Part shown: positions 1 to 64,000 of the stretch, piece by piece
How the letters are laid out: each line of letters begins with the position of its first letter
Numbering within the stretch: position 1 is the first letter of the stretch
Assembly: GCA_049323815.1 (NCBI GenBank)
Contig: JBMOOB010000020.1
Location: forward strand, 20,184 to 84,183
DNA length: 64,000 bases
Source of the DNA: Pseudomonadota bacterium
GTDB lineage: Bacteria; Pseudomonadota; Alphaproteobacteria; Sphingomonadales; Sphingomonadaceae
Direction of reading: 5' to 3'
Made by a program: the position numbers and the translations under genes
Notes under the pieces: model-generated
Database searches by the model: none
What the model was told of the DNA's origin: nothing
What the model saw: the letters and a program-made list of their open reading frames with translations, nothing else

Positions 1-1161
1 GTCCATCTCGACATGCGCCAGCCGGTTATATTCGTCGCGCCGCGCGGCGCTGTCGCCGGTGCCGGGCAACAGTTGCAGCAGCCGCGCGATCGCGCTCTGG
101 ATCAAATGGATGCTGGTCGATTCCAGCGGCTCCAGAAACCCGCTCGACAGCCCGACTGCAACGCAATTGCGTTCCCAGAACGCCTCGCGCTTGCCCGCAA
201 CGAACCGCAGTGCGCGCGGGTCGCCGTCGGCCGGCGTGTCGAGCCCGGCGATCAGCCGCGCGGCGGCTTCGTCGTCGCTCAGATACGCGCTGGAATATAC
301 GATGCCGTTGCCGGTGCGATGGCGCAACGGGATGCGCCATTGCCACCCCGCCGAATGCGCGCGCGCGCGGGTATAGGGCGGCACGCGCTCCATCGGCGCA
401 CTCGCCACCGCCAAGGCCCGGTCACACGGGAGCAGATTGCTCCAGTCGACGCGGCCGACCGCAAGCTCCTGCCCGATCAGCCGCGCGCCGAAGCCGGTGC
501 AATCGAGGAAGAAATCCCCCTCCACCCGGCGCCCCCCGTCGAGCAGCAGCGCCGACAGGTCGCCGCTTTCCGTGCGGTCGCACGCAACGATGCGCCCCTC
601 GACGCGCACCACGCCGCGCGCCTCGGCATAACGGCGCAGATATGCGGCATACAGCGCCGCGTCGAAGTGAAAGGCATAGGGCATCGGCGGCACCGCCCCC
701 TCGCCCGCCGAGTCGACACGGCGAAAAGCGCCAGCATAGGCCGCCCGTTCGTTGAGCGCATAGTCGCCCAGCCGCCCCGCGACGCCCAGCGCGCGCGCGC
801 GCAGCCAATAATGGTGGAATCCGATCAGCCCCAGCGGCCGCCCTATGGTGCCGAACGCGTGCAGATACCGTTCGCCCGCCACGCGCCAGCCGTCGAATTC
901 GATACCCAGCTTGATCGTGCCCTGGGTCGCGCGAAGGAAATCATCCTCGTCGATCCCCAGCCCCGCATTGAACATGCGAATCTGCGGGATCGTCGCTTCA
1001 CCCACGCCGACCGTTCCGATCGCTTCGGATTCGACCAGGCAAATCGTCGACCCGGGCGGCAGGAAGCGCGCCAGCGCCGCCGCGGCCATCCAGCCCGCGG
1101 TGCCGCCGCCGGCGACTACCAGCCGCGCAGGATATGCAGAAAGGGAGGCGTTCTGATGCAC
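1..1161 (-). CDS. Tryptophan halogenase family flavin-dependent protein (3' end runs off the window)
   Basis: Hand translation from GTG at 1161 (SD GGAGG upstream): MHQNASLSAYPARLVVAGGGTAGWMAAAAL..VESEAIGTVGVGEATIP..QGTIKLGIEF..GWQWRIPLRHRTGNG. Contains the GxGxxG, catalytic-Lys and WxWxIP motifs. Absent from the ORF track because there is no stop codon in the window. Confidence 0.9.
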   Translation of the reverse strand, partial: MHQNASLSAYPARLVVAGGGTAGWMAAAALARFLPPGSTICLVESEAIGTVGVGEATIPQIRMFNAGLGIDEDDFLRATQGTIKLGIEFDGWRVAGERYLHAFGTIGRPLGLIGFHHYWLRARALGVAGRLGDYALNERAAYAGAFRRVDSAGEGAVPPMPYAFHFDAALYAAYLRRYAEARGVVRVEGRIVACDRTESGDLSALLLDGGRRVEGDFFLDCTGFGARLIGQELAVGRVDWSNLLPCDRALAVASAPMERVPPYTRARAHSAGWQWRIPLRHRTGNGIVYSSAYLSDDEAAARLIAGLDTPADGDPRALRFVAGKREAFWERNCVAVGLSSGFLEPLESTSIHLIQSAIARLLQLLPGTGDSAARRDEYNRLAHVEMD

Positions 1162-1179
1162 GGACCCGATCCTCCGGTG

Positions 1180-1222
1180 GGGCCGCCCGCGCCGCAAGTA
1201 GGAAGCGCGACGGGGGCGGCCC
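1180..1222. other. Intergenic GC stem-loop between the TBDR and halogenase genes
   Basis: GGGCCGCCC (1180-1188) pairs with GGGCGGCCC (1214-1222). No U-tract, so more likely an mRNA-stability element than a terminator. Confidence 0.5.
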
Positions 1223-1231
1223 TCCGATCCG

Positions 1232-4039
1232 TCAGAACTTGAACGACGCGCCCGCCAGGAAGCGACGCCCATACCGCTGGTAATCGATGATCTGCAGCGG
1301 CTCGTCGGGGTTGGTGGTGACAAAGGGTTCGTCGGTCAGGTTCTGTCCCTGGACGAAGATCGACAGCCCTTCCAGCGCCGACCCGGGCTGGAAATCATAG
1401 CCGAGCTGCGCGTCGACGATCATTTCCTCCTTGGCGCGACGACGGACGCGCGCCGCGCCGAAGCCGGACACTTCGCCGACGAAGCTCGAGCGATAGCGAA
1501 CGCTGCCACGCGCCGAAAAGCCCCATTTTTCGAAATAGGCGGTGCCGTTGGCGACCCATTTCGAATAGCCGGGAATGTCTTCGGACGGCGCACCCGGAGT
1601 CGGGCTGATCTTCGTCTCGGTGTACGAAACGCCACCGGTCACGCCGAAACCGTTGAGCGCCGGCACCAGCTCGCCGAACGGCAGCGTTCCCGCCAATTCA
1701 ACGCCGTAAAGCTGTCCGCCTTCGCCGTTCACCGGCACGTTGATCGTCGCGACCGGCGCCACGACGATGCCGGCACCCGGATCGGACAGCGCCAGGTCGC
1801 TGGCCGGAATCAGCACATCCTGATTGTAGATGTAGCTCTTCAGGTCCTTGTAAAAGAACTGAGCGGCCAGATAGCCCTTGGTCCCGAAGTATTTTTCGAA
1901 CGACAGGTCGACGGCGTTGGCGCGCCATGGGCGCAGGTCCGGGTTGCCGCCGCTGCCGGTGACGAACGCCGTGGTCGTACCACCACTGGAAACGATGCTG
2001 TACCCATAGGAAAGCGTCGCGCGCATATCGTCCAGGCGCGGGCGAATGATTTCGCGCGCCGCGCCCAGGCGGATCACGAAATCGCCCGGAATGCGCAGCG
2101 ACAGGTTCAGGCTGGGCAGGACATCGACATAGTCGGTGCTCGCGTTGCGGAACGCGGCACCGATGTTCGGCGACCCGTTGGCGTTGGTGCCCTGATACAC
2201 TGCGCTGGCGCCGTTCGAATTCTGGTCGGTGAAAATCGCCTGCACGCCGAAATTGCCGGTCAGCGTGGTCGCGCCGATATCGGCGTCGATATTCCCCTGC
2301 CAATAAGCGGTCATCAGCTTTTCGGAGACGTCATAGGCCTTGACCACCACGTCGCCATAGGGATTCGGCACGAGCTGGTAGACGCCGCCGTTGAGCAAGT
2401 CGACCGGGTTGTAGCTGATGACCGGACCAAGGCCGAGATAGCTGAGGTCGGTCGTGCCCAGGCGATATTGCGTCGGCACGGCCACGCTGGTCAGCCCGTC
2501 GGTGTTGGCGACAAGGCCCAGGAACGCCTCGTCCGGTGTCAGCGACTTGGTGCGGTCGGTGTAGTTCAGCCCGACCTTGACCGACTTCAGGAAGCCCTCA
2601 AGTTCCTTTTCGACTTCGACGCGATACTGCCACAGCTCATCGGTGATGATGCGGTTGTTGTAATAGCCGTCCTGGCCGCCGCGGATCCGGCGCCCGTCGA
2701 CCGACGTCTGGTCGCCACCCCAGCCGAGCGGGCTGGTCAGCAGGATCAGATTATAGTCGCCGTAGTTGAGCGTCGGGTCAAACACCGTCCCGCTCGACCC
2801 GCTGGTGAAATTGATCGTGTCGAGCGCGCCGGTGCCCTGCCCGCGCGCCGTGCCGGCGTTGGTTTCCAGCACCAGTTCGTTGCGATCGGTCTTCGAATAG
2901 CTGATGTCGGCCATCACGTTCCAGCCGTCATCGCCCTTCCACGTGCCGTTCCAGCCGAACGAATAGAGCTTCGCGTGACGCTGGAACGCGTCGTTGCGCA
3001 CCACGCCTTCAACATTGCTGAACGTACCCGACGTGACCAGCCCGTCGCTGACGACGGCATTCGTCAGCGGAGTGTTGGTGCCCCACTGCAGCGGCAGCTC
3101 GATGCCGCGCTTGATCTGGTCGTCCTTGAAGTCGGAGAAGAAGCCGTCGAAAGTGGTGGTGAAATTGGGCGTCGGGCGCCATTCCAGCGTGCCCTGCAAA
3201 CCAAGACGCTTCAGCGTGGTCGACGTAACATAGGATTTCGAACCGCCGATGACCTTGGGCGAGCCGGTCAGGCTGGTGTCGGCATAGCCCCAGGCGTTGA
3301 ATTCCTGGATCTGATAGGGTTCGTCGAGATAGCTGGCCGACAGCGCGACGCCGATCGTGTCGTTCGCGAACTGGTCGACATAGGTGCCGTTGACGCGATA
3401 GCCGAATTCCTTCGACCCCACGTTGAGCTTGCCGAGGTCGGTGTAGGTGCCGCGACCGCCGACCGAAATCACGCGCTTGCCATATTCGAGCGGGCGGATC
3501 GTACGCAGATCGACGGTGCCCGACAGGCCCTGGCCGACGATCGACGCCATCGGCGTCTTGTACACCAGCACCTGGTTGACGACTTCCGACGGATATTGGT
3601 CATATTCGACGGCGCGATTGTCGCCGGTCGACGTCTGTTCGCGGCCGTTCAGCAGCGTGGTCGAGAAATCGGGCGCAAAGCCGCGGATCGAAATCGCGTT
3701 CGAACGGCCCGAAACGCGTTGCGAGGTAAGCCCCGGCAGGCGCGCGATCGATTCGGCGATCGACGCGTCGGGCAACTTGCCGATGTCTTCCGCCGAAACC
3801 GATTCGACCACCTGGTCGCGGCTTTTCTTGGCGGAAACCGCGGAACCCAGCGACGCGGCATAGCCGGTGACGACAATTTCGCTGTCGTCGCTGGTGTCGG
3901 ACTGCTGCTGGTCGGCGGGCGCGTCCTGCGCCCAGGCAGGTGCGGCGGCAGTCACTGCAAGCGCGACGGCAAGCGCGCGAACGCTGGTGTCGAAAGCAAA
4001 GCCGGTGGCCGCGCGGCCACGACGCAAAAGGCTAGTCAT
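1232..4039 (-). CDS. TonB-dependent receptor, probable maltodextrin/alpha-glucan uptake (MalA-like)
   Basis: Signal peptide, EIVVTG TonB box, plug motif DIGKLPDASIAESIARLPG, C-terminal GASFKF. ATG at 4039 has an SD (GGGGAGG). The substrate call comes from the LacI + sugar-MFS context. Confidence 0.88.
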   Translation of the reverse strand: MTSLLRRGRAATGFAFDTSVRALAVALAVTAAAPAWAQDAPADQQQSDTSDDSEIVVTGYAASLGSAVSAKKSRDQVVESVSAEDIGKLPDASIAESIARLPGLTSQRVSGRSNAISIRGFAPDFSTTLLNGREQTSTGDNRAVEYDQYPSEVVNQVLVYKTPMASIVGQGLSGTVDLRTIRPLEYGKRVISVGGRGTYTDLGKLNVGSKEFGYRVNGTYVDQFANDTIGVALSASYLDEPYQIQEFNAWGYADTSLTGSPKVIGGSKSYVTSTTLKRLGLQGTLEWRPTPNFTTTFDGFFSDFKDDQIKRGIELPLQWGTNTPLTNAVVSDGLVTSGTFSNVEGVVRNDAFQRHAKLYSFGWNGTWKGDDGWNVMADISYSKTDRNELVLETNAGTARGQGTGALDTINFTSGSSGTVFDPTLNYGDYNLILLTSPLGWGGDQTSVDGRRIRGGQDGYYNNRIITDELWQYRVEVEKELEGFLKSVKVGLNYTDRTKSLTPDEAFLGLVANTDGLTSVAVPTQYRLGTTDLSYLGLGPVISYNPVDLLNGGVYQLVPNPYGDVVVKAYDVSEKLMTAYWQGNIDADIGATTLTGNFGVQAIFTDQNSNGASAVYQGTNANGSPNIGAAFRNASTDYVDVLPSLNLSLRIPGDFVIRLGAAREIIRPRLDDMRATLSYGYSIVSSGGTTTAFVTGSGGNPDLRPWRANAVDLSFEKYFGTKGYLAAQFFYKDLKSYIYNQDVLIPASDLALSDPGAGIVVAPVATINVPVNGEGGQLYGVELAGTLPFGELVPALNGFGVTGGVSYTETKISPTPGAPSEDIPGYSKWVANGTAYFEKWGFSARGSVRYRSSFVGEVSGFGAARVRRRAKEEMIVDAQLGYDFQPGSALEGLSIFVQGQNLTDEPFVTTNPDEPLQIIDYQRYGRRFLAGASFKF

Positions 4040-4174
4040 CAAACCTCCCCTAGTCGGCGTGCAGCCCCGCTCTTTTCGAGAGCGGTTCCTTCGCTGCACG
4101 CATTGCCGACGGTGCGGAACGTCGCACTATCGTTGCGCTTCAATTCCGCCTTTCGACGCCGCGTCGCCAGAATG

Positions 4175-4189
4175 TGACATACGTATTCA
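4175..4189. promoter_or_regulatory. LacI-type operator with palindromic core ATACGTAT
   Basis: TGACATACGTATTCA has a central CG and lies in the divergent TBDR/LacI intergenic region. Confidence 0.6.
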
Positions 4190-4388
4190 ATGCGGATGCA
4201 ATTCCGCTGTGGCATCGTTGCATCACCGGGAAAGCGCGGAATTGCGCGACTTTTTCAGATGTCGCTACGCGAAGCGACGCACACAGGATTGCATGACGCG
4301 CGATTGACGCTAACGCCGTTCTGCGCTGTCTCTATGCCAGGGACACGGCGGGACAGCCGTGCATGGGAGGATCGTTGGCGCAGTGGGA

Positions 4389-5411
4389 ATGCAGCGCAGA
4401 CCTACATCATTCGACATCGCGCAATTGGCGGGCGTTTCGCAGCCGACGGTTTCGCGTGCGCTGCGCGGCGGGCACGGCGTCAACGAAGCGACGCGCAAGC
4501 GGATCGAAGCGATTGCCGAACGGTTGAACTATCGCGTCGACAAGGCCGCGTCGAACCTGCGCACGCGCCACGCCGACACGCTGGCGCTGTTGTTCTTTGA
4601 AGATCCGACATCGGATGCCTCGCTCATCAACCCCTTTTTCCTGTCGATGCTGGGATCGATCATGCGCGCATGTTCGGAACATCGACAGGACCTGCTGATT
4701 TCGTTCCAGCAACTGTCGAGCGACTGGCACAAGGATTATGAAGATTCGCATCGCGCCGACGGCATCATCCTGCTCGGCTATGGCGATTATCAGCTTTACC
4801 GCGGACGGCTTGCCGCGCTGGTGCAGCAGGGAACGCATTTCATCCGCTGGGGATCGGTCCAGTCGGACGCACTCGGACTGACCGTCGGGTGCGACAATCG
4901 CGGCGGCGGTCGCGACGCGACTCAGCACCTGCTGCGGCTCGGCCGGCGTAACATCGCGTTTCTGGGCACCGCATCCGCGCAATATCCCGAGTTTCAGGAC
5001 CGTCATCGCGGCCATGTCGACGCGCTGATCGAAAGCGGAGTCATTCCACGCCCCGGACTTCAGTTCGACGCGATCACGACCGAGGATTCGGGCGCCGCCG
5101 CCGCCGAGGCGTTGATCGCCAGCGGCGAGAAATTCGACGCGATCCTTGCCGCCAGCGACCTGATCGCGATCGGCGCGATGCGCACGCTTGCCGCGCACGG
5201 CCTGTCGGTGCCTGGCGACGTTTCGATCGTGGGGTTTGACGACATTCCCGCGGCGGGCCACGCCAACCCGCCACTGACCACAGTAATGCAGGACGCGCAG
5301 ATCGCCGGCCGCACGCTGGTCGAAACCCTGCTTGGCCGCATCCGCAACGGGCGGTCGCACGACGTGCTGCTGCCCACCCGGTTGGTGGTCCGCCAATCCT
5401 GCGGCGCCTGA
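4389..5411 (+). CDS. LacI family transcriptional regulator (MalR-like)
   Basis: N-terminal HTH PTSFDIAQLAGVSQPTVSRAL and periplasmic-binding-protein-like C-terminus (VGFDDI..PPLTTV). Start trimmed to MQRRPTS. Confidence 0.92.
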   Translation: MQRRPTSFDIAQLAGVSQPTVSRALRGGHGVNEATRKRIEAIAERLNYRVDKAASNLRTRHADTLALLFFEDPTSDASLINPFFLSMLGSIMRACSEHRQDLLISFQQLSSDWHKDYEDSHRADGIILLGYGDYQLYRGRLAALVQQGTHFIRWGSVQSDALGLTVGCDNRGGGRDATQHLLRLGRRNIAFLGTASAQYPEFQDRHRGHVDALIESGVIPRPGLQFDAITTEDSGAAAAEALIASGEKFDAILAASDLIAIGAMRTLAAHGLSVPGDVSIVGFDDIPAAGHANPPLTTVMQDAQIAGRTLVETLLGRIRNGRSHDVLLPTRLVVRQSCGA

Positions 5412-5436
5412 CGCGCCCGTTCCTGGGGAGATGATA

Positions 5437-6930
5437 ATGGAAAAGCCGCGCCAGGGCTTTTGGGGCCTGTGGAACATCTCCTTCGGCTTCTTCGGCATTC
5501 AGATCGGCTTTGCGCTGCAAAATGCGAACGCCAGCCGCATTTTCCAGTCGATGGGCACGTCGATCGACGATCTCGCGCTGCTGTGGATCGCCGCGCCGCT
5601 GACCGGGCTGCTCGTCCAGCCGCTGGTGGGGCATTACAGCGACCGCACCTGGAGTCCGCTGGGGCGGCGGCGGCCCTATTTCCTGGCGGGGGCGATCCTT
5701 TCGACGCTGGCGTTGTTCGTCATGCCCAATGCGCCTGCGCTGTGGGTGGCGGCGGTGACGCTGTGGGTGCTCGACGGTTCGCTCAACATCTCGATGGAAC
5801 CGTTCCGCGCGTTCGTCGGCGACATGCTGGGCAAGCGGCAACGCGCGGCGGGTTATGCCTTCCAGACTGCGTTCATCGGCGCGGGCGCGGTGGTCGCGTC
5901 GGTCGCACCCTATGTATTCGAAAAGCTCGGTGTATCGAATGTTTCGTCGGCGGGCGACGTGCCCGACACGGTGCGCTATGGCTTTTATTTCGGCGGCGCG
6001 ATGCTGCTCGCGGCAGTGCTGTGGACAGTGTTCTCGACGCGCGAATATGCGCCCGAGCAGATGGCTGCGTTCGACCAGGACGCCGACGAATCCGCGCACG
6101 ACAACATCTTCGCGCCGCGCACCGGGCCCTGGTGGGTGCTCGCGGGACTGGGTGCGGCGGGCGTTCTGTATCTGGTCGAGCGCGAAGGCGTGCTTGCGTC
6201 GGCGCGAGAGGCGTATCTGGTCGCGGGCGGGCTCGCCTTTTACGGGCTGGCGCAGATGGTGTCGGCGGCGCTGGTGCGCGCGGGCAAGGGCGACAATGCG
6301 CTGTCGCACATCATCAGCGACCTGGCGACGATGCCGCCGGTGATGCGCCGGCTCGCGCTGGCGCAGTTCCTCACCTGGGGCGCGCTCATCATCATGTGGA
6401 TCTATACGACGCCGGTGATTGCCGAGCGCGTGTGGAACACCACCGATGCGTCGTCGGAAGCGTTCAACCAGGCGGGCAATTGGGTCGGCATCCTGTTCGC
6501 GGCATATAGCGCGGTGGCGACGGTGGCGGCGTTCCTGCTGCCGCCGCTCGCCCGCCGGATCGGCCCGGCGCGCACGCACATGATCGCGCTGTTGTGCGGG
6601 GCGGCGGCCTATGCGTCGCTGATCCTGATCCGCGACCAGAACCTGCTGCTGGTGCCGATGATCGGTGTCGGCATTGCCTGGGCATCGATCCTGTCGATGC
6701 CCTATGTCATCCTGGCCAATGCGCTGCCGCAGCGGAAGCTGGGCATTTACATGGGCATCTTCAATTTCTTCATCGTGCTGCCGCAACTGTTGATCGCGAC
6801 GCTGATGGGCGCGCTTATCAAGGCGTTCTTCCCCGGCCAGCCGGTTTGGACGATGGCGATCGCGGCGGGGGTGATGGCGCTGGCGGCGTTGGCGATGCTG
6901 CGCGTGAACGCGGAAAACGCCGCGGGCTGA
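5437..6930 (+). CDS. MFS/GPH sugar-H+ symporter (maltose/sucrose transporter-like)
   Basis: MEKPRQGFWGLWNISFGFFGIQIGFALQNAN; VQPLVGHYSDRTWSPLGRRRPYF; about 12 TM segments. Confidence 0.9.
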   Translation: MEKPRQGFWGLWNISFGFFGIQIGFALQNANASRIFQSMGTSIDDLALLWIAAPLTGLLVQPLVGHYSDRTWSPLGRRRPYFLAGAILSTLALFVMPNAPALWVAAVTLWVLDGSLNISMEPFRAFVGDMLGKRQRAAGYAFQTAFIGAGAVVASVAPYVFEKLGVSNVSSAGDVPDTVRYGFYFGGAMLLAAVLWTVFSTREYAPEQMAAFDQDADESAHDNIFAPRTGPWWVLAGLGAAGVLYLVEREGVLASAREAYLVAGGLAFYGLAQMVSAALVRAGKGDNALSHIISDLATMPPVMRRLALAQFLTWGALIIMWIYTTPVIAERVWNTTDASSEAFNQAGNWVGILFAAYSAVATVAAFLLPPLARRIGPARTHMIALLCGAAAYASLILIRDQNLLLVPMIGVGIAWASILSMPYVILANALPQRKLGIYMGIFNFFIVLPQLLIATLMGALIKAFFPGQPVWTMAIAAGVMALAALAMLRVNAENAAG

Positions 6931-6953
6931 ACGGAACCCGCCCCTTCCGTTGG

Positions 6954-7026
6954 CCGTCCGTGCGAGCGCAGCGAAGCAATCCACGGATGCGCCATTGGAT
7001 TGCTTCCCCCCCCCCCGCAAGGACGG
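6954..7026. repeat. Palindromic intergenic repeat family A, copy 1
   Basis: CCGTCCGTGCGAGCGCAGCGAAGCAATCCA..TGGATTGCTTC..GCAAGGACGG between convergent genes. Related copies at 18161, 44189 and 50602. Confidence 0.8.
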
Positions 7027-7068
7027 AAGGGCGTCGGTCCCGAGGCATCGGACGCCGGCGACCATTCG

Positions 7069-8301
7069 TCAGCCCGCCGTCATCTCCTTCAACGGCACGG
7101 TTGCGTCCGCCAGCCGTTCCGGCGCGATTTCGGCGCGGTCGACCACCAGCTTGCGCCCCTGAACATAGTCCTTGACCATGTTGACGCAGTCGAGCGCGAT
7201 TACATGGCCGTGCTTCAGATAGACGACCGAGAAGCTGCGCGTTGCCGGATCGCCGCGCACCACCGCCTGGTCGAACCCGGTCGACAGGCCCACTGTCTGC
7301 AGCTTCAGGTCATATTGGTTCGACCAGAACCACGGCACGGCATCGTACGCTGCCTCCTGTCCCGCGATCGTCTTTGCCGCGACGGTCGCCATGTCATTGG
7401 CGTTCTGCACCGATTCCAGCCGAATTTCGGCGCCGTCGGCATAGCCATTGGCATGCAGCGCGCAGTCGCCGATCGCGAAGACGTCGGCCAGGCTGGTGCG
7501 GCATTGCGCATCGACGCGCACGCCGTTGCCGCCCTTTGCCCCCGCCGCCAGCAAAGGCTCGACGGCGGGCACGATGCCGATTCCGACGATCACCATCTCA
7601 CAAGGCAGCACGCCGCCGTCGGCCAGCCGCACGCCGCTGACCCGGCCGCCCGCGCCCTCGATCCCCGCGACGACCGCGCCCAGCCGCACGTCGACGCCGT
7701 GCGCGCGATGCTCAGCCTCGAAAAAGCGCGACAGCGGCTCGCCCGCCACGCGCGCCAGCACGCGATCGAGCGCTTCCAGCAGCACCACCTGCTTGCCGAA
7801 CTTGGCGAGCACCGCCGCCGCCTCCAGCCCGATATAGCCGCCGCCGATCACGACCGCGCGATGGACGGCGGGCATCTCGACGATCATCCGGTCGACGTCG
7901 GCGCGCGTGCGCACCGTGTGCACGCCGGTCAGGTCGCCCCCCTCGCACGCCAGCCGACGGGGATGGCCGCCGGTCGCCCAGACCAGCTTTCCATAGGCGA
8001 AGGTGTCGCCTTCGTCGGTCATCACGCGATGCGCGGCCGCGTCGACGGCGATGACGCGGCGACCGGTCAGCACCGCGACATCGCGCTCGGTCCAGAATTC
8101 TGGCTTGCGCAGCAGCAGCCGGTCGAATTCCTTGTCGCCCGCCAGATATTCCTTCGACAGGGGCGGGCGCTCATAGGGCAGCTCGTGCTCCTCGCCGATC
8201 ATCGCGATCGACCCTTCGAACTTCGCCTGGCGCAGCGCAATCGCCGCCTGCGCGCCGCCCTGCCCCGCGCCCACGATCAGCACGTCGAACCTTGTCGTCA
8301 T
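7069..8301 (-). CDS. NAD(P)H-dependent ferredoxin reductase (FAD-dependent, putidaredoxin-reductase-like)
   Basis: [58 protein letters not shown]. Confidence 0.93.
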
Positions 8302-8474
8302 CGCATGTCTCTCCCGTCCCCGGCATTTTCACGGGTTCGCCTGCCCGCCGCAATGGCGATGCGCAAGTCGCCTGCCGCATCCCGCGCCGGTTTCGCCCAA
8401 GGGGTCGTCTGCATTGCCCGAACGGCATGGCCAACCCCTTCTGCCCCAGGCGCGAATTGCGTAGCGTTCGCGCG

Positions 8475-8840
8475 ATGACCGACCCGAATATCCGCCGCCT
8501 CGGCGCCACGCCGCGCATGAGCAACGCCGTCGTCCACAACGGGACCGTCCATTTGTCGGGCCAGGTCGCGATCACGCATCGCGGCGGCGACGTCGACGAC
8601 CAGATTCGCGAAGTGCTGGAACGCATCGACACGCTGCTGACCGAAGCGGGCAGCAGCCGCGCGCAGTTGCTGACCGCGCAGTTGCTCCTGTCCGACATGG
8701 CGATCCTGCCGCGGCTGAATGAGCAATGGGACCAATGGATCGAACCCGGCTGCGCGCCGACGCGCACGACGATCCAGACGGTGCTGGCGTCGCCCGCCTA
8801 TGCACTGGAAATCGCCGTGACGGCGGCGGTCGTCGGCTGA
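8475..8840 (+). CDS. RidA/Rid-family enamine/imine deaminase-like protein
   Basis: MTDPNIRRLGATPRMSNAVVHNGTVHLSGQVA..LNEQWDQWI..APTRTTI..LEIAVTAA. Confidence 0.85.
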   Translation: MTDPNIRRLGATPRMSNAVVHNGTVHLSGQVAITHRGGDVDDQIREVLERIDTLLTEAGSSRAQLLTAQLLLSDMAILPRLNEQWDQWIEPGCAPTRTTIQTVLASPAYALEIAVTAAVVG

Positions 8841-8847
8841 ACGCCGG

Positions 8848-10089
8848 TCACGCCGCCTCGCGGTCGCCCCGCATCGCATAGGCAAGCACACCGAGGCGGC
8901 GGATGCCCTCCCCCGCCGCGTCGGACCCGATATACGAGAAGCTAAGCCGTACGCGGTTGCGCGGCATCTGCGCGCCGTTCGCGAGCACCGGGTGGAACGA
9001 CGTGCCCGAGATGACCGAGGTGTCGCACTCCTCCAGCGCGCGGCGCGCGAAGACGTCGCCATCGACGCCGTCGGGCAGCGTCATCCAGATGTAGAGCCCG
9101 CCTTCCGGCCGCGTCCATTGCGTGCCCGGCGGCATGTGCGCGGCCAGCCCCGCCAGCATCGCGTCGCGCCGTTCGCGATAGACAGTGCGGGCATGCGCGG
9201 TCAGCGCCTCCAGCCGCGTCTCGGCGATTTCGAGCAGCATCATCTGGTTGAGCGCGCTGGTGGCGAGATCCGCCGCCTGCTTCAGCAGCACCAGCTTGCG
9301 CACCACCGCCGCCGGTCCGGCGATCCAGCCGACGCGCAGCGATGGCGCGACGGTCTTGGAAAACGTGCCTGTCTGCAGCACCGGCGACGCCTCGACACCG
9401 CCCGATTGCCGCGCGCCCACGACGAACAGCGACGGCAGCGCCTCGCCGTCATAGCGCAGATGTTCGTAGCACGCGTCCTCCAGCACCGGCATACCCGCGG
9501 CGCGCGCGCGGGCGACCAGCCGTTCGCGATCCTCGCGCAACAGCGACGTGCCGGTGGGGTTCCTGAACTCGGTGCCGACATAGGCGAATTTCGCGTGCTC
9601 CAGCGACGCGTCCAGCGCCTCGCCCTCGGGCACCGCGACATAGGTCGGTTCATAGGCATCGAAGGCGCGCAGCGCGCCGATGAAGCTCGGCACCTCGACC
9701 ATCACCGGGTCGCCGGGCGCGACGAACAGCTTGGCCACCAGGTCGATCGCCTGCTGCGACCCGTTGGTGATGACGATATTGTCGATGCCGCACGGCGCGC
9801 CAGCCTGCGTCAGTTGCTCCGCGATCCAGGCGCGCAGCGGCGCATGGCCTTCGCTCGGCGCATATTGCAGCGCGGTGCGCGCGCGGGCGCGATCGCCCAG
9901 GATCGTGTCCGCCGCCGCCTTGATCTCGGCATAGGGAAAGATCGCCGGATCGGGCAGCCCGCCGCCAAGGTGGATGATCCGGCGGCTGGCAAGCAGCTTC
10001 ATCCGTTCGCGGATGTCCGATGCGGCAACGCCGCGCATACGCGGAGCATAAAGTGCATCCCAGTCGGGCGGCGCGGGCGTTTCGGTCAT
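8848..10089 (-). CDS. PLP-dependent aminotransferase class I/II (2-aminoadipate transaminase/MocR-like, no HTH)
   Basis: IHLGGGLPDP, LQYAPSEG, ITNGSQQAIDL, EDACY, GTFSKTVAPSLRVGW with the PLP lysine. Confidence 0.88.
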   Translation of the reverse strand: MTETPAPPDWDALYAPRMRGVAASDIRERMKLLASRRIIHLGGGLPDPAIFPYAEIKAAADTILGDRARARTALQYAPSEGHAPLRAWIAEQLTQAGAPCGIDNIVITNGSQQAIDLVAKLFVAPGDPVMVEVPSFIGALRAFDAYEPTYVAVPEGEALDASLEHAKFAYVGTEFRNPTGTSLLREDRERLVARARAAGMPVLEDACYEHLRYDGEALPSLFVVGARQSGGVEASPVLQTGTFSKTVAPSLRVGWIAGPAAVVRKLVLLKQAADLATSALNQMMLLEIAETRLEALTAHARTVYRERRDAMLAGLAAHMPPGTQWTRPEGGLYIWMTLPDGVDGDVFARRALEECDTSVISGTSFHPVLANGAQMPRNRVRLSFSYIGSDAAGEGIRRLGVLAYAMRGDREAA

Positions 10090-10183
10090 GATCGTTCCTG
10101 CGCGCGGACGGCCATGGCCCGCGTTCTAATTTCTTGGCGGCCAATTTCGTGGCGGGATGGGAGGCATCGCCCCCGGACGATTG

Positions 10184-10214
10184 GTCGCGGCGGCGCAGGC
10201 ACCGCCGCCGCGAC
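10184..10214. other. Stem-loop just downstream of the second TBDR
   Basis: GTCGCGGCGGCG pairs with CGCCGCCGCGAC (12 bp). Confidence 0.5.
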
Positions 10215-10223
10215 GCGCGCCGG

Positions 10224-12683
10224 TCAGAAGTCCGCGGTCAGGATCACCCCGAAGCTGCGCGGACGATTGTAGATGCCGTTCATCGTCGTCGACAGGTCGA
10301 TCGCCTCGACTACATACCGCTCGTCGGTCAGGTTGTCGCCATAGACCTGGAGCGAGAAGTTGCCGGTGCCGACCGGAATCTTCGACACGATGATACGCGC
10401 GCTCAGGTTCCGCTGGTCGCCCGCGTTCACTGCCGTGTTGTTCGGCGACAGCAGGTCCAGCGTGCTGAACCGGAACGTCGACTTGTAGCTATAGTCGACG
10501 CGCGCCGTGATGACGCCGATCGGCGTTTCGGGCGATTCATATTGCGCGCCGACGTGAATGCTCGTGTCCGACAGGAACGAGAAGCGCGCGATGTCGGCGA
10601 CGTTCTGCGTACAGCTCGGGTCGTTCGGATTGGTGCCGCAAATCGCGGGCAGCGGCAACGCGCCGATTAGATACTCCTGATATTTCGGCCAGATACGTCC
10701 GAAGTCGGCGTCGAGCGAGAAGCCGCCGAACCGCGCATTGAACTCCGCCTCGATCCCGTCATAGGTCGCCTTGCCGGCGTTCGAGATGAAGTTGGTGTTA
10801 CGCGGCGGGCCGAAATACTGGTTGATCTGCAACCCGTCATAGTCGGTGTGATAGCCGACAATGTTCAGCCGGACATGCCGGTCGAACCATTCGCTCTTGA
10901 TGCCGCCTTCATAGCTGACGGCCGTTTCGGGCGCATAGCTCGGCGCGTTCGTCGACCCGGCATTGAACCCGCCGGCGCGAAACGCCGATGTCGCGCGACC
11001 GAAGATGTAGATGGTCGGCGTCACGCGATAGCTCACCGACGCGGCCCAGCCGGTATTTTCCCAGCTGTCCTTGCCCGTGCTGGGCGCAATGCCCGACGTG
11101 CCCGACCCCGGCAGCCCGGTCGACGCGACCGTGCCCGTATAAGTCGTCACGCCCGTCGCCGAGCTGGTCGCGGCGGTGAACGATTTCACAGTCTTGTCGT
11201 CGTGGGTGAAACGGATGCCGCCCGAGATTTCGAGCCCGTCCAATGCCCTGGGGTGGTAGCTGAGCTGACCATAAGCGGCATAGGATTTGGTGCTGCCCGA
11301 ATAGGTCACCGAACGGTCGGTGATCGTCACCGGCGACGTCGCCGAGGTCGGACGGCTCATCTGGACGGTGTTGATCGTCTCGTCGACGCTTTCCCGGAAA
11401 TAATAAAGGCCCGCGACATAGCTGAAGTCGCCCAGCGTGCCGGTGAAATTGAATTCCTGCGAAAACTGGTCCTGCTCGCCGGGCTCATTGGGAGTGACGT
11501 GCGTGATGACCGGTTCGATCACCGTGGCGCCCAGGCGATTCACCGGGCCGAGGACATAGCTGCCGCCAAGCTGGCCGGTCAGATTCTCCTCCAGGCTGGA
11601 ATAGCCGGTGATCGACTTGAACTGAAAGCCCGCCCCGCCGTCATACGTCAGCGTGAAACGGTCCGAAAACGCCTTGATCGTCGCTTCGTTGGTGGTCAGC
11701 AGCGGCGAGCGATAGGCAAGGTCCAGCGGCTTGTCGCTCATGAGGAACGCCGGCCCGCCATAGCTGGGGCTCATGTTGAAATAGGCGACCGCCGTGGCGT
11801 TCGCCGCCAACGTCTGCCAGCCTACCGCTGAGCGGACGTAATTGTACGATGCCGCATTTTCGAGCGTGAAGTCGCCGGTTTCTCCCGCCACCGTCAGCGC
11901 GGCCGAGCGGCTGTGCAGGCTGCCGCCCCATTCGTCCTTGTCGAAGCCGGGGAATTTCACCCACCCGTCGCGGTCGTGGCTCTGCAACACCAGCTTGGCA
12001 CGCAAACCGCCGCCGAGCGTGCCCGAATGGAGCACCGCCGCCCCCTGGATGTCGTTGTTGGAGCCATAGGACAGGCGCACCTTGGCCCCCGCCGCATCGC
12101 GCGGCCGTTCGGTGGTCAGCAGGATCGCGCCACCCGTGGTGTTGCGGCCGAACAGCGTGCCCTGCGGCCCGCGCAGCACTTCGGCGCCCGCCAGGTCGGG
12201 AAGGTCGAATGCGGCGCCCGTCGGGCGCGGCATGTACAGGCCGTCGACATAGAGCGCGACCGGCGGTTCCGAATACAGCGCCACCGACGGGGAGCCGATG
12301 CCGCGCAGATAGAGCATCGGCGCAACCGCGCTGGGGCCGTTGGTGACGACGGTCAGGTTCGGCGTAAGCTGCTGAATCGCGTCCAGCCGCGTGATGTCCA
12401 GGTCCGCGATTTCCTTGGTCGAAACGGCAGTCACCGAAACCGGCGTGGTCTGCACATTTTCGCTTGTGCGCCGGGCCGTGACGATGATTTCCTCAAGCTG
12501 GCCGCTGCTGTTCTGCTGGTCCTGTGCCTGCTGCGTCTGCGTGTCCGGATCGGCCGCAGGCGCCCTGTCCTCGGCGTGCGCGGCAGTTGCGGCCATCAGC
12601 ATCAGCGCGCTGCTGGACAATGCGAGATAGCGAAACGCCTTGCGACCTGAAAAGTGACGCCCGTACTGGGTCTGTCTTGTCAT
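10224..12683 (-). CDS. TonB-dependent receptor (sphingomonad aromatic/lipophilic-compound uptake type)
   Basis: Signal peptide, LEEIIVTARRTSENVQTTPVSV, EVLRGPQGTLFGRNTTGGAI, C-terminal PRSFGVILTADF. Confidence 0.9.
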   Translation of the reverse strand: MTRQTQYGRHFSGRKAFRYLALSSSALMLMAATAAHAEDRAPAADPDTQTQQAQDQQNSSGQLEEIIVTARRTSENVQTTPVSVTAVSTKEIADLDITRLDAIQQLTPNLTVVTNGPSAVAPMLYLRGIGSPSVALYSEPPVALYVDGLYMPRPTGAAFDLPDLAGAEVLRGPQGTLFGRNTTGGAILLTTERPRDAAGAKVRLSYGSNNDIQGAAVLHSGTLGGGLRAKLVLQSHDRDGWVKFPGFDKDEWGGSLHSRSAALTVAGETGDFTLENAASYNYVRSAVGWQTLAANATAVAYFNMSPSYGGPAFLMSDKPLDLAYRSPLLTTNEATIKAFSDRFTLTYDGGAGFQFKSITGYSSLEENLTGQLGGSYVLGPVNRLGATVIEPVITHVTPNEPGEQDQFSQEFNFTGTLGDFSYVAGLYYFRESVDETINTVQMSRPTSATSPVTITDRSVTYSGSTKSYAAYGQLSYHPRALDGLEISGGIRFTHDDKTVKSFTAATSSATGVTTYTGTVASTGLPGSGTSGIAPSTGKDSWENTGWAASVSYRVTPTIYIFGRATSAFRAGGFNAGSTNAPSYAPETAVSYEGGIKSEWFDRHVRLNIVGYHTDYDGLQINQYFGPPRNTNFISNAGKATYDGIEAEFNARFGGFSLDADFGRIWPKYQEYLIGALPLPAICGTNPNDPSCTQNVADIARFSFLSDTSIHVGAQYESPETPIGVITARVDYSYKSTFRFSTLDLLSPNNTAVNAGDQRNLSARIIVSKIPVGTGNFSLQVYGDNLTDERYVVEAIDLSTTMNGIYNRPRSFGVILTADF

Positions 12684-12755
12684 CTGAAACTCCTCCCCTC
12701 CGCGATGGAATCCGGCATCCGATTCGGGGATGCCGATCTTGGCTCGCCTTCGGGC

Positions 12756-14729
12756 TCAGTCGATCTTGGTGCCGAGCCGTACGCCCTCCAGCGTTGCATG
12801 CACCATGCGCCGCGGCGACAGCGCGTCGCCGATCACATGGATTTCCCGCGCAAGTCCCGCGAAGCGCGTGGACGCGCCCGCATCGGCCCGGCGGCCTTCC
12901 AGATCGACCACCGTCCCCGGTTGCTCGATCCGTCCAGTTCTGTCGGTGAGCGTGTGGCGGATCAGCAGCGCGCCATCCTCCGCACCCTCGACGGCCGTGA
13001 ACGGCCGGATTTCCACGCCCCGTTCGGCCAGCCGCCGCATCAGCGCGTAGAAGCTCGCCGCCTCCACGCCACCGCCCGGCGCCGCCATTTCGGTGAGCAG
13101 CGTCACCGCCCGCCCCTGGCCCGCGAAGAAATCTGCAGTAATCATCGGCGCCAGATGGTCGTCGCGCCCGCCGATTACGGTAACGCGGTCCCCCGCAGCG
13201 TCTGCTTCCTCAATCGCCGCCGGTGCTGGCGTGCCATGGCCGCCGTCCCAGGCGGCGCCGGTGGCAACCACCAGCACGTCGGGGCGCCAATGTTCGGCCA
13301 GCTTGCGGTCGAATTCGGTGCCGGCCGCGACTACGATCGGCAGCGCGTCGATCCGCCGCGCGCTATAGTCCAGATATTCGCCGAACCGCGCCTGCCCCGA
13401 CGCCCGCGCGACAGGGCGCAGCGTGCCGCCCAGCGCCGGCGCGCGATCGACCAGCATCACCTGATGCCCGCGCTCGGCAGCGGCGATGGCGCATTCGATG
13501 CCCGCCGGACCCGCGCCCGCCACCAGCACGCGGCGCGGCGTCTGGGCGGCGTGCGATTCCAGCTCGCCCTCGCGGCCCGCGCGCGGATTGACGGCACAGG
13601 CGAGCGGGCGGCCGTAATGGCATTCGTTGCCGCCGATGCACGGACGATGCTCCTCGCCCGCGTCGGGGCCGATCGCCTTCGCAACCATCGCCGGATCGGC
13701 CATCAGCGCGCGCACCATGCACGCGACATCGGCCGCGCCCGACGCGACGATCTCTTCCGCCTGCGCCATCGACACGATCGACCCGCTGACCATGACCGGC
13801 AGCGTCGTTGCCGCCTTTATCGCCGCCGACACCGCGACATTCGGCCCCGGGTCGACGAAGGCCGAGGCGACATAGGCCTGGCCCGCGCCGCGCCACAGCC
13901 CCGAATAGGAGCCGCCGGAAATGCTGATATAGCCCGCCCCGGCCGCTTCCAGCCGCCGCGAAATCTCGACAAGGTCGTCGAGCGACAATCCGCCCTCGGG
14001 CTCCGGCCCGCACAACCGCACGCCCACCGGGACCGCGCCATCGACAGCGTCCAGCACGGTTTCCAGCGCCGCCATCAGGAAACGGATGCGCCCTTCGAAA
14101 TCACCGCCCCAGCGGTCGGTGCGCCGGTTGGTCAGCGGCGACAGGAATTGTTCGATCAGATAGCCGTGCGCGCCATGCAATTCGAGCGCGTCGATTTCGG
14201 TCGCAAGCGAGCGCTGCGCCGCCAGCGCATAGGCATGGAGCAAGTCGCCGATCTCGGTCTCGCTCAACGGATGCGGGCGGTGGCGTTCGTATTCGTCGGA
14301 GACCGTCGACGAAGAGACCACCGGCTGGAAACTGTCCGAATGCTGCGCAGCACCGGGGTGATAGAGCTGACCCACTGCGCGCACGCCATGGTTGCGCACC
14401 GCGCGCACCCATTCGCGGATCGCGGGCACCAACGCATCATATTGCGCGCGCCCCTCCTGCGTCAGCGGGTGGTAGGGGACGCCGTCCTGATCCCCTCCGG
14501 GACCGGCAGTGGGAGCGCCCGGCCCGAAGGGGAACTGCATCAGCCCCAGCGGGCCGAAATTGAAGCCGGCGATGCCGACGCCGCCGCGCGCACGTTCGTC
14601 CAGATAGCGCAGGTAGCGCGCCTGGCTGAGCCGGGGGCCGTGTGTCGCCATCATGATGCGATTGCGCGCCTCCATCGACCCGATGGTGATCGGCCGCGCC
14701 ACATGCGAGTAGGCGTCGGGCGTGCTCAT
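12756..14729 (-). CDS. NADH:flavin oxidoreductase (OYE domain + FAD-binding domain; FadH/TMADH-like)
   Basis: RNRIMMATH, ELHGAHGYLIEQFLSPLTNRRTDRWGG, VLVAGAGPAGIECA. The Fe-S motif reads CIGGNEC..C. Confidence 0.88.
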   Translation of the reverse strand: MSTPDAYSHVARPITIGSMEARNRIMMATHGPRLSQARYLRYLDERARGGVGIAGFNFGPLGLMQFPFGPGAPTAGPGGDQDGVPYHPLTQEGRAQYDALVPAIREWVRAVRNHGVRAVGQLYHPGAAQHSDSFQPVVSSSTVSDEYERHRPHPLSETEIGDLLHAYALAAQRSLATEIDALELHGAHGYLIEQFLSPLTNRRTDRWGGDFEGRIRFLMAALETVLDAVDGAVPVGVRLCGPEPEGGLSLDDLVEISRRLEAAGAGYISISGGSYSGLWRGAGQAYVASAFVDPGPNVAVSAAIKAATTLPVMVSGSIVSMAQAEEIVASGAADVACMVRALMADPAMVAKAIGPDAGEEHRPCIGGNECHYGRPLACAVNPRAGREGELESHAAQTPRRVLVAGAGPAGIECAIAAAERGHQVMLVDRAPALGGTLRPVARASGQARFGEYLDYSARRIDALPIVVAAGTEFDRKLAEHWRPDVLVVATGAAWDGGHGTPAPAAIEEADAAGDRVTVIGGRDDHLAPMITADFFAGQGRAVTLLTEMAAPGGGVEAASFYALMRRLAERGVEIRPFTAVEGAEDGALLIRHTLTDRTGRIEQPGTVVDLEGRRADAGASTRFAGLAREIHVIGDALSPRRMVHATLEGVRLGTKID

Positions 14730-14830
14730 CCGATCCACGCCCCGCGCGCCGGCACCGCATCCGTCTCAGCGGCGGCACCGGAATTCGGGGTACAGGAATG
14801 GCCTTGCCGACGAACGTCGAGCAACAACAT
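14726..14830 (-). CDS. Putative 34-aa leader/small protein MLLLDVRRQGHSCTPNSGAAAETDAVPARGAWIG
   Basis: SD-like GAGGAGAGG ends 6 nt before ATG 14830. Its TGA overlaps the OYE ATG (ATGA). No family recognised. Confidence 0.35.
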   Translation of the reverse strand: MLLLDVRRQGHSCTPNSGAAAETDAVPARGAWIG

Positions 14831-14932
14831 GCGCACCTCTCCTCACGCGGTCTCTTGTCGAACCTTGCGTGCATGGCCCTCCATCCGAGCGACGGCGAGC
14901 GGCTTTCTATTTTGTAAAGATTGCTAGGATGG

Positions 14933-14945
14933 TTGACCCTGTCAA
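14933..14945. promoter_or_regulatory. 13-bp inverted repeat TTGACCCTGTCAA (candidate operator overlapping -35-like hexamers)
   Basis: Dyad in the AT-rich divergent OYE/SDR region. The minus strand reads TTGACA. Confidence 0.45.
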
Positions 14946-15150
14946 TTGTGCGGGTCTAGGGAGCCGCGGCGATTGTTCCGGCAACGGGACGAAAGCATGG
15001 GTGCGGACCGTTTCAGGGCAGCGGACGGAAATTTCGACACCGGTATTAAATTTAGCAAATTCCGCGACTTAATATCGACCGCGTGGCAATGCGGACCCAC
15101 GGCACCACGCCGTTCAATGACTTTTCGGCATCCGAGGGAGCGCGAAATAG

Positions 15151-15951
15151 GTGGACAAGATCGCAACGCTGATCGCCCTGAAAGACACGGTTGCCGTGGT
15201 GACGGGTGCGGGTTCCGGCATCGGCCGCGCGGTCGCCGAGCGCTTCGCCGACTCCGGTGCGCGGCTGCTGCTGACCGATCGCGACGCGCAAGGGCTGGCA
15301 GAAACCGTCGCACGAATCGACTCGACCGGCGGCACGGCCCGGTCGATCCTTGCGGACGTTACGGAATGGGCGGCTGCCGACCGAGTCGCCAATGCGGCCA
15401 TCGCGGCGTTCGGGCGCATCGACACGCTGGTGAACTGCGCCGGGCTATTTCCCTCCGCTCCCGCGTTGGAGCTGGACGAGGCGCATTGGGACCTGCTGCT
15501 GGACGTCAACCTGAAGGGCGCGATGCGCATGACGCAAAGCATCGGGCGGCATCTGGTAACCCAGCGATCGGGCGCCATCGTCCATGTCGCGTCGGTCCAG
15601 GCGTTGCGGCCAACGGCAGGCAAGGCGGCGTATTCGGCATCGAAGGCGGGGCTCGTCGCGCTGATGCAGGTGCAGGCGCGCGAACTGGCACCCGCCGGCG
15701 TGCGCGTGAATGCGGTCGCGCCCGGGCCGATCCTGACCGATCGCATCCGCGCCGCCGTCGCCGCCGCGTCGGCCGCGCCCGCGTCGGCCGCGCCCGCGCC
15801 GGCCGCCGGACGGCCATTGTCGCAAGTGCCGCTCGGCAGGTTCGGCGAGGCGGACGAAGTCGCGCGCGTGATCCTGTTCCTCGCCAGCCCGGCGGCCAGC
15901 TATGTCACCGGCGCGCTTTGGCCGGTCGACGGCGGCGCCCAGCTCGCCTGA
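15151..15951 (+). CDS. Short-chain dehydrogenase/reductase
   Basis: VTGAGSGIG, LVNCAG, YSASK, RVNAVAPG. Contains an Ala/Pro insert encoded by a 15-bp tandem repeat. Confidence 0.92.
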   Translation: MDKIATLIALKDTVAVVTGAGSGIGRAVAERFADSGARLLLTDRDAQGLAETVARIDSTGGTARSILADVTEWAAADRVANAAIAAFGRIDTLVNCAGLFPSAPALELDEAHWDLLLDVNLKGAMRMTQSIGRHLVTQRSGAIVHVASVQALRPTAGKAAYSASKAGLVALMQVQARELAPAGVRVNAVAPGPILTDRIRAAVAAASAAPASAAPAPAAGRPLSQVPLGRFGEADEVARVILFLASPAASYVTGALWPVDGGAQLA

Positions 15952-15959
15952 GCCGCGCT

Positions 15960-16550
15960 TCACGCCGCCAGCAGCGCCAGGATCATCGCCTCCATCGTCG
16001 GGACGAGCGCGTCGCCGGCCTCGGGATCGGGCACGCGCGCCAGCGTTGCCGCCAGCGCGAAAATGCCGCGCACCAGCAATCGCGCGCGAACCGGCTCCAG
16101 ATAGGGGCGCCAGGCCCGCAGCGCGTCGATCCACCAGCCAAGCAGCTGGTCGCGCAACGCGATGATGCGTTCCCGGTCGTCCTTGCTGAGCCCAGGCAGT
16201 TCGCCCGCCAGCAGTCCCAGCACGGCACGTTCGCGCACCGCCAGGTCGGCGAGCCGCCGCGACGCCTCCACCAGTCGGGCGTGCGGGTCGGCCGCTTCGT
16301 GCTCCGCCGCGCGCGCCTCTTCCAGCGCGCGACCGATCGCATCGTCCAGAAGCGCGATCACGATGTCCTGCTTGCGCGGAAAGTGGCGATAAATCGCCGG
16401 TCCGCTGATGCCCACCCGTTCGCCGATCGCGTCGATGCTGCCCGCGTCGAACCCGCGTTGCGCGAACAACTCGGCGGCGGCTTCCAGGATCAGGCGGCGG
16501 CGTTCGGGCGCCGGAAGCCGCGTTCGGCGGCGGGCGGGGTCGGCAGTCAT
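15960..16550 (-). CDS. TetR/AcrR family regulator
   Basis: ILEAAAELFAQRGFDAGSIDAIGERVGISGPAIYRHFPRK HTH. Divergent from the P450. Confidence 0.92.
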   Translation of the reverse strand: MTADPARRRTRLPAPERRRLILEAAAELFAQRGFDAGSIDAIGERVGISGPAIYRHFPRKQDIVIALLDDAIGRALEEARAAEHEAADPHARLVEASRRLADLAVRERAVLGLLAGELPGLSKDDRERIIALRDQLLGWWIDALRAWRPYLEPVRARLLVRGIFALAATLARVPDPEAGDALVPTMEAMILALLAA

Positions 16551-16584
16551 GCGAAGGGGTGTAGCGCGGTCGCGTCCGCCGTGC

Positions 16585-16600
16585 TAGTTAACGATAACTA
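16585..16600. promoter_or_regulatory. TetR-type operator TAGTTAACGATAACTA
   Basis: 16-bp palindrome with one mismatched pair, in the 60-bp tetR/P450 intergenic region of an otherwise GC-rich sequence. Confidence 0.7.
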
Positions 16601-16610
16601 ACTAAAGAGG

Positions 16611-17882
16611 ATGTCGCCGATGCCGCACGCGCCCCGTCCGCTCGCGGACCCCGCCTGTTTCGATCCCGATCGTTTCGCCGCGCATGGCTATCCGCACGAC
16701 ATCTGGGCGCGGATGCGCCGCGAGACTCCGGTCGCCTGGCTCGACGATGGCGTGCGCGAGCCCTTCTGGGCCGTTACGCGCTATGAAGATGTCGCCGCGA
16801 TCGGCCGCAACAGCGACGATTTCAAAAGCGGTGCGGGGATCACCATCCTGCGCAAGGACATGCTCACCGGCGGGACAATCGAGCGCAGCGTGCCGCTGAT
16901 GCTGACGATGGACCCGCCCGAGCATCAGAAGAACCGGATGATCCTGCGCGAACGCTTCAAGCCCAGCGTGATGCGCGCACTGGAGGTGCATATCCTCGAA
17001 CGCTGCCGCGAAATCGTCGACAGCGTGGCGGCGCGGCGCGTGGCGCTGGCGGCGGCGGGCGCCGACCCGACGATCGAGTTCGTCGCGGACATTGCGATGC
17101 GGTTGCCGATGGACGTGATCCTGGAGCTGCTGGGCGTGCCGACATCGGATCGCGACCAGTTGTTCGAATGGAGCAACGCCGTGGTCGGCAGCGAGGACCC
17201 CGACTATGGCGATGTCGCCGTCCCGCGCGAGAGCATCGCGGCGGCGCAGGCGGGCATGTTCGGCTATTTCGCGAAATTCATCGCCGCGCGCCGCGCCGAC
17301 CCGCGCGAGGACCTGGTCAGTCTGCTCGTCGCCGCGCGCATCGACGGCGAGCCGCTTAGCGACCGCGAAATCCTGGGCTTCTGCTTCCTGCTCGCCATCG
17401 CCGGCAATGAGACGACGCGCAACGCGACGAGCAGCGCGATGCTGACGCTGATCGAACATCGCGAGGCGATGACGACATTGATCGAGCAGCCGGCGGCGAT
17501 GCCGGCGGCAGTCGAGGAATTGCTGCGCTGGGTCGCGCCGATCGTCTATATGGCGCGCACCGCGACGCGCGACCTGGAGCTGGCGGGCCAGCCGGTCGCC
17601 GCGGGCGAGAAAGTGGTGATGTTCTATCCTTCGGCCAATCGCGACGAGGACGCGTTCGCGGACGCCGCCCGGTTCGACATCGCGCGCAAGCCCAACCGGC
17701 ATTTCACCTTCGGCCACGGCCGCCATGCGTGTCTGGGCAACGACCTGGCCCGCATCGAGTTGCGCGCGGTGCTGACCGAGATATTGCGCCAGTTCCCGGG
17801 CATCGCGCTGGCCGGTCCTGTCGAGCGGCTGCGGTCGAATTTCGTGGGCGGGATCAAGAAGATGCCGGTGATGCTCGGCTAG
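16611..17882 (+). CDS. Cytochrome P450 (CYP124/125/142-like, tentative)
   Basis: I-helix LLAIAGNETTRN, ExxR (EELLRW), FYPSANRDE, heme motif FGHGRHACLG. Confidence 0.93.
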   Translation: MSPMPHAPRPLADPACFDPDRFAAHGYPHDIWARMRRETPVAWLDDGVREPFWAVTRYEDVAAIGRNSDDFKSGAGITILRKDMLTGGTIERSVPLMLTMDPPEHQKNRMILRERFKPSVMRALEVHILERCREIVDSVAARRVALAAAGADPTIEFVADIAMRLPMDVILELLGVPTSDRDQLFEWSNAVVGSEDPDYGDVAVPRESIAAAQAGMFGYFAKFIAARRADPREDLVSLLVAARIDGEPLSDREILGFCFLLAIAGNETTRNATSSAMLTLIEHREAMTTLIEQPAAMPAAVEELLRWVAPIVYMARTATRDLELAGQPVAAGEKVVMFYPSANRDEDAFADAARFDIARKPNRHFTFGHGRHACLGNDLARIELRAVLTEILRQFPGIALAGPVERLRSNFVGGIKKMPVMLG

Positions 17883-17978
17883 TGTCGGGGTTCGGCTCCG
17901 CCGCAGCCGAGACACTGTAAAGCAACCTCGCGAGGCGCGGCGGGTCGGTGGCACGCCCCGCGGCCTCTCCCTTTTCGG

Positions 17979-18133
17979 CGATGGTGTCGCTTGAAAGCGC
18001 GCGGTCTTTCAAGTCCCCGTTCAGGGGCGGCCGACTCCACGGACCGAAACCTCGGTTGCGATGCCTCTCTCCAACCCCTCCCCTGAAAGGGGGAAGCTTT
18101 GAGAAAGCGCCGCGTTCGCAGGCTACACCATCG
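17979..18133. repeat. MITE-like 155-bp element with 12-bp terminal inverted repeats
   Basis: CGATGGTGTCGC (17979-17990) vs GCTACACCATCG (18122-18133), 11/12 complementary. Internal TTCAGGGG..CCCCTGAA hairpin. Non-coding. Confidence 0.45.
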
Positions 18134-18160
18134 TTTTCCTGTGCAGCCGTCCGCAGCACT

Positions 18161-18235
18161 GTCCTTGCGAGCGCAGCGAAGCAATTCAGGACCTCGCATG
18201 ACGCGGCGGATTGCCTTGCCGCGCTCACAAGGACG
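18161..18235. repeat. Palindromic repeat family A, copy 2 (degenerate)
   Basis: GTCCTTGCGAGCGCAGCGAAGCAATTC..GGATTGCCTTGCCGCGCTCACAAGGACG. Confidence 0.75.
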
Positions 18236-18407
18236 AAGGAAGTCTCCATCGGCGATGCCCGCCGATGTCCGCGAAGCGCCGCCAGCATCGCATTCGGACA
18301 TCGTTCGCATGCTCAGCGGCGAATTGACTGTCACGCCGCGCGCGTCATGCTGTCCCTCTCGAATAATACACTTCCGGAACGAGCCGGGATTCAGGAAAGG
18401 ACGCACG

Positions 18408-19634
18408 ATGGCAGGCTTTGCCGCGGCACACCCGGAGGTCGCCGAACCCGCAACCGAACTCCCGATGGCGCGGTGGCGCCGCTGGCTGATCATGTTCATC
18501 CTGCTGACCGGCGGGATCAAGACGACGCTTGCCTTCACCACGGTCGTCCCTGCGTTGCAGCTCATCTCCGAATATTTCAGCGGCGCGTCGGACAGCGTGC
18601 TGAGCGCGCAGATGCTCGTCACGCTGGCACCCGCGGGCATGGCGGTGGGGGGGCTGCTGGCCGGGTGGGTAGTCGGCCAGGGCGGTTTGCGTCGCACGCT
18701 CTATATCTCGCTCAGCGTATGTTCGGTCGCCGGGCTGGCGCAATTGTTCGTCGAAAGCTGGTCGGTGCTGCTTGCCAGCCGCTTCCTGCTCGGCTTCGCT
18801 GTCGTGACCAGCGATGTGGCGATGACCAGCATCCTCGCGGCGCAGTTCACCGGAAAGACGCGGTCGCGCATCATCGGGTTCCGCCAGGCCATCTCGTCGG
18901 CGGGTACGGTGTCGACGATGCTGATCGCGGGCTATCTGGCGCAGGCCTATGGCTGGCGCGCGCCGTCGTGGCTGTTCCTGGTCCCGGTCGTGATGCTGGT
19001 GCTTGCGCTGATCGCATTCGACCGGCCCATCGTGCTGGCGAAGCAGACGACCGAGAAAGAGCAGTTCTCCGTGCTTCAGCTCTGGCCGCTGTTCGTGCTG
19101 TCGCTCATCATGTCGGTCGCGCACACCATGCCGTCGTTCCAGATGCCCTTCCTGCTCAAGGCGGACGGAATCGACAGCGCGGTGCTCGTGTCGCGCGTGC
19201 CGGCGCTCAGCGCGCTCATCTCGATCCTGTCGGCGATGGCGTTCGGCTGGATCTACATGCGCTGCGGCCGCTTCACGCTGATCGCGGCAGGGTGTTTCAT
19301 GGCGGTGGGCTTTCTGGGGGTGAGCCACGCGCCGACCTATGAATTCATCCTGATGTGCGTGGTGGTCGAAGGGATCGGCGCGGGCTGGACCATGCCCTAT
19401 TTCCAGGCGCGGCTGCTCGACCGAGTGACGCCGGCGCAGCGAAGCCAGGCGATCGGATTCCTGACGACGTCGCTGTTCCTGGGCCATTTCGTCAATCCGC
19501 TCATCACTGCGCCGGTACGCAACGCGCTCGGCATTCACGCGACCTTCACGGCGGTGGCGATCGCGCTGCTGGTGCTGTGCGCCGGGCTGGCAGTACGCGC
19601 GCGGGCGACGCGGGGGCACGCGACGATCATCTGA
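18408..19634 (+). CDS. MFS transporter
   Basis: About 12 hydrophobic segments, GWVVGQGGLRRT motif-A-like loop. ATG 18408 follows AGGAAAGG. Confidence 0.85.
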   Translation: MAGFAAAHPEVAEPATELPMARWRRWLIMFILLTGGIKTTLAFTTVVPALQLISEYFSGASDSVLSAQMLVTLAPAGMAVGGLLAGWVVGQGGLRRTLYISLSVCSVAGLAQLFVESWSVLLASRFLLGFAVVTSDVAMTSILAAQFTGKTRSRIIGFRQAISSAGTVSTMLIAGYLAQAYGWRAPSWLFLVPVVMLVLALIAFDRPIVLAKQTTEKEQFSVLQLWPLFVLSLIMSVAHTMPSFQMPFLLKADGIDSAVLVSRVPALSALISILSAMAFGWIYMRCGRFTLIAAGCFMAVGFLGVSHAPTYEFILMCVVVEGIGAGWTMPYFQARLLDRVTPAQRSQAIGFLTTSLFLGHFVNPLITAPVRNALGIHATFTAVAIALLVLCAGLAVRARATRGHATII

Positions 19635-19659
19635 TCGGCCTGCGTTCCGGGCAAAAGGG

Positions 19660-19696
19660 AAGCGCGGCGGAAGCTATCTTCCGCCGCGCTTTTTTT
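19660..19696 (+). terminator. Rho-independent terminator after the MFS gene
   Basis: AAGCGCGGCGGAAG-CTAT-CTTCCGCCGCGCTT followed by a T-run. Confidence 0.85.
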
Positions 19697-19712
19697 GGGT
19701 TCGGTTGAAGGG

Positions 19713-19866
19713 GTTCACGTAGAGGGCGCGGAGACGCAGAGAAGAGAAGGGAGAGTGCCTGGGCGCCGCCGCCCTTGTCGCTTCCCGCTCGCGCTTGGAC
19801 GGAGGGCAGACGACCGGGCGCAACCTCCTCTGCGTCTCCGCGCCTCTTCGCGTGCTCTGCGTGAAC
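19713..19866. repeat. Palindromic repeat family B, copy 1
   Basis: Left arm GTTCACGTAGAGGGCGCGGAGACGCAGAG; right arm CTCTGCGTCTCCGCGCCTCTTCGCGTGCTCTGCGTGAAC. Related arms at 50562-50755 and 56787-56928. Confidence 0.7.
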
Positions 19867-19911
19867 AGTCCCAGCGAACCCGCAGCCTCCCGTCGCCGGG
19901 GGCTGCCCGGC

Positions 19912-20508
19912 TCACTCCCCGGCGGCGATCCCCGCGCGGCGCCAGCGGGCGAAGGTCACGACCTGCTCGGCCACTGCCTCAAGCTGCCCCTGCACCTTCT
20001 CGTCCAGGCATGTGCCCTGCGCGTCAAACATCGGCCCCGACGCATTGACCGCGGCGCCGAACGGCGTCGGCCAGGCGCGCAGCGCGTGCGCGATCGACCG
20101 CAGCGTCACCAGCGTCGTGCCGCATGCCTGCCACCCGAACGCCGTCACGATCGCGCCGAACGCGCGCCCGTCCAGATAGACGCGCTCGTCTTTCGACAAG
20201 TCTTCCAGCAAATCGAGCGCATTCTTGATCGGCCCCGACAGGCTGCCGTGATATCCCGGCGACGCGACGATCATGCCGTCGCACTCGCGCACCGCGCGGA
20301 CGAACTCGACTTCTGCTTCGTTCCGCTCGATTTTGCCCGGCACATAGAGCGGCAGCGCGGACACGAAGGCGCCGTCGAACAGTTGCACCTCGCACCCCAT
20401 CGCCTCCGCCTTGGCGAGCGCCATGCGCACCGCGCATTCGCTGGTGGAATTGGGGCGGGCGGTGCCGCCCAGGCCCACGATCTTCAACTTGCCGGTCTCG
20501 CTGGTCAC
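19912..20508 (-). CDS. NADPH-dependent FMN reductase (SsuE family)
   Basis: VGLGGTARPNS, IVASPGYHGSLSGPIKNALD, TLVTLRSIAHALRAWPTP. Confidence 0.9.
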   Translation of the reverse strand: MTSETGKLKIVGLGGTARPNSTSECAVRMALAKAEAMGCEVQLFDGAFVSALPLYVPGKIERNEAEVEFVRAVRECDGMIVASPGYHGSLSGPIKNALDLLEDLSKDERVYLDGRAFGAIVTAFGWQACGTTLVTLRSIAHALRAWPTPFGAAVNASGPMFDAQGTCLDEKVQGQLEAVAEQVVTFARWRRAGIAAGE

Positions 20509-21750
20509 TCACGCCTCCCGCGACTGTTGGTGTCGCCTATATTCGATCCGCGCAAGTGCACGGTTGTGTACTTCGTCCGGCCCGTCGGCGAAACGCAGCG
20601 TCCGTACAAGGGCATAGGCTGCCGCGAGCGGAAAATCGTCGCTCACGCCGCCGCCGCCATGCGCTTGAATCGCATCGTCGAGGACGTTCAGGGCGACGCG
20701 CGGCCCCGCCACCTTTATCATCGCGATTTCGCGCTGGGCGACCTTGTTGCCGACCTTGTCCATCATGTCGGCGGCCTTCAGGCACAGGAGCCGCGTCATC
20801 TCTATGTCCATGCGTGCAGTGGCGACGCGTTCCTCCCACACCGAATGGTCGCCGATGCGCTTGCCGAACGCCTCGCGCGTCAGGATGCGGCCGACCATGG
20901 AGTCGAGCGCCATTTCGGCGAGCCCGATCGTGCGCATGCAATGGTGGATGCGACCCGGCCCCAGCCGCCCCTGCGCGACTTCGAACCCGCGCCCCTCGCC
21001 CAGCACCATATTTTCAGCGGGGACGCGGACGTTGTTGAAGCGGATCTCGCAATGGCCGTGCGGCGCGTCGTCATACCCGAAGACGGGCAGCGGCCGCTCG
21101 ATCGTGATCCCGGGCGCATCGGCGGGCACCAGTATCTGCGCGTGCCGGGCGTGGCGCGGCGCGTCGGGATTGCTGCGGCCGAGCAGGATGAACAGCTTGC
21201 AGCGCGGATCGCCCGCGCCCGAAATCCACCATTTGCGGCCGTTGAGGACATAGTCGTCGCCGTCGCGCTCGATGGTGGTGGCGATGTTGGTCGCGTCCGA
21301 GCTGGCGACACCCGGCTCGGTCATTGCGAAGGCCGAGCGGATCTCGCCCGCCAGCAGCGGCTTCAGCCACCGTTCCTTCTGCGCGGGCGTGCCGTATCGG
21401 TGCAGCACTTCCATGTTGCCGGTGTCGGGCGCGGAGCAGTTGAACACTTCCGACGCCCAGGGGATGCGCCCCATTTCCTCGGCGCAGGGCGCATATTCCA
21501 GATTGCTCAGCCCCGCGCCGCGATAGTCGCCTTCATCATGTTCGGCCGACGGCGCCAGGAACAGGTTCCACAGCCCCTCGGCCTTCGCCTTTTCCTTCAG
21601 TTCCTCGACCACCGGCAGCGCGCGCCAGCGCGTCGGCCCTTCGGCGAGCTCGGCGCGATAGCGCGCCTGTGCTGGCACGACATGCGCGTTCATGAAGGCG
21701 CGGACGCGGCCCGCCCAATGCGCCTGGGTTTCGGATGGCGTGAAATCCAT
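20509..21750 (-). CDS. Acyl-CoA dehydrogenase, LvaC/ACAD10-11-like subfamily
   Basis: [69 protein letters not shown] (Asp where most ACADs have Glu). Confidence 0.88.
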
Positions 21751-21769
21751 GCTTGCTGCCCTGCCCCTG

Positions 21770-22822
21770 TCAGCGCCGCGTCTGCACGAGCGCGAGTTCG
21801 GCGATCCGGTCGAGCTGCTCGACTGCCTCGGCCGCCTGCGGCGAGGAAGCGGTACCGCGGATCAGCCGGCCCTTGATGCCGTGGATGATCGCCGCCAGCC
21901 GGAACAGGCTGAAAGCGACGTAGAAGTCGAGATGGTCAATCCCATCGCGCCCCGTGCGGCGGCAATAGGCCGCGACATAGTCCTCCTCGCCCGGGATGTT
22001 GCGCGCCTTGAGGTCGAGCCCGGCAAGCCCCGTCGAAAAGCCCGGCGGCATCCGCCACGCCATCAGGTGATAGGCGAAATCGGCGAGCGGATGGCCCAGC
22101 GTCGACAATTCCCAGTCGAGCACCGCCAGCACGCGCGGCTCGGTCGGGTGGAACAACAGATTGTCGCAGCGATAGTCGCCGTGGACGATCGAGCTGCTGT
22201 CGTCCGCCGGGATATTGGCGGGCAGCCATTCGATCAGCGCGTCCATCGCCGCAACGCGGCCGGCGTCGGTGTCGTCGAGATATTGTGTCGACCAGCGGCC
22301 GATCTGGCGCTCGAAATAATTGCCCGGCCGGCCATAGTCGCCCAGCCCCACCGCCGCCGGGTCGATCGCGTGCAGCCGCGCGATCACGTCGTTCATTGCG
22401 TCGAAATAGGCGGGGCGGTCGGCGTGCGCCACTTCAGGGAAAGCGGTGTCCCAGAAATTGCGGCCCGCGACATGTTCCATCACATAGAAGGGCGTGCCGA
22501 TCACCTCGGGCTCGATACACAGCCCATAGGGCCGCGCGACGGGAAAGCCGGTCGGGTGCAGCGCCGCGATCAGCCGATATTCGCGCTCGACTGCGTGCGC
22601 GCCCTTCAGCAGCACGCCCGGCGGCTTGCGGCGCAGCACATAGTCGCGGTCGGGCGTCGACAGGCGATAGGTCGGATTCGACTGGCCGCCCGCGAACTGG
22701 CGCACCGACAGCGGCCCGGCATAGCCGTCGACATGCGCGCGCATCCAGGCGTCGAGCCCCGCCTCATCGAACCGATGCGCCTCGCGCACCGGCCCCGCCG
22801 CGCTGCGGTCGTGCTCAGCCAT
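21770..22822 (-). CDS. APH-like phosphotransferase (LvaA/ACAD10-11 kinase-domain-like)
   Basis: [50 protein letters not shown]. Confidence 0.88.
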
Positions 22823-23753
22823 GGGCCGCCGATGCCGTCAGCGTCCTGCCGCGCGCCGCCTGCAGCAATTCCAGCTCGTGCGCCGATTGCTGCAACCCCG
22901 TTTCGGGCACCCTCTCTTCGGTCCGGTCGCGCACCTGCGGCAGCGCGGCGAGCAGGCGTTCGGCCGCGTCGGGGCCCCCGCCGATGTGCACACCCTGCGT
23001 CAGCGTAATGTGCGCCGCCTCGAAGCTGCCGGCGCCCGCGCACAGGATCATGCCGTTGGGCGCGTCGTCCGACACCAGCGCCAGCACGCCCGCCGACACG
23101 GTTTCGGGGGCGAGTGCCGCCAGTACCTCGGGCGTCATGATGTCCTCGGTCATCCGCGTCGCCGCCGACGGGGCGAGGCAATTGATACGGATGCCGTATT
23201 TCGCACCTTCGTGGCGCAGCGTGGTCATCACGCCGACCAGCCCCATCTTGGCCGCGCCATAATGCGACTGGCCGAAATTGCCATAGAGGCCCGAGGACGA
23301 AGTGGTCATCAGGATGCGGCCGTAATTCTGCGCGCGCATCATTCCCCACACGGCCTTGGTGCAGTTGACCGACCCCATCAGATGGACTTCGACCAGCGCG
23401 CGGAAATCGGCGAGTTCGAGCTTGGCGAAGGTACGGTCGCGCAAGATGCCCGCGTTGTTGACCAGGATGTCGACGCGTCCCCATTGCTCCCTGGCGGCCG
23501 CGACCATCGCCTCGACCTGGTCGAATTCAGTGACGCTGGCGGCATTGGCGATCGCCTCGCCGCCCGCCGCGCGGATCTCCTCGACCACGGCCTCCGCCAT
23601 GGTCGCGGCACCACCGGTGCCGTCGCGCGCGCCGCCCAGGTCGTTGACGACCACCTTCGCCCCCCGGCTGGCGAGCAACAGCGCATGCGCGCGGCCCAGG
23701 CCGCCGCCCGCGCCCGTGACGATCGCCACCCTCTCCGTGAGGTCGATCTTCAT
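22815..23753 (-). CDS. SDR, MFE-2-type (3-hydroxyacyl-CoA dehydrogenase-like)
   Basis: MKIDLTERVAIVTGAGGGLGRAHA..VVNDLGG..NNAGILRD..GNFGQSHYGAAK. Confidence 0.9.
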   Translation of the reverse strand: MKIDLTERVAIVTGAGGGLGRAHALLLASRGAKVVVNDLGGARDGTGGAATMAEAVVEEIRAAGGEAIANAASVTEFDQVEAMVAAAREQWGRVDILVNNAGILRDRTFAKLELADFRALVEVHLMGSVNCTKAVWGMMRAQNYGRILMTTSSSGLYGNFGQSHYGAAKMGLVGVMTTLRHEGAKYGIRINCLAPSAATRMTEDIMTPEVLAALAPETVSAGVLALVSDDAPNGMILCAGAGSFEAAHITLTQGVHIGGGPDAAERLLAALPQVRDRTEERVPETGLQQSAHELELLQAARGRTLTASAAHG

Positions 23754-23764
23754 AGCGTCTCCTT

Positions 23765-25525
23765 TCAGATACAGTCCGCCGGAATCTCGGCGGTCAGGGT
23801 GCTGCACGCCGCCACCGGCGCCAGCCACGCCGCGATACGCGGCACTTCGCGTTCGAAATAATAGCGGCACGCCCAGCGCTTGCCCGCGCGGAACGGGTCG
23901 GTCGCCGCGTCGGCGTCCGCACACAGCAGCGCGCGGTCGAGCCATTGCCAGGCGACCACGCCATGGCCGAATGCGCGCAACATCGCAGTCGCGTTGACCG
24001 ACGCGGAAACGCCCGCGCCCTTCAGCGTCGCGGTCACGTCGCCGATGTGCGTCCAGACCGCCTCCAGCGTATCCGCCTCCTGCACCAGCACCCCCGCCGC
24101 GCGCGCGGCTGCGATGGTGGCGTCGATCCGCGCGCGCAGCATCGCCAGCGCGCCCGCATCGTCGCGCAGCAACTTGCGCCCGACCAGGTCGAGCCCCTGG
24201 ATACCCGTCGTGCCTTCGTGGATCGGATTCAGGCGATTGTCGCGCCACAGCTGCTCGACGTCGAAATCGCGCGTATAGCCGTATCCGCCGTGCACCTGAA
24301 TCGCCAGGTCGTTCGCCACCAGCCCCCATTCGGACGGGTACGTCTTGGCGACCGGCGTCAGCAGGCCCAGCAGCGCCGCCGCCTCCGCGCTGCCATGCTC
24401 CTGGTCGACCAACCGCGCGCAATAGAGCACCAGCGCCAGCGCGCCCTCGGCATGGCATTTGGCGGCCATCAGCATGTCGCGGACGTCAGGATGCTCGATA
24501 ATCGGACGCGAACCTGGCGGCGCGTCGCTGCCGGCCGGTCGGCCCTGCAGCCGTTCGGTCGCATAGCGTTTCGCCAGTGCATAGCCGCGATAGCCGAGCG
24601 CGGCCGCGCCCAGCCCGACGTTGATCCGCGCCTCGTTCATCATCTGGAACATCTGGGGCAGCCCCTGCCCCTCGGCACCGACCAGCCAGCCGATCGCGCC
24701 GTCGCCGCGCTCGCCGAAATTGAGCAGGCAATTGGTCGTGCCGCGATAGCCCATCTTGTGATTGATGCCCGCCACTGCGATGTCATTGTCGCTGCCGTCG
24801 GGCAGGCGGCGCGGAACGATGAACAGCGAGAGGCCGCGCGTGGTCGGCGCCAGCCGGCCGTCGGCGTCGGGCACCTTCGCCAGCACCAGATGGACGATAT
24901 TGTCCGACAGGTCATGGTCGCCGCCCGAAATCCACATCTTGTTGCCGGTCAGGCGATAGCGGCGGCCTAATTCGTCCTCGCCGTCGGGCATCGCGCGCGT
25001 CGCGACATCGGCCAAATTCGACCCCGCCTGCGGCTCCGACAGGCACATGGTGCCGAACCATTCGCCCGCGATCTGCGGCCGGGCAAAGGCGTCGACCTGC
25101 GCCGCGCTGCCGAAGGTGGCGATCAGCCGCGCATTGGCGGCGGTCAGCATCGGATAGGCGGCGGTGGCGACATTCGCCGCCAGGAATTGCGCGAAGGACG
25201 CGCTGGCGAGCAGCATCGGCAGCCCCGACCCGCCCAGTTCCTCGGCAAAGCCCGCCGAGAACAGACCCATTTCCGCATAACGGCGCAACGCCTCGCCGAT
25301 GGGCGGATAGGCGCGCACGCGCCCGTCGACCACTTGCGGCTCATTGGCGTCCGAGCCCTTCCAATGGCTCAGAAAGGCATCGACGGCCAGTTCTTGCGAC
25401 ACGTCCAGGATGGCGGCGGCGGAATCGCGGTCGACCGAACCGGAGCCGCCCAGCACCTCTTCCAGCCCCAGCCATTCCCACAGCAGGAAGTCGAGCTCGT
25501 CTCGGGAAATCAACAGCTCGTCCAT
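23765..25525 (-). CDS. Acyl-CoA dehydrogenase (long, about 586 aa)
   Basis: MDELLISRDELDFLLWEWL, GTMCLSEPQAGSNL, GNKMWISGGDHD, QVHGGYGY, RLNPIHEGTTGIQ. Confidence 0.9.
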   Translation of the reverse strand: MDELLISRDELDFLLWEWLGLEEVLGGSGSVDRDSAAAILDVSQELAVDAFLSHWKGSDANEPQVVDGRVRAYPPIGEALRRYAEMGLFSAGFAEELGGSGLPMLLASASFAQFLAANVATAAYPMLTAANARLIATFGSAAQVDAFARPQIAGEWFGTMCLSEPQAGSNLADVATRAMPDGEDELGRRYRLTGNKMWISGGDHDLSDNIVHLVLAKVPDADGRLAPTTRGLSLFIVPRRLPDGSDNDIAVAGINHKMGYRGTTNCLLNFGERGDGAIGWLVGAEGQGLPQMFQMMNEARINVGLGAAALGYRGYALAKRYATERLQGRPAGSDAPPGSRPIIEHPDVRDMLMAAKCHAEGALALVLYCARLVDQEHGSAEAAALLGLLTPVAKTYPSEWGLVANDLAIQVHGGYGYTRDFDVEQLWRDNRLNPIHEGTTGIQGLDLVGRKLLRDDAGALAMLRARIDATIAAARAAGVLVQEADTLEAVWTHIGDVTATLKGAGVSASVNATAMLRAFGHGVVAWQWLDRALLCADADAATDPFRAGKRWACRYYFEREVPRIAAWLAPVAACSTLTAEIPADCI

Positions 25526-25695
25526 GATGCCCGGACGCGACCCCTCACCATTTTTTGCAGTTGCGAAGCGGCCTAGGGCAGCACGCGCCGCCGTGTCGAT
25601 TGCCGAAGCTGAAACCCAGCCGTCGCAAACCGGCATTTGCCCCCGCACCGTCCCCGGCCGAGCGTGATTTCCGACTGACACCAAAGGTGAAGACG

Positions 25696-26619
25696 ATGGG
25701 CAGGCTGCATCCGGAAATGCAGGCGATCCTCGATCGGCGCGCGGCTTCGGGCGCACTGGGCTTTGCCGACGGCACGCCCGAAAGCGCGCGCGCGATGTTC
25801 GCCGAGGCTCAGGCGGCGCTCCCACGCGACCGGGGGCGCCCGGTGCGCGCGATCCGCGACCGGGCCGTCCCGGGGCCGCTGGGCGACGTGCCTGTGCGCC
25901 ATTACCTGCCCGAAGGCGATATCGCGGGACGCATGCTCTATTGCCATGGCGGCGGCTGGGTGTTCGGCACGCTCGACGCGTTCGATCCGGTGTGCCGCGA
26001 ACTGGCGGCGATCGCCGGAATCGAAGTGGTCAGCGTCGACTATCGCCTCGCGCCCGAACATCGCTTTCCCGTGCCGCTCGACGATGTCTGGGCGGCGCTC
26101 GCCGACATCGCCGACCCGGGCATGCCGCTGATCGTCGCGGGCGACAGCGCGGGCGGCAACCTCGCCGCGGCGCTGTCGTTGCGCGCGCGCGATGCCGGGG
26201 GGCCGGACATCGCGCTCCAGCTATTGCTCTATCCCGTCCTCGACTGGGACTTCGAACGCGCTTCCTATCGCGACTATGGCGGGGGCGACCACCTGATCTC
26301 ACGCGCCGACATGGCCTGGTTCTGGGACCAGCACGTCGCGACGGAGGATCGCGCCAATCCGCTCGCTGCGCCGCTGCGCGCGCCCGATCTGGCGGGCTTG
26401 CCCGAAGCGGTGGTGGTGGTCGCGGGCTGCGACCCGCTCCACGACGAAGGAATCGCCTATGCCCGACGATTGGCGGAGGCAGGCGTGCCCGTGACGGTCA
26501 AGGACCATGGCGACATGGCACATGGCTTCTTCACGCTCGTCGACCTGATCGGGCCGGCCAATGCCGCGGTGGCGGATATCGGCGGGATGATCGGCCGGCG
26601 GCTGCGCGCGGGGGATTGA
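25696..26619 (+). CDS. Alpha/beta hydrolase (HSL-family esterase/lipase)
   Basis: HGGGW, DYRLAPEHRFP, GDSAGG nucleophile elbow, DPLHDE, HGFF. Confidence 0.92.
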   Translation: MGRLHPEMQAILDRRAASGALGFADGTPESARAMFAEAQAALPRDRGRPVRAIRDRAVPGPLGDVPVRHYLPEGDIAGRMLYCHGGGWVFGTLDAFDPVCRELAAIAGIEVVSVDYRLAPEHRFPVPLDDVWAALADIADPGMPLIVAGDSAGGNLAAALSLRARDAGGPDIALQLLLYPVLDWDFERASYRDYGGGDHLISRADMAWFWDQHVATEDRANPLAAPLRAPDLAGLPEAVVVVAGCDPLHDEGIAYARRLAEAGVPVTVKDHGDMAHGFFTLVDLIGPANAAVADIGGMIGRRLRAGD

Positions 26620-26727
26620 GGCGGGACGAACGCGCGCGTCGGTACCCGGCCTCCGTTCGCCGGGAGCAACGCTTCGGCGCAGCCGGGCATGTGCGCGAGA
26701 CGCGTGGGCTCATACTCCGGCGCGCCG

Positions 26728-27732
26728 CTAGGCCTCCGCCAGCTCCGCCTCGGCCCTCGCCTTCTCCACTGCCTCGACAAAATTGAGCACCAGCGGCGAG
26801 CTGCTGCTCTTGCGCACCACCATGCTGAGCGGCAGCGGCAGGTCCAGGTCGGGCAGCGGCTTGATGACTACGTCGCGCGGCGCGCGGTCGGCGCGCACGG
26901 CAGTCACGATGCCGACGCCCATTTCGGACGCCACCAGCCCGAAGGCGATGTCGACGTTCGACACCTCGACCGAGATTTCCGGCGTCACGCCGCGCGCGTC
27001 GAACGCCGCCACCATGCGCCCGAACAGCCGCGGCGAATGCTGGCGCGACGGAAAGATCAGCGGCTCGCCGACCAGGTCGTGCAAGTGGACGACCTCATTC
27101 GCTTCGAGCGGATGGCCATGCGGCAGCACCGCGACGAATTTGTCCATGCCGATCCGCGTCGTCGCGAATTCCTCGGCATCGCCGGCTTCCTCGATCACGA
27201 AGCCCACGTCGATCTCGCCGCCGCGCAGCCGCTGGCGCTGTGCCTCCGATGTCAGCGGGAAGGCGCGGATCTCCACTTCCGGATATTGCGCGCGGTAGCT
27301 GCGCAGCACGGGCGGCAGCAACGGACCGCGCACCATCGCCTCGGTAAAGGCGATGCGCAGCGTGCCGATGTCGCCGCGCGCCACGCGGCGGACGCGGCGG
27401 CTCGCCTCCTCGATCGACTGGAGAATTTGCCGCACGTCGCGCGCCAGCACGCGCCCCGCCTCGGTAATCGACACGCCGCGCGCCTGGCGCTCGAACAGCG
27501 GAATGTCGCCCAGTTCGCGTTCCAGATCGGCGATGCGGCGCGACAGCGCGGATTGGGCGATGTTCAGCCGTTCCGCCGCGCGGTGCAGGTTCTGCTCCTC
27601 CGCGACAGCCAGGAAAAAGGGGAAATGCTTGGCGATCCGCAACGTGCGCAGCGTCGCGAGTTCGCGCGGAACCGGGCGCGGGCTAAGCGATGCCGTGAGG
27701 TCAATGGTTCGGCGTTCATTCGGCATTTGCAA
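26728..27732 (-). CDS. LysR family regulator (true start may be downstream)
   Basis: FLAVAEEQNLHRAAERLNIAQSALSRRIADLERELG..LFERQARGVSITEAG. Divergent from the LLM gene. Confidence 0.88.
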   Translation of the reverse strand: MQMPNERRTIDLTASLSPRPVPRELATLRTLRIAKHFPFFLAVAEEQNLHRAAERLNIAQSALSRRIADLERELGDIPLFERQARGVSITEAGRVLARDVRQILQSIEEASRRVRRVARGDIGTLRIAFTEAMVRGPLLPPVLRSYRAQYPEVEIRAFPLTSEAQRQRLRGGEIDVGFVIEEAGDAEEFATTRIGMDKFVAVLPHGHPLEANEVVHLHDLVGEPLIFPSRQHSPRLFGRMVAAFDARGVTPEISVEVSNVDIAFGLVASEMGVGIVTAVRADRAPRDVVIKPLPDLDLPLPLSMVVRKSSSSPLVLNFVEAVEKARAEAELAEA

Positions 27733-27785
27733 CAGGACCTTTCAGCGAAGACGTTCGCGGCATCCGCAGCCACGAGACCAGAACG

Positions 27786-28913
27786 ATGCGCTTTTCCCTT
27801 ATTTTCGAAGCTCAGATCGTCGATGCATCCCCTCGCGGCGAGCAACAGGTGTTCGACGAACTTGTCGAACAGACTCTGCTCGCCGAGCAACTCGGGTTCG
27901 ACGTCGTTTGGAGCGTCGAGCACACGTCGCTGACGCATTATGCACATATGAGCGCGCCTGAAACCTTCCTTGCCTATATTGCAGGGAAGACATCGCGGAT
28001 CGGCATCGGCCATGGGGTCGTCTGCCTGATGCCGGCGATGAACCACCCCATCAAGGTCGCCGAACGCGTCGCCACGCTCGACATCCTGTCAAAAGGACGG
28101 CTGCATTTCGGCGTCGGCAAGGGCGGCAGCCAGCAGGAAGCCGGCGCCTATGGCTATGACCTGAAGGAGCTTCAGCCGATCATCGACGAGGCGATGTACC
28201 TGATCCCGCGCATGTTCGTGGAGGACGAGGTGCAGCATAACGGCGAGCACATCGCCATTCCGCCGCGCCCGATCCATCCCAAGCCGTACCAGGACCCGCA
28301 TCCGCCGATGTACCTGGCGTGCACCAACCTCGACACGCTGGCGCGCGCGGGACAGCGCGGCATGGGCGCGCTGGTGCTCGGCTTCGGCGGGCCCGAAGAG
28401 GTGGCGAACAAGAACAGAATCTATCGCGACGCCTGGGCCGGCCGCAAGCCTGAGGACCAGGTCGGATACCGCCCGATCCAGCATCTGGCGGCGCTATGCC
28501 CGACGGTGGTGCTCGACGATGCCGACCAGGCGCGCACCATCGGCCTGCGCGGCCAGCGCTATTTCTATGAATCGCTCAATTACTGGTACGGCGGCGGCCC
28601 GCGCCCCGACCCCGACAAATGGGGCACCGAGCTGGTCGACGAGAACAACCAGATCATCACCACCAAGCTGGCGTCGGAAACCGTCACCATGGACCTGCGC
28701 CCGGACGAGAACGGCCGCAAGCCGAGCCAGGGCATCCTGTCGGCGCAGAACGCCTATGGCAGCGTCGAGGACTGCATCGACTATGTCCGGCAACTCGCCG
28801 ACGCTGGCGCCGACGAGATCCTGTTCATGACCAACATGGGCACGGTGCCGCAATGGGCGCAATTGGAAACGCTGCGCAAGATCGGCACCTATGTGATCCC
28901 GCACTTCCGGTGA
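27786..28913 (+). CDS. Luciferase-like (LLM class) flavin-dependent monooxygenase
   Basis: AEQLGFDVVWSVEH, HPIKVAERVATLDILSKGRLHFGVGKG. Confidence 0.9.
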   Translation: MRFSLIFEAQIVDASPRGEQQVFDELVEQTLLAEQLGFDVVWSVEHTSLTHYAHMSAPETFLAYIAGKTSRIGIGHGVVCLMPAMNHPIKVAERVATLDILSKGRLHFGVGKGGSQQEAGAYGYDLKELQPIIDEAMYLIPRMFVEDEVQHNGEHIAIPPRPIHPKPYQDPHPPMYLACTNLDTLARAGQRGMGALVLGFGGPEEVANKNRIYRDAWAGRKPEDQVGYRPIQHLAALCPTVVLDDADQARTIGLRGQRYFYESLNYWYGGGPRPDPDKWGTELVDENNQIITTKLASETVTMDLRPDENGRKPSQGILSAQNAYGSVEDCIDYVRQLADAGADEILFMTNMGTVPQWAQLETLRKIGTYVIPHFR

Positions 28914-29680
28914 GCCGCCGCGCGCCGGAACTGCGCGGGCGGACCGCGATCGTCACCGGTGCCGCGTCGGGCATCGGCCGCGCGCTGGCGCTGAGGGCCG
29001 CCGCCGAGCGCATGGTCGTCGTCGCGTGCGACGTCGATGCGACGGGACTGGCCGACGTCGATGCCGAATGCCACCGGCGGGGCGTCGCCTGTCGCCCGAT
29101 CCACGCCGATGTGACCAGGCCCGAGGCACTGGAGGCCGTCGCGCATGCCGCGCGCATCCTGCCGCCGCCAGCGCTGCTTTTCGCCAATGCGGGCGTGCTG
29201 CGCGGCGGACCGGTGCTGGAGATGCCGATCGCCGACTGGCGCCGCCAATTCGAGATCAACGTGCTCGGCATGGTGCAGGTGCTCCAGCGCTTCGTGCCCG
29301 ACATGGTGCGCCGGGGCAATCGCGCGCAGGTGGTCGTCACCGGTTCGACCGGCAGCATGGCGGTGGCGCCGGGGCTGGCCGCCTATTGCGGCACCAAGCA
29401 CGCGCTGTGGCCGATCACCGAGGCGCTGCGCGACGAGCTGGCGGAGACGCCGGTGGGAGTGTCGCTGCTGATGCCGGGCGCGGTGGCGACGCATATCTTC
29501 GACGCGGTCGACCCGAACCGCCCCGCGCCGGCGGACTCGATCACGCCGGAGCGCGCCGCCGACATCGCCTTCGCAGGCGCGCTGGCGGACCAGCCGCTGA
29601 TCCTGACGCATCCGGATTTTGTCGCGCGCGCCGAGGCAAGATTTGCGGCGGCGGTGGAAGGGTTGCGGTGGGGGGATTGA
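28910..29680 (+). CDS. Short-chain dehydrogenase/reductase
   Basis: GTG start overlaps the LLM stop (GTGA). IVTGAASGIG, FANAG, YCGTK. Confidence 0.88.
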   Translation: MSRRAPELRGRTAIVTGAASGIGRALALRAAAERMVVVACDVDATGLADVDAECHRRGVACRPIHADVTRPEALEAVAHAARILPPPALLFANAGVLRGGPVLEMPIADWRRQFEINVLGMVQVLQRFVPDMVRRGNRAQVVVTGSTGSMAVAPGLAAYCGTKHALWPITEALRDELAETPVGVSLLMPGAVATHIFDAVDPNRPAPADSITPERAADIAFAGALADQPLILTHPDFVARAEARFAAAVEGLRWGD

Positions 29681-29884
29681 GGGGGGGGGCGGGCTCAGCT
29701 TAGCGTCGCGCCCCAATCGCGGCCGTTTAGCGCCGGCACCGTTTGATTCAGAACCCGCCATCGTTCACCAATCTTAGGCGGCTATAAGCGGCTGCTTTGA
29801 AGCAATTCCTTTGCTGCCGATCCGACCGAGAGCGTTATGGCCGGTCGGCAACCTGCCTCAGCTGCGGCTTGCGGGGAGAGGGAC

Positions 29885-30661
29885 TCACCGACGGCCCACA
29901 ATCAGAGGGCGGAAATGGCCGCGTTTCAGCCGCGTGAGCGCGTGCGTGAACTCCGGGAGCGCGGCGAAGCTGTCATGGAGCACGCTGGCCAACTGGACGA
30001 CATTGTCGCGATCCTGCTCGCTAAGGCTGCCCCTAATCAGGCATTTGAGCCAATAGCTGTTTTCCTCATCGAACACGTAACGCGGGTGTTTCAGCAGGAT
30101 CACAGCGTCGATATGGGGCAGCTGGTCGTCTCTAGCGTCATAGCCGCCCATCTTTCTTCCGATAAATGCTTCGTCGGCAGCATTGCCGCCCGGTTGCGTT
30201 GAATGGTCGGAAACGATGACGATACGGACGCTGTGCGCAGCACGATTGTGTGGGGCAAAAGCAATGAATTTCTTTTTCGCCTCCCGAAGCTGCTTGAGCA
30301 GCTGGCCAAGTATATAGTCAGTGATCTCGCGGTTCGCTGTCACTGGATCGGGAAAGTCGGCCATGATGCGGTCGATGCGAACCATGCCATAGGCGCCCCC
30401 GCGCCAGCCCTGTGCCTCCCCGATTGCCTTGAGACGGCGAACGACCTTGTCACTCACTTCATCCGGCCGAGATTTTCGCTCGATGAGAAGATAGCCGCCA
30501 AACGCAGAATGGTCGGGTGCCTTGTAGCGGCTTCCGTCGGGGAGCAGGTTATGTTCGTCTGGGGCAAAATGGCCGGGCATGGTCTCGATGATCGCCTTGA
30601 CCATCATATCCAGGGTCGGCTCCGGCTTTTGTGTTCGCCGAGACTCTGCTCCCGTAGTCAT
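29885..30661 (-). CDS. Hypothetical protein, AT-richer; possible PD-(D/E)XK-like fold
   Basis: 258-aa ORF with natural amino-acid composition and visibly lower GC than its neighbours. Motif APDHSAFGGYLLIERKS. Confidence 0.6.
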   Translation of the reverse strand: MTTGAESRRTQKPEPTLDMMVKAIIETMPGHFAPDEHNLLPDGSRYKAPDHSAFGGYLLIERKSRPDEVSDKVVRRLKAIGEAQGWRGGAYGMVRIDRIMADFPDPVTANREITDYILGQLLKQLREAKKKFIAFAPHNRAAHSVRIVIVSDHSTQPGGNAADEAFIGRKMGGYDARDDQLPHIDAVILLKHPRYVFDEENSYWLKCLIRGSLSEQDRDNVVQLASVLHDSFAALPEFTHALTRLKRGHFRPLIVGRR

Positions 30662-30824
30662 CTCGCAATTACGTCCCGGAGTTTTCGAGGAATAACGCCA
30701 TTGGCACGATGATAGACGAATCTAGATTTCAAGATATCGCTACACTAATATCTGCTTCCTAAGCCTGAACAGCCAGTCCCCTCCCGAGCCAAATGCGGCC
30801 AGCCTCCTTCCAATCCACCCCCCC

Positions 30825-31829
30825 TCACGCCACCTCGGGATGGAACTGGGCATACCATTCGCGGTACTTCAAAATCGGGCCGTCGGCGGCGCTCAGCAGG
30901 GGGCGGGCGACATAGGCCTTGTGCGGCCAGATCTTGCCGTCGCTCCATTGCTCCTTCAGCCCATGGTCGCGCGCGATCGCGGTGAAGCGCTCCACGGCGT
31001 CCGCGTCCAACGGGCAGTCGGCGTCGCGCAGGAACAACTGGCGGACGCGATAGTGGCTCAGCCCCTCGTCCACCGGCGTCACCGACACATAATAGACCGT
31101 CGTGATCCCCGGCGCATGCGGCGTGCGGCTTTCGACGCGCGACAGCCCGCCGCCGATTACTTCGCTTTCCACCGTCGATCCGATGCCGCGCTCCACCGGC
31201 CCGTCATAATCGGCGGGCAGGATGCGCACGGGGCTGAAGAAGCGCGGGCCCTCCGTCACGATCGCGCCGTCGCTGACTGCGCGGCCGGTCGAATGCACGC
31301 CGGGGAAATGGGCGAAGTCGACGCCGTTTTCGAACACGTCCTGCGGATGCGCCGATCCGAAGTCGTCGTGCAGCTTGTGGAACCCCGCGCCGGGGATGAC
31401 GGCGCTTTCGTCCCATTCGGGCAAGTCGAAAAAGGGCTCGCGCCCGTCCAGGTCGTGCCAGACGAAGATCATGCCGCCACGCGCGCACGTCGGCCAGGCG
31501 CGTACCTTTGCCTGCGGCGGCACCGCCCTGGCATAGGGCACGTGGACGCACTTGCCCGACGTGTTGTAGCGCCACTGGTGGAACGGGCACACGATCGTCT
31601 CGCCCTCGACCCAGCCTTCATAGCCCAGGTGCGCCCCCAGATGCGGGCAATGCGCGTCGGTGACGGCGGCCGCGCCGCTTTGCGTGCGGAACAGCACCAT
31701 TTCCTGCCCGAAATAGCGCATCGGGCGGATTTCGCCCGGCGCCAGTTCGTCGGCAAAGGCTATCGCGAACCAGCCGGTAGGATAGGGGTGAAAGGGATAG
31801 CGCGTTCCGAACTTGCTCAATGCACCCAT
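30825..31829 (-). CDS. Rieske [2Fe-2S] non-heme iron oxygenase, KshA/Neverland-like
   Basis: YPTGWF, CPHLG-x-CPFH Rieske motif, mononuclear-iron motif ENGVDFAHFPGVH. Confidence 0.88.
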   Translation of the reverse strand: MGALSKFGTRYPFHPYPTGWFAIAFADELAPGEIRPMRYFGQEMVLFRTQSGAAAVTDAHCPHLGAHLGYEGWVEGETIVCPFHQWRYNTSGKCVHVPYARAVPPQAKVRAWPTCARGGMIFVWHDLDGREPFFDLPEWDESAVIPGAGFHKLHDDFGSAHPQDVFENGVDFAHFPGVHSTGRAVSDGAIVTEGPRFFSPVRILPADYDGPVERGIGSTVESEVIGGGLSRVESRTPHAPGITTVYYVSVTPVDEGLSHYRVRQLFLRDADCPLDADAVERFTAIARDHGLKEQWSDGKIWPHKAYVARPLLSAADGPILKYREWYAQFHPEVA

Positions 31830-31859
31830 GGTCGTTCCCCTCCAGGCTTGTTTTGGTCG

Positions 31860-32642
<783 letters not shown>

Positions 32643-32669
32643 GCGATCCTCCGGAAGAAAGGGAAAAGC

Positions 32670-33440
32670 TCAGCCGGCGGTGTAGCCGCCGTCGACATAC
32701 AGCGTCTGGCCGGTGACAAATCCGCTGGCCGGCGACGCGAGGAACAAAAGCGCGCCCATCAGGTCGTCGGTTTCGCCCAACCGCCCGATCGGCGTGCGAT
32801 CGACGACGCGCGCGTAGAGTTCGGGCTGGGTGCGGACCAGCTCGCGGTTCAGGTCGGTCACGATCACCGTCGCGCCGAGGGTATTGACGGTCACGCCGTG
32901 CGGCCCGAATTCGAACGCGCAGGCGGCGCCGAAATTGGCGAGCCCCGCCTTGGACGCGCAATAGGCGCCGCGATTGGCCATGCCGCGCCCCGACAGGATC
33001 GACCCCATGTTGATGATGCGGCCGTATTTCCGCGCGATCATGCGCGGCGCGAAGGCGCGCACCGCCAGGAAGGCGCCAACGATGTTCACCTGCTGCACGC
33101 GCGCGAAATCCTCGACCGACACGTCGAGCACGGCCTGCGGATTGGTGATGCCGGCGTTGTTGTAGAGGATGTCGATGCGACCCATCTCGCGCTCGATCGT
33201 CGCGGCGGCGTCCTGCAGCGCGGTGTCGTCGGTCACGTCGGCCTCGACGATGATCGCGCGGCGCCCGGCGGCTTCCACCGCCGCCGCCGCCGTTTCCAGC
33301 TTGGCGCGGTTGCGCGCGATCAGCGCGACGTCGGCGCCCGCATCGGCCAGCGCCCGCGCGCCCGCCGACCCCAGCCCGCCGCCACCGCCGGTCACCACCG
33401 CGACCTGGCCGTCGAGCGCGAAGCGGTCGATCGCCTTCAC
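32670..33440 (-). CDS. SDR (classical, KduD/Ga5DH-like)
   Basis: VTGGGGGLG, YNNAG, YCASK, GQTLYVDGG. Confidence 0.92.
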   Translation of the reverse strand: MKAIDRFALDGQVAVVTGGGGGLGSAGARALADAGADVALIARNRAKLETAAAAVEAAGRRAIIVEADVTDDTALQDAAATIEREMGRIDILYNNAGITNPQAVLDVSVEDFARVQQVNIVGAFLAVRAFAPRMIARKYGRIINMGSILSGRGMANRGAYCASKAGLANFGAACAFEFGPHGVTVNTLGATVIVTDLNRELVRTQPELYARVVDRTPIGRLGETDDLMGALLFLASPASGFVTGQTLYVDGGYTAG

Positions 33441-33616
33441 GCCGTCACGCCCCCGCCGCGCACGTCGATCAGCGCCGCGATGCGCGCGCGCAGATAGTCA
33501 TACTGGCCGGCCAGCAACTGATCGTCGGTGTCGGCGAGCCGCTCGGCCAGCGCCAGCATCTCGGCGAGCAGCCGGTCGTCCTCATGTGGTTCGGACGGCA
33601 TCCCAGTCTCTCCCAT
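33437..33616 (-). CDS. Small acidic hypothetical protein (59 aa, or 54 aa from ATG 33601)
   Basis: MGETGMPSEPHEDDRLLAEMLALAERLADTDDQLLAGQYDYLRARIAALIDVRGGGVTA. ATG overlaps the upstream TGA and its TGA overlaps the downstream GTG. High GC3 codon usage. Below the ORF-track cutoff. Confidence 0.7.
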   Translation of the reverse strand: MGETGMPSEPHEDDRLLAEMLALAERLADTDDQLLAGQYDYLRARIAALIDVRGGGVTA

Positions 33617-35016
33617 CAGAGCCGATAGCCCTGCTGGCGCTCGTCCTTCCAGCGCCGGGCCTTGTAGGCGAAGTCCTTGAATTCGGAGCGCGGCACTTCG
33701 ACCACGTCCATCCAGACGTTGGTGCGCTCCTTGATCTTCCTGCGGATCGATTCGGTCAGCCGCGCGCGCTCGTCCTCGCCCAGCGCGCCGACATGCTCGG
33801 CGACGGCGTAGCGGACCTCGATCTCGGTCCTGGCGTCGCGCGTGTAGAGGCGGCCGTCATATTCGCCGACTTCGGCGTGCGCGAAGACGGCGGCGTCGAT
33901 CATCGCGGGCCACACATTGTTGCCGCGAATCTTCATCATGTCGTCGAACCGGCCGATCGTGCCGCATTCGACCGCGTTCCACGCGCCGCCGCCGCATTCC
34001 TGCCACGGCACCAGCCGCGCGGCGTCGCCGGTGCGGAACCGGACCACCGGGCTGCCCTCGACCGACAGGTTGGTGACGATCATCTCGCCGACTTCGCCGG
34101 GCAGCGTCGGCGCGCCGGTCGCGGGGTCGACGATCTCGACCATCGATTCCCATTCGAACAGGCGGATCAGCCCGCGCCCGTCGCCGCGGAACACGCCCGC
34201 CGCCCCGGTGGAGCCGCCGAAGCCGTTGAGCTGCGTGCTGCCATAGCCTTCCTGCAACCGGCAGCCCCAATGTTCCTCGATCTTCGCCGCCCATTCGAGC
34301 GGATAGCCCTCCGCCGCAATGAACAGGCCGTGCATGTCGGGAAATGCCTCGCGCGGGGAAATGCCGCGCGCCAGCAGCGCCTCGGTCAGCGTGTGGAGAT
34401 AGTTGGTCGAGGCATAGATGAACTGCATGCCGCCGATCTTGGTCAGCAGGTCGATCTTCGCCTCGGTCGACAAATTGCCGCCCAGGTGGAAACCGGTGGC
34501 GCCCATGATGCGGATCGCCTCGCCGGGTCCCCAGCCGCCCGTCGTCATCCCCCCGGCGGGGACACAGTTGATCGCCGTGTCGCCCTTGCGCAGCCCCGCC
34601 ATGTACCAGGGCAGCGCGTGGAGATAGCCGAGCATGTGCACGTCGCGCTGAGTGCGGCCATAGATTTCCTGACCCTGCCCCGACGTGCCGCTGGTCATGC
34701 TGATGTGCACCACCTGCTCGCGATCGACGCCCAGCCGCGTACCGAACGGCGGGTTTTCCGCCTGATCGGCCAGGAACGCCTTCTTGTCGCTGGTCGGCAT
34801 CGCCTTGATGAACTGGTCGAGGCTCGTCACCTTGCCGTCGGCAAGGCCGCCCTCCGCCATCCGCGCGCGATAGAAGCTGCTCTTGGCCCACAGCCGCTCG
34901 CACAATGCCTGCACGCGCGTAAGCTGATAGGCCTCCAGCTCGTCGCGCGTCATGTCGTGGAAGCGCCGCAGCAGCGGCGACTGGGCAAAGGGATCGGCGA
35001 CGGGCGGCGATGCCAT
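33616..35016 (-). CDS. Phenylacetate-CoA ligase (PaaK)-family adenylate-forming enzyme
   Basis: MTSGTSGQG P-loop, EGYGSTQ, VVRFRTGD, GRFDDMMKIRGNNVWP. Confidence 0.88.
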   Translation of the reverse strand: MASPPVADPFAQSPLLRRFHDMTRDELEAYQLTRVQALCERLWAKSSFYRARMAEGGLADGKVTSLDQFIKAMPTSDKKAFLADQAENPPFGTRLGVDREQVVHISMTSGTSGQGQEIYGRTQRDVHMLGYLHALPWYMAGLRKGDTAINCVPAGGMTTGGWGPGEAIRIMGATGFHLGGNLSTEAKIDLLTKIGGMQFIYASTNYLHTLTEALLARGISPREAFPDMHGLFIAAEGYPLEWAAKIEEHWGCRLQEGYGSTQLNGFGGSTGAAGVFRGDGRGLIRLFEWESMVEIVDPATGAPTLPGEVGEMIVTNLSVEGSPVVRFRTGDAARLVPWQECGGGAWNAVECGTIGRFDDMMKIRGNNVWPAMIDAAVFAHAEVGEYDGRLYTRDARTEIEVRYAVAEHVGALGEDERARLTESIRRKIKERTNVWMDVVEVPRSEFKDFAYKARRWKDERQQGYRL

Positions 35017-35020
35017 GGGG

Positions 35021-35443
35021 TCAGCCCTCCATCGGCCGGAACGCAGGCAGCGTGATCTCCGGCGTCACGTCGTTGAAGACGATTTCGACCTTCATTCCCG
35101 CCGCCACGTCCTCGGGCGTGCAGCCGACGATGTTCGCCGGGATGCGGCATCCCTCGTCCAGCGTCACCAGCGCGACGACATAGGGCACCTTGTCGGCATA
35201 GACGTCGCGCGGCACCGGGTGGCGCACGGTGATCCAGCTGAATACCGTGCCCTTGCCGCTGGCCTCGACCCACTCAGGCCGGTCGAGCCCGCCGGGTGCG
35301 AAAGTGACGGGCGGGAACAGATAGTCGCCGTTGGCCGCGCGCTGCACCATCAGCCGGTGGGCGCGCATACCATCCCAGAAGGGCCTCGTCTCGGGATCGG
35401 GGACAGGCAGCGGGCCGTAATAGTCGGTTGCGGGTTCGGTCAT
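35021..35443 (-). CDS. DUF35-type (rubredoxin-like ribbon + OB-fold) protein lacking the ribbon cysteines
   Basis: PETRPFWDG..LMVQRAANGDYLFPP..ASGKGTVFSWITV..PYVVALVTLDEG..VAAGMKVEIVF. Confidence 0.85.
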   Translation of the reverse strand: MTEPATDYYGPLPVPDPETRPFWDGMRAHRLMVQRAANGDYLFPPVTFAPGGLDRPEWVEASGKGTVFSWITVRHPVPRDVYADKVPYVVALVTLDEGCRIPANIVGCTPEDVAAGMKVEIVFNDVTPEITLPAFRPMEG

Positions 35444-35446
35444 CGG

Positions 35447-36604
35447 TCAGTTCCTCAGGATCATGGCGCTGCCGCAGGTCATCGCGCCCGCGGTGGTGAG
35501 GCAGATTTCCGCTCCGTCGATCTGGCGCTCGCCGGCATCGCCGCGCAACTGCTCGACGGCTTCGAGAACGTGGTTGAAGCCGTGGATATAGGCCTCGGAC
35601 AGCAACCCCCCGGCGGTGTTGAGCGGCAGCGCGCCGTCGCGGCGGATGCGGCCGTCCATCACGAACGGCCCGCCTTCGCCTTCCTTGCAGAAGCCGAGCC
35701 CTTCCAGCGCCATCAGCACCGAATAGGTGAAACAGTCATAGATTTGCGCGACGTCGACATCCTGCGGGCCGATGCCGGCGCTGTTCCACAGATCGTCCGC
35801 CAGATATTTGAAGCAATTGTGCGCATGGCTGGGCCAGCGGATCGCGTCGAACAGGTCGTCGCCCTGGCTGGGGCCGCCCCCATAGGCGCCGCCCATGATA
35901 TAGACGGGCTTGTGCGGCAAGTCGCGGGCATGCTCCGCCGAAGTGATGACAACCGCGCAGGCGCCGTCGCTTTCCAGGCAGATGTCGTACATGCGGAACG
36001 GATCGACGATCGGGCGCGAGTTGAAATATTGCTCCTTGCTCATCGGCTCGCGCTGCATCGCGCGCGGGTTGCGCGTGGCATTGTCGCGGAAGGTGGTGGC
36101 AATCTCCGCCCAATGCTCGGGGCTGGTGCCGTACTCGATCATGTGGCGACGCGCCCACATCGCCATCGCCTGCGGATAGGTGATCCAGCCGAGCGGTGCA
36201 GTGAACTGCGTCACGCCATAGGCCGACATGTCGCGCCCGCCGCCGAGCCGGAACCCCGACCGGCCGTTCATCGCGCGAAAGCACACGACGTTCTTGGCCA
36301 ACCCCGCCTCGATCGCGGCGCAGGCGGCCAGCGTGATAAGGTTCGCGCCGTTGCCGCCCGCCGCATAGTCGACGGCATAGCCCGCGTTTTCTATCCCCAT
36401 CTCGGTCGCGACGCCGATCGCGGGGGCGCTGTCGTTGAAATTGAAGCTGACGATGCCGTCGATGTCGGACACCTTCAGCCCGGCGTCGGCGATCGCCTTC
36501 AGGCACGCCTCGGACGCCAGGCTGCGCACCGTGCGCCCCGAATTCTTGCTGTATTCGGTGTTGCCGATCCCGGCGATGGCGTATTTGTCGCGAAGCTTGA
36601 ACAT
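35447..36604 (-). CDS. Thiolase-superfamily aldolase (Ltp2/SCP2-thiolase-like)
   Basis: AIAGIGNTEYSKNSGR; GGNG where thiolases have the nucleophilic Cys; AQIYDCFT; LNTAGGLLSEAYIHG. Confidence 0.88.
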   Translation of the reverse strand: MFKLRDKYAIAGIGNTEYSKNSGRTVRSLASEACLKAIADAGLKVSDIDGIVSFNFNDSAPAIGVATEMGIENAGYAVDYAAGGNGANLITLAACAAIEAGLAKNVVCFRAMNGRSGFRLGGGRDMSAYGVTQFTAPLGWITYPQAMAMWARRHMIEYGTSPEHWAEIATTFRDNATRNPRAMQREPMSKEQYFNSRPIVDPFRMYDICLESDGACAVVITSAEHARDLPHKPVYIMGGAYGGGPSQGDDLFDAIRWPSHAHNCFKYLADDLWNSAGIGPQDVDVAQIYDCFTYSVLMALEGLGFCKEGEGGPFVMDGRIRRDGALPLNTAGGLLSEAYIHGFNHVLEAVEQLRGDAGERQIDGAEICLTTAGAMTCGSAMILRN

Positions 36605-37404
36605 CAGTTTTCCTCTGGGCCGCCGCCGAAGCGGGGCGCGCGTTTTTCCTTGAAGGCGATCAGGCCCTCGGTGGCGTCGGGTTCGGTGGTGGCATAGGCA
36701 TGGACGAACGCGATCTCGGCGCGCAGCCCCTCGGCATAGCCGGTGTCGAGCGTCAGGTTGGCGAGCCGCTTGGCGCCGGCGAGGCCGACGGGGCTCTTCT
36801 TCGCCAGTCCGTCGATCCAGGCATCGGCGGCCGCCATCAGCGCACCATCGGGAACGACTTTGGTTACCAGCCCCCAGCGCTCGGCAGTCTCGGCGTCGAG
36901 CAGTTCGCCGGTCAGCATCAGATGCTTGGCGCGCAGCATGCCGATCGCACGCGGCAACCGCTGCGACCCGCCCGCGCCGGGCAACTGGCCGAAGTTCAGA
37001 TGGCCGTCGCCGATTTTTGCCGAAGCACCCGCGATCGCCATGTCGCACGCCAGCAGCACTTCGATGCCGCCCGCCACGCACACGCCGTTGACCGCCGCGA
37101 TCCAGATCGCGCGCGCCGCCTCTATCCCCGTCAGCATCGCGAAGAAATCGTCGAGGAACGCCTGGAACGCCGCCGGATCGCGATAGAGGCGGATATAGCC
37201 GTCCAGGTCGCCGCCGGCCGAGAAGCTGCGCCCCTCGCCCGTCAGCACGACGAAGCGGATCGCGGCATCCGCCTCGATTTCCGCCACCACTGCCTTCAGT
37301 TCCTTGACGGTCGACCAGTCGAGCGGATTGAGCTTGTCGGGCCGCGCCAGTGTGACGCGCGCGACATGCCCCGATTTCTCCAGCCGCAGGTTCTGATAGG
37401 TCAT
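36604..37404 (-). CDS. Enoyl-CoA hydratase/isomerase family protein
   Basis: FSAGGDL, AAVNGVCVAGGIE, PGAGGSQRLPR. The second catalytic Glu position reads DGH. Confidence 0.9.
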   Translation of the reverse strand: MTYQNLRLEKSGHVARVTLARPDKLNPLDWSTVKELKAVVAEIEADAAIRFVVLTGEGRSFSAGGDLDGYIRLYRDPAAFQAFLDDFFAMLTGIEAARAIWIAAVNGVCVAGGIEVLLACDMAIAGASAKIGDGHLNFGQLPGAGGSQRLPRAIGMLRAKHLMLTGELLDAETAERWGLVTKVVPDGALMAAADAWIDGLAKKSPVGLAGAKRLANLTLDTGYAEGLRAEIAFVHAYATTEPDATEGLIAFKEKRAPRFGGGPEEN

Positions 37405-39026
37405 GCCGGCACTCCCCAGCGCTTCCTGGCGTCGGCGGTCAGTTCGCCCTTGGCCACCTTGCCCCCGGACGACCGCGGCAGGTCGTCCATCAGCACCAGA
37501 TATTCAGGAAACCATTCGCGGCTGACGCCGCGATCGGTCAGGTGGCGGGTAATCTCGTCGAGCGTCGGCTGCGTATTCGGGCGCGGTGCGACGTAGATGC
37601 ACACCCGCTCGCCGAACACGGGATCGGGCGCGGGCACAGCAGCGCACAGCGCGACCGAGGGATGCGTCGCCACTTCGGCCTCGATCATCGGCGCCGACAG
37701 ATTCTTGCCGCCACGAATGATGAATTCAGACGTGCGGCCGACAACCTTCAGATAGCCGTCCGCGTCGACTTCGACGATGTCGCCCATCAGCATCCATCCA
37801 TCGTCGGTGAACAGCGCCGCGTTCGCCGCGTCATCGTCCCAATAGCCGAGGCATGCGGCCGGTCCCCGGCACGCCGGCTGGCCCCTGCCCGCCACTTCCT
37901 CCCGCGTCGCGGGATCGAACAGCCGCACCTCCATCGCCGGGATGACCTGCCCCGCCGTCGTCAGCCGGTGCTCGCGCGTGTCGGCGGCCGTGGTGCGGCT
38001 GAGCGCACCCGTCTCGTTCGAGCCGTAGAATTGCAGGACGGCGGCGCCGGTCACTTCCTCGAACTCCGCCGCGCGGCGATAGGGAACCGCCTCGCCCCCG
38101 GTGAACATGCAGCGCAGCGACGACAGGTCGCGCGGCCGTTCCGCCTGTTCGTTCAGCATCATGATGAACTGCGTGCTGACGCAGCACAGCACCGTCACGC
38201 GCTCGCGCTCGATCATGTCGAGCGCGACGCCCGCGTCGAAGCGCGGAAGCACGACTGTCGGCACGCCCAGGATCGTGGGCGAGAAATGCGCGGTCCACAG
38301 GCCGAAGCCGAACGGCATCGGCACCGCGCCCAGGAAGATCTCGTCCTCGGCGAAGCGCCCCGCCTCGGCCGCGACCTGATGAAAATAGAACCAGCGGTTC
38401 TGCGTGTGCATCACGCATTTGGGCAGGCCGGTCGTGCCCGACGTCGAGTTGATGAGGAACAGCGCGTCGGGATCGGGATCGCGCAGCGGCGGATGGTCGG
38501 GCATGGCGCCCGCGCTCCAGTTGCGCGCCTCCATCAGGTCGGGGACGGCCAGCAGGTGGCGCACCGGTGCACCAATGCGTGCCAGCGCGTCGCGCAGTTC
38601 CTCGATCGTGCGGTCGCGCATCACCGGATGCGCGATCAGCACCTCGGCGCCTGTGCGGCCGAGCAGGTGCGCGATTTCCGCCAGCCCGGCGCGCGCGCCG
38701 ATGCCGACGGCGACCAGCCGCGCGCGCTCGACACCCAGCAACGCGGCGTGGACGGCGGGACCGTCGGGCAGCAGCACCGCGACGCGCGCGCCCGGCGCCA
38801 GCTCCATCGCCGCGAGCAGCGCCGCGATACGGGTCGCCGCGCGGTCATAGGCACCCCAGCCGAAACTGCCGGCGGGCGTGATGAACGCGGGCGCGGCGGG
38901 CTTGCTCCCCGCCAGCGCGGCGACGCGCGCGGACAGCGTCGCGTCGCTCCACCAGCCGGCAGCGCGATAGCGGGCGGCCGCTTCCGGATCGGCGCGCAGG
39001 CTGCGGGCGACCTCAAGCGGGCTCAA
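37401..39026 (-). CDS. Acyl-CoA synthetase (cyclohexanecarboxylate-CoA-ligase-like); start approximate (TTG)
   Basis: RYRAAGWW, NSTSGTTGLPK, FYGSNETG, IIRGGKN, PRSSGGKVAK. Confidence 0.88.
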   Translation of the reverse strand: MSPLEVARSLRADPEAAARYRAAGWWSDATLSARVAALAGSKPAAPAFITPAGSFGWGAYDRAATRIAALLAAMELAPGARVAVLLPDGPAVHAALLGVERARLVAVGIGARAGLAEIAHLLGRTGAEVLIAHPVMRDRTIEELRDALARIGAPVRHLLAVPDLMEARNWSAGAMPDHPPLRDPDPDALFLINSTSGTTGLPKCVMHTQNRWFYFHQVAAEAGRFAEDEIFLGAVPMPFGFGLWTAHFSPTILGVPTVVLPRFDAGVALDMIERERVTVLCCVSTQFIMMLNEQAERPRDLSSLRCMFTGGEAVPYRRAAEFEEVTGAAVLQFYGSNETGALSRTTAADTREHRLTTAGQVIPAMEVRLFDPATREEVAGRGQPACRGPAACLGYWDDDAANAALFTDDGWMLMGDIVEVDADGYLKVVGRTSEFIIRGGKNLSAPMIEAEVATHPSVALCAAVPAPDPVFGERVCIYVAPRPNTQPTLDEITRHLTDRGVSREWFPEYLVLMDDLPRSSGGKVAKGELTADARKRWGVPA

Positions 39027-40065
39027 GCATCGTCTCCTCGAAATGTTGACCGAAGGTGCAGTCGGGGCCCAGCGCATGGTGCAGCACATGCTGCGCAATC
39101 GTGGCACGATGCTGCGCGGGCGTGCCCCAGGCCTGGCCGAGCGCGAGCGCGCGCTTCAGCACGAAATGCACATCGACTTCCCAGCTATATCCCATCGCGC
39201 CATGCACCTGCACGGCGGCATGGGCGGCCACGTCGGCGGCGGCGGCGGCGGCGATCTTGGCATGCGCGATGCGGACGCCGGCATGCGCATCTGCCGCCGC
39301 AAGCTGGGCGGCGGCGGCGATCACCACGGGCCGCGCGAACGCCACCCTGGTCTGCGCCGTCGCCAGATGGTGCTTCACCGCCTGGAACGATCCGATCGGC
39401 TTGCCGAACTGCTGGCGATCCCTGGTGTACGCCACCGACAGGTCGATCGCGCGCTGCGCCAACCCCAAGAGCTGCGCGGCGGCATAGAGTGCGCCGCGAT
39501 CACGCATCGCGTCGAGCATCGCGCGCCCTTCCTCGCCATCGGCGATGCGCGTGCGCGCCTCGGGCCGCCAGTCGACCGCGAACAGGCGGCGGAAGGGATC
39601 GAAGCTCTCCTCGCGGCGCAGCGTCACGGCATCGGCGGGGACCAGATGGACTTCATGCCCGTTCGCCAGGATCAGCGCGGCGGCGGTGTCGGCATCGGCG
39701 ACGAAGGGATTGACCGGATGGCCGACCGCCACCGTCTCGCCCGCCACCGCGCGCGCCAGCCAGTCGCCGGTCAGCATCGGCACCGCGACGCCGGCATGTT
39801 CGACCAGCGGCTCGGGCAGCGCCGCCGCGCCGCACGCGATCGCGACCAGCGCCATCTCGACCGGCCCCAGCCCCGCTCCGCCGGCGCTTTCGGGCGCGGC
39901 AAGGCCGGTCAGCCCCATCTCCACCAGTGCCTGCCAGCGCGCATCGTCGCGCGCCGCGCCGCTGTCGAGCAGGCGGCGCAGGTCGGCGCCGGTGCAGATC
40001 TCGCCCAACAGGCCGGCCACGGTTTCGGCCAGCATTTCCTGTTCCTCGCCAAGGCGGAATTCCAT
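39013..40065 (-). CDS. Acyl-CoA dehydrogenase, short subunit (FadE32/ScdM-like)
   Basis: MEFRLGEEQ.., about 350 aa, IGSFQAVKHHLA, VQVHGAMGYSWE; lacks the C-terminal Glu motif, as in alpha2beta2 ACAD partner subunits. Confidence 0.82.
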   Translation of the reverse strand: MEFRLGEEQEMLAETVAGLLGEICTGADLRRLLDSGAARDDARWQALVEMGLTGLAAPESAGGAGLGPVEMALVAIACGAAALPEPLVEHAGVAVPMLTGDWLARAVAGETVAVGHPVNPFVADADTAAALILANGHEVHLVPADAVTLRREESFDPFRRLFAVDWRPEARTRIADGEEGRAMLDAMRDRGALYAAAQLLGLAQRAIDLSVAYTRDRQQFGKPIGSFQAVKHHLATAQTRVAFARPVVIAAAAQLAAADAHAGVRIAHAKIAAAAAADVAAHAAVQVHGAMGYSWEVDVHFVLKRALALGQAWGTPAQHRATIAQHVLHHALGPDCTFGQHFEETMLEPA

Positions 40066-40069
40066 GCCG

Positions 40070-41233
40070 CTATCCCCTCGGCAGGCCGAGCATCCGCTCA
40101 GCGATGATGTTGCGCTGAATCTCGTTCGCGCCGGCGTAGATCGGCCCCGCGAGCGAGAAGACATAGCCGTCGAGCCAATGGTCGACCGCGCCCGACGCAT
40201 CGGGCGCCGCCGCCGTCAGTTCGGCCACCGCACCCAGCAGCGACAGTGCGGTGCGGTGCAGCGCCAGGTCCATTTCCGACCAGAAGATCTTGTTGGTGCT
40301 GGTTTCCGGCCCGATCGCGCCGCCCGCCATCAACCGGCTGGCAGTCGAATAGATCGACAGCGCATAGGCATCGGCGTCCATCCACGCCTGCAGCACCGCC
40401 GCGCCCAGCGCGGGGTCGGCATCGGCGCCGCGCGCGCGCCACAGATCGACTAGCTTCGCCGCCGCGACCTGGAACCGCGCGGGGCTGCGCAGCATCAGCC
40501 CGCGTTCGAACCCGGCGGTCGACATGCACACCGCCCAGCCCTCGCCTTCGCCACCCAGCCGGTTGGCGGTGGGCACGCGGACCTCATCGAGGAAAATCTC
40601 GGCGAACACCGGCTTGCCGTCCAACCGCGCGATCGGGCGGATCGTCACGCCCGGGCTGTCGAGCGGGAAGAGGATCAGCGACAGTCCCTTGTGCCGCTCG
40701 CTGCCCGGCGCGCGGAACAGCCCGAACGCCCAGTCGGCATAGACGCCGCGCGACGACCATATCTTCTGTCCCGACAGCACATAGTCGTCGCCGTCGCGCA
40801 CCGCCGTCGAGCGCACGCCCGCCAGGTCGCTGCCCGCGCCCGGCTCCGACCATGCCTGTGCCCAGATATGGTCGCCCGCCGCCATCGCGGGCAGGAAGCG
40901 CGCCTTCTGCTCCTCGGTCCCATATTCGATCAGCGTGGGGCCGAGCAGGAAGATGCCGTTCTGGTTGACGCGCAACGGCGCGCCCGCGCGATAATATTCT
41001 TCCTCGAAGATCAGCCAGCGGATCAGGTCGAGCGCGCGGCCGCCATAATCGACGGGCCAGGTCACCATGCCCCAGTTGCCCGAATGAAGCGTGCGTTCCC
41101 ATGCGCGATGCGCCTCGAACCCCTCGCGGCTCGAATCGAAATCGGGCAGCGGCCCCGCGGGCACATGTTCGGCCAGCCATTGGCGGATTTCGGCGCGGAA
41201 CGCCCGTTCGGCGGGGCTGTAGCGAAGGTCCAT
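40070..41233 (-). CDS. Acyl-CoA dehydrogenase (FadE31/ScdM-like)
   Basis: LIFEEEYYRAGAP, IWAQAWSEPGAGSDLA, GQKIWSSR, IYAGANEIQRNIIAERMLGLPR; resembles recalled mycobacterial FadE31. Confidence 0.85.
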   Translation of the reverse strand: MDLRYSPAERAFRAEIRQWLAEHVPAGPLPDFDSSREGFEAHRAWERTLHSGNWGMVTWPVDYGGRALDLIRWLIFEEEYYRAGAPLRVNQNGIFLLGPTLIEYGTEEQKARFLPAMAAGDHIWAQAWSEPGAGSDLAGVRSTAVRDGDDYVLSGQKIWSSRGVYADWAFGLFRAPGSERHKGLSLILFPLDSPGVTIRPIARLDGKPVFAEIFLDEVRVPTANRLGGEGEGWAVCMSTAGFERGLMLRSPARFQVAAAKLVDLWRARGADADPALGAAVLQAWMDADAYALSIYSTASRLMAGGAIGPETSTNKIFWSEMDLALHRTALSLLGAVAELTAAAPDASGAVDHWLDGYVFSLAGPIYAGANEIQRNIIAERMLGLPRG

Positions 41234-41237
41234 CGCG

Positions 41238-41987
41238 TCAGAACTCCGCCCGCTCGCCCGAACCGACAAAGGCGTCGCGCGCCTTCTGGCTGTCCTCGTG
41301 CAAATACATTTCCAGCGTGAAACCCTGTTCGAAACGATAGCCATGGTCGACGTCGCGCGGTTCGATGCCGTTCAGCGCCTCCTTGGCGATGGTGAGCGCC
41401 TTGCGGCTCTTCGACGCAATGACGCCGCAGAAGGCACGCGCTTCCTCGACCAGCCGGTCGCGCGGCACGATCTTCTCGACCGCGCCCAGCCGATATGCCT
41501 CGGCCGCGTCGATGCGCCCGGCGGTGAAAAAGGTCGCGCGGACCTTCTGGATCGGGAACATGCGCATCAGATGGCTGGCGCCGCCCATCGCGCCGCGATC
41601 GACCTCGGGCAGCGAGAAGAAGGCGTCGTCGGACGCGATCACCACGTCGGACGCGCCGCAGATGCCGATGCCCGATCCGATGACGAAGCCGTGCACCGCG
41701 CTGACCACCGGCACCTCGCAGTCGCGCACTGCCTTGAACGTGCGGTAATTGCCGCGATTGAGCCAGGTGATCCGTTCCGGATGCGCCTGCATCTCCTTGA
41801 TGTCGACGCCGCCGCAAAAGCCGCGCCCCTCGCCCCGGATCAGCACGCAGCGGACCTCGGGATTGCGGCCAAGGTCCTGGATCAGGTCGGGGACCTGGTT
41901 CCACCCGTCGCTGTCGAGTGCATTGACCGGCGGGTGGTCGAACACAATCTCGCCGATGCGGTCGCGGATGTTGGTGCGCACGGGCAT
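41238..41987 (-). CDS. echA20: Crotonase-family hydrolase EchA20/ScdY-like (steroid ring D opening)
   Basis: DHPPVNAL, RGEGRGFCGGVDIKEMQ, FSLPEVDRGAMGGASHL; closely resembles recalled EchA20 and sits in the same gene context. Confidence 0.8.
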   Translation of the reverse strand: MPVRTNIRDRIGEIVFDHPPVNALDSDGWNQVPDLIQDLGRNPEVRCVLIRGEGRGFCGGVDIKEMQAHPERITWLNRGNYRTFKAVRDCEVPVVSAVHGFVIGSGIGICGASDVVIASDDAFFSLPEVDRGAMGGASHLMRMFPIQKVRATFFTAGRIDAAEAYRLGAVEKIVPRDRLVEEARAFCGVIASKSRKALTIAKEALNGIEPRDVDHGYRFEQGFTLEMYLHEDSQKARDAFVGSGERAEF

Positions 41988-43084
41988 CAGGCCAGGGTCC
42001 CGGAGTTGGCGGATGGCAGGACAGGTGCGCCGGCCAGCGCGGCGATCCGCGCGCGGGCATCGCGTTCGATGGCGCAAAGCAGCTCGGCGACGCTCGGCAG
42101 GTCGGCCAGTCGCCCGGCGACCTGGCCGGTCGCCATCAGCCCCGCATCGGCATCGCCTTCGACGACGGCGCGCTGGATGCGCATCGGCGCCGCCGCCGCG
42201 CGGATCGCCTGCGCCAGCGACAGGCCGTGCGCGTGCATGCCGCGCGCCGAATGCAGCAAATCGCTCCAGGACGCGCCGGTCCGGCGCTTCATCTCCAGCC
42301 CCGCCGCGATCGCGTCGCGCCAGCCGCCCAGCATGCCGCCGCGCTCGATCCGGCGCAGCGCCGCGTTGCGGATCATGCGCTGGGGAATACCGTCTACGTC
42401 GGTCGTCACCGCGATGTCGTCGGTCGCGGCGGCGACATAACGCTGCTTGACTGCATCGGGCACCGGGCTTTCGCGCGTCATCAGAAAGCGCGTGCCCATG
42501 GCGATGCCCGCCGCGCCGAATGCCAGCGCCGCCGCCAGCCCGCGCCCGTCGGCAAAGCCACCCGCCGCGACAACCGGCGCCGACACGGCATCGATCACTT
42601 GCGGCAACAATACGGTCGATGCGACCGCCCCGGTATGGCCACCGCCCTCGCCGCCCTGGACGACGAGCATGTCGACGCCCATCGCCACCATCTTTTGCGC
42701 ATGCTTGACCGCGCCGACCGTGGGCACGCAGGCAATCCCCGCGTCGCGGAACCGCGCGATCATCGCGGCATCGGGCCCCCGGCCGAAGCTGACCGCGCGC
42801 ACCCGGTCGCGATTGGCGAGGATCAGTTCGACCAGCTCGCCCGCGCCCGGCTGGAACATATGGAAATTGACGCCGAACGCGCCCGGGGTCCGCGTACGCA
42901 CCTCGGCGATGCGATCGGCCGCGACCCGCGGCGTCATCACCGCCGCGCCCAGGAATCCGAACCCACCCGCGTCGGTCGTCGCCGCCACCAGCGCCGGTTC
43001 CGCGACCCATCCCATCGCGGTCTGGATCACCGGCAACCGACAACCGAGCAGCGCCGTCATCGGCGTGGCAAGCGCGTCGGTCAT
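41987..43084 (-). CDS. ipdC: IpdC/ScdK-like flavoprotein (nitronate monooxygenase family)
   Basis: PVIQTAMGWVA, AFGVNFHMFQPGA, QGGEGGGHTG, AAGGFADGRGL, MGTRFL. Confidence 0.8.
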   Translation of the reverse strand: MTDALATPMTALLGCRLPVIQTAMGWVAEPALVAATTDAGGFGFLGAAVMTPRVAADRIAEVRTRTPGAFGVNFHMFQPGAGELVELILANRDRVRAVSFGRGPDAAMIARFRDAGIACVPTVGAVKHAQKMVAMGVDMLVVQGGEGGGHTGAVASTVLLPQVIDAVSAPVVAAGGFADGRGLAAALAFGAAGIAMGTRFLMTRESPVPDAVKQRYVAAATDDIAVTTDVDGIPQRMIRNAALRRIERGGMLGGWRDAIAAGLEMKRRTGASWSDLLHSARGMHAHGLSLAQAIRAAAAPMRIQRAVVEGDADAGLMATGQVAGRLADLPSVAELLCAIERDARARIAALAGAPVLPSANSGTLA

Positions 43085-43965
43085 GATTCCCCGCGCTTGT
43101 TCGCGGCGGCCGCGCTCTTGCCTGTCACCCCCGCCAACGCATGGCCGGTGGTCAGGTCGTTCTGGGCATGCGCGAAATGATGCATATGAAAGACTGCGTC
43201 CATCGCGGTCCGCTTGCCGCGCAGATCCTCGACCTGGTGGATCGCCTGCTTGGTCAGCCACATGCCCAGCGACGCCTGCGGCACCAGCTTCGCCGCCATC
43301 GCCGCCGCCTCGTCGCGCAGCGCGTCGCGCGCGACGACGCGATTGACCATGCCGAACGACGCCGCGCGGTCGGCGCTCATCCGCTCGCCCAGCAGCAGGA
43401 ATTCCTTGGCGATGCGCGGCGGCAACTCAAAGGCATGGGCGAAATATTCGACGCCGGGAATGCCCATCATCGTCGACACCGGGTCCTGGAAGAAGGCATC
43501 TTCCGACGCGACGATCAGGTCGCAGACCCAGGCGAGCATCAGTCCCCCGGCGATGCACGCGCCCTGCACCATCGCAATCGTCGGCTTGGGCAAGTCGCGC
43601 CAGCGGCGACACATGCCCAGATAGACTTCCTGCTCGCGTGTATAAAGGAATTCCGCGCCCGGCCGTCCGACATGATCGGGCAGCAGATGCGCGCGATCGA
43701 AGCTGCGCGTCACATCGCGGCCCGGCGTGCCGATGTCGTGCCCGGCGGAGAAATGCTTGCCCGCGCCGCCCAGCACCACCGCCTTCACCTCGCGATCGTC
43801 GACCGCGCGCCGGAAGGCGGCGTCGAGCGCATAGGTCATCTGGCTGTTCTGGGCATTGTGGAACTGGGGTCGGTTCATCGTCACCCAGGCGACGCCCTCC
43901 GCCACTTCATAGAGGACCGGCGTGTCGGTTTCGTACACGACTCCGGGCGCGTCGGCGTCGCTCAT
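43081..43965 (-). CDS. Enoyl-CoA hydratase EchA13/ScdN-like
   Basis: MNRPQFHNAQNSQMTYALD, KHFSAGHDIGTPGRD, YLGMCRRWRDLPKPTIA, MGIPGVEYFAH. Confidence 0.82.
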   Translation of the reverse strand: MSDADAPGVVYETDTPVLYEVAEGVAWVTMNRPQFHNAQNSQMTYALDAAFRRAVDDREVKAVVLGGAGKHFSAGHDIGTPGRDVTRSFDRAHLLPDHVGRPGAEFLYTREQEVYLGMCRRWRDLPKPTIAMVQGACIAGGLMLAWVCDLIVASEDAFFQDPVSTMMGIPGVEYFAHAFELPPRIAKEFLLLGERMSADRAASFGMVNRVVARDALRDEAAAMAAKLVPQASLGMWLTKQAIHQVEDLRGKRTAMDAVFHMHHFAHAQNDLTTGHALAGVTGKSAAAANKRGES

Positions 43966-44048
43966 CGCGCGCGCCTTTCCGCACAACCGCCGCTGTCGGA
44001 CCGTCGACCGATCACGCCCACTCTCCTGTGTCTATCTGTTCTGCAAAT

Positions 44049-44077
44049 ACTATCTTTTACAGCTTTGAGGGCGTCAA
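44049..44077 (-). promoter_or_regulatory. Candidate internal sigma70-type promoter (TTGACG-N17-GATAGT) overlapped by the dyad TTGA-N5-TCAA
   Basis: AT-rich island upstream of the echA13-like gene with canonical 17-bp spacing. Confidence 0.45.
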
Positions 44078-44188
44078 GCGCGGCGCGATCCAATCGCCAT
44101 ATGCGAGAGTTGCCGATCCGCTATCGGACGACCCGTCCGCGAGGCCCGATGGCAAGGCAAAGCCGCGAGCGAGCGAGCAGTGCCACTG

Positions 44189-44260
44189 CCGTCTTTGCGA
44201 GCGCAGCGAAGCAATCCATGGACGCGGCACTGGATTGCTTCGCTGCGCTCGCAAGGACGG
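44189..44260. repeat. Palindromic repeat family A, copy 3 (most intact)
   Basis: CCGTCTTTGCGAGCGCAGCGAAGCAATCCA-12 nt loop-TGGATTGCTTCGCTGCGCTCGCAAGGACGG; 30-bp stem with one G-U pair. Confidence 0.85.
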
Positions 44261-44287
44261 CGGAGATTGATCGAGCCCCCCGACACG

Positions 44288-45085
44288 TCACGCCGCGCGG
44301 CGGTCGCCCGGCGGATCGCCCTTCAACAGCGTCGCGCGGATATTGTGCGGATCGAACCGGCGGATCACCGCCAGCGCTTCTTCGGTCGGCGCGGGGGTAA
44401 GCGGCGGCTCGCCGTCGACCAGCACGTCGAATCCGGTGTTCTCGCGCACCTGCTCCACGCTGATGCCGGGGTGCAGCGATACCAGCCGGATCGCATGGTC
44501 CGGCCCGCCGAAGTCCATCACGCACAGGTCGGTGACGATCAGCCGCAGGTCGAGCCCCAGCGGCTTGCGCCCGCCCGGCCAGCGCGCGGGATTATATCCG
44601 GCGGAGCAGACATAATCGACTTCGCCCGCGACCAGGCTGCGCTTGCTGTGCATCGGAATGAAATAGCTGTTCGGATGATTGACGCTGTTGCCCGGAAAGC
44701 CACGCGCGCCCAGCAGCGCCGCCTTGGGCCGGTCGTGGTCGCCGATCACGCTGATGTTGGTCTGGCCGAAACGGTCGATCTGCACCGGCGACACGAACGC
44801 ATGGCGCCGCCCGCCCCACAGATTGTCGAAAGTGCGCAGATAGGGCGCCCAGCCCTCTACCACCGGCTGGAAGTCGCCGCGCGGGCCGATCGGCACCGGT
44901 TGGTCGACCAGCGCGTTCTCCGCATCGGTAATCATCAGCGCCGGATTGAACGTCGCCTTGGCCAGGCTCGCCGCGAGCCGGGGAATCGGCGTGATGCCGG
45001 TCGCCAGCCATTCGGGGTAGCCGCGCCACGCCTCGGCGCAGGCAGCGATGAGCAGTTCGGATAGCGTGTAGGACGTGGCGGTCAT
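44288..45085 (-). CDS. ipdB: CoA-transferase-fold beta subunit IpdB/ScdL2-like
   Basis: MITDAE, WGGRRH, QIDRFGQTNIS, GARGFPGNSVNHPNSY, VTDLCVMDFGGPDH; matches recalled IpdB. Confidence 0.85.
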   Translation of the reverse strand: MTATSYTLSELLIAACAEAWRGYPEWLATGITPIPRLAASLAKATFNPALMITDAENALVDQPVPIGPRGDFQPVVEGWAPYLRTFDNLWGGRRHAFVSPVQIDRFGQTNISVIGDHDRPKAALLGARGFPGNSVNHPNSYFIPMHSKRSLVAGEVDYVCSAGYNPARWPGGRKPLGLDLRLIVTDLCVMDFGGPDHAIRLVSLHPGISVEQVRENTGFDVLVDGEPPLTPAPTEEALAVIRRFDPHNIRATLLKGDPPGDRRAA

Positions 45086-45102
45086 CGCGCTTCCCCCCGG
45101 TT

Positions 45103-45978
45103 TCAATAAATCGCCGGCGGCAGCGCGCGGACCGCGTCCGCGCCGCCGACCGAGCCAAGATAGACGGCATCGTCGACATCGACATGCGCCGCGCGATAGG
45201 CGGCCCAGGCCTCCGGGCTTTCGGCGGCGGCCGCATAGGTCTTCAGATGCGTGAGATCGAGCGCATAGTCGGGCGCGGCGCTGGTCGGATGCGCGCCGAA
45301 CGGCGCCTCCGCCACGCCCGCGATCAGCGACCGCTCGACCAGGTGGAAACGCGCGTTGGCGGGCAAGTCCAGCTCGGGCGTCTTCACCAGCCTTTCGGTC
45401 GTGACGAAGGCGCGCGTCGCGGCGCGCGCCATCAACTCGTCGAAAAAGGGGTCGAGCGACAGCGTCAGCACATTGCCCTTCTCATCGGCGCGATGGACGT
45501 GGAGCAGCGCGACATCGGGCTTCAGCGCGGGCATGGCGAGCAACGTCTCGCCATCGTCGAACGGGCTGGTGATCGTGCGCAGCTCGGGCGCCTCGGCGAT
45601 GGCGGTGCCGATGCCGACGCGCGTGGGCAGGAAGGGCAGCCGCATCGCCGCCGCGCGCAGACCCCAGTGGAGCATGCCCTCGTCCATTTCCCACACCGGC
45701 AGCCCGGCCTGGCGCGCCGCCTTGAAATGCGGCTCGATCGGAATGTGGTCGAGCGAGACGAAGGCAAAGATCAGCTTTTTCAGCTTGCCCGCCGCCGCCA
45801 GCATGCCGACGTCCGGGCCGCCATAGGCGATCACCGTCAAATCCTTCAGGTTCGACCGGGCGATGGCGCGGATCAGCGCCATCGGCTTGCGCCGCGTCGC
45901 CCAGCCGCCGATGGCGATGGTCATTCCGTCGGACAACTCTCCCACGATCTCTTCGACGGTCCTGCGCTTGTCGAGCAC
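45103..45978 (-). CDS. ipdA: CoA-transferase-fold alpha subunit IpdA/ScdL1-like (steroid ring C hydrolase)
   Basis: GTG start; DKRRTVEEIVGELSDGMTIAIGGWATRRKPMALIRAI..YGGPDVG..FVSLD..EMDEGM..AMRLPFLPTRVGIG. Confidence 0.87.
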   Translation of the reverse strand: MLDKRRTVEEIVGELSDGMTIAIGGWATRRKPMALIRAIARSNLKDLTVIAYGGPDVGMLAAAGKLKKLIFAFVSLDHIPIEPHFKAARQAGLPVWEMDEGMLHWGLRAAAMRLPFLPTRVGIGTAIAEAPELRTITSPFDDGETLLAMPALKPDVALLHVHRADEKGNVLTLSLDPFFDELMARAATRAFVTTERLVKTPELDLPANARFHLVERSLIAGVAEAPFGAHPTSAAPDYALDLTHLKTYAAAAESPEAWAAYRAAHVDVDDAVYLGSVGGADAVRALPPAIY

Positions 45979-46148
45979 GGCGCGGGCATCCTTTCCAAAT
46001 GCATCCTGTCGCACGAGGGCGCGCGACAGGGCCGGCGATGGCGGCCGACCTCCCCAAGTCGCCTCCACCGCCGAACCGGTTATACAGTGCCCGGTGGCCC
46101 GCCCGCACGTGCCCCACCCGCGCGGATCAGCACCACCGCCGGTTCCGT

Positions 46149-46514
46149 TCAGGCAAGCGCGACGCGGACAATCGCCGAGGCGCAAATGTGGTCGCGATCA
46201 CGCCCGACCACCTGCACATCGACGAAGCGGCTGCCGTCCAGGTGCCGCGCATAGACGCGCCCTGTCAGTTGCATGCCGTCGCGCGCGAATGTGCCGGGCC
46301 CCAGCACGCGGCCCAAATCGGCATGCGCGCATCCGGCCCAGGCGGCCACGCCCAGCCGGGCACGCTCCGCCCAGTCGGCGCCGGCCACGGCATCCCCGTC
46401 GAATTCGACGATGTCGCCGAGCTTCACATCGGCGAACCGCCGCCGCTGCCGCATCGACCATCCCCCTAGCGGACCGGCCGGGCGGGTGCGCCGCCGGGCC
46501 TGGCCCTGCGTCAC
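46149..46514 (-). CDS. Truncated/degenerate MaoC-type hot-dog protein (ChsH1-like)
   Basis: GTG overlaps the upstream TGA (alternative ATG at 46454). RRFADVKLGD..AAWAG..LTGRV..VDVQVVGRDRDHICASAIVRV resembles the ChsH1 C-terminal half; no D-x4-H hydratase motif. Confidence 0.55.
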   Translation of the reverse strand: MTQGQARRRTRPAGPLGGWSMRQRRRFADVKLGDIVEFDGDAVAGADWAERARLGVAAWAGCAHADLGRVLGPGTFARDGMQLTGRVYARHLDGSRFVDVQVVGRDRDHICASAIVRVALA

Positions 46515-47662
46515 GCGACTTCCGCCACCGCAGGCATGGCCTCGATCGCCGGCACCGCCGCCGATTCGAAGCCATAGAGCTTCTCGGCGTTGCCATAGAG
46601 AATCGCCGCCTTCGTCTGCGCCGGAACACCCGACATCGACGACTGGATCACGCGCCATGAATAGGGATAGTCGGCGCTGATGTGCGGATAGTCGGTCGAC
46701 CACAGCACACGCTCCGGATTCATCGAATCCAGGTTGTTCAGCCCAAAGCTGTCGGTCATGTAGCCGAAGTAGAAATGCTCATCGATATATTCGCTGGGCA
46801 GACGCTTCAGGCCGAAATGGCTGACCTTTTCCAGCCGCTGATAGTTGTTGTCGATCTGCTCCTTCACATAGGGCACCCAGCCGAAGTCGACTTCGGCGAA
46901 GGCCACCTTCAGGTTCGGGTAACGATCGAACACGCCGTTGAAGATGAATTCGATGCAGCGATTGGGCGCATCAAAGAAACGGCCATATCCCGGCAGCTTC
47001 GCCTTGTGCGGCGACGGCTTGTAGATGCCCAGCGCGACATGGATGTTGAAGCTGACGTCGCGCTCATGGATCGCGGCCCACAGGTAATCCTCTTCCGGCG
47101 ACATGACCGTCGAACCGTTGGGATAGGCCTGCGCCATCGCCGCGCGCATGCCGGGGCGGCCGAGCACGCGGTCGAGCTCGGCAACCGCCGTCCTGGCGCC
47201 GCCGCGATTGGGCAGGAACACCAGGCCGCAGAAACGGCTGGGGTCATAGGCGACATATTCCGAGACCCAGTCGTTATACGCCTGGACCAGCGCGATATGA
47301 AGTTCCTCGTCCTCGATCAGCGCCATCGCGGCCTGGACTGACGGCGTCGGGTACATGACTTCGGCGGTCACGCCATCGCGGTCCTGTTCCTTGATGCGTT
47401 CGGCCGGGTCCCAGCCGCCCTTGCGCATGTCTTCGAAGCGCATCCACGCCTTCATCTCCTCCGGCGGCAGGCCGGCGCAGGCGTTCCAGCCGAAATTGCG
47501 CGGTCCATCCAACCCTTCGAAGATCCAGCCGTCGCCTTCCTCGAAACTTTCGATCCGGGGCGCTCGGTCCTTGAATTTCGCGGGGACTCGCTTGGTGAAC
47601 AGGTCGCCGGGTTCGTTGAAATGGCTGTCGGCCGAAACCAGCCGTCGGGCTCCAAGTGGCAC
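46511..47662 (-). CDS. Amidohydrolase_2 family metalloenzyme (hydrolase/decarboxylase/hydratase-type)
   Basis: VSADSHFNEP, EQDRDGVTAEVMYP, FNIHV, AEVDFGW, LWSTDYPH. Confidence 0.88.
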   Translation of the reverse strand: MPLGARRLVSADSHFNEPGDLFTKRVPAKFKDRAPRIESFEEGDGWIFEGLDGPRNFGWNACAGLPPEEMKAWMRFEDMRKGGWDPAERIKEQDRDGVTAEVMYPTPSVQAAMALIEDEELHIALVQAYNDWVSEYVAYDPSRFCGLVFLPNRGGARTAVAELDRVLGRPGMRAAMAQAYPNGSTVMSPEEDYLWAAIHERDVSFNIHVALGIYKPSPHKAKLPGYGRFFDAPNRCIEFIFNGVFDRYPNLKVAFAEVDFGWVPYVKEQIDNNYQRLEKVSHFGLKRLPSEYIDEHFYFGYMTDSFGLNNLDSMNPERVLWSTDYPHISADYPYSWRVIQSSMSGVPAQTKAAILYGNAEKLYGFESAAVPAIEAMPAVAEVA

Positions 47663-47703
47663 AGGCTCTCTCCTTGCTATCTTTTATATGATGAACGGGA
47701 TTT

Positions 47704-47717
47704 TTGACTCGAGTCAA
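47704..47717. promoter_or_regulatory. Perfect 14-bp palindrome TTGACTCGAGTCAA
   Basis: Lies in the AT-rich divergent region heading the long minus-strand operon and the nitroreductase; has FNR/FixK-box geometry (TTGAY-N4-RTCAA). Confidence 0.6.
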
Positions 47718-47838
47718 GCATCCATCGCAATTTTCCAGCACTAAACCGAGTTCGGCGCGCAACCGACCCGAGGGGCCTTTCCTCGCTTTACTAATAAAGA
47801 TAGAAAGTGCAAGAGATCCGTACTTGGGAGAGAGACAG

Positions 47839-48453
47839 ATGGCGACCCACGCCGACATCATGGAAACCATCCCCGCGGCGCCGCGTCCTGCGGCGCGCGA
47901 AGCGTTGGAAATGCTGGCCAGTCGACGTTCGCCGGCCCCCGACACGCTGGTCGCGCCAGCCCCCGGCGCCGAGGAAATCGAAACGATGCTGCGCATCGCG
48001 ACGCGGGTGCCCGACCATGGCCGCATCGCGCCATGGCGACTGATCCTGATCGCCGGAGAGGCAAAGGCCAACTGGCTCGCGAAGCTGATGGAGATCGCCG
48101 AATCGCGCGACGACGCACCCAAGGCGCGTGTCTCCGCGCGCAAGCTCGCGAGCGCGCCGCTCGTCGTGGTGCTGGTGTCGTCCCCGACGCCAGGGCACAA
48201 GATTCCCGAGTGGGAACAACAGCTATCGGCGGGCGCGGTCGGCATGAACCTGCTCCACGCCGCGCACGCGCTGGGTTATGGCGCCAACTGGCTGACCGGC
48301 TGGCACGCGTACGACCCCGCCGCGACCGCGCTGCTGGGCCTGGGCGAGCAGGAGAAGGTCGCGGCGGTGATGCCGATGGGCACAGTCGCCCAGCCGACGG
48401 CGGAACGCGAGCGCCCGGACACCGACCGTATCGCTACATGGCTGGAGCTCTGA
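47839..48453 (+). CDS. Nitroreductase family protein (YdjA-like)
   Basis: LASRRSP, RVPDHGRIAPWR, EWEQQLSAGA, GYGANWLTGW. Confidence 0.9.
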   Translation: MATHADIMETIPAAPRPAAREALEMLASRRSPAPDTLVAPAPGAEEIETMLRIATRVPDHGRIAPWRLILIAGEAKANWLAKLMEIAESRDDAPKARVSARKLASAPLVVVLVSSPTPGHKIPEWEQQLSAGAVGMNLLHAAHALGYGANWLTGWHAYDPAATALLGLGEQEKVAAVMPMGTVAQPTAERERPDTDRIATWLEL

Positions 48454-48641
48454 ACGGCGTTTCGGGCGTGGCAACGTGCCTGTCAGACATTCCGCGCTCC
48501 CGCCGCGGCAAGGACGCGCCCGAACGTCGCATCGGCGCTGCGCGGGGGAGCAGTGCGCCCCCGCGCATCCCGAATGAAAGAAGCACTCGCCTTACCCCGG
48601 TCGTCGCGCACGCCCGTCCCGCGCGGGACGACGCCCGACAG

Positions 48642-49424
48642 TCAGGCACGAAGCGCGGCGGACGATACGGTCTGGCTGGTGTCGAACCCGTGGCGACGCT
48701 CGCCCCCACCGCCCGAATAATGCTCGCGGATCGCGCGCTCGGCGGTCATCGCGTCGCCTTCGGCAATGGCGCGATAGATGCGCTCATGCTCGCGCGCCAG
48801 CGACAGGCGGACCGACCGGTCGACGAAGGTCCCGTGCACGGCATTGTCCAGTGCATGCGTATCGACCTGCGCGGTCCACATCTGCTCCAGCGCGCCGACC
48901 ACCAGGCTCATCGTCTGGTTGCCGCAATACGCGACCAGTTCGGTATGGAACGCGCGGGCAAGCGGAATGAACCGGCTGGGTTCGTCGATCGCTTCCATGC
49001 TGGCGTCGATGTTGGCGCGCAGCCGCGGCAGCACCGTCGTCTCGCGGTCGGGACGCATCGCCGCCTGCGCCGCGCAGGCGGGCTCCAGCAGGCGCATCGC
49101 GTCGATCAGGTCGATCAGCGGCACGCCACGCGACTGAAGCACCAGCGCCAGCATATAGGCCGCAGTCCCGGGCTGCGGCAGATGGACGATCGCGCCGCCC
49201 ACATTGCCGCGCAGCACGGTGATGAGGCCTTCGGTTTCCAGGATGCGGAACGCCTCGCGGATCGCGGGCGGACTGACGCCGAATTCGGTCATCAGTTCGT
49301 CTTGCTTGGGAAGCAGCGCGCCGTCGCTCAACGTGCCCGAAAGGATGCGCGCGCGCAGGCTGTCCGCGACGATTTCGGCGACACGCGGCTGGCGAAGGCG
49401 CCGCTTCGTCCTGAACTGTTCCAT
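48642..49424 (-). CDS. GntR family regulator (FadR subfamily)
   Basis: LPKQDELMTEFGVSPPAIREAFRILETEGLI wHTH followed by an FCD domain. Confidence 0.92.
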   Translation of the reverse strand: MEQFRTKRRLRQPRVAEIVADSLRARILSGTLSDGALLPKQDELMTEFGVSPPAIREAFRILETEGLITVLRGNVGGAIVHLPQPGTAAYMLALVLQSRGVPLIDLIDAMRLLEPACAAQAAMRPDRETTVLPRLRANIDASMEAIDEPSRFIPLARAFHTELVAYCGNQTMSLVVGALEQMWTAQVDTHALDNAVHGTFVDRSVRLSLAREHERIYRAIAEGDAMTAERAIREHYSGGGGERRHGFDTSQTVSSAALRA

Positions 49425-49572
49425 CCCCTAGGCTTCCAATCCGTCAATGCCGCCCGGAACCTGTTGCCCCGTCCGGAGGGCCGAAAGGCGCAGGACATAC
49501 GCGCGCTATCCATCATTGCAAGTCTGTGACGAATATCATCGCGCCAAATCAAAGACAAATGGGAGAGAGACG

Positions 49573-50493
49573 ATGCCCACCGATCCAAAGCGGATGCAAA
49601 GCTTTACCATCAGCATCACGCCCTTCACCGCCGGAGGCGCGATCGACGAAGCGGGGTTGCGCGCGCATCTGACTCGGCTGGGCGCGGCGGGCGTCGGCGT
49701 CTATGTCGGCGGAGGCGGCAGCGGCGAAGGCTATACGCTGGACGATGCCGAGACCGAGCGGCTGCTGGCGATCGCGGTCGAGACGCTGAAGGGCGTGGTG
49801 CCGATCCGCGCGATGGGCGTCGAGCCGCGCACCGCGAAGCAGATGATCGCCTTTCTGGAGCGTGCAGAGCGCGCCGGCATGGACGCAGCGCAGGTCTATT
49901 CGCTCGACGTCGGGCATGGCCATGTGCCGACGCCGAAGGAACTCGACGCCTATTTCGACGAAGTGATGCGCAACAGTTCGATGCCGCTGGTGCTGTCGAC
50001 GCACCAGTCGGTCGGCTATGTCATCCCTGCGCCGGTCATTATCGAACTGTTCGCGCGACACCCGCATCTGACCGGACTGAACATCAGCCATCAGGATCCG
50101 AACTACCTGCGCACGCTGATCGACGCGCTGGGCGACCGCATCGACATCTGCGTCGGCGGACCGCATCAGGCGCCGATGGCGCTGGCGCTGGGCGCGCAGG
50201 GGTTCCTGACGTCGGAGGGCAATCTGGCGCCGCGCCTGGTGATGCGCGTGGTTGACGCGGCGCGGCGCGGCGACGGCAATGCATTCCTGGACGAATGGGG
50301 CAAGCTGCTGCGGCTGTTCATGGCGCTCTACGGCAATGGCGGCATCCGGGTGACCAAGGCAGTGCTGACGAAGCTGGGCGCGGCGGGCGGCTATCCGCGC
50401 GCGCCGCGCCTGCCGTCGGAGGACGATGCGCTCGCCCGCGCGATGGACGTGGTCGAGGCGTTGGGCATCGCCGAGTCCGAAGGGTTGCGCTGA
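49573..50493 (+). CDS. DapA/NAL-family TIM-barrel protein lacking the Schiff-base lysine
   Basis: ITPFTAGGAIDEAGLRAHL..GGSGEG fold signature; VLSTHQ and GLNISH occupy the positions of LYN and GIKE/D. Confidence 0.8.
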   Translation: MPTDPKRMQSFTISITPFTAGGAIDEAGLRAHLTRLGAAGVGVYVGGGGSGEGYTLDDAETERLLAIAVETLKGVVPIRAMGVEPRTAKQMIAFLERAERAGMDAAQVYSLDVGHGHVPTPKELDAYFDEVMRNSSMPLVLSTHQSVGYVIPAPVIIELFARHPHLTGLNISHQDPNYLRTLIDALGDRIDICVGGPHQAPMALALGAQGFLTSEGNLAPRLVMRVVDAARRGDGNAFLDEWGKLLRLFMALYGNGGIRVTKAVLTKLGAAGGYPRAPRLPSEDDALARAMDVVEALGIAESEGLR

Positions 50494-50561
50494 ACCGACG
50501 CTGGAGACAGGGTTCGCGCGGGGGAGATTGGCGAGTGCCCTATCGCTCTCCTTGTGAAAGA

Positions 50562-50755
50562 GTTTCACGAAGAGGCGCGGAGAGGGTGCGGCCGACTCAC
50601 CGCCGTCCTTGCGAGGAGCAAAGCGACGAAGCAATCGAGTCATCTCCCAGCCAAAACCGGGCGACTGGGTTGCTTCGCTCGCAACGACGGCAATATTCGG
50701 GCGGGCGCCTTTCTCTCTTTATTATCTCATTCCCTCCGCGCTCTTCGCGTGAAAC
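50562..50755. repeat. Repeat family B copy 2 with family A copy 4 (50602-50691) nested inside
   Basis: Outer arms GTTTCACGAAGAGGCGCGGAGAGGG / CCCTCCGCGCTCTTCGCGTGAAAC; inner GCCGTCCTTGCGAGGAGCAAAGCGACGAAGCAATC..GTTGCTTCGCTCGCAACGACGGC. Confidence 0.75.
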
Positions 50756-50771
50756 AAATACTCGCGCGCCC

Positions 50772-50805
50772 AAACAAAAAACCGCCCCGGTACGAACCGG
50801 GACGG
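50772..50805 (-). terminator. Rho-independent terminator of the amidohydrolase/Coq4-like unit
   Basis: Hairpin CCGCCCCGGT-ACGA-ACCGGGACGG preceded on + by AAACAAAAAA (a U-tract on the minus strand). Confidence 0.7.
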
Positions 50806-50842
50806 CGAGTTGCGACCATGGGGTAATGACGTTGCGGTCGAA

Positions 50843-51724
50843 TTACTCGGCGGCGATCGCCTTGGGCATCGGATCGCCATCGGGCCCGTCGTCCAGGCTG
50901 GCGATGCGTTCGTCCCAGAAGGCCGATTCGCGCGACGTGTCGATCGTGTAGGCGCCGCGCACGCCGAACTTCCGCCGCGCTTCTTCGAGCGGCAGGTCGA
51001 GCCAGTCCTCATAATGCGGCAGGAACAGCGGATCGGATTCGCGGCCGATCCGCATGCCGTGCTCGGCCAGGTCCCACATCTTCAGGAACAGCTCGGGATA
51101 GTGCAGCGGCCCGCGCACGAACATCGGCACGGTCAGCAGCGTGTTCTGCACATTGAGCAGCCCCGCCAGCTCCGGCGAGAAATAGCGGAACAGATTGCCG
51201 TATTTCAGATAGGCCGGGATGATCTCGCCCAGCCCGTCAAAACCGCCACCGCCAAGGATGTGCATGAAGTCGTGGATCTGGACGCCGCGCAGGAAGAAAT
51301 ATTCGAACGACGAACGCGGTTCAAAGGTGGGGATGATGTCCACCTCCATGTTCGCGCCCTTCAGCTGCTTGTACCAGATGCCGCCCAGCGACCCTTCGGG
51401 GCACGACGCCATGTCCTCGCGCGTCAGCCGCGCGAGCCAGCGTTCGTCGAGCCATGTGTCGAGTTCGGGCCAGCCGAGCCGTGCCTCGTTGAACAGCGCC
51501 TCGATCCGCGCATGGTCCTGGATCTCGCGCACCGCCTCGATCAACATCGGGATGCCATAGGTCGGCGGCATGTCGCGGCCGTTGCGCTTCAACGTCTGCG
51601 TCGTGATCCATTCGCGGATACGATAGTCGTTCAGATATTTGGACGACGAAATGAGCGCGGTGCTCTCCGTCGCGACTGCCTTCCGCCCCCTTTGGAGGTA
51701 CGGAAGATCCTCTTCCTTCACCAT
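50843..51724 (-). CDS. Coq4-like metal-binding protein
   Basis: CPEGSLG and HDFMH-x11-E (HDFMHILGGGGFDGLGE), the Coq4 HDxxH-x11-E motif. Confidence 0.78.
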   Translation of the reverse strand: MVKEEDLPYLQRGRKAVATESTALISSSKYLNDYRIREWITTQTLKRNGRDMPPTYGIPMLIEAVREIQDHARIEALFNEARLGWPELDTWLDERWLARLTREDMASCPEGSLGGIWYKQLKGANMEVDIIPTFEPRSSFEYFFLRGVQIHDFMHILGGGGFDGLGEIIPAYLKYGNLFRYFSPELAGLLNVQNTLLTVPMFVRGPLHYPELFLKMWDLAEHGMRIGRESDPLFLPHYEDWLDLPLEEARRKFGVRGAYTIDTSRESAFWDERIASLDDGPDGDPMPKAIAAE

Positions 51725-51755
51725 ATTTTCTCCTCCTGCTTGCGATCGAGGGGCG

Positions 51756-53501
51756 TCAGGCCGCGACCGCGGCGTCGGCCACCTCGATCACCGGGCTTAC
51801 GAACGTACCGGGCAGCGCGCCCGTGAACGCGCCATTCTCAAATGTCGCTACGCCGTTCACCAGCGTCAGCCGCATCGGCGCGGCGTCACGGCTGAACCGC
51901 CAGGTCAGCCCGCCCTCGCCGTCCGGCACGTCGAAGCTGCGCTTCAACGGGCGCGTTTCGATCTCGTCCAGATTGAACACGGCGATGTCGGCGCGCATGC
52001 CGGGCTTCAGATAGCCGCGGTCGCCGAAGTTGAAATGCTCGGCCTGCTTGCCCGTCTGGACATAGACCGCTTCTTCCAGCGTCAGCTCGCCGTTTTTCAC
52101 GAACTGGGTGAAGAACAGGATATTCTCGCCGCCGCCGCACAGCATCTGGCCGTGCGCGCCCGCGTCGGAAATGCCGCCGACGGTCCGCGTCGACTTGAGC
52201 ATCTGGATCGTCTTTTCATGCTCCATCGGATGCGGCACGCGATTGACGATCGACTGGACGCCGTTTTCGATCACCCAGTCGGCCAGCGCGTCCGACGGAT
52301 GCACGCCGCGCTGTTCGGCCAGGTCCTTGAGCGTCAGACCGAGCGGCCCCGCGCCGGTTTCCGAATCCATCAGCAGCATCATGTGCGGATTGGCGACCAG
52401 CGACTGCTTGAACGCCTTGTTATCCCAGCTGTCGCGCGCCTGGGCGCGGAATTCGGGATCGCGCAGCAGCGCGAGCTTCGCTTCCTCGGTCGGCGCCTGG
52501 ACGACCTGATGCCAGACATATTCGTTCGCCTGGGCGAACGACGAGCTGGAGAAGAAATTGAGCGCCGTCGTCGGCGGTACATGCGCGAAGCTCGGCCAGA
52601 AATCGAGGTCGTCTTCCTTCTGACGCGCGGTAATTTCCCACATCTTGTCGCGGATCGTGTCCTGGAAGCGCAACAGGCCGCCGGCGCCGGCAAGCTGGAC
52701 GCGCACGCCCAGGCCGCGGCACAAGTCGCCGAGCCGCTCCATCTGCTCGGGCGCCTTCAAGTGGAAAAAGGTGTCGAGGATGACCTGCAGCTGCGTGCCA
52801 TGGTTGCGCGCCAGCACGCCCAGCAGCGCCTTCCATTCGGCGTCGTCGGCGACCAGGCTGGGGACCGGACGGTCCTTGCTGTCATGGTCCATCAGGTTCG
52901 ACGACATGCCCAGCGCGCCCGCGCGGATGCCGTCTTCCAGCAGCGCGCACATCTTTTCGATCTCTTCAGGCGTCGCGGTGCGCGACCAGGCATCCATGCC
53001 CATCACCGCCAGGCGGATGGCGATATGGCCGACATAGCCGGCGATGTTGGTCGACGTCGGGCAGTTCTTTTCCACCGACGCGCGATATTCCGACCAGGTG
53101 CGCCAGTCCCAGGGCAGCCGGTCGAGGAACGGCTGGATCGGCACTTCCTCGAAGAAAGTGAAGATCTTGACCATCTCAAGCCGCACTTCGGGATCGTCCG
53201 AAACGGGCGCGGCGGTGAAGCCGCAATTGCCGATCACGGCGGTCGTCACGCCATAGCCGGGGAGCGGGTCGAGGCTCGGCTGCCACCACATCACGGCATC
53301 CATGTGCGTGTGGCATTCGATGAAGCCCGGCGTGACCAGGCAATCGGTCGCGTCGACCACGCGTTCGTCGGTGCCGGCGGCCAGGTCCGGCGCGATCTCG
53401 GCGATGCTGCCGTCGCGCACGCGCACATCGGCGACATAACGCGGCGCGCCGGTACCGTCGACGACCGTGCCGCCCTTGATGAGGATATTCTCCACAGCCA
53501 C
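51756..53501 (-). CDS. Amidohydrolase, N-acyl-D-amino-acid deacylase-like
   Basis: IKGGTVVDGTG, VTPGFIECHTHMD, GVTTAVIGNCG, ISDAGAH, GMRADIAVF. Confidence 0.88.
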   Translation of the reverse strand: MAVENILIKGGTVVDGTGAPRYVADVRVRDGSIAEIAPDLAAGTDERVVDATDCLVTPGFIECHTHMDAVMWWQPSLDPLPGYGVTTAVIGNCGFTAAPVSDDPEVRLEMVKIFTFFEEVPIQPFLDRLPWDWRTWSEYRASVEKNCPTSTNIAGYVGHIAIRLAVMGMDAWSRTATPEEIEKMCALLEDGIRAGALGMSSNLMDHDSKDRPVPSLVADDAEWKALLGVLARNHGTQLQVILDTFFHLKAPEQMERLGDLCRGLGVRVQLAGAGGLLRFQDTIRDKMWEITARQKEDDLDFWPSFAHVPPTTALNFFSSSSFAQANEYVWHQVVQAPTEEAKLALLRDPEFRAQARDSWDNKAFKQSLVANPHMMLLMDSETGAGPLGLTLKDLAEQRGVHPSDALADWVIENGVQSIVNRVPHPMEHEKTIQMLKSTRTVGGISDAGAHGQMLCGGGENILFFTQFVKNGELTLEEAVYVQTGKQAEHFNFGDRGYLKPGMRADIAVFNLDEIETRPLKRSFDVPDGEGGLTWRFSRDAAPMRLTLVNGVATFENGAFTGALPGTFVSPVIEVADAAVAA

Positions 53502-53521
53502 TCTCCCGTTCTTATTCGCTC

Positions 53522-53533
53522 TGTATCGTTACA
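53522..53533. promoter_or_regulatory. Palindrome TGTATCGTTACA upstream of the deacylase gene
   Basis: 12 bp with one mismatched pair; shares the core TAACGATA with the operator at 16585-16600. Confidence 0.45.
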
Positions 53534-53618
53534 ATGATTACACCGATTGAATCGCATTGCCCAGCGAATTGCAAATGCTTTGCCGCTACGGCCGCCTCGC
53601 CTGGCGGCGCACCCGTGT

Positions 53619-54773
53619 TCAGGCGGGCACCGGCTCCAGCCGGTCGAGCCGCCGCTGACCGGCGATTTCGATGCCATAGCCTTCCAGCCCGACGAAGCTG
53701 TGCGCAGTGTTGGTGAGCAGCGTGACGCGGTGAATCCCCAGGTCGGTCAGCACCTGCGCGCCGATCCCATATTCGCGCAGCTCGACATGGCGCCCGCCCG
53801 CCTCCTCGCGTCCTTCCATCCGCGCGCGGATGACGCAGGCAGTCAGGTCGGGCGCCGGGGACCGCAGCAGCACCAGCACGCCGCTGCCCTGTTCCGCGAT
53901 CGCCCGCATCGCGCGTTCGATCAGCCCGGAGCGGGGGTCGTCCTCGGCCAGCAGGTCGGCGAACGGCGTCTGCACATGCATGCGGACCAGCACCGGGTCG
54001 GCCGGGTCGATCCGCCCCTTCACCAGCGCGACGACTTCGCCGCCCTGCACGGTATTGGCATAGGCGATGACGCGCCAGTCGCCGCCCCAGCGGCTGGTGA
54101 AGCGCATCTCCTCGCGCCGCGCAACCAGATGGTCGTGGCGGCGGCGATAGGCGATCAGGTCGCGGATCGTGCCGATCTTCAGCCCATGGAACTGCGCGAA
54201 CGACACCAGGTCATTCAGCCGCGCCATCGTGCCGTCGTCGTTCATGATTTCGCAAATCACGCCCGACGGATTGAGCCCCGCCAGCCGCGCGACGTCGACC
54301 GCCGCCTCGGTATGTCCCGCGCGGACCAGCACGCCACCTTCGCGCGCAACCAGCGGAAAGACATGGCCCGGCGTCACGATCGCGTCGGGGCCGTTGGCGG
54401 CGTCGATCGCGACGGCAATCGTTCGCGCACGGTCCCCCGCCGAAATGCCGGTGGTGACGCCTTCCCTGGCTTCGATTGACACCGTAAACGCGGTTTCGTG
54501 GCGCGTGCCGTTCGACCGGCTCATCAGGTCGAGCCCGAGCTGGTCGACGCGCTTCTTGCTCATCGCCAGGCAGATCAGCCCCCGGCCATGGGTCGCCATG
54601 AAATTGATCGCGTCGGGCGTCGCCATCTGCGCGGGGATGACCAGATCGCCTTCATTCTCGCGATCCTCGTCATCGACCAGGATGAACATGCGCCCGTTGC
54701 GCGCCTCGTCGATGATCTCCTCGGGCGAGGAGAGGAAGGCGTGGCGGCGGGGAAGACGGACGGGCTGGGCCAT
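53619..54773 (-). CDS. ribB: 3,4-dihydroxy-2-butanone-4-phosphate synthase fused to a degenerate GTP cyclohydrolase II domain (RibBX-type)
   Basis: LVDDEDRENEGDL, TAFTVS, PGHVFPL, RAGHTEA. The C-terminal domain reads RMHVQTPFADL and lacks the GCHII Zn cysteines. Confidence 0.88.
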   Translation of the reverse strand: MAQPVRLPRRHAFLSSPEEIIDEARNGRMFILVDDEDRENEGDLVIPAQMATPDAINFMATHGRGLICLAMSKKRVDQLGLDLMSRSNGTRHETAFTVSIEAREGVTTGISAGDRARTIAVAIDAANGPDAIVTPGHVFPLVAREGGVLVRAGHTEAAVDVARLAGLNPSGVICEIMNDDGTMARLNDLVSFAQFHGLKIGTIRDLIAYRRRHDHLVARREEMRFTSRWGGDWRVIAYANTVQGGEVVALVKGRIDPADPVLVRMHVQTPFADLLAEDDPRSGLIERAMRAIAEQGSGVLVLLRSPAPDLTACVIRARMEGREEAGGRHVELREYGIGAQVLTDLGIHRVTLLTNTAHSFVGLEGYGIEIAGQRRLDRLEPVPA

Positions 54774-54774
54774 G

Positions 54775-55977
54775 TCACAAAACCTCGAACAGGCCGGCGG
54801 CGCCCATGCCACCACCGACGCACATGGTAACGACGACATGCTTGACGCCGCGCCGCTTCCCCTCGATCAGCGCGTGGCCGACCATGCGCGCGCCCGACAT
54901 GCCGAACGGGTGGCCGATGGCGATCGCGCCGCCGCTGACGTTCAGCCGATCGTCGGGGATGCCCAGCCGGTCGCGGCAGGGCAGCACTTGCGCCGCAAAG
55001 GCTTCGTTCAACTCCCACAGGCCGATGTCGTCGATCGTCAGCCCGTGGCGGTCGAGCAGCTTCGGCACCGCGTGGATCGGGCCGATGCCCATTTCCTCAG
55101 GCGGGCAGCCGGCGACGGCGATGCCGCGATAGGCGCCGAGCGGCGCCAACCCCTCGCGCTCCGCGACGCGCGCCTCGACCAGCACCGACGCGGCGGCGCC
55201 GTCGGACAGCTGGCTGGCGTTGCCGGCAGTCACATGGCGGCCCGCGGCGATGACTTGGCCGCCCTTCCACACCGGCTTCAGGCTCCGCAGCCCTTCCAGC
55301 GTGGTATCGGCGCGCGCGCCTTCGTCGGCGGCGAGCCGCACTGTCCTGCGCGTGGTTTCGCCGGTCGCCTTGTCGCGGACAATCATTTCGCTTTCCATCG
55401 GCGCCAGCTCGGCATCGAACACGCCCGCCGCCTGCGCCGCGACGGTCCGCTGCTGGCTCTGCAGCGCATAGGCGTCCTGCGCGTCGCGGCTGATGCCATA
55501 GCGCTCGGCGACGATCTCGGCGGTTTCGATCATCTGGATATACATGTGCGGGCTGTGCGCGAGCACGCTCCGGTTCTGCGCGCGATAGGCGTTCTTATGC
55601 TCGTTTTGCGTCAGGCTGATCGATTCGACACCGCCGCCGACCGCCACGTCCATGCCGTCGTGCAGGATCTGCTTGGCGGCGGTGGCGATCGCCATCAGCC
55701 CGCTGGCGCACTGGCGGTCGATCGACATGCCCGCGACCTGCACCGGCAGCCCGGCGGCGGCGGCGGTCAGCCGGCCGATATTATAGCCTTGCGACCCCTG
55801 CTGCGCGGCGCAGCCCATGATGACGTCCTCGATCCGCGCCGGGTCGATCCCGGAGCGCCGCACCGCCTCCGCCACGGCATGGCCGGACAACGCCGTCGCA
55901 TCGGTATCGTTGAAGGCGCCCCGATAGGCTTTGCCGATGGGGGTCCGGGCAGTCGAGACGATCACGGCTTCGCGCAT
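54775..55977 (-). CDS. Acetyl-CoA C-acyltransferase (thiolase)
   Basis: [20 protein letters not shown]; RQCASG, NEAF, GHPFG, TMCVGGG - full catalytic set. Confidence 0.93.
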
Positions 55978-56232
55978 TGGGCACTCCGCAGACGCTCCCG
56001 CCTTGGGGAGCCGATTGGCGGCGGTTTTAGGCGCGGGCGCATCGGCGCGGCCAATGCCGTTGCGTGATCGCGACGGTATCGCCCGGGCATCGCGGCATCG
56101 CCCGTCGCCAGCGCGCGTAAAATCGGATCGCGCCAATCTCCGGACAGCATCGCCCGCGCGCCCGCGCTCGATTGACCGCGCATCCAACCTCTATAGTTTT
56201 GCGAGGATAGCACTCTGGAGAGGAACCGCATC

Positions 56233-56736
56233 ATGGACGAAGCCGCCAAGAAGACTGCGCTGCGCATGATCCCCTATGGCCTGTACGTGTTCACCGCGCG
56301 GACCGAGGACGGTACGCCGCACGCCGCGACGATCAACTGGGTGACGCAGACGTCGTTCGCGCCGCCGCTGGTGGCGATGGGCATCAAGGCGGATTCGGGC
56401 GTCTATGCCGCGTTCAAATCGGCCGGCGCGGGCGTGCTCAACATCCTGGGCAAGGGCCAGCAGGGTCCGGCCTTCGCCTTTTTCAAGCCAGCAGTCGAAG
56501 CCGAAGGCCTGTTGTCGGGCGAACCCTATGCCGATGCCGCCAGCGGCGCGCCGGTACTGGAGCGCGCGCCCGCCGCGCTGCATCTTAAACTGGTTGATAT
56601 CGTTGAACATGGCGACCATCACATCGTCGTCGCCGAAGTGACCGACGCCGAGATCAGCCTGCAGCCCGAGGGCCGCCCCGACGACGCCGTGCTGGCGATG
56701 CGCGATCTGGGCGACAAGGTCTTCTACGGCGGCTGA
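56233..56736 (+). CDS. Flavin reductase-like FMN-binding protein
   Basis: ALRMIPYGLYVFT, NWVTQTSFAPPLV, GDHHIVVAEV. Confidence 0.85.
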   Translation: MDEAAKKTALRMIPYGLYVFTARTEDGTPHAATINWVTQTSFAPPLVAMGIKADSGVYAAFKSAGAGVLNILGKGQQGPAFAFFKPAVEAEGLLSGEPYADAASGAPVLERAPAALHLKLVDIVEHGDHHIVVAEVTDAEISLQPEGRPDDAVLAMRDLGDKVFYGG

Positions 56737-56786
56737 GGCCCGCCCGCGCCCTCGGGTCGCATCGGGGAAACGTCGCTTCTTTGCCC

Positions 56787-56928
56787 GTTTCTCGCGAAGA
56801 CGCGGGGGCGCAGAGAGTTGCGCCCGGCCGAAGGCCAGGTCTTGGACTCTCGACGCTTCGTCCCGGAGCCATGCGAGGGGGAACCGCGGTTACGCCGCAC
56901 GCTGCCTCGCCGCGTCTTCGCATGGAAC
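56787..56928. repeat. Palindromic repeat family B, copy 3
   Basis: GTTTCTCGCGAAGACGCGGGGGCGCAGAG .. CCTCGCCGCGTCTTCGCATGGAAC between convergent genes. Confidence 0.6.
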
Positions 56929-56962
56929 CTCATTGCGCGAAGGAAAGCGGGCGCCCGCTCTA

Positions 56963-58363
56963 TCACCCCAGCCGATACGGCACCGCCGAGCGCGTGTCGG
57001 GGTCGATCCGGATCGCGCTGCCCGCGGGCGGAAAGGCGCGCTGGTCGCAATCCATCCGCGGGCAGATGCGGCACGACGTGCCGATCGGTGTCGCCTGCCC
57101 GCCCGTCGCCACCCCGTCGGCATAGATGAAGTCGGGCGCGTGGCTCGCCTCGCACCCCAGCGCCACGGCATAGCGGCGCGGGCTGCGCGCATAGCTGCCC
57201 GACGGCTTCACCAGCCCCTTCGCCATCGACACATAGCGCACGCCGTCGGGCGTCTCGGCAAGCTGTACCAGGATGCGGTCGGGGATCGCCACGGCCTCGT
57301 GCACGACCCATAGCGGGCAGGCGCCGCCGAAGCGCGCGAACTGGAGCCGCGTCGCCGAATGCCGCTTGGTGATGTTGCCCGCCATGTCGACACGGCAGAA
57401 GAAGAAGGGGATGCCGAGCGCCCCCGGCCGCTGCAACGTCGACAGCCGGTGGCATATCTGTTCAAAGCTGGTGCCGAACCGCTGGCGCAGCCGGTCGATG
57501 TCGTGCCGCACCGCGCGCGCCGCGTCGCGGAACCGGGCATAGGGCATCAGCAGCGCGCCCGCCGCATAGTTGGACAGCCCCGCCGCCAGCAAGTCGCGCG
57601 TCGCATCCGCCCCCACCTGCGCGTCGCCCACCACCGCGCCGATCTCCTCTGCCAGCTCGATGCGGACCAGCAGATGCGCCAGGCTGAACAGGCTGGTCTC
57701 GGGCGGTTGCGCGCTGTCGATCCGGAACACGCCGCCGTCCCGATCCAGGCTGCGCAGCGGCACTTTGTCGCCATGCGCCCGCACGACGCGCACGCCATGG
57801 TCGACCAGCGCCGCTTCGATCGTGCGCGCAGGTTCGTCGCCCAGCCGCTCCGCCAGCGCCTCCGCGGCGCGGTCGATCGTGTCGACATAGTTGCTTTCGG
57901 CGTGGAACCAGTCGCGCACTTCCTCCCACGGCAGGCGCGGCCCCTCGCCGCTGCCGCCCGCCTCGACACGATCGTCGAGCACGCCCAACTGCTCCTGCGC
58001 GCGCCGCAGCGCCGCGTGCAGCGCCACCATCCGCCGCGCCAGTTGCGGCTGATGCCGGACGGCGCGGCGCACCGCCGCTTCGTCCAGCCGTCCCGGCGCG
58101 ACCTGCGGGTCGGCCGCCGCCTCGACTGCGTCGATCAGCAGCGCGGTGTCGTCGTCGGGGTCCACCGCCGCCCAGTCGCGCGGGAACGCGCGCGCCAGCG
58201 CCGCGAGCACCAATGCAGTCAGTGGCCGGTCGCCGTTTTCGATCTGCGACAGATAGCTGACCGAAATGCCCAGCGCCTTCGCGGTCGCCGCCTGGCTGAT
58301 CCCCAGCCGCGCGCGCAATTCGCGCACGCGATGCCCGGCGAAGATGCGGCGCGGTCCCTGCAT
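56963..58363 (-). CDS. pccR: Short-chain fatty acyl-CoA regulator (ScfR/XRE family), PccR-type
   Basis: XRE HTH (ISVSYLSQIENGDRP), HRLSTLQRPG, RVDMAGNITKR, FARFGGACPLW, CRICPRMDCDQRAFP. Divergent from pccB. Confidence 0.85.
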   Translation of the reverse strand: MQGPRRIFAGHRVRELRARLGISQAATAKALGISVSYLSQIENGDRPLTALVLAALARAFPRDWAAVDPDDDTALLIDAVEAAADPQVAPGRLDEAAVRRAVRHQPQLARRMVALHAALRRAQEQLGVLDDRVEAGGSGEGPRLPWEEVRDWFHAESNYVDTIDRAAEALAERLGDEPARTIEAALVDHGVRVVRAHGDKVPLRSLDRDGGVFRIDSAQPPETSLFSLAHLLVRIELAEEIGAVVGDAQVGADATRDLLAAGLSNYAAGALLMPYARFRDAARAVRHDIDRLRQRFGTSFEQICHRLSTLQRPGALGIPFFFCRVDMAGNITKRHSATRLQFARFGGACPLWVVHEAVAIPDRILVQLAETPDGVRYVSMAKGLVKPSGSYARSPRRYAVALGCEASHAPDFIYADGVATGGQATPIGTSCRICPRMDCDQRAFPPAGSAIRIDPDTRSAVPYRLG

Positions 58364-58376
58364 GCCGCCGCCATAG

Positions 58377-58407
58377 TTTGCAAACACGCCCGCTGCAACT
58401 TCGCAAC
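58377..58407. promoter_or_regulatory. Candidate PccR binding region
   Basis: TTTGCAAA (58377-58384) plus degenerate GCTGCAAC and TTCGCAAC; TTTGCAAA repeats are the PccR site described for Rhodobacter. Confidence 0.5.
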
Positions 58408-58469
58408 ATCACAGTTGCGTCCGGCTTGCGCTATTGAAAGGGAAGACTCAGGCTGGCGAAGGAGCATGC

Positions 58470-59992
<1,523 letters not shown>

Positions 59993-59996
<4 letters not shown>

Positions 59997-60436
59997 GGTT
60001 TGAGATGCCCGAAGCTCCTTATATGTTCTCGATGCGGATCATCTACGATAAGTCAGATCGACACTTTGAAATGGATGCCAATCTTCGGTATGAAATCGAC
60101 ATCGAGGACGAGAACGGCTCATGGGTTCCCTTTGGTGGACCGGCTGTCGCTATTTATGCAAATGATGGCGTCCGGAGTTGCCAAGTTGCCTTTGGCCTTG
60201 AGAAGTTCGTTGAGACATTCGCAGAAGCGGTCTCCCGATTCAGCAAGTTAGATATAACTTACGCTAGTGGGGCAGAAACCGCTGCTGAACAGATGCGCGA
60301 TCGGAATGAATTTTTACGTCATGCGGCAAATCGCTACCCCGCAATTTTATCGGAGCTGAATAGAACCCTCCGGAGGCTGGCCGATGAAGTCGAGGCAGCA
60401 TCGGTGCGTATTGCTACAATACGGTTTACTCCATGA
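59993..60436 (+). CDS. Hypothetical protein (AT-richer orphan between pccB and mce)
   Basis: 147 aa from GTG (ATG at 60005 is an alternative); overlaps the pccB stop and the mce start; many A/T-ending codons. Confidence 0.65.
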
Positions 60437-60852
60437 CCCTCGGCCGCCTCAACCATATCGGCGTCGCAACCCCGTCCATCGCGGACAGCATCGCCTTCTA
60501 CCGCGACGTGATGGGTGCCACGCGCATCCATGAGCCGTTCGACCTGCCGGCGCAGGGGGTGAAGGTGTGCTTCGTCGATACGCCGAATACGCAGATCGAG
60601 TTGATCGAGCCGCTGGGCGCGGACTCGCCGATCCATGGGTTTCTGGCGAAGAACCCGGCCGGGGGGCAGCATCACCTGTGCTACGAAGTGCCTGACATTC
60701 ACGAAGCCAAGGCGTGGTTCGAGGGCAAGGGCTGCCGCGTGCTGGGCGAGCCGCGCATCGGCGCGCATGGCACGCTGATCTTCTTCGTCCATCCCCGCGA
60801 CATGGGCGGGGTGCTGACCGAGATCATGGAGACGCCCAAGGCGGCGCACTGA
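60433..60852 (+). CDS. mce: Methylmalonyl-CoA epimerase
   Basis: RLNHIGVATP, IELIEPLG, GGQHHLCYEV, IGAHG..FVHPRDMGGVLTE. Confidence 0.95.
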   Translation: MTLGRLNHIGVATPSIADSIAFYRDVMGATRIHEPFDLPAQGVKVCFVDTPNTQIELIEPLGADSPIHGFLAKNPAGGQHHLCYEVPDIHEAKAWFEGKGCRVLGEPRIGAHGTLIFFVHPRDMGGVLTEIMETPKAAH

Positions 60853-60939
60853 CGCAACCCCGCCCGCGCCCCATAGCGGCGCGGGCGGCACGCGCGGACG
60901 GGGCACCGGGACGCGCTCGACACGAACGGATGGATCGCG

Positions 60940-63078
60940 ATGACCGACAAACCCACGCGCGACGACTGGCAAGCGCTGGCCGACAAGGAAGTGAAGGGCA
61001 AGGACCTGACCTGGCACACGCCCGAGGGCATTGCCGTCAAACCGCTCTACACGCCCGAGGACGTGACCGCCGACCCCGGCCTGCCCGGCTTTGCCCCGTT
61101 CACGCGCGGCGTGAAGGCCAGCATGTATGCCGGCCGCCCCTGGACCATCCGCCAGTACGCGGGCTTTTCGACCGCCGAGGAATCGAACGCCTTCTATCGC
61201 CGCAACCTGGCGGCGGGGCAGAAGGGGCTGTCGGTCGCGTTCGACCTGGCCACGCATCGCGGCTATGACAGCGACCATCCGCGCGTCGTGGGCGACGTGG
61301 GCAAGGCCGGCGTCGCGATCGACACCGTCGAGGATATGAAGATCCTGTTCGACGGCATTCCGCTCGACGACATGTCGGTGTCGATGACGATGAACGGCGC
61401 GGTCATCCCCGTGCTCGCCTTCTACATCATCGCCGCCGAGGAACAGGGCGTCAGCCCCGACAAGCTGACCGGAACGATTCAAAACGACATTTTGAAGGAG
61501 TTCATGGTCCGCAACACCTATATCTACCCGCCTGCGCCGTCGATGCGGATTATTTCGGACATCTTCGCCTATACCGCGGACCATATGCCGAAGTTCAACA
61601 GTATCTCGATTTCCGGCTATCACATGCAGGAAGCCGGCGCGACACAGGTACAGGAGCTTGCCTTCACGATCGCCGACGGCATGGAATATGTGAAATACGG
61701 CGTCGCGTCGGGGCTGGACATCGACAAATTTGCCGGGCGATTGTCATTCTTCTTCGCGATCGGCATGAATTTCTTCATGGAAGTGGCGAAACTGCGCGCC
61801 GCGCGCCTGTTGTGGCACCGCGCGATGACGCAATTGGGCGCGCGCGACGAACGGTCGAAGATGCTGCGCACCCATTGCCAGACCAGCGGCGTGTCGCTGA
61901 CCGAACAGGACCCGTACAACAACGTCATCCGCACGACGATCGAGGCGATGGCCGCAATGCTGGGCGGCACGCAGTCGCTGCACACCAACGCGCTCGACGA
62001 AGCAATTGCGCTGCCCACCGATTTTTCCGCGCGCATCGCCCGCAACACCCAGATTGTGTTGCAGGAAGAAACCGGGATGTGCCACGTCGCCGATCCGCTG
62101 GGCGGCAGCTATTATGTCGAGGCGCTGACGCAGCAACTCGCCGACCAGGCATGGGAGATCATCGAGCGCGTCGAAGCCGAGGGCGGCATGGCGAAGGCCG
62201 TCGCGGCGGGCTGGCCCAAGGCGATGATCGAGGAAGCCGCCGCTGCGCGTCAGGCGCGCGTCGACCGCGGCGACGACGTGATCGTCGGCGTCAACAAATA
62301 TCGGTTGGCGAACGAGGAACTGCTCGAAACACTCGAAGTCGACAATAGCAAGGTCCGCGAGGCGCAGATCGCGCGCATCGAACGCGTGCGCGCCGGCCGC
62401 GACGAAGCCGCGTGCCAGGCCGCGCTGACCGCGCTGCGCGAGGGGGCGGCGGGCACCGGCAACTTGCTGGCACTGGCGGTTGACGCGGCGCGCGCGCGCG
62501 CGACATTGGGCGAAATTTCGGCCGCGATGGAAACCACCTTTGGCCGTTACGGCACCGTACCTACGCCGGTGAAGGGGGTTTATGGCGCGCCGTACAAAGA
62601 CGACAGCCGCTGGGCGCAAGTTGTGGCGGGCGTGAAAGCGGTCGAACAGCGGCTGGGGCACCGGCCCAAGCTGCTCGTCGCCAAGATGGGGCAAGACGGG
62701 CACGATCGCGGCGCGAACGTGATCGCCAGTGCATTCGGCGACATGGGCTTTGACGTGGTGTCGGGCCCCTTGTTCCAGACGCCCGAGGAAACCGTCGTGC
62801 TGGCGCTTGAAAGCGGCGTCGACGTGGTCGGCGCGTCCAGCCTGGCGGCGGGGCACAAGACACTGATCCCCGAATTGATCGAACGGCTGAAACAGGCCGG
62901 GCGCGGCGACATCAAGGTGGTGGCGGGGGGCGTCATCCCGCCGCAGGACTATGAATATCTGCGCGATGCGGGGGTGCAGGGCATTTATGGCCCGGGCAGC
63001 AATGTGGTCGAATGCGCGGCGGACGTGCTCCGCCTGCTCGGCCACAACATGCCGCCCCTGGAGGAAGCCGCCGAATGA
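60940..63078 (+). CDS. scpA: Methylmalonyl-CoA mutase (B12-dependent)
   Basis: [38 protein letters not shown]12-binding GQDGHDRG. Confidence 0.96.
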
Positions 63079-63425
63079 CCGACGACGACGACGCGCTGCC
63101 GGAGAGCACGCCGCACGACGGCGACCTGCTGCTGTACGACTATTTCAAGCACCTCACTTCGCTGTGCGTCGTCTCGCTCGGCGGCGTGCTGGCGCTGGTG
63201 ACGGGCGCGTCTCAAATTTCGTCGAAGGCATTCATCGCCGTTTTGGTGGTGGTCGGCACGGCGGCGATCCTCGCCTTTTCCGGCGCATCGGAAATCGTCA
63301 GCGCGCGGTTCCGCCGGCGGCCGTTGAACAAGGGCATCGACTTCTTCCGCTTCGGTGCGCCGGTCCTGCTGTCGGTCGGCGTCGGCATGTTCGTCTATAT
63401 GTTCGCGCGGACGCTGCTCAAATGA
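63075..63425 (+). CDS. Hypothetical membrane protein (about 3 TM, 116 aa)
   Basis: ATG overlaps the scpA stop; [19 protein letters not shown] followed by hydrophobic segments. Confidence 0.7.
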
Positions 63426-63459
63426 CTGCGATGGCCACGCCACACCCGGGCCGGCGCGG

Positions 63460-63918
63460 ATGAAGCCGTTGCTCCTCCTCATGGCGCCGCTGACGCTCGG
63501 GCATCCGGACGACGGCCGTTTCGCCATCGCGTGCACCGGCACGACGCACACGCGCCATACCATGGACGGCACCGAACACGTCGCGTCGGGCGAACTGCCG
63601 CGCCAGATCTATGTGATCGCCCCCGCGGCGAACGACGTGCAACGCGCGCTCGTCCCGCGCAAGGAGTTCGAACCGGTGTGTTCGACAGAGGGTGGCATGC
63701 GCTTCGTCTCGATCGCGCCCGGGCTCGTTACGGCGAGCAGCGATCAGGGCGGCGAGCCGTCGTGGACGTGCAAATTCGAAGTCGACCGGATGACCGGCAA
63801 GGGCAGTTCGCTGCTGCGCGGCGATTGGGCGAACGGCCGCTTTCACGAAATGCTATGGGAATTCACCTGCGAAAAGACAGAGATTCCCGTGTTCGATCTA
63901 TCCAGGCGCAGGTTTTGA
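63460..63918 (+). CDS. Hypothetical exported protein (152 aa, 4 Cys)
   Basis: MKPLLLLMAPLTLG signal-like N-terminus; natural composition; ends 3 nt before the bioB ATG. Confidence 0.65.
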   Translation: MKPLLLLMAPLTLGHPDDGRFAIACTGTTHTRHTMDGTEHVASGELPRQIYVIAPAANDVQRALVPRKEFEPVCSTEGGMRFVSIAPGLVTASSDQGGEPSWTCKFEVDRMTGKGSSLLRGDWANGRFHEMLWEFTCEKTEIPVFDLSRRRF

Positions 63919-63921
63919 GGA

Positions 63922-64000
63922 ATGACTGAAATGCTCCGCACCGACTGGACGCGCGACGAAATCGCCGCGCTGTTCGACTTGCCCTTCCTCGACCTGGTGT
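63922..64000 (+). CDS. bioB: Biotin synthase, 5' end only
   Basis: MTEMLRTDWTRDEIAALFDLPFLDLV matches the BioB N-terminus; bioB commonly follows scpA in this operon type. Confidence 0.8.
   Translation, partial: MTEMLRTDWTRDEIAALFDLPFLDLV

Follow-up and report, generated by a model that had tools for sequence, protein, structure and literature searches.

The window, a 64,000-nucleotide stretch of a Sphingomonadaceae genome, holds between positions 8475 and 56736 what is, judging from sequence comparison, a conserved, horizontally spread catabolic unit. With a probability of roughly 60%, this island of about 42 genes serves the CoA-thioester degradation of an alicyclic (most likely terpenoid-derived) carboxylic acid without ring aromatisation or meta-cleavage; the likeliest substrate is a saturated polycyclic terpenoid-like acid. 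The genes of such a route have not been described before. Genes were called with a codon-usage model, domains assigned by Pfam scans, families by NCBIfam and structural relatives by PDB matches. Every gene listed for this region in a first-pass annotation was recovered by the independent gene calls and Pfam scans; an APH-family kinase, an esterase, a DHDPS-family protein and a true thiolase were added, and five ACAD-family genes were counted instead of four.

The genes lie over 48 kb and are kept clustered across sphingomonads with their module order shuffled. Five or six other genomes, from different genera, likewise carry the set from the RidA gene to the flavin reductase gene as a cluster, with proteins 50-90% identical. 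These carriers include Sphingomonas colocasiae, Sphingobium sp. CECT 9361 and a 757-kb Novosphingobium megaplasmid, and the islands of EMRT-2, G349 and G370 enter the comparisons below. About 40 genes have stayed together despite four or more different rearrangements in at least four genera, with nothing else conserved alongside, and this clustering is far beyond chance. The borders proposed earlier match the conserved unit, and the flanks (1-8301 and 56963-64000) do not accompany it in the other carriers. Of 400 other genomes of the order, 3 carry an orthologue of AH2, the gene that opens the core operon, and of 36 congeneric genomes none does; the distribution is patchy and mobile. One orphan ORF of 258 amino acids (29885-30661, - strand; weak coding score, no Pfam hit) has no counterpart in any of the six other islands and is, on this comparison, an insertion outside the island proper.

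The core operon runs on the - strand. Behind AH2 lie IpdA (45103-45978) and IpdB (44288-45085), both matching Pfam CoA_trans and together predicted to form a ring-cleaving hydrolase of CoA-transferase fold; the SENG catalytic motif is missing from IpdB and kept in the genome's ScoB, and the island Ipd copies group in a clade apart (SH-aLRT 100). They are followed by an EchA13/ScdN-like crotonase (43081-43965; NCBIfam PRK08290, 411 bits, above cut-off), an IpdC/ScdK-like flavoprotein (41987-43084; Pfam NMO) and an EchA20/ScdY-like hydratase (41238-41987; NCBIfam PRK07938, 338 bits, above cut-off), which are 66-78% identical to proteins of canonical sphingomonad clusters. The first-pass annotation had seen no FadE30/33 homologue; yet EchA20 is followed by a heteromeric ACAD pair, with a large subunit (40070-41233; Pfam) 65-69% and a small subunit (39013-40065; Pfam, middle domain missing) 43-45% identical to the canonical-cluster pair. 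This pair resembles IpdE1E2, FadE31-32 and ScdM1M2, and among NCBIfam families IpdE2 fits best (132 bits, below cut-off).

Further along lie an acyl-CoA ligase (37401-39026; Pfam, FadK/long-chain-like) and a crotonase, ECH1 (36604-37404; Pfam), with orthologues at 79-83%. The ligase was rejected as FadD3 (197 bits versus a cut-off of 657), and no FadD3 orthologue was found. An Ltp2-type retro-aldolase (35447-36604; PDB 6OK1 Ltp2, 1.5e-76) and its DUF35/OB-fold partner (35021-35443; Pfam OB_ChsH2_C) have orthologues at 89-90%; aligned to a true SCP2 thiolase, the aldolase has Gly for the nucleophilic Cys and Tyr for both catalytic His, as in Ltp2. A PaaK-like adenylating enzyme of the phenylacetate-CoA-ligase family (33616-35016; Pfam AMP-binding_C_2; NCBIfam PaaK 143 bits, below cut-off; orthologues 78-81%) is followed by a 59-aa ORF overlapping both neighbours (33437-33616; codon-usage call), for which tblastn found orthologues in three islands; the EMRT-2 annotation has a small hypothetical gene in the equivalent position. 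After SDR5 (32670-33440) and SDR4 (31860-32642; both Pfam, orthologues 75-83%), the operon ends with a KshA-family Rieske monooxygenase (30825-31829; Pfam Rieske and KshA_C), which matches PDB KshA at 137 bits, the Fe ligands falling in register. This is the genome's only KshA_C gene; it scores 83 bits, whereas the true KshA of relatives reaches 190-210 bits.

The earlier claim that the region lacks the steroid core proved true genome-wide, because the host genome is 99.9% complete, the core genes are absent from all of it, and the same genes are detectable in canonical relatives. Searches of the host genome found no TesB/HsaC (best extradiol match 35 bits), no TesD/HsaD (best BphD/HsaD match 36 bits), no DmpG-type aldolase, HsaF/TesG or TesEFG, no KstD (the sole candidate is nearer fumarate/urocanate reductases) and no true KshA beside the single divergent KshA_C gene, and hence no complete canonical 9,10-seco pathway elsewhere. 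In sphingomonads with canonical steroid clusters, searched as positive controls, tesB beside ipdA, true KshA and DmpG were all found; the core, including DmpG, is also missing from the island carriers G349 and G370.

These absences bear on the alternative that the island serves steroid degradation after all, acting on non-aromatisable steroid-like compounds (4,4-dimethylsterols, tetracyclic triterpenoids or secosteroids) or salvaging HIP-like C/D-ring acids from other degraders, with true HIP-pathway CoA esters as late intermediates. The identity of EchA20, IpdC, EchA13 and the large ACAD subunit to canonical sphingomonad clusters (65-78%) and that of the thiolase (60-63%) agree with it. The identity of the first three of these proteins means that compounds late in the pathway may be true steroid C/D-ring types, which counts against the terpenoid reading; the P450 nearest to the sterol C26 oxidisers CYP125/124/142, the likeness to Ltp2, a sterol C17 side-chain aldolase, and the KshA family of the Rieske oxygenase point the same way. 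However, apart from the missing KstD, TesB/HsaC, TesD/HsaD, TesEFG and FadD3, IpdA, IpdB and the small ACAD subunit have diverged far more from the canonical clusters (43-62%). Moreover, S. colocasiae has two kinds of IpdA, one island-type (81%) and one canonical-type (57%), suggesting a different job for the island, and plain HIP salvage would need no P450, ARO, Rieske oxygenase or LLM. We consider a steroid pathway rather unlikely.

The terpenoid reading draws on AH2 (46511-47662, - strand), one of the two amidohydrolases of the first-pass annotation. Whereas the other, an Amidohydro_3 protein, stands, AH2 is most likely a dinuclear-iron, amidohydrolase-related oxygenase (ARO), with full-length PDB matches to PtmU3 (2.8e-34) and DitZ (8.7e-30) and metal ligands kept. 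Matches to small-molecule AROs are far weaker (about 1e-18). PtmU3 is a beta-hydroxylase accepting CoA-ligated diterpenoids (PMC7782822), and DitZ has been termed a diterpenoid hydroxylase (PMC13154177). AH2 keeps D12-S-H14, the His in NIHVA, the Glu in FAEVDFGW and D-Y-P-H; it departs from the published ARO motif at the final position, where Ser replaces Asp/Glu, which counts against an oxygenase-based route. The motif residues are unchanged in the orthologues of S. colocasiae, Sphingobium sp. CECT 9361 and EMRT-2, the three that were read. In every island, AH2 heads the co-directional operon of ipdAB, with a gap of 90 nt in EMRT-2.

Beside AH2 lie a nitroreductase-family gene (47704-48453, + strand; Pfam), a GntR/FCD regulator (48642-49424, - strand; Pfam) and a DHDPS-fold protein without the Schiff-base lysine (49447-50493, + strand; Pfam DHDPS), in which PDB alignments revealed K161 replaced by N and Y133 lost. 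AH2 homologues at 63-65% identity come from three MAGs (Ilumatobacteraceae, Acidobacteriota and alphaproteobacterial) and one metagenome contig, where they adjoin genes for a CoA ligase, ECH, Ltp2-like protein, DUF35, GntR and the DHDPS-like protein that lacks the Lys. The ligase on the metagenome contig (L046) is 64% identical to the island ligase, the ECH1 of the Ilumatobacteraceae MAG (L043) is 50% identical, and the GntR proteins of this and the alphaproteobacterial MAG are 60-64% identical; near two of the distant homologues lie genes for transporters of the NCS1 or peptide/opine type and for a molybdenum hydroxylase. The DHDPS substitutions recur in orthologues and in the neighbours of AH2 homologues on four distant contigs, and by this context the Lys-less protein is evidently a conserved genomic partner of the AH2 oxygenase subfamily. 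Altered active sites, as noted earlier, were thus borne out and are kept in orthologues: Lys to Asn in the DHDPS-like protein, a DUF35 without zinc-ribbon cysteines, and the AH2 motif ending in Ser.

The left-hand modules include the genes proposed for uptake and methyl oxidation. The TonB-dependent receptor (10224-12620, - strand; Pfam Plug and TonB_dep_Rec_b-barrel) is 41-44% identical to the receptors of other islands and 66% to one adjoining an AH2 homologue in a Caulobacter MAG. An OYE/FadH-type flavoprotein reductase (12756-14729, - strand; Pfam Oxidored_FMN and Pyr_redox_2), enoate or 2,4-dienoyl-CoA reductase-like, matches the NCBIfam FadH/OYE and BaiCD families below cut-off; its orthologues are confined to G349 (65%) and the Caulobacter MAG (56%). 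SDR1 (15151-15951, + strand; Pfam adh_short) has orthologues (50-60%) adjoining the TBDR/MFS in other islands. A TetR-family regulator (15960-16550, - strand; Pfam TetR_N) diverges from a cytochrome P450 (16611-17882, + strand), a pairing annotated likewise in EMRT-2. This P450 (orthologues 72-74%) is nearest in the PDB to a CYP125 ancestor (360 bits), CYP124 (264), CYP125 (249) and P450terp (228), that is, to the CYP124/125/142 group, whose members oxidise terminal methyls on methyl-branched lipids and on the side chains of sterols. The MFS transporter (18099-19634, + strand; Pfam MFS_1; start 18099 or 18408) has orthologues (52-63%) directly upstream of AH2 in other islands.

A - strand operon (19912-25525; Pfam; orthologues 68-81%) encodes a long ACAD (23765-25525), SDR2 (22815-23753), an APH-family kinase (21770-22822), ACAD1 (20509-21750) and an NADPH-FMN reductase (19912-20508), and by analogy may be an Lva/ACAD10-11-like 4-hydroxyacyl-CoA module. 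An alpha/beta hydrolase (25687-26619, + strand; Pfam Abhydrolase_3, 4e-69; orthologues 61-67%) is a candidate HSL-type esterase or lactonase. A LysR-family regulator (26728-27726, - strand; Pfam HTH_1 and LysR_substrate) diverges from a luciferase-like flavin monooxygenase (LLM; 27786-28913, + strand; Pfam Bac_luciferase), which is followed by SDR3 (28910-29680, + strand; orthologues of both 85-88%); the top PDB matches of the LLM are LuxA-type enzymes, and 3,6-diketocamphane monooxygenase scores just 26 bits.

At the right-hand end, a - strand operon (50843-56187; Pfam), whose four-gene order is repeated in all islands, encodes a FadA6/ScdF-like thiolase (54775-56187, true start probably near 55977; NCBIfam PRK07108, 570 bits), a RibB-GCHII fusion (53619-54839; a second ribB copy of the genome lies on contig C39), a D-aminoacylase-like Amidohydro_3 protein (51756-53495; PDB D-aminoacylase, 5e-30), with an HDxxH-x11-E motif read directly from the sequence, and a Coq4-like protein (50843-51724). 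The thiolase, 60-63% identical to that inside canonical sphingomonad HIP clusters, contradicts the earlier statement that no FadA6 homologue is present. The island closes with a flavin reductase (56233-56736, + strand; Pfam Flavin_Reduct; orthologues 67-68% in EMRT-2 and G349). At its other end, a RidA-family protein (8475-8840, + strand; Pfam Ribonuc_L-PSP, 4.8e-20; orthologues 66-72% in EMRT-2, G349 and G370) adjoins a class I/II PLP aminotransferase, a MocR-type catalytic domain without the HTH (8848-10089, - strand; Pfam Aminotran_1_2, NCBIfam; orthologues 58-63% in four islands).

The aminotransferase, RidA, D-aminoacylase-like, nitroreductase, Coq4-like and Lys-less DHDPS-like proteins fall outside a pure terpenoid scheme and hint at an N-containing substrate or intermediate. 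An N-containing alicyclic substrate (an amino-acid conjugate, a lactam/hydantoin-like ring or a terpenoid alkaloid) would be opened or deconjugated by Amidohydro_3, its N part processed by the aminotransferase, RidA and DHDPS-like protein and its carbocyclic acid degraded by the CoA modules. The aminotransferase-RidA pair is kept in four islands and the Amidohydro_3 and nitroreductase-family genes in all; Amidohydro_3 resembles D-aminoacylases and N-acyl-D-glutamate deacylase; an NCS1 transporter of hydantoin/nucleobase type, an SBP_bac_5 ABC system, aminotransferases and the molybdenum hydroxylase occur around distant AH2 homologues; and other characterised AROs, such as AibH1H2, use amino acids. 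Yet AH2 is much nearer PtmU3/DitZ than such small-molecule AROs, the D-aminoacylase match covers mostly the N-terminal 200 residues, and no alkaloid-specific amine oxidase or deaminase was seen. We regard this substrate class as unlikely, though it overlaps the terpenoid reading without excluding it. Least probable is a set of unrelated pathways travelling together with no single substrate. In its favour, three different regulators each adjoin their own operon, a crude search found no operator motif common to the island operons (which also counts against the terpenoid reading), other phyla have the AH2/DHDPS-like/GntR/ligase/aldolase cassette but not the Ipd module with it, the Ipd block lies without AH2 within 20 kb in Azospirillum and Hyphomonadaceae loci, and module order varies between genomes. 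The persistence of the gene set through rearrangement, the joint operon of AH2 and ipdAB in every island and predicted enzyme types that complement each other as a single pathway all oppose it.

The earlier proposal of modules reassembled for a non-canonical polycyclic substrate thus survives in its terpenoid-like part, through the PtmU3/DitZ-like AH2 and the CYP124/125-like P450, and fails in its FadA6, FadE30/33 and two-amidohydrolase parts. From the enzyme families, which are what the sequence itself establishes, we infer each step of the following route. The substrate would be taken up by the TonB-dependent receptor and MFS transporter, a terminal or geminal methyl oxidised to a carboxylate by the P450 with SDRs, and the carboxylate activated by a CoA ligase. 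With beta-oxidation blocked at a quaternary alpha-carbon or ring beta-carbon, AH2 or the KshA-like Rieske enzyme would add a beta-hydroxyl, permitting retro-aldol C-C cleavage by the Ltp2-DUF35 aldolase. The resulting chain may then be shortened by ACADs, crotonases, SDRs and the ScdF-like thiolase, and the remaining carbocycle(s) hydrolytically opened by IpdC, EchA20, IpdAB and EchA13 with the heteromeric ACAD. Ketone, lactone or 4-hydroxy-acid side products would be handled by the LLM with reductases, the esterase and the kinase/ACAD module, and propionyl-CoA would exit via the adjacent housekeeping carboxylase. Counting against this route, the island itself holds no Rieske ferredoxin, KshB-type reductase or P450 ferredoxin.

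A precedent is offered by Sphingomonas, which degrades Ambrox, sclareol, manool and drimanol. The chemistry proposed in 2026 begins with P450 methyl oxidation and CoA ligation, after which come angular C5 hydroxylation, a retro-aldol reaction that opens ring A, beta-oxidation and retro-Dieckmann cleavage; the P450 is the only step with an identified gene (PMC13599519). Two observations count against the terpenoid reading of the island: the authors describe the Ambrox pathway genes as dispersed, not clustered, and E. coli fosmid clones yielded no products downstream of M3 (PMC13599519). In its predicted chemistry the island mirrors the Ambrox/labdanoid degradation proposed in Sphingomonas.

The catabolic island at 8475-56736 is a conserved, mobile unit in which a cassette of a putative amidohydrolase-related dinuclear oxygenase (ARO) and an Ltp2-type aldolase is coupled to steroid-type ring hydrolases, and it resides in genomes that are unable to run the 9,10-seco pathway. 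Because the G+C content of the window is about 67%, raw ORF lists were useless; a codon-usage model trained on long ORFs of the host genome gave 55 non-overlapping genes, 50 of which were scanned against Pfam. Each family that the first-pass annotation had listed for the island was recovered by these scans, together with an APH-family kinase, an HSL-type esterase, a DHDPS-family protein and a genuine Thiolase_N/C thiolase (54775-56187) that it had not listed. A degenerate-pattern search for IpdA returned five loci, and a wider set was obtained from whole-genome searches and a plasmid collection. The pattern search uncovered loci syntenic with the island in Sphingobium sp. CECT 9361 and Sphingomonas colocasiae JCM 31229, both of which were then extended. 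Further copies were found on pABRDHK22, a 757-kb megaplasmid of Novosphingobium sp. EMRT-2, and, through the Amidohydro_2 protein AH2 (46511-47662), in three other genomes. Nearly all genes from RidA (8475) to the flavin reductase (56736) are clustered again elsewhere with 50-90% amino-acid identity, the order of the modules varying from genome to genome. None of the genes flanking the island in the window recurs beside it in the other carriers, and a ferredoxin reductase gene just outside the left border (7069-8301) is found in none of the other copies. Since the genes inside recur together and the flanking genes and the ferredoxin reductase do not, the borders drawn earlier around a single unit are correct.

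The island is rare and patchy: among 400 other genomes of the order, three carry an AH2 orthologue, and the 36 genomes examined from the same genus carry none. All public copies carry generic annotation only, and no description of the cluster was found in the literature on IpdAB outside steroids or on resin-acid and sclareol genes in sphingomonads. The window shares its OYE/FadH-like reductase only with one carrier genome (G349) and a Caulobacter MAG. Between two convergent operons lies a 258-aa ORF (29885-30661) with a weak codon-usage score and no Pfam match. It is the sole island gene without an orthologue and, being missing in all six other island copies, is taken as a strain-specific insertion. 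The TonB-dependent receptor (10224-12620) shares 41-44% identity with receptors at the equivalent place in other islands and 66% with one encoded beside an AH2 homologue in a Caulobacter MAG (L044:9829-12288); the receptor gene seems to have been swapped independently of the island enzymes. On the right flank (56963-63078), the Pfam scans covered two genes, encoding an ScfR-type short-chain acyl-CoA regulator and a carboxyl transferase of the PccB type; ORFs of 139 and 712 aa follow them. With the further carboxylase genes assigned by position, this flank looks like a propionyl-CoA carboxylation route, which would suit a pathway releasing propionyl-CoA; these genes are not conserved with the island in other genomes.

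The absence of the steroid core pathway, first noted within the window, was confirmed by profile searches across the whole host genome, whose assembly is 99.9% complete, with positive controls in three sphingomonads carrying canonical steroid clusters (G010, G066 and G074). The only KshA_C gene in the host genome is that of the window, scoring 83 bits against 180-210 bits for true KshA of canonical sphingomonads, and no KshA orthologue was recovered. For TesB/HsaC, the best genome-wide match to the BphC/HsaC model TIGR03213 reached 35 bits, compared with 240-275 bits for the tesB-like gene lying directly beside ipdA in the three controls; for TesD/HsaD, the best match to the BphD/HsaD-type model TIGR03343 reached 36 bits. 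The DmpG-type aldolase of the TesEFG/HsaEFG lower pathway (PF07836), found in all three controls, had no match in the host genome or in two other island carriers (G349 and G370). No KstD was found among the three full-length FAD_binding_2 genes of the host genome; the two strongest FAD_binding_2 matches are presumably SdhA and NadB. The single candidate, at 33914-35431 of host contig C38, was rejected: it matches flavocytochrome c3 fumarate reductase at 138 bits and KstD at 65, and is closer to fumarate/urocanate reductases. The same contig holds a second TonB-receptor-linked cluster (G000:C38:28272-36451), which encodes an OYE/FadH-type reductase of 661 aa, the receptor, two alpha/beta hydrolases and a soluble fumarate/urocanate-reductase-like flavoprotein. 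In agreement with the first-pass annotation, the island CoA ligase is not FadD3, scoring 197 bits against a FadD3 cut-off of 657.

By gene order and by 54-78% identity to canonical clusters, the module of the steroid C/D-ring (HIP) stage is nevertheless represented in the island by IpdAB, IpdC, EchA20, an ACAD pair and a FadA6-type thiolase, and the NCBIfam models PRK07938 and PRK08290 both exceed their cut-offs in it. IpdAB, IpdC, EchA20, EchA13, FadE30-33 and FadA6 are members of the KstR2 regulon of Mycobacterium tuberculosis. As in that regulon and in scdL1L2-N-K-Y-M1M2-F of Comamonas testosteroni, the island encodes, in this order, a CoA-transferase-fold pair, a crotonase, an NMO-type flavoprotein, a crotonase and a heteromeric ACAD pair; the functions of the Scd enzymes are summarized in bioRxiv 10.1101/2023.02.02.526766. 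The island IpdB lacks the (S)ENG catalytic glutamate motif, in contrast to ScoB of the same genome (contig C19), which reads QSENG, and this absence from the beta subunit places IpdAB with the ring-cleaving hydrolases rather than the class I CoA transferases. The first-pass annotation had reported no FadA6 and no FadE30/33 homologue in the window, and neither absence survived. With the thiolase in the canonical HIP clusters of four sphingomonads, the island enzyme at 54775-56187 shares 60-63% identity, and it scores 570 bits to PRK07108 (cut-off 615); given this closeness and the near-cut-off score, a FadA6/ScdF-type enzyme is present. A heteromeric ACAD pair follows EchA20, its small subunit lacking the middle domain and having IpdE2 as its best NCBIfam family, below the cut-off. 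The pair may be the counterpart of either ScdC1C2/FadE30-33 or ScdM1M2/FadE31-32.

The module departs from canonical HIP clusters in its surroundings. No tesB lies next to ipdA, its place being taken by the putative ARO oxygenase; FadD3/ScdA is missing from the island, and A/B-ring genes occur nowhere in the host genome. Downstream of the Ipd module, the island instead encodes a FadK-like ligase, a crotonase, the Ltp2-DUF35 aldolase, a PaaK-like ligase, two SDRs and a KshA-like oxygenase. When five Ipd-module proteins were concatenated for a tree, the island copies, six in all, formed a clade (SH-aLRT 100) apart from the canonical sphingomonad copies, among which G122 was counted by gene order only. 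Of the two IpdA genes in S. colocasiae, one is of island type, with 81% identity, and the other of canonical type, with 57%. Ipd blocks that run from IpdAB to the ACAD pair, with thiolase and SDR genes after them but no AH2 within 20 kb, were also found in Azospirillum sp. 412522 (L003) and a Hyphomonadaceae MAG (L004), sharing 57-74% and 44-74% identity with the island, respectively; the Azospirillum copy is the sister of the island clade in the tree. The IpdAB/EchA20 ring-hydrolysis module is thus an unreliable marker of steroid degradation in genome surveys.

An Ltp2-type aldolase is encoded at 35447-36604, a thiolase-fold protein having lost the nucleophilic Cys, carrying Tyr in place of both catalytic His and being accompanied by a DUF35 partner. 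Compared with the SCP2-thiolase 6HSJ, the Cys of NNNCSTGS is replaced by Gly, HDCF by YDCF and GHP by AYI; compared with Ltp2 in 6OK1 (1.5e-76), LYDHF is replaced by IYDCF, whereas EAYIHG is unchanged. In Ltp2, both of these Tyr are catalytic. The best structural relative of the island protein is the Ltp2-ChsH2(DUF35) complex of Thermomonospora curvata (PDB 6OK1), in which, as in the island, the aldolase is paired with a DUF35/OB-fold protein (OB_ChsH2_C adjacent). Different from that complex, the island DUF35 partner is free-standing and lacks the zinc-ribbon Cys, the associated hydratase is a crotonase rather than the MaoC-type ChsH1/ChsH2, and the aldolase motif reads YDCF rather than YDHF. 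The usual zinc-ribbon Cys missing from the partner (35021-35443) are likewise absent from two of three orthologues; the Sphingobium orthologue has two Cys there.

AH2 heads a 17-gene core operon and adopts the Amidohydro_2 TIM-barrel fold (PF04909, 3.7e-31). Its best solved relatives, aligned over the full length, are PtmU3 (2.8e-34) and DitZ (8.7e-30), with the decarboxylases and lactonases of the fold far behind. PtmU3 is a diiron beta-hydroxylase that takes CoA-ligated diterpenoids in platensimycin biosynthesis (PMC7782822); DitZ, also a diiron enzyme, hydroxylates diterpenoids and has been studied with dehydroabietic acid (PMC13154177). The N-terminal D-x-H motif is retained as D12-S-H14, aligned to SADSH of PtmU3, with a hydrophilic residue (Ser) at position x as in the diiron ARO class. 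The other metal ligands, following the list established for AibH2, are retained as well: NIHVA aligns with the IH of PtmU3 and DitZ, and FAEVDFGW with AEAGCAW of PtmU3 and SEGGVGW of DitZ. The C-terminal motif D-x-P-H-x-[D/E] is not complete in AH2, which reads D-Y-P-H-I-S, keeping the first four positions and having an Asp two residues after the Ser; this reading is identical in the three orthologues inspected (S. colocasiae, Sphingobium sp. CECT 9361 and EMRT-2). The last residue of the motif binds iron in PtmU3 (Glu313) and is second-sphere in the other AROs. With Ser rather than Asp or Glu at this position, AH2 would be missed by a search with the published ARO motif, which overlooks this subfamily.

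Judged from these alignments, AH2 is one motif position short of strict ARO membership and is ARO-like in fold, ligands and closest relatives. It was counted before as one of two amidohydrolases but is probably no hydrolase, and we hold with moderate confidence that it is an oxygenase. Like PtmU3, it is encoded together with an acyl-CoA ligase. Unlike PtmU3 and DitZ, it stands in a catabolic setting and is linked across phyla to a DHDPS-like protein without the Schiff-base Lys; its low identity to both also makes it no close relative of either. The island encodes no small Rieske ferredoxin as a partner for AH2, its only Rieske protein being the full KshA-type oxygenase. An enzyme annotated everywhere as an amidohydrolase is thus a likely C-H oxygenase.

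Actinomycetota, Acidobacteriota and Alphaproteobacteria contain hundreds of AH2 homologues with 60-66% identity, all labelled amidohydrolase. Of six contexts that were inspected, four have a DHDPS-fold gene, 49-59% identical to that of the window, adjoining the AH2 homologue. Other frequent neighbours are genes for a regulator of the GntR/FCD type (60-64%), for a CoA ligase (up to 64%) and for a crotonase (50%), as well as an Ltp2-like gene accompanied by DUF35 (42% and 34%). The four contexts are an Ilumatobacteraceae MAG, an Acidobacteriota MAG, an alphaproteobacterial MAG and a metagenome contig. In alignments with three solved DHDPS structures, the DHDPS-like protein of the window (49447-50493) has Asn at the Schiff-base Lys (K161 of Escherichia coli DapA) and has lost Tyr133; its orthologues and four distant homologues also lack the Lys (Asn or Thr) and the catalytic Tyr. 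Despite its fold, it should not, on these residues, be filed as a Schiff-base aldolase. Besides the window gene, this Lys-less group comprises L042:11088-11996, L043:543-1493 (the Ilumatobacteraceae MAG), L045:13618-14670 and 15760-16668, and L046:8171-9073 (the metagenome contig). An invariant Lys occurs elsewhere in the subfamily (K304, window numbering). The protein may act as a partner subunit, or it may catalyse a different kind of reaction. The recurrence of oxygenase, ligase, crotonase, aldolase and Lys-less DHDPS-like protein together in distant contexts indicates that this cassette is older than the island; in sphingomonads, it is joined to an Ipd module of steroid-pathway ancestry. 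A partnership of an ARO subfamily, a Lys-less DHDPS-fold protein and an Ltp2-type aldolase thus spans phyla.

Among the other island enzymes, the P450 is nearest to the CYP125/124/142 group, whose members oxidize terminal methyls on methyl-branched chains, and to P450terp. The Rieske oxygenase has intact cluster and iron ligands and a divergent C-terminal domain; it scores 137 bits to KshA in the PDB, with that domain only partly aligned. The luciferase-like monooxygenase (27786-28913) lies nearer to the LuxA type than to the diketocamphane monooxygenases of camphor degradation, and the Coq4-like protein keeps its HDxxH-x11-E motif. A RibB-GCHII fusion (53619-54839) in the thiolase-RibB-Amidohydro_3-Coq4 operon is a second copy, the other lying on host contig C39 (G000:C39:55440-56015), and it accompanies the island in all carriers, including the megaplasmid. 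A housekeeping role for the window copy is ruled out by the C39 copy and the megaplasmid location in EMRT-2. In lux operons, too, rib genes are attached to genes for a flavoenzyme of the luciferase family and a flavin reductase. The island encodes no electron-transfer partner for its P450, Rieske oxygenase or putative ARO. Neither a palindrome scan of the window nor a conserved 9-mer scan of orthologous promoters of seven genomes found a shared operator motif; both scans are crude, and this result does not show that co-regulation is absent.

Based on this gene content, we propose the following route. After uptake of the substrate, a methyl group would be oxidized to a carboxylate in a P450-dependent manner and ligated to CoA; the oxygenase would install a beta-hydroxyl where dehydrogenation and hydration are impossible, allowing retro-aldol C-C cleavage by Ltp2-DUF35, followed by beta-oxidation. 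IpdC, EchA20 and IpdAB would then hydrolyse the remaining ring or rings, the EchA13-like hydratase and the ACAD pair would finish the chain, and the flavin monooxygenase, the esterase and a kinase/ACAD module may handle ketone, lactone or 4-hydroxy-acid branches. The first-pass interpretation stands as regards one conserved unit without core steroid genes, and falls as regards the FadA6/FadE absences and the two amidohydrolases.

As a whole reading, to which we assign a probability of roughly 0.3, the island may supply the genes still lacking for a general, CoA-dependent route in which ring A of saturated polycyclic terpenoids with a C4 gem-dimethyl group is opened by a retro-aldol reaction. 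Its substrates would be labdanoids or drimanes (sclareol, manool, Ambrox) or 4,4-dimethyl tri- or tetracyclic terpenoids. The PtmU3-type oxygenase, possibly with the Lys-less DHDPS-fold protein, would hydroxylate the angular beta-carbon of a terpenoyl-CoA; the Ltp2-type aldolase would then open the ring, and the rest would pass to IpdAB/EchA20-type hydrolases recruited from steroid catabolism. Two pathways drop out for want of a type I extradiol dioxygenase in the host genome, namely the estrogen 4,5-seco pathway and a dit-type abietane pathway. A 4,4-dimethylsterol or triterpenoid reading stays alive, since the late Ipd enzymes are 66-78% identical to the steroid ones and late intermediates may therefore be true hydrindanone-type compounds. 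The adjacent aminotransferase and RidA genes, conserved in four islands, do not fit a plain terpenoid scheme, in which the D-aminoacylase-like Amidohydro_3, nitroreductase-family, Coq4-like and DHDPS-like proteins also have no role; two distant AH2 contexts contain transporters typical of nitrogenous compounds.

To our knowledge, the bacterial genetics of saturated polycyclic terpenoid mineralisation is almost unexplored outside steroids, camphor and resin acids, and the island offers a concrete, testable gene set in the culturable strains Sphingomonas colocasiae JCM 31229 and Novosphingobium sp. EMRT-2. The dit cluster of Pseudomonas abietaniphila and Paraburkholderia xenovorans encodes P450s, a CoA ligase, SCPx-type thiolase-fold proteins, SDRs, a TetR regulator and a permease, and its route needs both a ring-hydroxylating and an extradiol dioxygenase to attack the aromatic C ring. 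The island resembles it in its P450, CoA ligase, thiolase-fold protein, SDRs, TetR regulator and transporter, and DitZ of dit is an ARO; it differs in that the host genome has no convincing extradiol enzyme.

A pathway for (-)-Ambrox and labdanoid mineralisation was proposed for Sphingomonas spp. by Haupt et al. (AEM 2026; PMC13599519), its chemistry being deduced from metabolites of Ambrox, sclareol, manool and drimanol. Only P450s were identified in that work, the C5 hydroxylase, the aldolase and all later enzymes having no assigned genes; the pathway genes were called dispersed, with no operon, and PtmU3 was named as the only precedent. Like that pathway, the island belongs to sphingomonad hosts, and it contains all the postulated enzyme classes, short only of dedicated dehydrogenases for alcohols and aldehydes: P450, acyl-CoA synthetase, C-H monooxygenase, aldolase, ACAD, hydratase, hydroxyacyl-CoA dehydrogenase, thiolase, ketocyclohexanecarboxyl-CoA-type hydrolase, enoate reductase and lactone hydrolysis. 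Linked by chemistry rather than by sequence comparison, the route proposed for the island corresponds step for step to that of Ambrox and the labdanoids.

Follow-up and report, generated by a model that had tools for sequence, protein, structure and literature searches.

The phosphorylate-then-eliminate route for 4-hydroxy acids has been worked out recently, in Pseudomonas (2017) and in mammals (2024-25), and we know of no natural bacterial substrates of this route beyond levulinate. In mammalian ACAD11, substitution of R626, H634 or R637 abolishes the activity of the ACAD domain, which is also inactive in the D753N mutant (PMC12440821). The bacterial kinase LvaA shares only 29% identity with the kinase domains of ACAD10/11, LvaC and ACAD10 yield some 3-hydroxyacyl-CoA alongside 2-enoyl-CoA, and a separate kinase (Q63VL0) and ACAD of Burkholderia pseudomallei stood in for the ACAD10 domains in vitro (PMC11342911). 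A 2026 preprint reports phosphorylation of 1-O-alkylglycerols by ACAD10 kinase domains and by several prokaryotic homologues; the prokaryotic enzymes act on chimyl alcohol in vitro, some of them requiring acetyl-CoA (PMC13596139). Thus, homology alone does not fix the substrate of the kinase described here. In the comparisons below, ACAD11 structures and published identities serve as stand-ins for LvaA, LvaC and LvaD.

The window, that is, the whole 64,000-nucleotide stretch of a Sphingomonadaceae contig analysed here, carries a five-gene operon on the minus strand and a divergently transcribed esterase gene on the plus strand. All six genes are real, and both their Pfam domains and their coordinates agree with the arrangement given in the earlier note (ACAD, SDR, APH kinase, ACAD and FMN reductase, with an HSL esterase facing away). 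The genes and their immediate neighbours are as follows:

23765-25525, minus strand: FadE/FadE5/DmdC-type long acyl-CoA dehydrogenase (ACAD), 586 aa, with Acyl-CoA_dh_N/M/1 and Acyl-CoA_dh_C domains; operon gene 1
22815-23753, minus strand: MFE-2-type SDR, 312 aa (adh_short, 2e-46)
21770-22822, minus strand: ACAD10/11-type APH kinase, 350 aa (PF01636, 3e-56); proposed 4-hydroxyacyl-CoA 4-kinase
20509-21750, minus strand: ACAD11/LvaC-type ACAD, 413 aa (ACAD11 match, 476 bits); proposed 4-phosphoacyl-CoA phosphate-eliminating flavoenzyme
19912-20508, minus strand: NADPH-dependent FMN reductase family protein, 198 aa (PF03358, 1e-22); last gene of the operon
25696-26619, plus strand: family IV (HSL-type) esterase, 307 aa (Abhydrolase_3, 6e-69)
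25526-25695, no strand assigned: divergent promoter region with a palindrome (alignment of six orthologous intergenic regions)
26728-27732, minus strand: LysR-family regulator (HTH_1 and LysR_substrate)
27786-28913, plus strand: luciferase-like monooxygenase (LLM), 375 aa (Bac_luciferase, 5e-47)

The operon runs from 25525 to 19912 in the order FadE-type ACAD, MFE-2-type SDR, APH kinase, ACAD11-like ACAD and FMN reductase. Its genes are tightly packed, with 11 nt between ACAD and SDR, an 8-nt overlap of SDR and kinase, 19 nt between kinase and ACAD11-like gene and 0 nt before the FMN reductase, which makes co-transcription very likely. GC3 is 0.81-0.89 in the chosen frames of the six genes. 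Gene starts were placed at the first methionine fitting the homologues, the raw ORFs of 686 and 547 aa being over-extended. Scans of positions 19600-27900 for consensus sigma-70 promoters and intrinsic terminators found none. It is true, as had been remarked before, that an LvaB-like small gene is not adjacent to the kinase, since spacings of 0-19 nt or overlaps leave no room for one. An acyl-CoA synthetase of the LvaE type is also missing: there is no AMP-binding gene within 19912-27732, and the nearest ligase gene (33616-35016) belongs to a different operon.

The kinase and the second ACAD closely resemble the known systems. The kinase scores 414 bits against 3dxp and 258 bits against the ACAD11 kinase domain (mouse 8v3v, residues 11-351). 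It retains H214-G-D216, N221 and the metal-binding DWE motif D236-W-E238, the catalytic counterparts in ACAD11 being D220 and N225. Its R172 corresponds to ACAD11 R176, the arginine that contacts CoA in the ACAD11 model; the R86 contact described in the ACAD11 paper could be mapped only ambiguously onto the chain numbering. The 413-aa ACAD is close to its mammalian counterpart, with 476 bits (E 8.5e-142) to mouse ACAD11 (8v3u), 474 and 454 bits to further ACAD11 entries (the latter being human ACAD11, 2wbi) and 453 bits to 4hr3. The best ordinary ACAD among solved structures (4iv6) reaches only 145 bits. Residues R262, R267, H270-C-M-R273 and D389 align with ACAD11 R626, R631, H634-C-M-R637 and D753, and over positions 261-273, which contain the phosphate-binding arginine and HCMR, the two proteins are identical. 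The catalytic aspartate D389 replaces the usual glutamate and is equivalent to mouse ACAD11 D753, the position that carries asparagine in the A* mutant (8v3v). The gap between 476 and 145 bits, together with the retention of mutagenesis-defined residues, bears out the earlier assignment of this ACAD to the LvaC/ACAD11 type, and its predicted membership of the ACAD10/ACAD11/LvaC-type phosphate-eliminating ACADs holds at the sequence level. Scores and mutagenesis-defined residues in both proteins likewise agree with the proposal that the two form a split ACAD10/11 (LvaA/LvaC-type) pair, and their predicted status as a separate-gene version of the mammalian ACAD10/ACAD11 fusion is well supported.

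The block consisting of the esterase facing ACAD-SDR-kinase, with or without the ACAD11-like gene, recurs in six other sphingomonad islands, one of them on a 757-kb Novosphingobium plasmid. Sphingobium sp. CECT 9361, S. colocasiae, S. populi and a JGI metagenome contig have the full block, including the ACAD11-like gene, with identities of 61-83%. In S. jatrophae the long ACAD is missing. The operons of C. estronivorus and of the Novosphingobium sp. EMRT-2 plasmid contain no ACAD11-like gene; C. estronivorus carries it some 10 kb away. With two islands lacking an in-operon ACAD11-like gene and one lacking the long ACAD, the five operon genes do not constitute an obligate unit. The seven islands are also not independent of each other, since all are sphingomonad and share clear ancestry (61-89% identity throughout). 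Among 150 genomes drawn from the family, block-type ACAD and SDR were adjacent in S. jatrophae only. In 18 sampled congeners, kinase homologues reach 68% identity at best, and in the five congeners whose loci were fetched (G002, G014, G012, G006 and G007) the block was not found beside the best homologue, the contexts being different. In four of these five loci the kinase homologue adjoins a divergent ACAD with the HCMR motif. The same genome encodes a separate core module on another contig (C3), composed of an ACAD11-like gene, a Zn-ADH, a kinase and an SDR. Its kinase is 59% identical to that of the island, and its ACAD is 67% identical and carries HCMR and DGPDEVH. However, the core module differs in gene order, has the Zn-ADH between ACAD and kinase, contains neither esterase nor long ACAD, and its SDR is a classical one of 276 aa that shares just 31% identity with that of the island. 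A connection of the island to the bile-salt side-chain cluster of Sphingobium Chol11 was also considered and no link was found; the corresponding proteome paper names no kinase, esterase or luciferase-like gene.

We consider it probable that the split ACAD10/11 pair, together with the SDR, the esterase and the long ACAD, constitutes an accessory module for 4-hydroxyacyl-CoA. Close homology and the retention of functional residues in both enzymes suggest that the kinase uses ATP to phosphorylate a 4-hydroxyacyl-CoA at its 4-hydroxyl. The flavoenzyme would then hold the 4-phospho group by R262, H270 and R273 and, with D389 as a base and a redox-active FAD, expel the phosphate to give a 2-enoyl-CoA, which would re-enter beta-oxidation. 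Roles of the remaining genes are assigned more tentatively. The SDR, whose translation is coupled to that of the kinase, most likely reduces a 4-oxoacyl-CoA to the kinase substrate, taking the part of LvaD although its SDR lineage is a different one. The FadE-type ACAD upstream, with its Glu base, may carry out ordinary alpha,beta-dehydrogenation in adjoining rounds of beta-oxidation, and the divergent esterase may cleave an ester or lactone precursor to give the free hydroxyl or acid. The FMN reductase would stand outside the kinase/ACAD chemistry and serve the luciferase-like monooxygenase of the island. As an island-borne second copy, the module probably acts on an intermediate of the ring compound degraded by the surrounding island, with the C3 core module handling 4-hydroxy acids in general.

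The contribution of the esterase may also be read in another way. Its motifs are intact (HGGG84, GDSAG149 with Ser151, D246 in DPL and H276 in HGF) and a signal peptide is not evident. The gene is monocistronic and converges on the LysR gene. The latter is 66% identical to its S. colocasiae neighbour and adjoins the esterase in orthologous islands too. This opposite-strand gene separates the esterase from the LLM gene, which rules out a single operon of the two. Esterase orthologues (61-65% identity) are divergently placed in the same manner in seven islands, representing five genera and differing flanks. Thus, of the suggestion in the earlier note that the esterase opens a lactone for this module, the association with the operon is supported; the lactonase role is hypothetical. 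It is a serious possibility, somewhat short of even, that the esterase, though co-regulated with the operon, has a separate task, for instance de-esterification of an imported compound, and that it does not feed the kinase/ACAD pair but sits beside it as part of an inherited island block. The shared descent of the seven islands is consistent with this, as is the generic nature of this family IV enzyme, which scores 312 bits against NCBIfam LipP1 (cut-off 350) and falls below all other NCBIfam equivalog cut-offs as well. Furthermore, the block has no acyl-CoA synthetase equivalent to LvaE, so that any 4-hydroxy acid set free by the esterase would lack a dedicated activation step joining it to the CoA-dependent kinase. 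On the other hand, the association of the esterase with the SDR-kinase core outlasts changes in the flanks and the gain or loss of the long ACAD, the ACAD11-like gene and the FMN reductase. The alignment of six orthologous intergenic regions also revealed a conserved palindrome, GCAAATGCCGGTTTGC, at 25625-25640, for which relatives carry GCAATTGCCCAATTGC; the GCAAATGCCGGTTTGC site occurs once in the window. Its conservation in the divergent promoter region suggests joint control of the esterase and the operon.

The SDR contains the motifs TGAGGGLG, NNAG, Ser152-154 and Y165xxxK169. Its best solved relatives are the (3R)-hydroxyacyl-CoA dehydrogenase of C. tropicalis MFE-2 (2et6, 376 bits), HSD17B4 (1gz6, 234 bits), 1zbq (230 bits) and 3oml (226 bits), other SDRs scoring no more than 168 bits. 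By these scores it groups with MFE-2-type (3R)-hydroxyacyl-CoA dehydrogenases, and a likeness to LvaD is not demonstrable. In several MAGs of Rhizobiaceae and Hyphomicrobiales, too, the MFE-2-like SDR is encoded close to ACAD11-like and kinase genes, at distances of 1.5-6 kb. The closest characterised relatives of the SDR oxidise (3R)-3-hydroxyacyl-CoA rather than 4-oxo or 4-hydroxy substrates, an observation that counts against the proposed 4-hydroxyacyl-CoA module, as does the low identity (31%) to the SDR of the core module. It is conceivable, though unlikely, that the SDR works downstream of the pair as a (3R)-3-hydroxyacyl-CoA dehydrogenase, oxidising the 3-hydroxyacyl-CoA partly released by LvaC/ACAD10-type chemistry and leaving the kinase and ACAD11 steps unchanged. 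Apart from the four MFE-2 matches and the side product of LvaC and ACAD10, this would fit the conventional ACAD in the same operon. The first gene of the operon is, as far as its sequence tells, an ordinary Glu-base dehydrogenase: the 586-aa protein carries the glutamate base in an IHEGT motif, its best solved relatives are ACADs of about 600 aa (8png, 302 bits; 6ijc, 264 bits; FadE5 6kpt, 224 bits), and orthologues of 68-69% identity occupy the same position in two related loci (L028 and L048). However, an R-specific hydratase is absent from the block. The 8-nt overlap between the SDR and the kinase start is preserved in all annotated orthologous loci, and the two genes remain together even in islands whose operon lacks the ACAD11-like gene, which fits a step before the kinase better than one after the ACAD.

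The FMN reductase belongs elsewhere. A part in the ACAD11-type chemistry, by flavin regeneration, was rejected: in the other six islands the operon ends without an FMN reductase, and orthologues of the enzyme (65-72% identity) lie head-to-head with LLM orthologues (86-89%), 213-231 bp apart, in three other islands (G180, G182 and G184). Their counterparts in the window are separated by 7.3 kb. The enzyme is most likely the reductase partner of the island's LLM monooxygenase, a genetic pairing expected of a two-component FMN-dependent LLM system. LLM orthologues of 86-89% identity share a contig with the block in all five genomes checked, making the LLM a constant member of the island and the presumed user of the FMN reductase. 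In searches of NCBIfam and PDB for its subfamily, no NCBIfam cut-off was reached and the best solved match scored 90 bits, with no characterised close relative. These results speak neither for nor against the Baeyer-Villiger-type step that the earlier note had suggested for the LLM, whose link to the operon is indirect, by way of the FMN reductase. One improbable scheme would have the LLM and FMN reductase insert oxygen beside the keto group of an oxo-acyl-CoA from the neighbouring ring-opening genes (e.g. a 5-oxoacyl-CoA, of the 4-methyl-5-oxo-octanedioyl-CoA kind), after which the esterase would split the CoA-bound ester to 4-hydroxyacyl-CoA for the kinase/ACAD11-like pair and beta-oxidation. 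If true, this Baeyer-Villiger bypass at the acyl-CoA level would explain the missing CoA ligase, the co-transcription of the LLM reductase with the kinase operon and the presence of esterase, LLM and kinase in one island.

Very improbable is a kinase that acts on another hydroxylated lipid or metabolite (a 1-O-alkylglycerol or a ring-compound intermediate), with the adjacent ACAD using that or an unrelated substrate: the chimyl alcohol activity of prokaryotic homologues, the existence of 70%-identical homologues without a nearby ACAD (e.g. in Allosphingosinicella vermicomposti) and the two islands holding the kinase without an adjacent ACAD11-like gene speak for it, but the CoA-contacting arginine is kept, acyl-CoA enzymes flank the kinase on both sides, an ACAD with the full phosphate-binding R/HCMR/D set directly follows it in most islands, the 68%-identical congener kinases also pair with a divergent ACAD bearing HCMR and DGPTEVH, and ether-lipid genes were not seen nearby.

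A kinase/ACAD pair of the 4-hydroxyacyl-CoA type is in itself expected rather than surprising, the pathway being already known. What the locus would add is the recruitment of the pair, as an accessory and plasmid-capable copy, into a large sphingomonad catabolic island, accompanied by fixed partners, a kinase-coupled SDR of the MFE-2 type and the divergent esterase, which set it apart from the lva operon and also from the core module of the same genome. It thus offers a handle on a natural source of 4-hydroxy/4-oxo acyl-CoA and on the degradation target of the island.

Compared with the known systems, the locus shares with lvaABCDE of Pseudomonas putida (Rand et al. 2017), as far as that operon is described in PMC6692424 and PMC11342911, the combination of SDR, kinase and ACAD and, as a predicted feature here, the passage of 4-oxo/4-hydroxy acyl-CoA through a 4-phospho intermediate. 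Unlike the operon portrayed in those two sources, the block contains neither LvaB nor the CoA ligase LvaE, and the neighbouring regulator is of the LysR rather than the LvaR type. The kinase is of the ACAD10/11 type, unlike LvaA, and the SDR, of the MFE-2 type, has 312 aa against 255 aa in the LvaD homologue of P. citronellolis, also an SDR. The B. pseudomallei pair, compared by architecture, is the closest experimentally tested bacterial analogue: a stand-alone ACAD10/11-type kinase and a stand-alone ACAD, with no LvaB. The report on that pair mentions neither a long ACAD nor an esterase, nor an SDR of the MFE-2 type (PMC11342911). With mammalian ACAD11/ACAD10 (8v3u, 8v3v, 2wbi; PMC12440821, PMC11342911) the locus shares both catalytic domains and their functional residues, namely HGD, N, DWE and the CoA-contacting arginine in the kinase and the arginine, HCMR and aspartate base in the ACAD. 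The HAD phosphatase domain of ACAD10 is absent here. Instead of a single polypeptide, there are two genes separated by 19 nt, and their operon also contains the SDR, the conventional long ACAD and the flavin reductase.

By every sequence feature tested, the kinase and the 413-aa ACAD of this block belong to the ACAD10/11-type family. The gene list given in the earlier note, a kinase and dehydrogenase operon with a divergent esterase, was borne out by the ORFs, by GC at third codon positions and by scans with Pfam and NCBIfam, which give five operon genes on the minus strand:

19912-20508, minus strand: FMN_red protein, 198 aa
20509-21750, minus strand: ACAD11-like ACAD, 413 aa
21770-22822, minus strand: APH-family kinase, 350 aa
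22815-23753, minus strand: SDR, 312 aa
23765-25525, minus strand: long ACAD, 586 aa
25696-26619, divergent from the operon: Abhydrolase_3 esterase, 307 aa
26728-27732, minus strand: LysR gene

For the long ACAD and the SDR, over-long ORFs were shortened to the first Met fitting the homologues. From the long ACAD onwards, the first two operon genes are 11 nt apart, the second and third overlap by 8 nt, and the last two gaps measure 19 and 0 nt. The esterase, which is monocistronic and converges on the LysR gene, is separated from the operon by a 170-bp divergent region. Six aligned divergent promoter regions have a palindrome in common, which here is GCAAATGCCGGTTTGC, located at 25625-25640 and occurring only once in the window. 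In three of the five orthologous promoters of the alignment it is GCAATTGCCCAATTGC, the inverted repeat being kept via paired changes. A further conserved element, TTCGAT...ATTCGAC, follows the palindrome in this promoter.

In a comparison with all sequences in the PDB, the ACAD of 413 aa reached 476 (8v3u) and 474 bits (8v3v) with mouse ACAD11, 454 bits with human ACAD11 (2wbi) and 453 bits with 4hr3, versus only 145 bits with the top conventional ACAD. In the residue-level alignment, its motif at positions 261-273 and D389 align with R626, R631, H634-C-M-R637 and D753 of ACAD11. Substitution of R626, H634 or R637 ablates the activity of the ACAD domain of ACAD11, where D753 is the catalytic base in place of the usual Glu (Rashan et al., PMC12440821). 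The kinase scores 414 bits with 3dxp and 258 bits with the ACAD11 kinase domain, and retains H214-G-D216 (ACAD11 D220), N221 (N225) and D236-W-E238. Its R172 corresponds to R176 of ACAD11, a modelled CoA contact. Since the scores and residues of the ACAD and the residues of the kinase match ACAD11, the grouping of the ACAD away from LvaC/ACAD11, named in the earlier note as evidence against its proposal, was not observed. In vitro, a stand-alone kinase and ACAD of this kind from Burkholderia pseudomallei can take over from the domains of ACAD10, and such bacterial kinases are nearer to ACAD10/11 than is LvaA, the kinase of the Pseudomonas putida lva operon (Paquay et al., PMC11342911).

The long ACAD is predicted to be a conventional dehydrogenase; it resembles the ~600-aa FadE/DmdC/FadE5-type enzymes (302, 264 and 224 bits) and carries the IHEGT glutamate. 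Among solved proteins, the SDR is closest, by a wide margin, to the MFE-2 domains that act as (3R)-hydroxyacyl-CoA dehydrogenases (2et6, 376 bits; HSD17B4, 234 and 230 bits), and it is no generic FabG. With the SDR of the other kinase/ACAD locus of the genome it shares just 31% identity. Going by sequence, the SDR may either reduce 4-oxoacyl-CoA, like LvaD, or oxidise 3-hydroxyacyl-CoA. We favour a step feeding the kinase, because the 8-nt overlap with the kinase start is invariant and because the SDR stays with the kinase even in operons that no longer include the ACAD11-like gene. MFE-2-type SDR homologues (55-65%) are also found in five loci of Rhizobiaceae, Hyphomicrobiales and Salaquimonas MAGs (L036, L038-L041), with a divergently oriented ACAD11-like gene (54-56%) ~1.5-2.5 kb away and, in two of them (L040, L041), a kinase at 3-6 kb. 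Thus, the association of the SDR with the pathway extends beyond sphingomonads. Other homologues, at 66-70% identity, come from Hylemonella, Curvibacter and Aliidongia MAGs (L029-L033). Kinase, ACAD11-like gene, long ACAD and esterase were not found within 10 kb on each side in L029 and L032, nor on the 3-9-kb contigs of L030, L031 and L033. The main rival for the kinase, an alkylglycerol kinase, an activity reported for ACAD10 and some prokaryotic homologues (2026 preprint, PMC13596139), is unlikely because the gene has acyl-CoA enzymes around it, because the Arg that contacts CoA is kept and because a phosphate-binding ACAD is encoded next to it.

The source genome (3.45 Mb, 50 contigs) encodes a second set of such genes:

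L027:8771-13044 (contig C3), minus strand: putative core-type 4-hydroxyacyl-CoA module, in the order ACAD, Zn-ADH, kinase, SDR

Its kinase and ACAD11-like gene are 59% and 67% identical to the window copies, respectively; the ACAD11-like protein has HCMR and DGPDEVH, and the SDR is classical (276 aa). Across the family, ACAD11-like genes are present in 107 of 151 sampled genomes and MFE-2-like SDRs in 98, and the two were not adjacent in the genomes spot-checked by coordinates. The block of the window is an accessory set, distinct from these common copies. The top matches of the kinase are from Sphingomonas, Sphingobium, Rhizorhabdus and Croceicoccus, and its top homologues in 18 sampled congeners reach 68% identity at most. 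The block is absent at the kinase loci of the five congeners fetched (G002, G014, G012, G006, G007), in four of which the kinase adjoins a 34-37%-identical ACAD. The congener kinases nearest to that of the window (65-68%) have such a divergent ACAD alongside (L016:9585-11782 in G002; also L017, L018 and L019), and the translated ACAD from L016 still contains RLSHCMR and YDGPTEVH. The congener ACADs are probably a divergent phosphate-binding subfamily paired with the same kinase clade.

Orthologues in the same order (esterase, then divergently ACAD-SDR-kinase-ACAD11-like; 61-83% identity) are found in Sphingobium sp. CECT 9361, Sphingomonas colocasiae, S. populi and a JGI metagenome contig. The block of S. 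jatrophae has no long ACAD, the operon of Croceicoccus estronivorus lacks the ACAD11-like gene, which sits ~10 kb away, and plasmid pABRDHK22 (757 kb) of Novosphingobium sp. EMRT-2 has RidA where this gene is expected. These differences leave the esterase and the divergent SDR-kinase pair as the invariant core.

Recurring neighbours of the block include genes for LysR, a ~100-aa protein, a nitroreductase, a GntR/FCD regulator, DapA-like, Coq4-like and Amidohydro_3 proteins, an aminotransferase, RidA, a P450 with TetR, a TonB receptor, SnoaL_4 and SDRs. Most of them have orthologues (49-78%) elsewhere in the window, and five are 49-76% identical to genes directly flanking the block in S. colocasiae:

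8487-8831: RidA
8848-10089: aminotransferase
46155-46439: ~100-aa protein
47908-48450: nitroreductase
48645-49382: GntR/FCD regulator

In the window, these five are split to both sides of the block, and ~18 kb containing the luciferase-like monooxygenase (LLM), SDRs, a Rieske gene, CoA ligases and ring-opening genes lie between the LysR and ~100-aa genes. In three other genomes, the contig of the kinase also carries the closest IpdA-like gene (79-81%), at a distance of 29-30 kb, compared with 23 kb in the window. Most island genes are also present on pABRDHK22 (L054; NZ_CP039697.1, 711047-743785): TetR-P450, aminotransferase, RidA, kinase block, LysR, nitroreductase, FCD regulator, DapA-like, LLM-SDR, amidohydrolase, Coq4-like, a KshA-like Rieske protein, two SDRs, a small ORF and an AMP-ligase. 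Such a plasmid location fits the patchy spread among sphingomonads. The block is therefore one part of a large, rearranging catabolic island, plasmid-borne at least once.

Of the island proteins, the LLM (27786-28913, plus strand) is the most conserved (86-89% identity), and in all five genomes tested its gene shares a contig with the block. In none of the other six islands is the operon followed by an FMN reductase gene. In three of them (S. colocasiae, S. populi and Sphingobium sp. CECT 9361), orthologues of the reductase (65-72%) and the LLM (86-89%) stand head-to-head, 213-231 bp apart:

G180:C15:281373-283286: reductase/LLM pair
G182:C13:37270-39198: reductase/LLM pair
G184:C3:192422-194245: reductase/LLM pair

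In the window, the two genes are 7.3 kb apart and the reductase gene stands last in the kinase operon. Most simply, the reductase would be the partner of the LLM in a two-component flavin monooxygenase, its gene having been relocated behind the other operon genes in the source genome, which would link operon and LLM indirectly, through regulation. This link says nothing of what the LLM does, because no characterised close relative was found in NCBIfam or the PDB. On the Novosphingobium plasmid, a RibB gene is close to the LLM.

The earlier note had proposed a 4-hydroxy/4-oxo-acid or gamma-lactone route, with the esterase opening a lactone possibly made by the LLM. Its placing of the kinase and ACAD as a putative ACAD10/11-type pair is the part that gains support; the missing CoA ligase is the weak point of the lactone idea. 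The esterase has complete family IV motifs (HGGG, GDSAG, Asp and His) and scores under every NCBIfam equivalog cut-off. It does not form a single transcription unit with the LLM, because the LLM gene lies past the LysR regulator. Given the missing ligase, one hypothesis, of low probability, would have the esterase act on an ester already bearing CoA.

Compared with known systems, the pair would work like ACAD10/11 and like the tested stand-alone proteins of B. pseudomallei, and at the level of sequence it has all that defines membership of both enzyme families. Strictly speaking, the block is no lva operon: it is without LvaB, LvaE and an LvaR-type regulator, its kinase and LvaA belong to different clades, and its SDR is of the MFE-2 type. 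What is specific to this locus is the conserved accessory block (esterase, divergent from long ACAD, MFE-2-type SDR, kinase and ACAD11-like gene) in a mobile sphingomonad island, together with the relocated LLM reductase.

Follow-up and report, generated by a model that had tools for sequence, protein, structure and literature searches.

Genes at the locus

The window is a stretch of 64,000 nucleotides from a sphingomonad. Within it, 16 minus-strand genes lie between 30825 and 45978, with start and stop codons that overlap or almost touch throughout; by their coordinates, several junctions are 4-nt overlaps. With moderate confidence, these genes are read here as a catabolic operon that joins two modules, at 39013-45978 (module 1) and 30825-39026 (module 2), with g02 as a possible upstream extension. 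The features are as follows.

48642-49424, minus strand: GntR/FCD regulator, a candidate for the operon (Pfam)
46511-47662, minus strand: g02, amidohydrolase_2-fold, PtmU3/DitZ-like putative two-metal oxygenase (ARO-like; Pfam PF04909)
46149-46454, minus strand: 101-aa ORF that separates g02 from ipdA (matches no family)
45103-45978, minus strand: IpdA/ScdL1-like subunit, ring-C hydrolase (Pfam CoA_trans)
44288-45106, minus strand: IpdB/ScdL2-like subunit (best solved relative 6co6_B, E 3.5e-49)
43081-43986, minus strand: ScdN-type enoyl-CoA hydratase/crotonase (NCBIfam PRK08290, 410 bits, cut-off 280)
41987-43087, minus strand: ScdK/IpdC-like NMO-family flavoenzyme, a reductase (FabK-like at 219 bits)
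41238-41987, minus strand: ScdY/EchA20-type crotonase, ring-D hydrolase type (NCBIfam PRK07938, 338 bits, cut-off 260)
40070-41230, minus strand: ScdM1-like ACAD large subunit (domain and profile matches)
39013-40065, minus strand: ScdM2-like ACAD small subunit (IpdE2/PimD-like, below cut-offs)
37401-39026, minus strand: g10, class I adenylate-forming acyl-CoA ligase, aryl-acid-type (profile and structure matches)
36604-37404, minus strand: g11, crotonase-type enoyl-CoA hydratase (EchA19-like, below cut-off)
35447-36607, minus strand: g12, predicted Ltp2/Sal-type retro-aldolase (Thermomonospora curvata Ltp2 6ok1, E 2e-76)
35021-35443, minus strand: g13, stand-alone DUF35 OB-fold partner (Pfam OB_ChsH2_C only)
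33616-35016, minus strand: g14, PaaK-family acyl-CoA ligase (closest solved relatives PaaK and 2-hydroxyisobutyryl-CoA synthetase)
33437-33616, minus strand: 59-aa ORF, overlap-coupled to both neighbours (similarly placed small ORFs in relatives)
32670-33440, minus strand: g15, SDR (Pfam and profile)
31860-32642, minus strand: g16, SDR of the PRK08213 subfamily (Pfam and profile)
30825-31829, minus strand: g17, KshA-like Rieske monooxygenase, the last gene of the operon (Pfam Rieske and KshA_C)

The initial annotation had placed a ring-opening block at 39013-45978, where seven minus-strand genes were indeed found, and had correctly described the genes at 33616-39026 as an AMP ligase, a crotonase, an Ltp2-like protein, a DUF35 protein and a PaaK-like ligase. 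The span of 39013-45978 fits the block genes but leaves out the two SDRs and the KshA-like oxygenase downstream (to 30825) and two same-strand genes upstream, the 101-aa ORF and the amidohydrolase-fold gene (to 47662). There is no aldehyde dehydrogenase, second ACAD pair or thiolase among the operon genes and, therefore, any full scheme has to borrow enzymes from elsewhere.

The ring-opening block

The IpdA-like and IpdB-like proteins have the two-subunit class I CoA-transferase fold and are nearer to solved IpdAB than to true transferases. The closest solved relatives of the alpha subunit, whose gene has a GTG start here as in its relatives, are IpdA of Rhodococcus jostii and Mycobacterium tuberculosis (6co6/6con); 6co6_A matched at E 1e-75, compared to 7.5e-26 for glutaconate CoA-transferase. 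For the beta subunit, the corresponding value for glutaconate CoA-transferase was 8.5e-19. In RHA1 IpdB, Gly57 occupies the position of the lost catalytic Glu of type I transferases (PMC5380842). That Glu is also missing from the beta subunit found here, in the alignment to 6co6_B: a D-A-E aligns to RHA1 D56-G57-E58, with Ala at the Gly57 position and the next Glu kept. The FabK-like match of the NMO-family gene agrees with published IpdC, and PRK07938 is also the model matched by canonical Caulobacter ScdY.

In Comamonas testosteroni TA441 the genes run scdL1L2-scdN-scdK-scdY-scdM1M2 (functions in bioRxiv 10.1101/2021.06.08.447645), and the same seven genes stand in the same order here as in TA441 and its counterparts in Caulobacter sp. 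Root342, Novosphingobium sp. P6W and Sphingobium sp. Chol11. The resemblance to the Comamonas scd block noted in the initial annotation thus stands, and the order is canonical in proteobacterial steroid clusters. The labels 'EchA13' and 'fadE31/32' are analogies only; the TA441 counterparts of these genes are ScdN and ScdM1M2. The KstR2 regulon of M. tuberculosis and R. jostii RHA1 (echA20-ipdA-ipdB-ipdC, fadE31-33, fadA6, fadD3, ipdF; ring C/D steps in PMC5380842) shares with this locus the IpdAB fold with its lost transferase Glu, the EchA20-type crotonase, the IpdC-type NMO flavoenzyme and heteromeric ACADs. In contrast to that regulon, the gene order here is proteobacterial, and FadD3, FadA6 and TetR/KstR2 are all missing, with a GntR regulator close by instead. 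The proteins share only about 40-47% identity with those of the regulon.

Identity, gene order and a concatenated tree of the seven block proteins all show that the block is orthologous to steroid ring C/D-opening genes. Its proteins share 42-78% identity with their orthologues in canonical sphingomonad clusters and 57-77% with those of Caulobacter. The ScdY/EchA20-type crotonase is 63-85% identical to canonical and variant orthologues, and the ScdM2-like small subunit is the most diverged (42-57% to canonical, compared to 65-77% for the large subunit). In the tree, the variant clade is monophyletic (support 98-100), has a short stem of about 0.07-0.13 substitutions per site and is nested with the canonical blocks of Caulobacter and one further genome (G324). 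Novelty in the ring-opening proteins themselves was therefore not borne out, since all seven fall among canonical orthologues as a distinct sub-clade. This suggests that the ring-opening chemistry is probably unchanged and that what is new is the set of genes joined to the block. Module 1 is orthologous to the steroid ring C/D block of proteobacteria and would, we infer, carry out the same chemistry.

Genes downstream of the block

In canonical scd clusters, the block is followed by a thiolase, an SDR, an ACAD pair, an SDR, a MaoC hydratase and a FadD3-like ligase, beside tesB and A/B-ring genes. All of these genes are missing here and non-homologous or distantly related enzymes, g10 to g17, stand in their place, which agrees with the earlier statement that neither a FadA6-type thiolase nor FadD3 follows the block.

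The AMP ligase g10 was considered as FadD3/ScdA and rejected, with 196 bits to the FadD3 model (cut-off 657) and 29-34% identity to the ligases of canonical clusters. Its closest solved relatives are salicylate/DHB-AMP ligases. The 'AliA-like' label is correct as to an AMP ligase but otherwise loose, as the cyclohexanecarboxylate-CoA ligase model scored 200 bits against a cut-off of 792.

Ltp2/Sal aldolases carry a catalytic Tyr in a Y-D-x-F/Y motif where thiolases have H-D-C-F, and the second catalytic residue is Tyr344 in Ltp2 and the motif Cys in Sal (PMC12329534). g12 shares with Ltp2-ChsH2(DUF35) of T. curvata and Sal-Shy of Comamonas testosteroni the thiolase fold, an adjoining DUF35 protein and the motif Tyr: it reads I-Y-D-C-F, aligned to Y294-D-H-F of TcLtp2. 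It differs from both in holding the two options for the second residue, a Tyr344 equivalent (EAYIHG) and the Cys of YDCF, and so combines a Sal/SLP-type Cys with an Ltp2-type second Tyr. Read by eye, the region where a nucleophilic thiolase Cys would be expected is AAGGNGANL. Also unlike those systems, the partner hydratase is a crotonase, not MaoC, and the DUF35 protein is free-standing. In this genome, g13 lacks all four cysteines of the zinc ribbon and matches only the OB part by Pfam and sequence; the Sphingomonas hengshuiensis orthologue still matches zf-ChsH2.

Small ORFs placed like the 59-aa ORF include a 53-aa hypothetical annotated at its position in Novosphingobium sp. EMRT-2, and in Bosea a 66-aa hypothetical precedes the SDR pair. 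The closest solved relatives of g17 are KshA (4qdc/2zyl), and the gene is at the same place in EMRT-2 and in a second relative (G265).

Genes upstream of the block

The best solved relatives of g02, which aligns over its full length, are two amidohydrolase-related dinuclear oxygenases (ARO), PtmU3 of platensimycin biosynthesis (6omp, E 3e-34) and the diterpenoid hydroxylase DitZ (8uyr, E 9e-30), with mononuclear decarboxylases far behind (7e-16). The ARO motifs of PtmU3, DitZ, SfbO and AibH2 are D-x-H and D-x-P-H-x-[D/E] (PMC13154177). g02 has the N-terminal motif as D12-S-H14, and it also shares D-Y-P-H and the positions of the His and Glu ligands. Across 118 relatives, D12-x-H14, H208, E257 and D324-Y-P-H327 do not vary. 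The C-terminal motif is not found in g02, which reads D-Y-P-H-I-S-A-D. In contrast to PtmU3 and DitZ, an invariant Ser takes the last motif position and an invariant Asp follows two residues on.

g02 is 85-89% identical in the variant loci. Its family, unlike PtmU3 and DitZ, shows 60-65% conservation between phyla, and its usual companions there are a DHDPS-like gene and a GntR regulator (here the GntR/FCD gene) rather than IpdAB. Membership of g02 in the operon and pathway is uncertain, and it may lie outside the pathway. Relatives have a GC-rich hairpin between g02 and ipdA, and this genome has the extra 101-aa ORF there. That ORF had no NCBIfam match and is missing from the five variant loci closest to this one, in which no more than 75-125 bp separate g02 from ipdA; homologues with 38-43% identity are present on a Caulobacter MAG contig (L027) and beside the g02 homologue of Sphingoaurantiacus capsulatus (L028).

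Steroid genes missing from the genome

The genome (G000) is 99.89% complete and has a single IpdA homologue. No TesG-like or KstD-like orthologue was found in it or in two relatives (G294 and G265). It was compared with the steroid island of a canonical genome (G290, 372-440 kb), and no island gene had an orthologue besides the seven block genes; the best other matches were at most about 45% identical, except for an ACAD at 57% that sits in a different cluster of the window. The tesA2-tesG stretch of G290 gave no match at E 1e-20. A whole steroid was therefore rejected as the substrate, since the A/B-ring genes (KstD, TesG) are missing from so complete a genome. These absences also make it very unlikely that the operon is the HIP stage of an ordinary, full steroid pathway with non-orthologous replacements only, despite the position of the block proteins inside the canonical alphaproteobacterial clade.

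The HIP entry genes, namely the ScdA/FadD3 ligase, the ACAD ScdC1C2, the MaoC hydratase ScdD, ScdE and the thiolase ScdF, are not in the operon. Their orthologues are missing from the genome as well; the G290 copies find at best paralogues there, with 33-41% identity.

Distribution of the operon

The same full operon was found in all six close relatives examined (Sphingomonas colocasiae, Sphingomonas hengshuiensis, Sphingobium sp. CECT 9361, EMRT-2, G294 and G265), with order and coupled junctions intact across four named genera. IpdA proteins with at least 76% identity are spread over about 43 protein clusters. This extended operon differs from the standard arrangement in steroid-degrading sphingomonads: 11 canonical sphingomonad loci have the thiolase-SDR-ACAD-SDR-MaoC-ligase continuation, as do Root342 and P6W, in which the block lies beside tesB and tesA1-tesG-type genes.

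Related units of crotonase, Ltp2, DUF35, PaaK and SDR-SDR without IpdAB occur on plasmids of Bosea sp. F3-2 and Sphingopyxis macrogoltabida and on an Ilumatobacteraceae contig. The operon is thus a mosaic whose two modules both existed before they were joined; module 2 also occurs independently of the block and may act on another substrate. These units, together with the yet different context of IpdAB in Rhizorhabdus histidinilytica, would fit two independent modules that share a transcript, act on different substrates and are juxtaposed without any meaning for a pathway. We find this improbable because the fusion is conserved in six of six related genomes and because the block by itself has no entry enzymes in this genome.

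Proposed pathway

We favour, with moderate confidence and on sequence grounds, a pathway in which a new, aldolase-based entry route supplies the canonical hydrolysis of rings C and D. The reactions, their order and the substrate are what we infer. Module 2 would stand in for the canonical HIP entry enzymes. One ligase would thioesterify a carboxylic side chain, which could then be desaturated and hydrated by g11; alternatively, the KshA-like oxygenase or g02 (PtmU3-like) could hydroxylate it directly. The Ltp2/Sal-type aldolase and its DUF35 partner would cut the chain off as acetyl- or propionyl-CoA so that a carbonyl stays on the ring, where the two SDRs may adjust alcohols and ketones. Activation of a second carboxyl by the PaaK-like ligase would let a ring-carboxyl-CoA enter module 1. 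There, the IpdC/ScdK-like flavoenzyme and an SDR are predicted to give an enoyl, oxo-substituted bicyclic carboxyl-CoA of the HIEC-CoA type. The EchA20/ScdY-type crotonase would hydrolyse the five-membered ring, and a retro-Claisen reaction of IpdAB/ScdL1L2 would do the same to the six-membered one. A thiolase from outside the operon (candidate at 54775-56187) may trim the product to a methyl-oxo-dicarboxyl-CoA, which ScdM1M2 would dehydrogenate and ScdN hydrate.

A similar logic is seen in the ibuprofen system ipfABDEF of Sphingomonas Ibu-2, in which a CoA ligase and a ring oxygenase act before an SCPx-thiolase-like protein and a DUF35 protein remove the acyl-CoA side chain. The product of that system is a catechol, not a ring-carboxyl-CoA for IpdAB.

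The initial annotation had proposed a new entry or exit chemistry. The coupled genes are non-canonical, as it stated, and entry is favoured over exit because the genome lacks every one of the canonical enzymes for entry (ScdA, C1C2, D, E, F), although the sequence does not settle the matter. In an exit route, module 2 would act after ring opening on the methyl-oxo-dicarboxylate left by ScdM1M2 and ScdN, first activating the free carboxyl with a second CoA and then splitting a branched 3-hydroxyacyl-CoA by retro-aldol cleavage. In canonical clusters, genes at other loci take care of these steps. Module 2 does lie downstream of the block, a dicarboxylate product could account for the second ligase, and TA441 ScdN is said to perform the last cluster-encoded step, with the exit route not in canonical clusters (bioRxiv 10.1101/2021.06.08.447645). 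However, nothing in the genome would then lead into the block, the substrates known for Ltp2-type aldolases and KshA-type oxygenases bear rings, and canonical degraders do without such a module. Exit thus seems unlikely.

For the preferred entry route, the most likely substrate is a hydrindanone-type alicyclic acid. It could be a steroid C/D-ring fragment from other organisms, HIP-like and perhaps with the C17 side chain retained, or it could be a terpenoid that shares this bicyclic core without being a steroid. The fusion of a steroid ring-opening set to an aldolase-based set points to an undescribed breakdown route for some ring-containing acid.

Genes of the ring C/D block and its operon

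Since the window is G+C-rich, third-position G+C was used first to pick out the genes, with family searches as the second step. The whole region at 30825-47662 lies on the minus strand, and its upstream part holds the seven ring C/D genes listed below.

Ring C/D genes and the adjoining small ORF (coordinates, strand, description)
46149-46454, minus, 101-aa ORF between ipdA and the amidohydrolase-fold gene g02; no family match
45103-45978, minus, IpdA-like; the GTG start agrees with the M-L/F-D-K-R start of relatives
44288-45106, minus, IpdB-like; CoA-transferase fold, nearest solved protein IpdAB
43081-43986, minus, crotonase; passes NCBIfam PRK08290
41987-43087, minus, NMO-family flavoprotein
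41238-41987, minus, crotonase (EchA20-like); passes NCBIfam PRK07938
40070-41230, minus, ACAD large subunit
39013-40065, minus, ACAD small subunit

The seven-gene block and the genes downstream of it, as described in the initial annotation, were confirmed, and the operon was found to extend further, to a KshA-like oxygenase at 30825 with Rieske and KshA_C domains. The junctions are tight, several being 4-nt overlaps. A promoter and terminator scan gave a site count no higher than in shuffles.

Against the solved structures of Rhodococcus jostii and M. tuberculosis IpdAB, the IpdA-like protein gave E 1e-75 and the IpdB-like protein E 3.5e-49, compared to 7.5e-26 and 8.5e-19 against glutaconate CoA-transferase. 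For IpdB, the Gly57 criterion was applied in place of Glu105, a residue reportedly given in a 2018 PNAS paper. The beta subunit has Ala at the RHA1 Gly57 position, the site of the lost transferase glutamate that distinguishes IpdAB (Crowe et al. 2017, mBio, PMC5380842). No NCBIfam equivalog for IpdA, IpdB or IpdC is matched even by the canonical Caulobacter IpdA and, therefore, the lack of a match here is uninformative. The small ACAD subunit is not IpdE2, as it scored 131 bits against an equivalog cut-off of 450.

Comparison with canonical steroid clusters

An IpdA homologue was found in 31 of the 401 Sphingomonadales genomes sampled, and twelve loci were extracted and compared gene by gene. 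In ten of these, with IpdA identities of 55-59% (nine loci) or 62-65% (one locus, in genome G324), the same seven genes precede, without exception, a true thiolase, a second ACAD pair with an SDR on either side, and then a MaoC hydratase and a FadD3-like ligase. Close to these canonical clusters are KstD-like, DmpG/TesG, TesF, TesE and flavin-reductase genes. The full canonical layout, adjoining tesB, is also present in Caulobacter sp. Root342 and Novosphingobium sp. P6W. The latter, an abscisic-acid degrader, was considered as a carrier of the window's arrangement and ruled out, its plasmid holding the canonical full steroid cluster.

In strain TA441, ORF21/22 (ScdM1M2) is the ACAD acting on the ring-opened methyl-oxo-dicarboxyl-CoA and ScdN is the next hydratase (bioRxiv 10.1101/2021.06.08.447645), and a 2026 TA441 preprint names the same alphaproteobacteria as carriers of steroid clusters. 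Because the canonical layout agrees with this literature, the window's block is the scdL1L2-N-K-Y-M1M2 block. In line with the initial annotation, the extended operon is not the usual one: canonical loci continue with the thiolase, ACAD pair, MaoC and FadD3-like ligase, where the window continues with a different gene set (module 2, 30825-39026).

Spread and phylogeny of the variant operon

The window's arrangement, here called the variant operon, is kept gene for gene at 60-90% identity, from g02 through the Rieske oxygenase as far as the sequence reaches. Its carriers are two sampled genomes (G294 and G265), Sphingomonas colocasiae, Sphingobium sp. CECT 9361, S. hengshuiensis and Novosphingobium sp. 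EMRT-2, the last on the 757-kb replicon pABRDHK22. At IpdA identities of at least 76%, about 43 protein clusters were found, mostly metagenomic, with Sphingomonas populi among the named sources. The operon is conserved and can be tested in cultured strains. No description of it was found in the searchable literature. A Coq4-like gene, an Amidohydro_3 gene and ribBA adjoin the operon in the window (50843-56187), EMRT-2 (L034, 33033-36867) and Sphingoaurantiacus (L028); in the first two, a thiolase gene adjoins this set.

The initial annotation suggested a phylogeny against canonical orthologues as a check on a ring-opening module with new entry or exit chemistry. The seven proteins were concatenated for a maximum likelihood tree, in which an Acidimicrobiales locus served as the outgroup. 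The paralogous ECH and ACAD matches of loci L032 and L005 were masked, as both gave long branches when unmasked. The variant formed a distinct monophyletic clade (support 98-100). It was sister to the IpdAB of Rhizorhabdus histidinilytica and, together with it, nested with the canonical G324 and Caulobacter blocks; the remaining canonical sphingomonads grouped separately, as a second clade. The variant clade has a short stem and, therefore, gives no sign of altered block function. Within the block, divergence is greatest in the small ACAD subunit, which shares 42-57% identity with canonical proteins compared to 65-77% for the large subunit. The R. histidinilytica locus (L032, WMBU01000015.1) carries IpdAB alone, 72-73% identical, without the other five block genes. 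Its neighbours are an AMP ligase, another amidohydrolase_2, two crotonases, a fused double ACAD and an ADP-forming CoA ligase, making it a third context for the ring hydrolase.

Absence of the remaining steroid pathway

The window's genome assembly (3.45 Mb, 99.89% complete) has a single IpdA homologue. From the closed sphingomonad genome G290, all ORFs in the 140 kb surrounding its canonical cluster were translated and searched against the window's genome. Only the seven block genes of the G290 steroid island (372-440 kb) have orthologues there; one island ACAD has a 57% match, but in a different cluster of the window. The G290 thiolase, ACAD pair, SDRs, MaoC and ligase found only paralogues of 33-41%, and the tesA2-tesG stretch found no match at E 1e-20. 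Direct searches showed that TesG-like and KstD-like genes are missing from the window's genome and from both sampled variant carriers, while G324 has both (87% and 77% identity). G220, the sole same-genus genome with a canonical C/D cluster (L014, G220:C17:151000-170900: block, SDR, ACAD pair, SDR and ligase), also lacks TesG-like and KstD-like orthologues. It may be common for the C/D-ring pathway to be present without the A/B-ring pathway.

Enzymes and origin of module 2

The nearest match of the Ltp2-like gene (g12) is the T. curvata Ltp2 aldolase (E 2e-76). The catalytic-residue criteria for Sal and Ltp2 aldolases were taken from a 2025 Sal paper (PMC12329534). g12 has the catalytic Tyr within a Y-D-C-F motif, the form seen in Sal and SLP, as well as the equivalent of Ltp2 Tyr344; on these residues, it unites both published catalytic sets and is predicted not to be a thiolase-type H-D-C-F protein. 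We also considered g12 as a substitute for the thiolase acting after IpdAB. This was ruled out, since the step is a 3-ketoacyl-CoA thiolysis and the residues of g12 are of the aldolase type. In the DUF35 gene (g13, 35021-35443, minus), only the OB part was matched and none of the four zinc-ribbon cysteines is present; in S. hengshuiensis, the orthologue is still recognised by the zf-ChsH2 model.

The AMP ligase (g10) is neither FadD3 (196 bits against a cut-off of 657) nor, on profile scores, AliA, and its nearest solved relatives are aryl-acid adenylases. The second ligase (g14) is PaaK-like and about as close to 2-hydroxyisobutyryl-CoA synthetase.

Units resembling module 2 occur without IpdAB. 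The Bosea sp. F3-2 plasmid pB32-2 (L035) carries an Ltp2 74% identical to g12, DUF35 and a PaaK-like ligase, with a crotonase, a small ORF, two SDRs, an APH-type kinase (phosphotransferase) and ACADs nearby. Sphingopyxis macrogoltabida plasmids (L037) carry an FCD regulator, crotonase, Ltp2 (68%), DUF35, APH and ACAD, with a P450 and an aldehyde dehydrogenase. An Ilumatobacteraceae contig has a g02 homologue, a ligase, a crotonase and DUF35, with an Ltp2-like gene nearby. Therefore, the operon joins a ring-opening block of steroid origin to a ligase/hydratase/aldolase unit that circulates separately. The window also carries an APH-ACAD unit at 19912-26619. This unit and the operon may work together, since the Ltp2-like and DUF35 homologues on both sets of plasmids sit with APH and ACAD genes.

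The amidohydrolase-fold gene g02

The g02 gene (46511-47662, minus) lies outside the span initially annotated. Its nearest solved relatives are PtmU3 (E 3e-34) and DitZ (E 9e-30), both two-iron hydroxylases with the amidohydrolase fold; for decarboxylases sharing this fold, E was only 7e-16. The published N-terminal D-x-H and the D-x-P-H portion of the published C-terminal motif (PMC13154177) are present. At the final D/E position of the motif, all 118 aligned relatives have Ser, and an Asp two residues further on is likewise invariant.

The family is 60-65% identical across phyla and is linked to two other genes, one DHDPS-like (54-65%) and one for a GntR/FCD regulator (60-68%) (window 46511-50493; L025, L026, L028 and L030). 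These three genes are a conserved unit independent of IpdAB: they occur without it in Ilumatobacteraceae, Acidobacteriota and other Alphaproteobacteria, and a nitroreductase-family gene often lies alongside. The 101-aa ORF has homologues on a Caulobacter MAG contig (L027) and beside the g02 homologue of Sphingoaurantiacus capsulatus (L028), and is absent from the closest variant loci. Variant relatives have a GC-rich hairpin of about 40 nt with no T-run between the g02 stop and the ipdA start (L003, about 9960-10000; equivalents in L007 and L034), which might serve as a partial terminator or as a processing site. Given the linkage of g02 to the DHDPS-like and GntR genes without IpdAB, and its separation from ipdA by the hairpin or ORF, we list it as a possible member of the pathway.

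A possible pathway and its implications

The initial annotation read the module as linked to new entry or exit chemistry, a reading that is supported in part. The coupling to a non-canonical gene set stands and is probably new; the ring-opening chemistry itself probably is not, given the nesting and short stem in the tree. Orthology, the short stem and the retention of all seven genes suggest canonical ring C/D chemistry for the block. An entry role is suggested for module 2, as the block has no other source of ring-carboxyl-CoA in this genome and the canonical genes replaced are exactly the entry genes.

In the proposed scheme, the side-chain carboxyl would be ligated to CoA, followed either by desaturation and hydration or by direct hydroxylation. 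Retro-aldol cleavage would then remove acetyl- or propionyl-CoA, the SDRs would make a redox adjustment, and a second ligation would precede hydrolysis of ring D and then ring C, thiolysis by an unlinked thiolase, ScdM1M2 and ScdN. The window also contains genes for propionyl-CoA carboxylase and methylmalonyl-CoA mutase, which fits a pathway yielding propionyl-CoA. The operon has no aldehyde dehydrogenase, second ACAD pair or thiolase, leaving gaps in the scheme. Candidate substrates compatible with the scheme are a steroid C/D fragment and a non-steroid terpenoid acid.

One tentative explanation, to which we give rather less than even weight, is that the operon lets sphingomonads unable to attack intact steroids live on alicyclic acids of the hydrindane type, whether C/D-ring fragments escaping from steroid degraders or terpenoid acids of plants and microbes. 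An oxygenase would hydroxylate the CoA-bound substrate, the aldolase with the zinc-less DUF35 would cut the side chain, and the ring-hydrolase block would finish. If true, the catabolic pathway would be new, and a PtmU3-type oxygenase working with IpdAB would for the first time have a role in catabolism.

In genomes and metagenomes, IpdAB, EchA20 and IpdC are taken to mark steroid degradation. Here, the block is fully orthologous but is found in organisms without the rest of the steroid pathway, wired to a different front end. If this is wider, marker-based counts of "steroid degraders" would be inflated, and the ring C/D hydrolases would also be fed by a class of natural substrates that awaits discovery. 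Sphingomonas hengshuiensis, S. colocasiae and Novosphingobium sp. EMRT-2 carry the operon and provide a defined, culturable test system, which could reveal the substrate and the functions of the Ltp2/Sal hybrid aldolase and the widespread PtmU3-like family.
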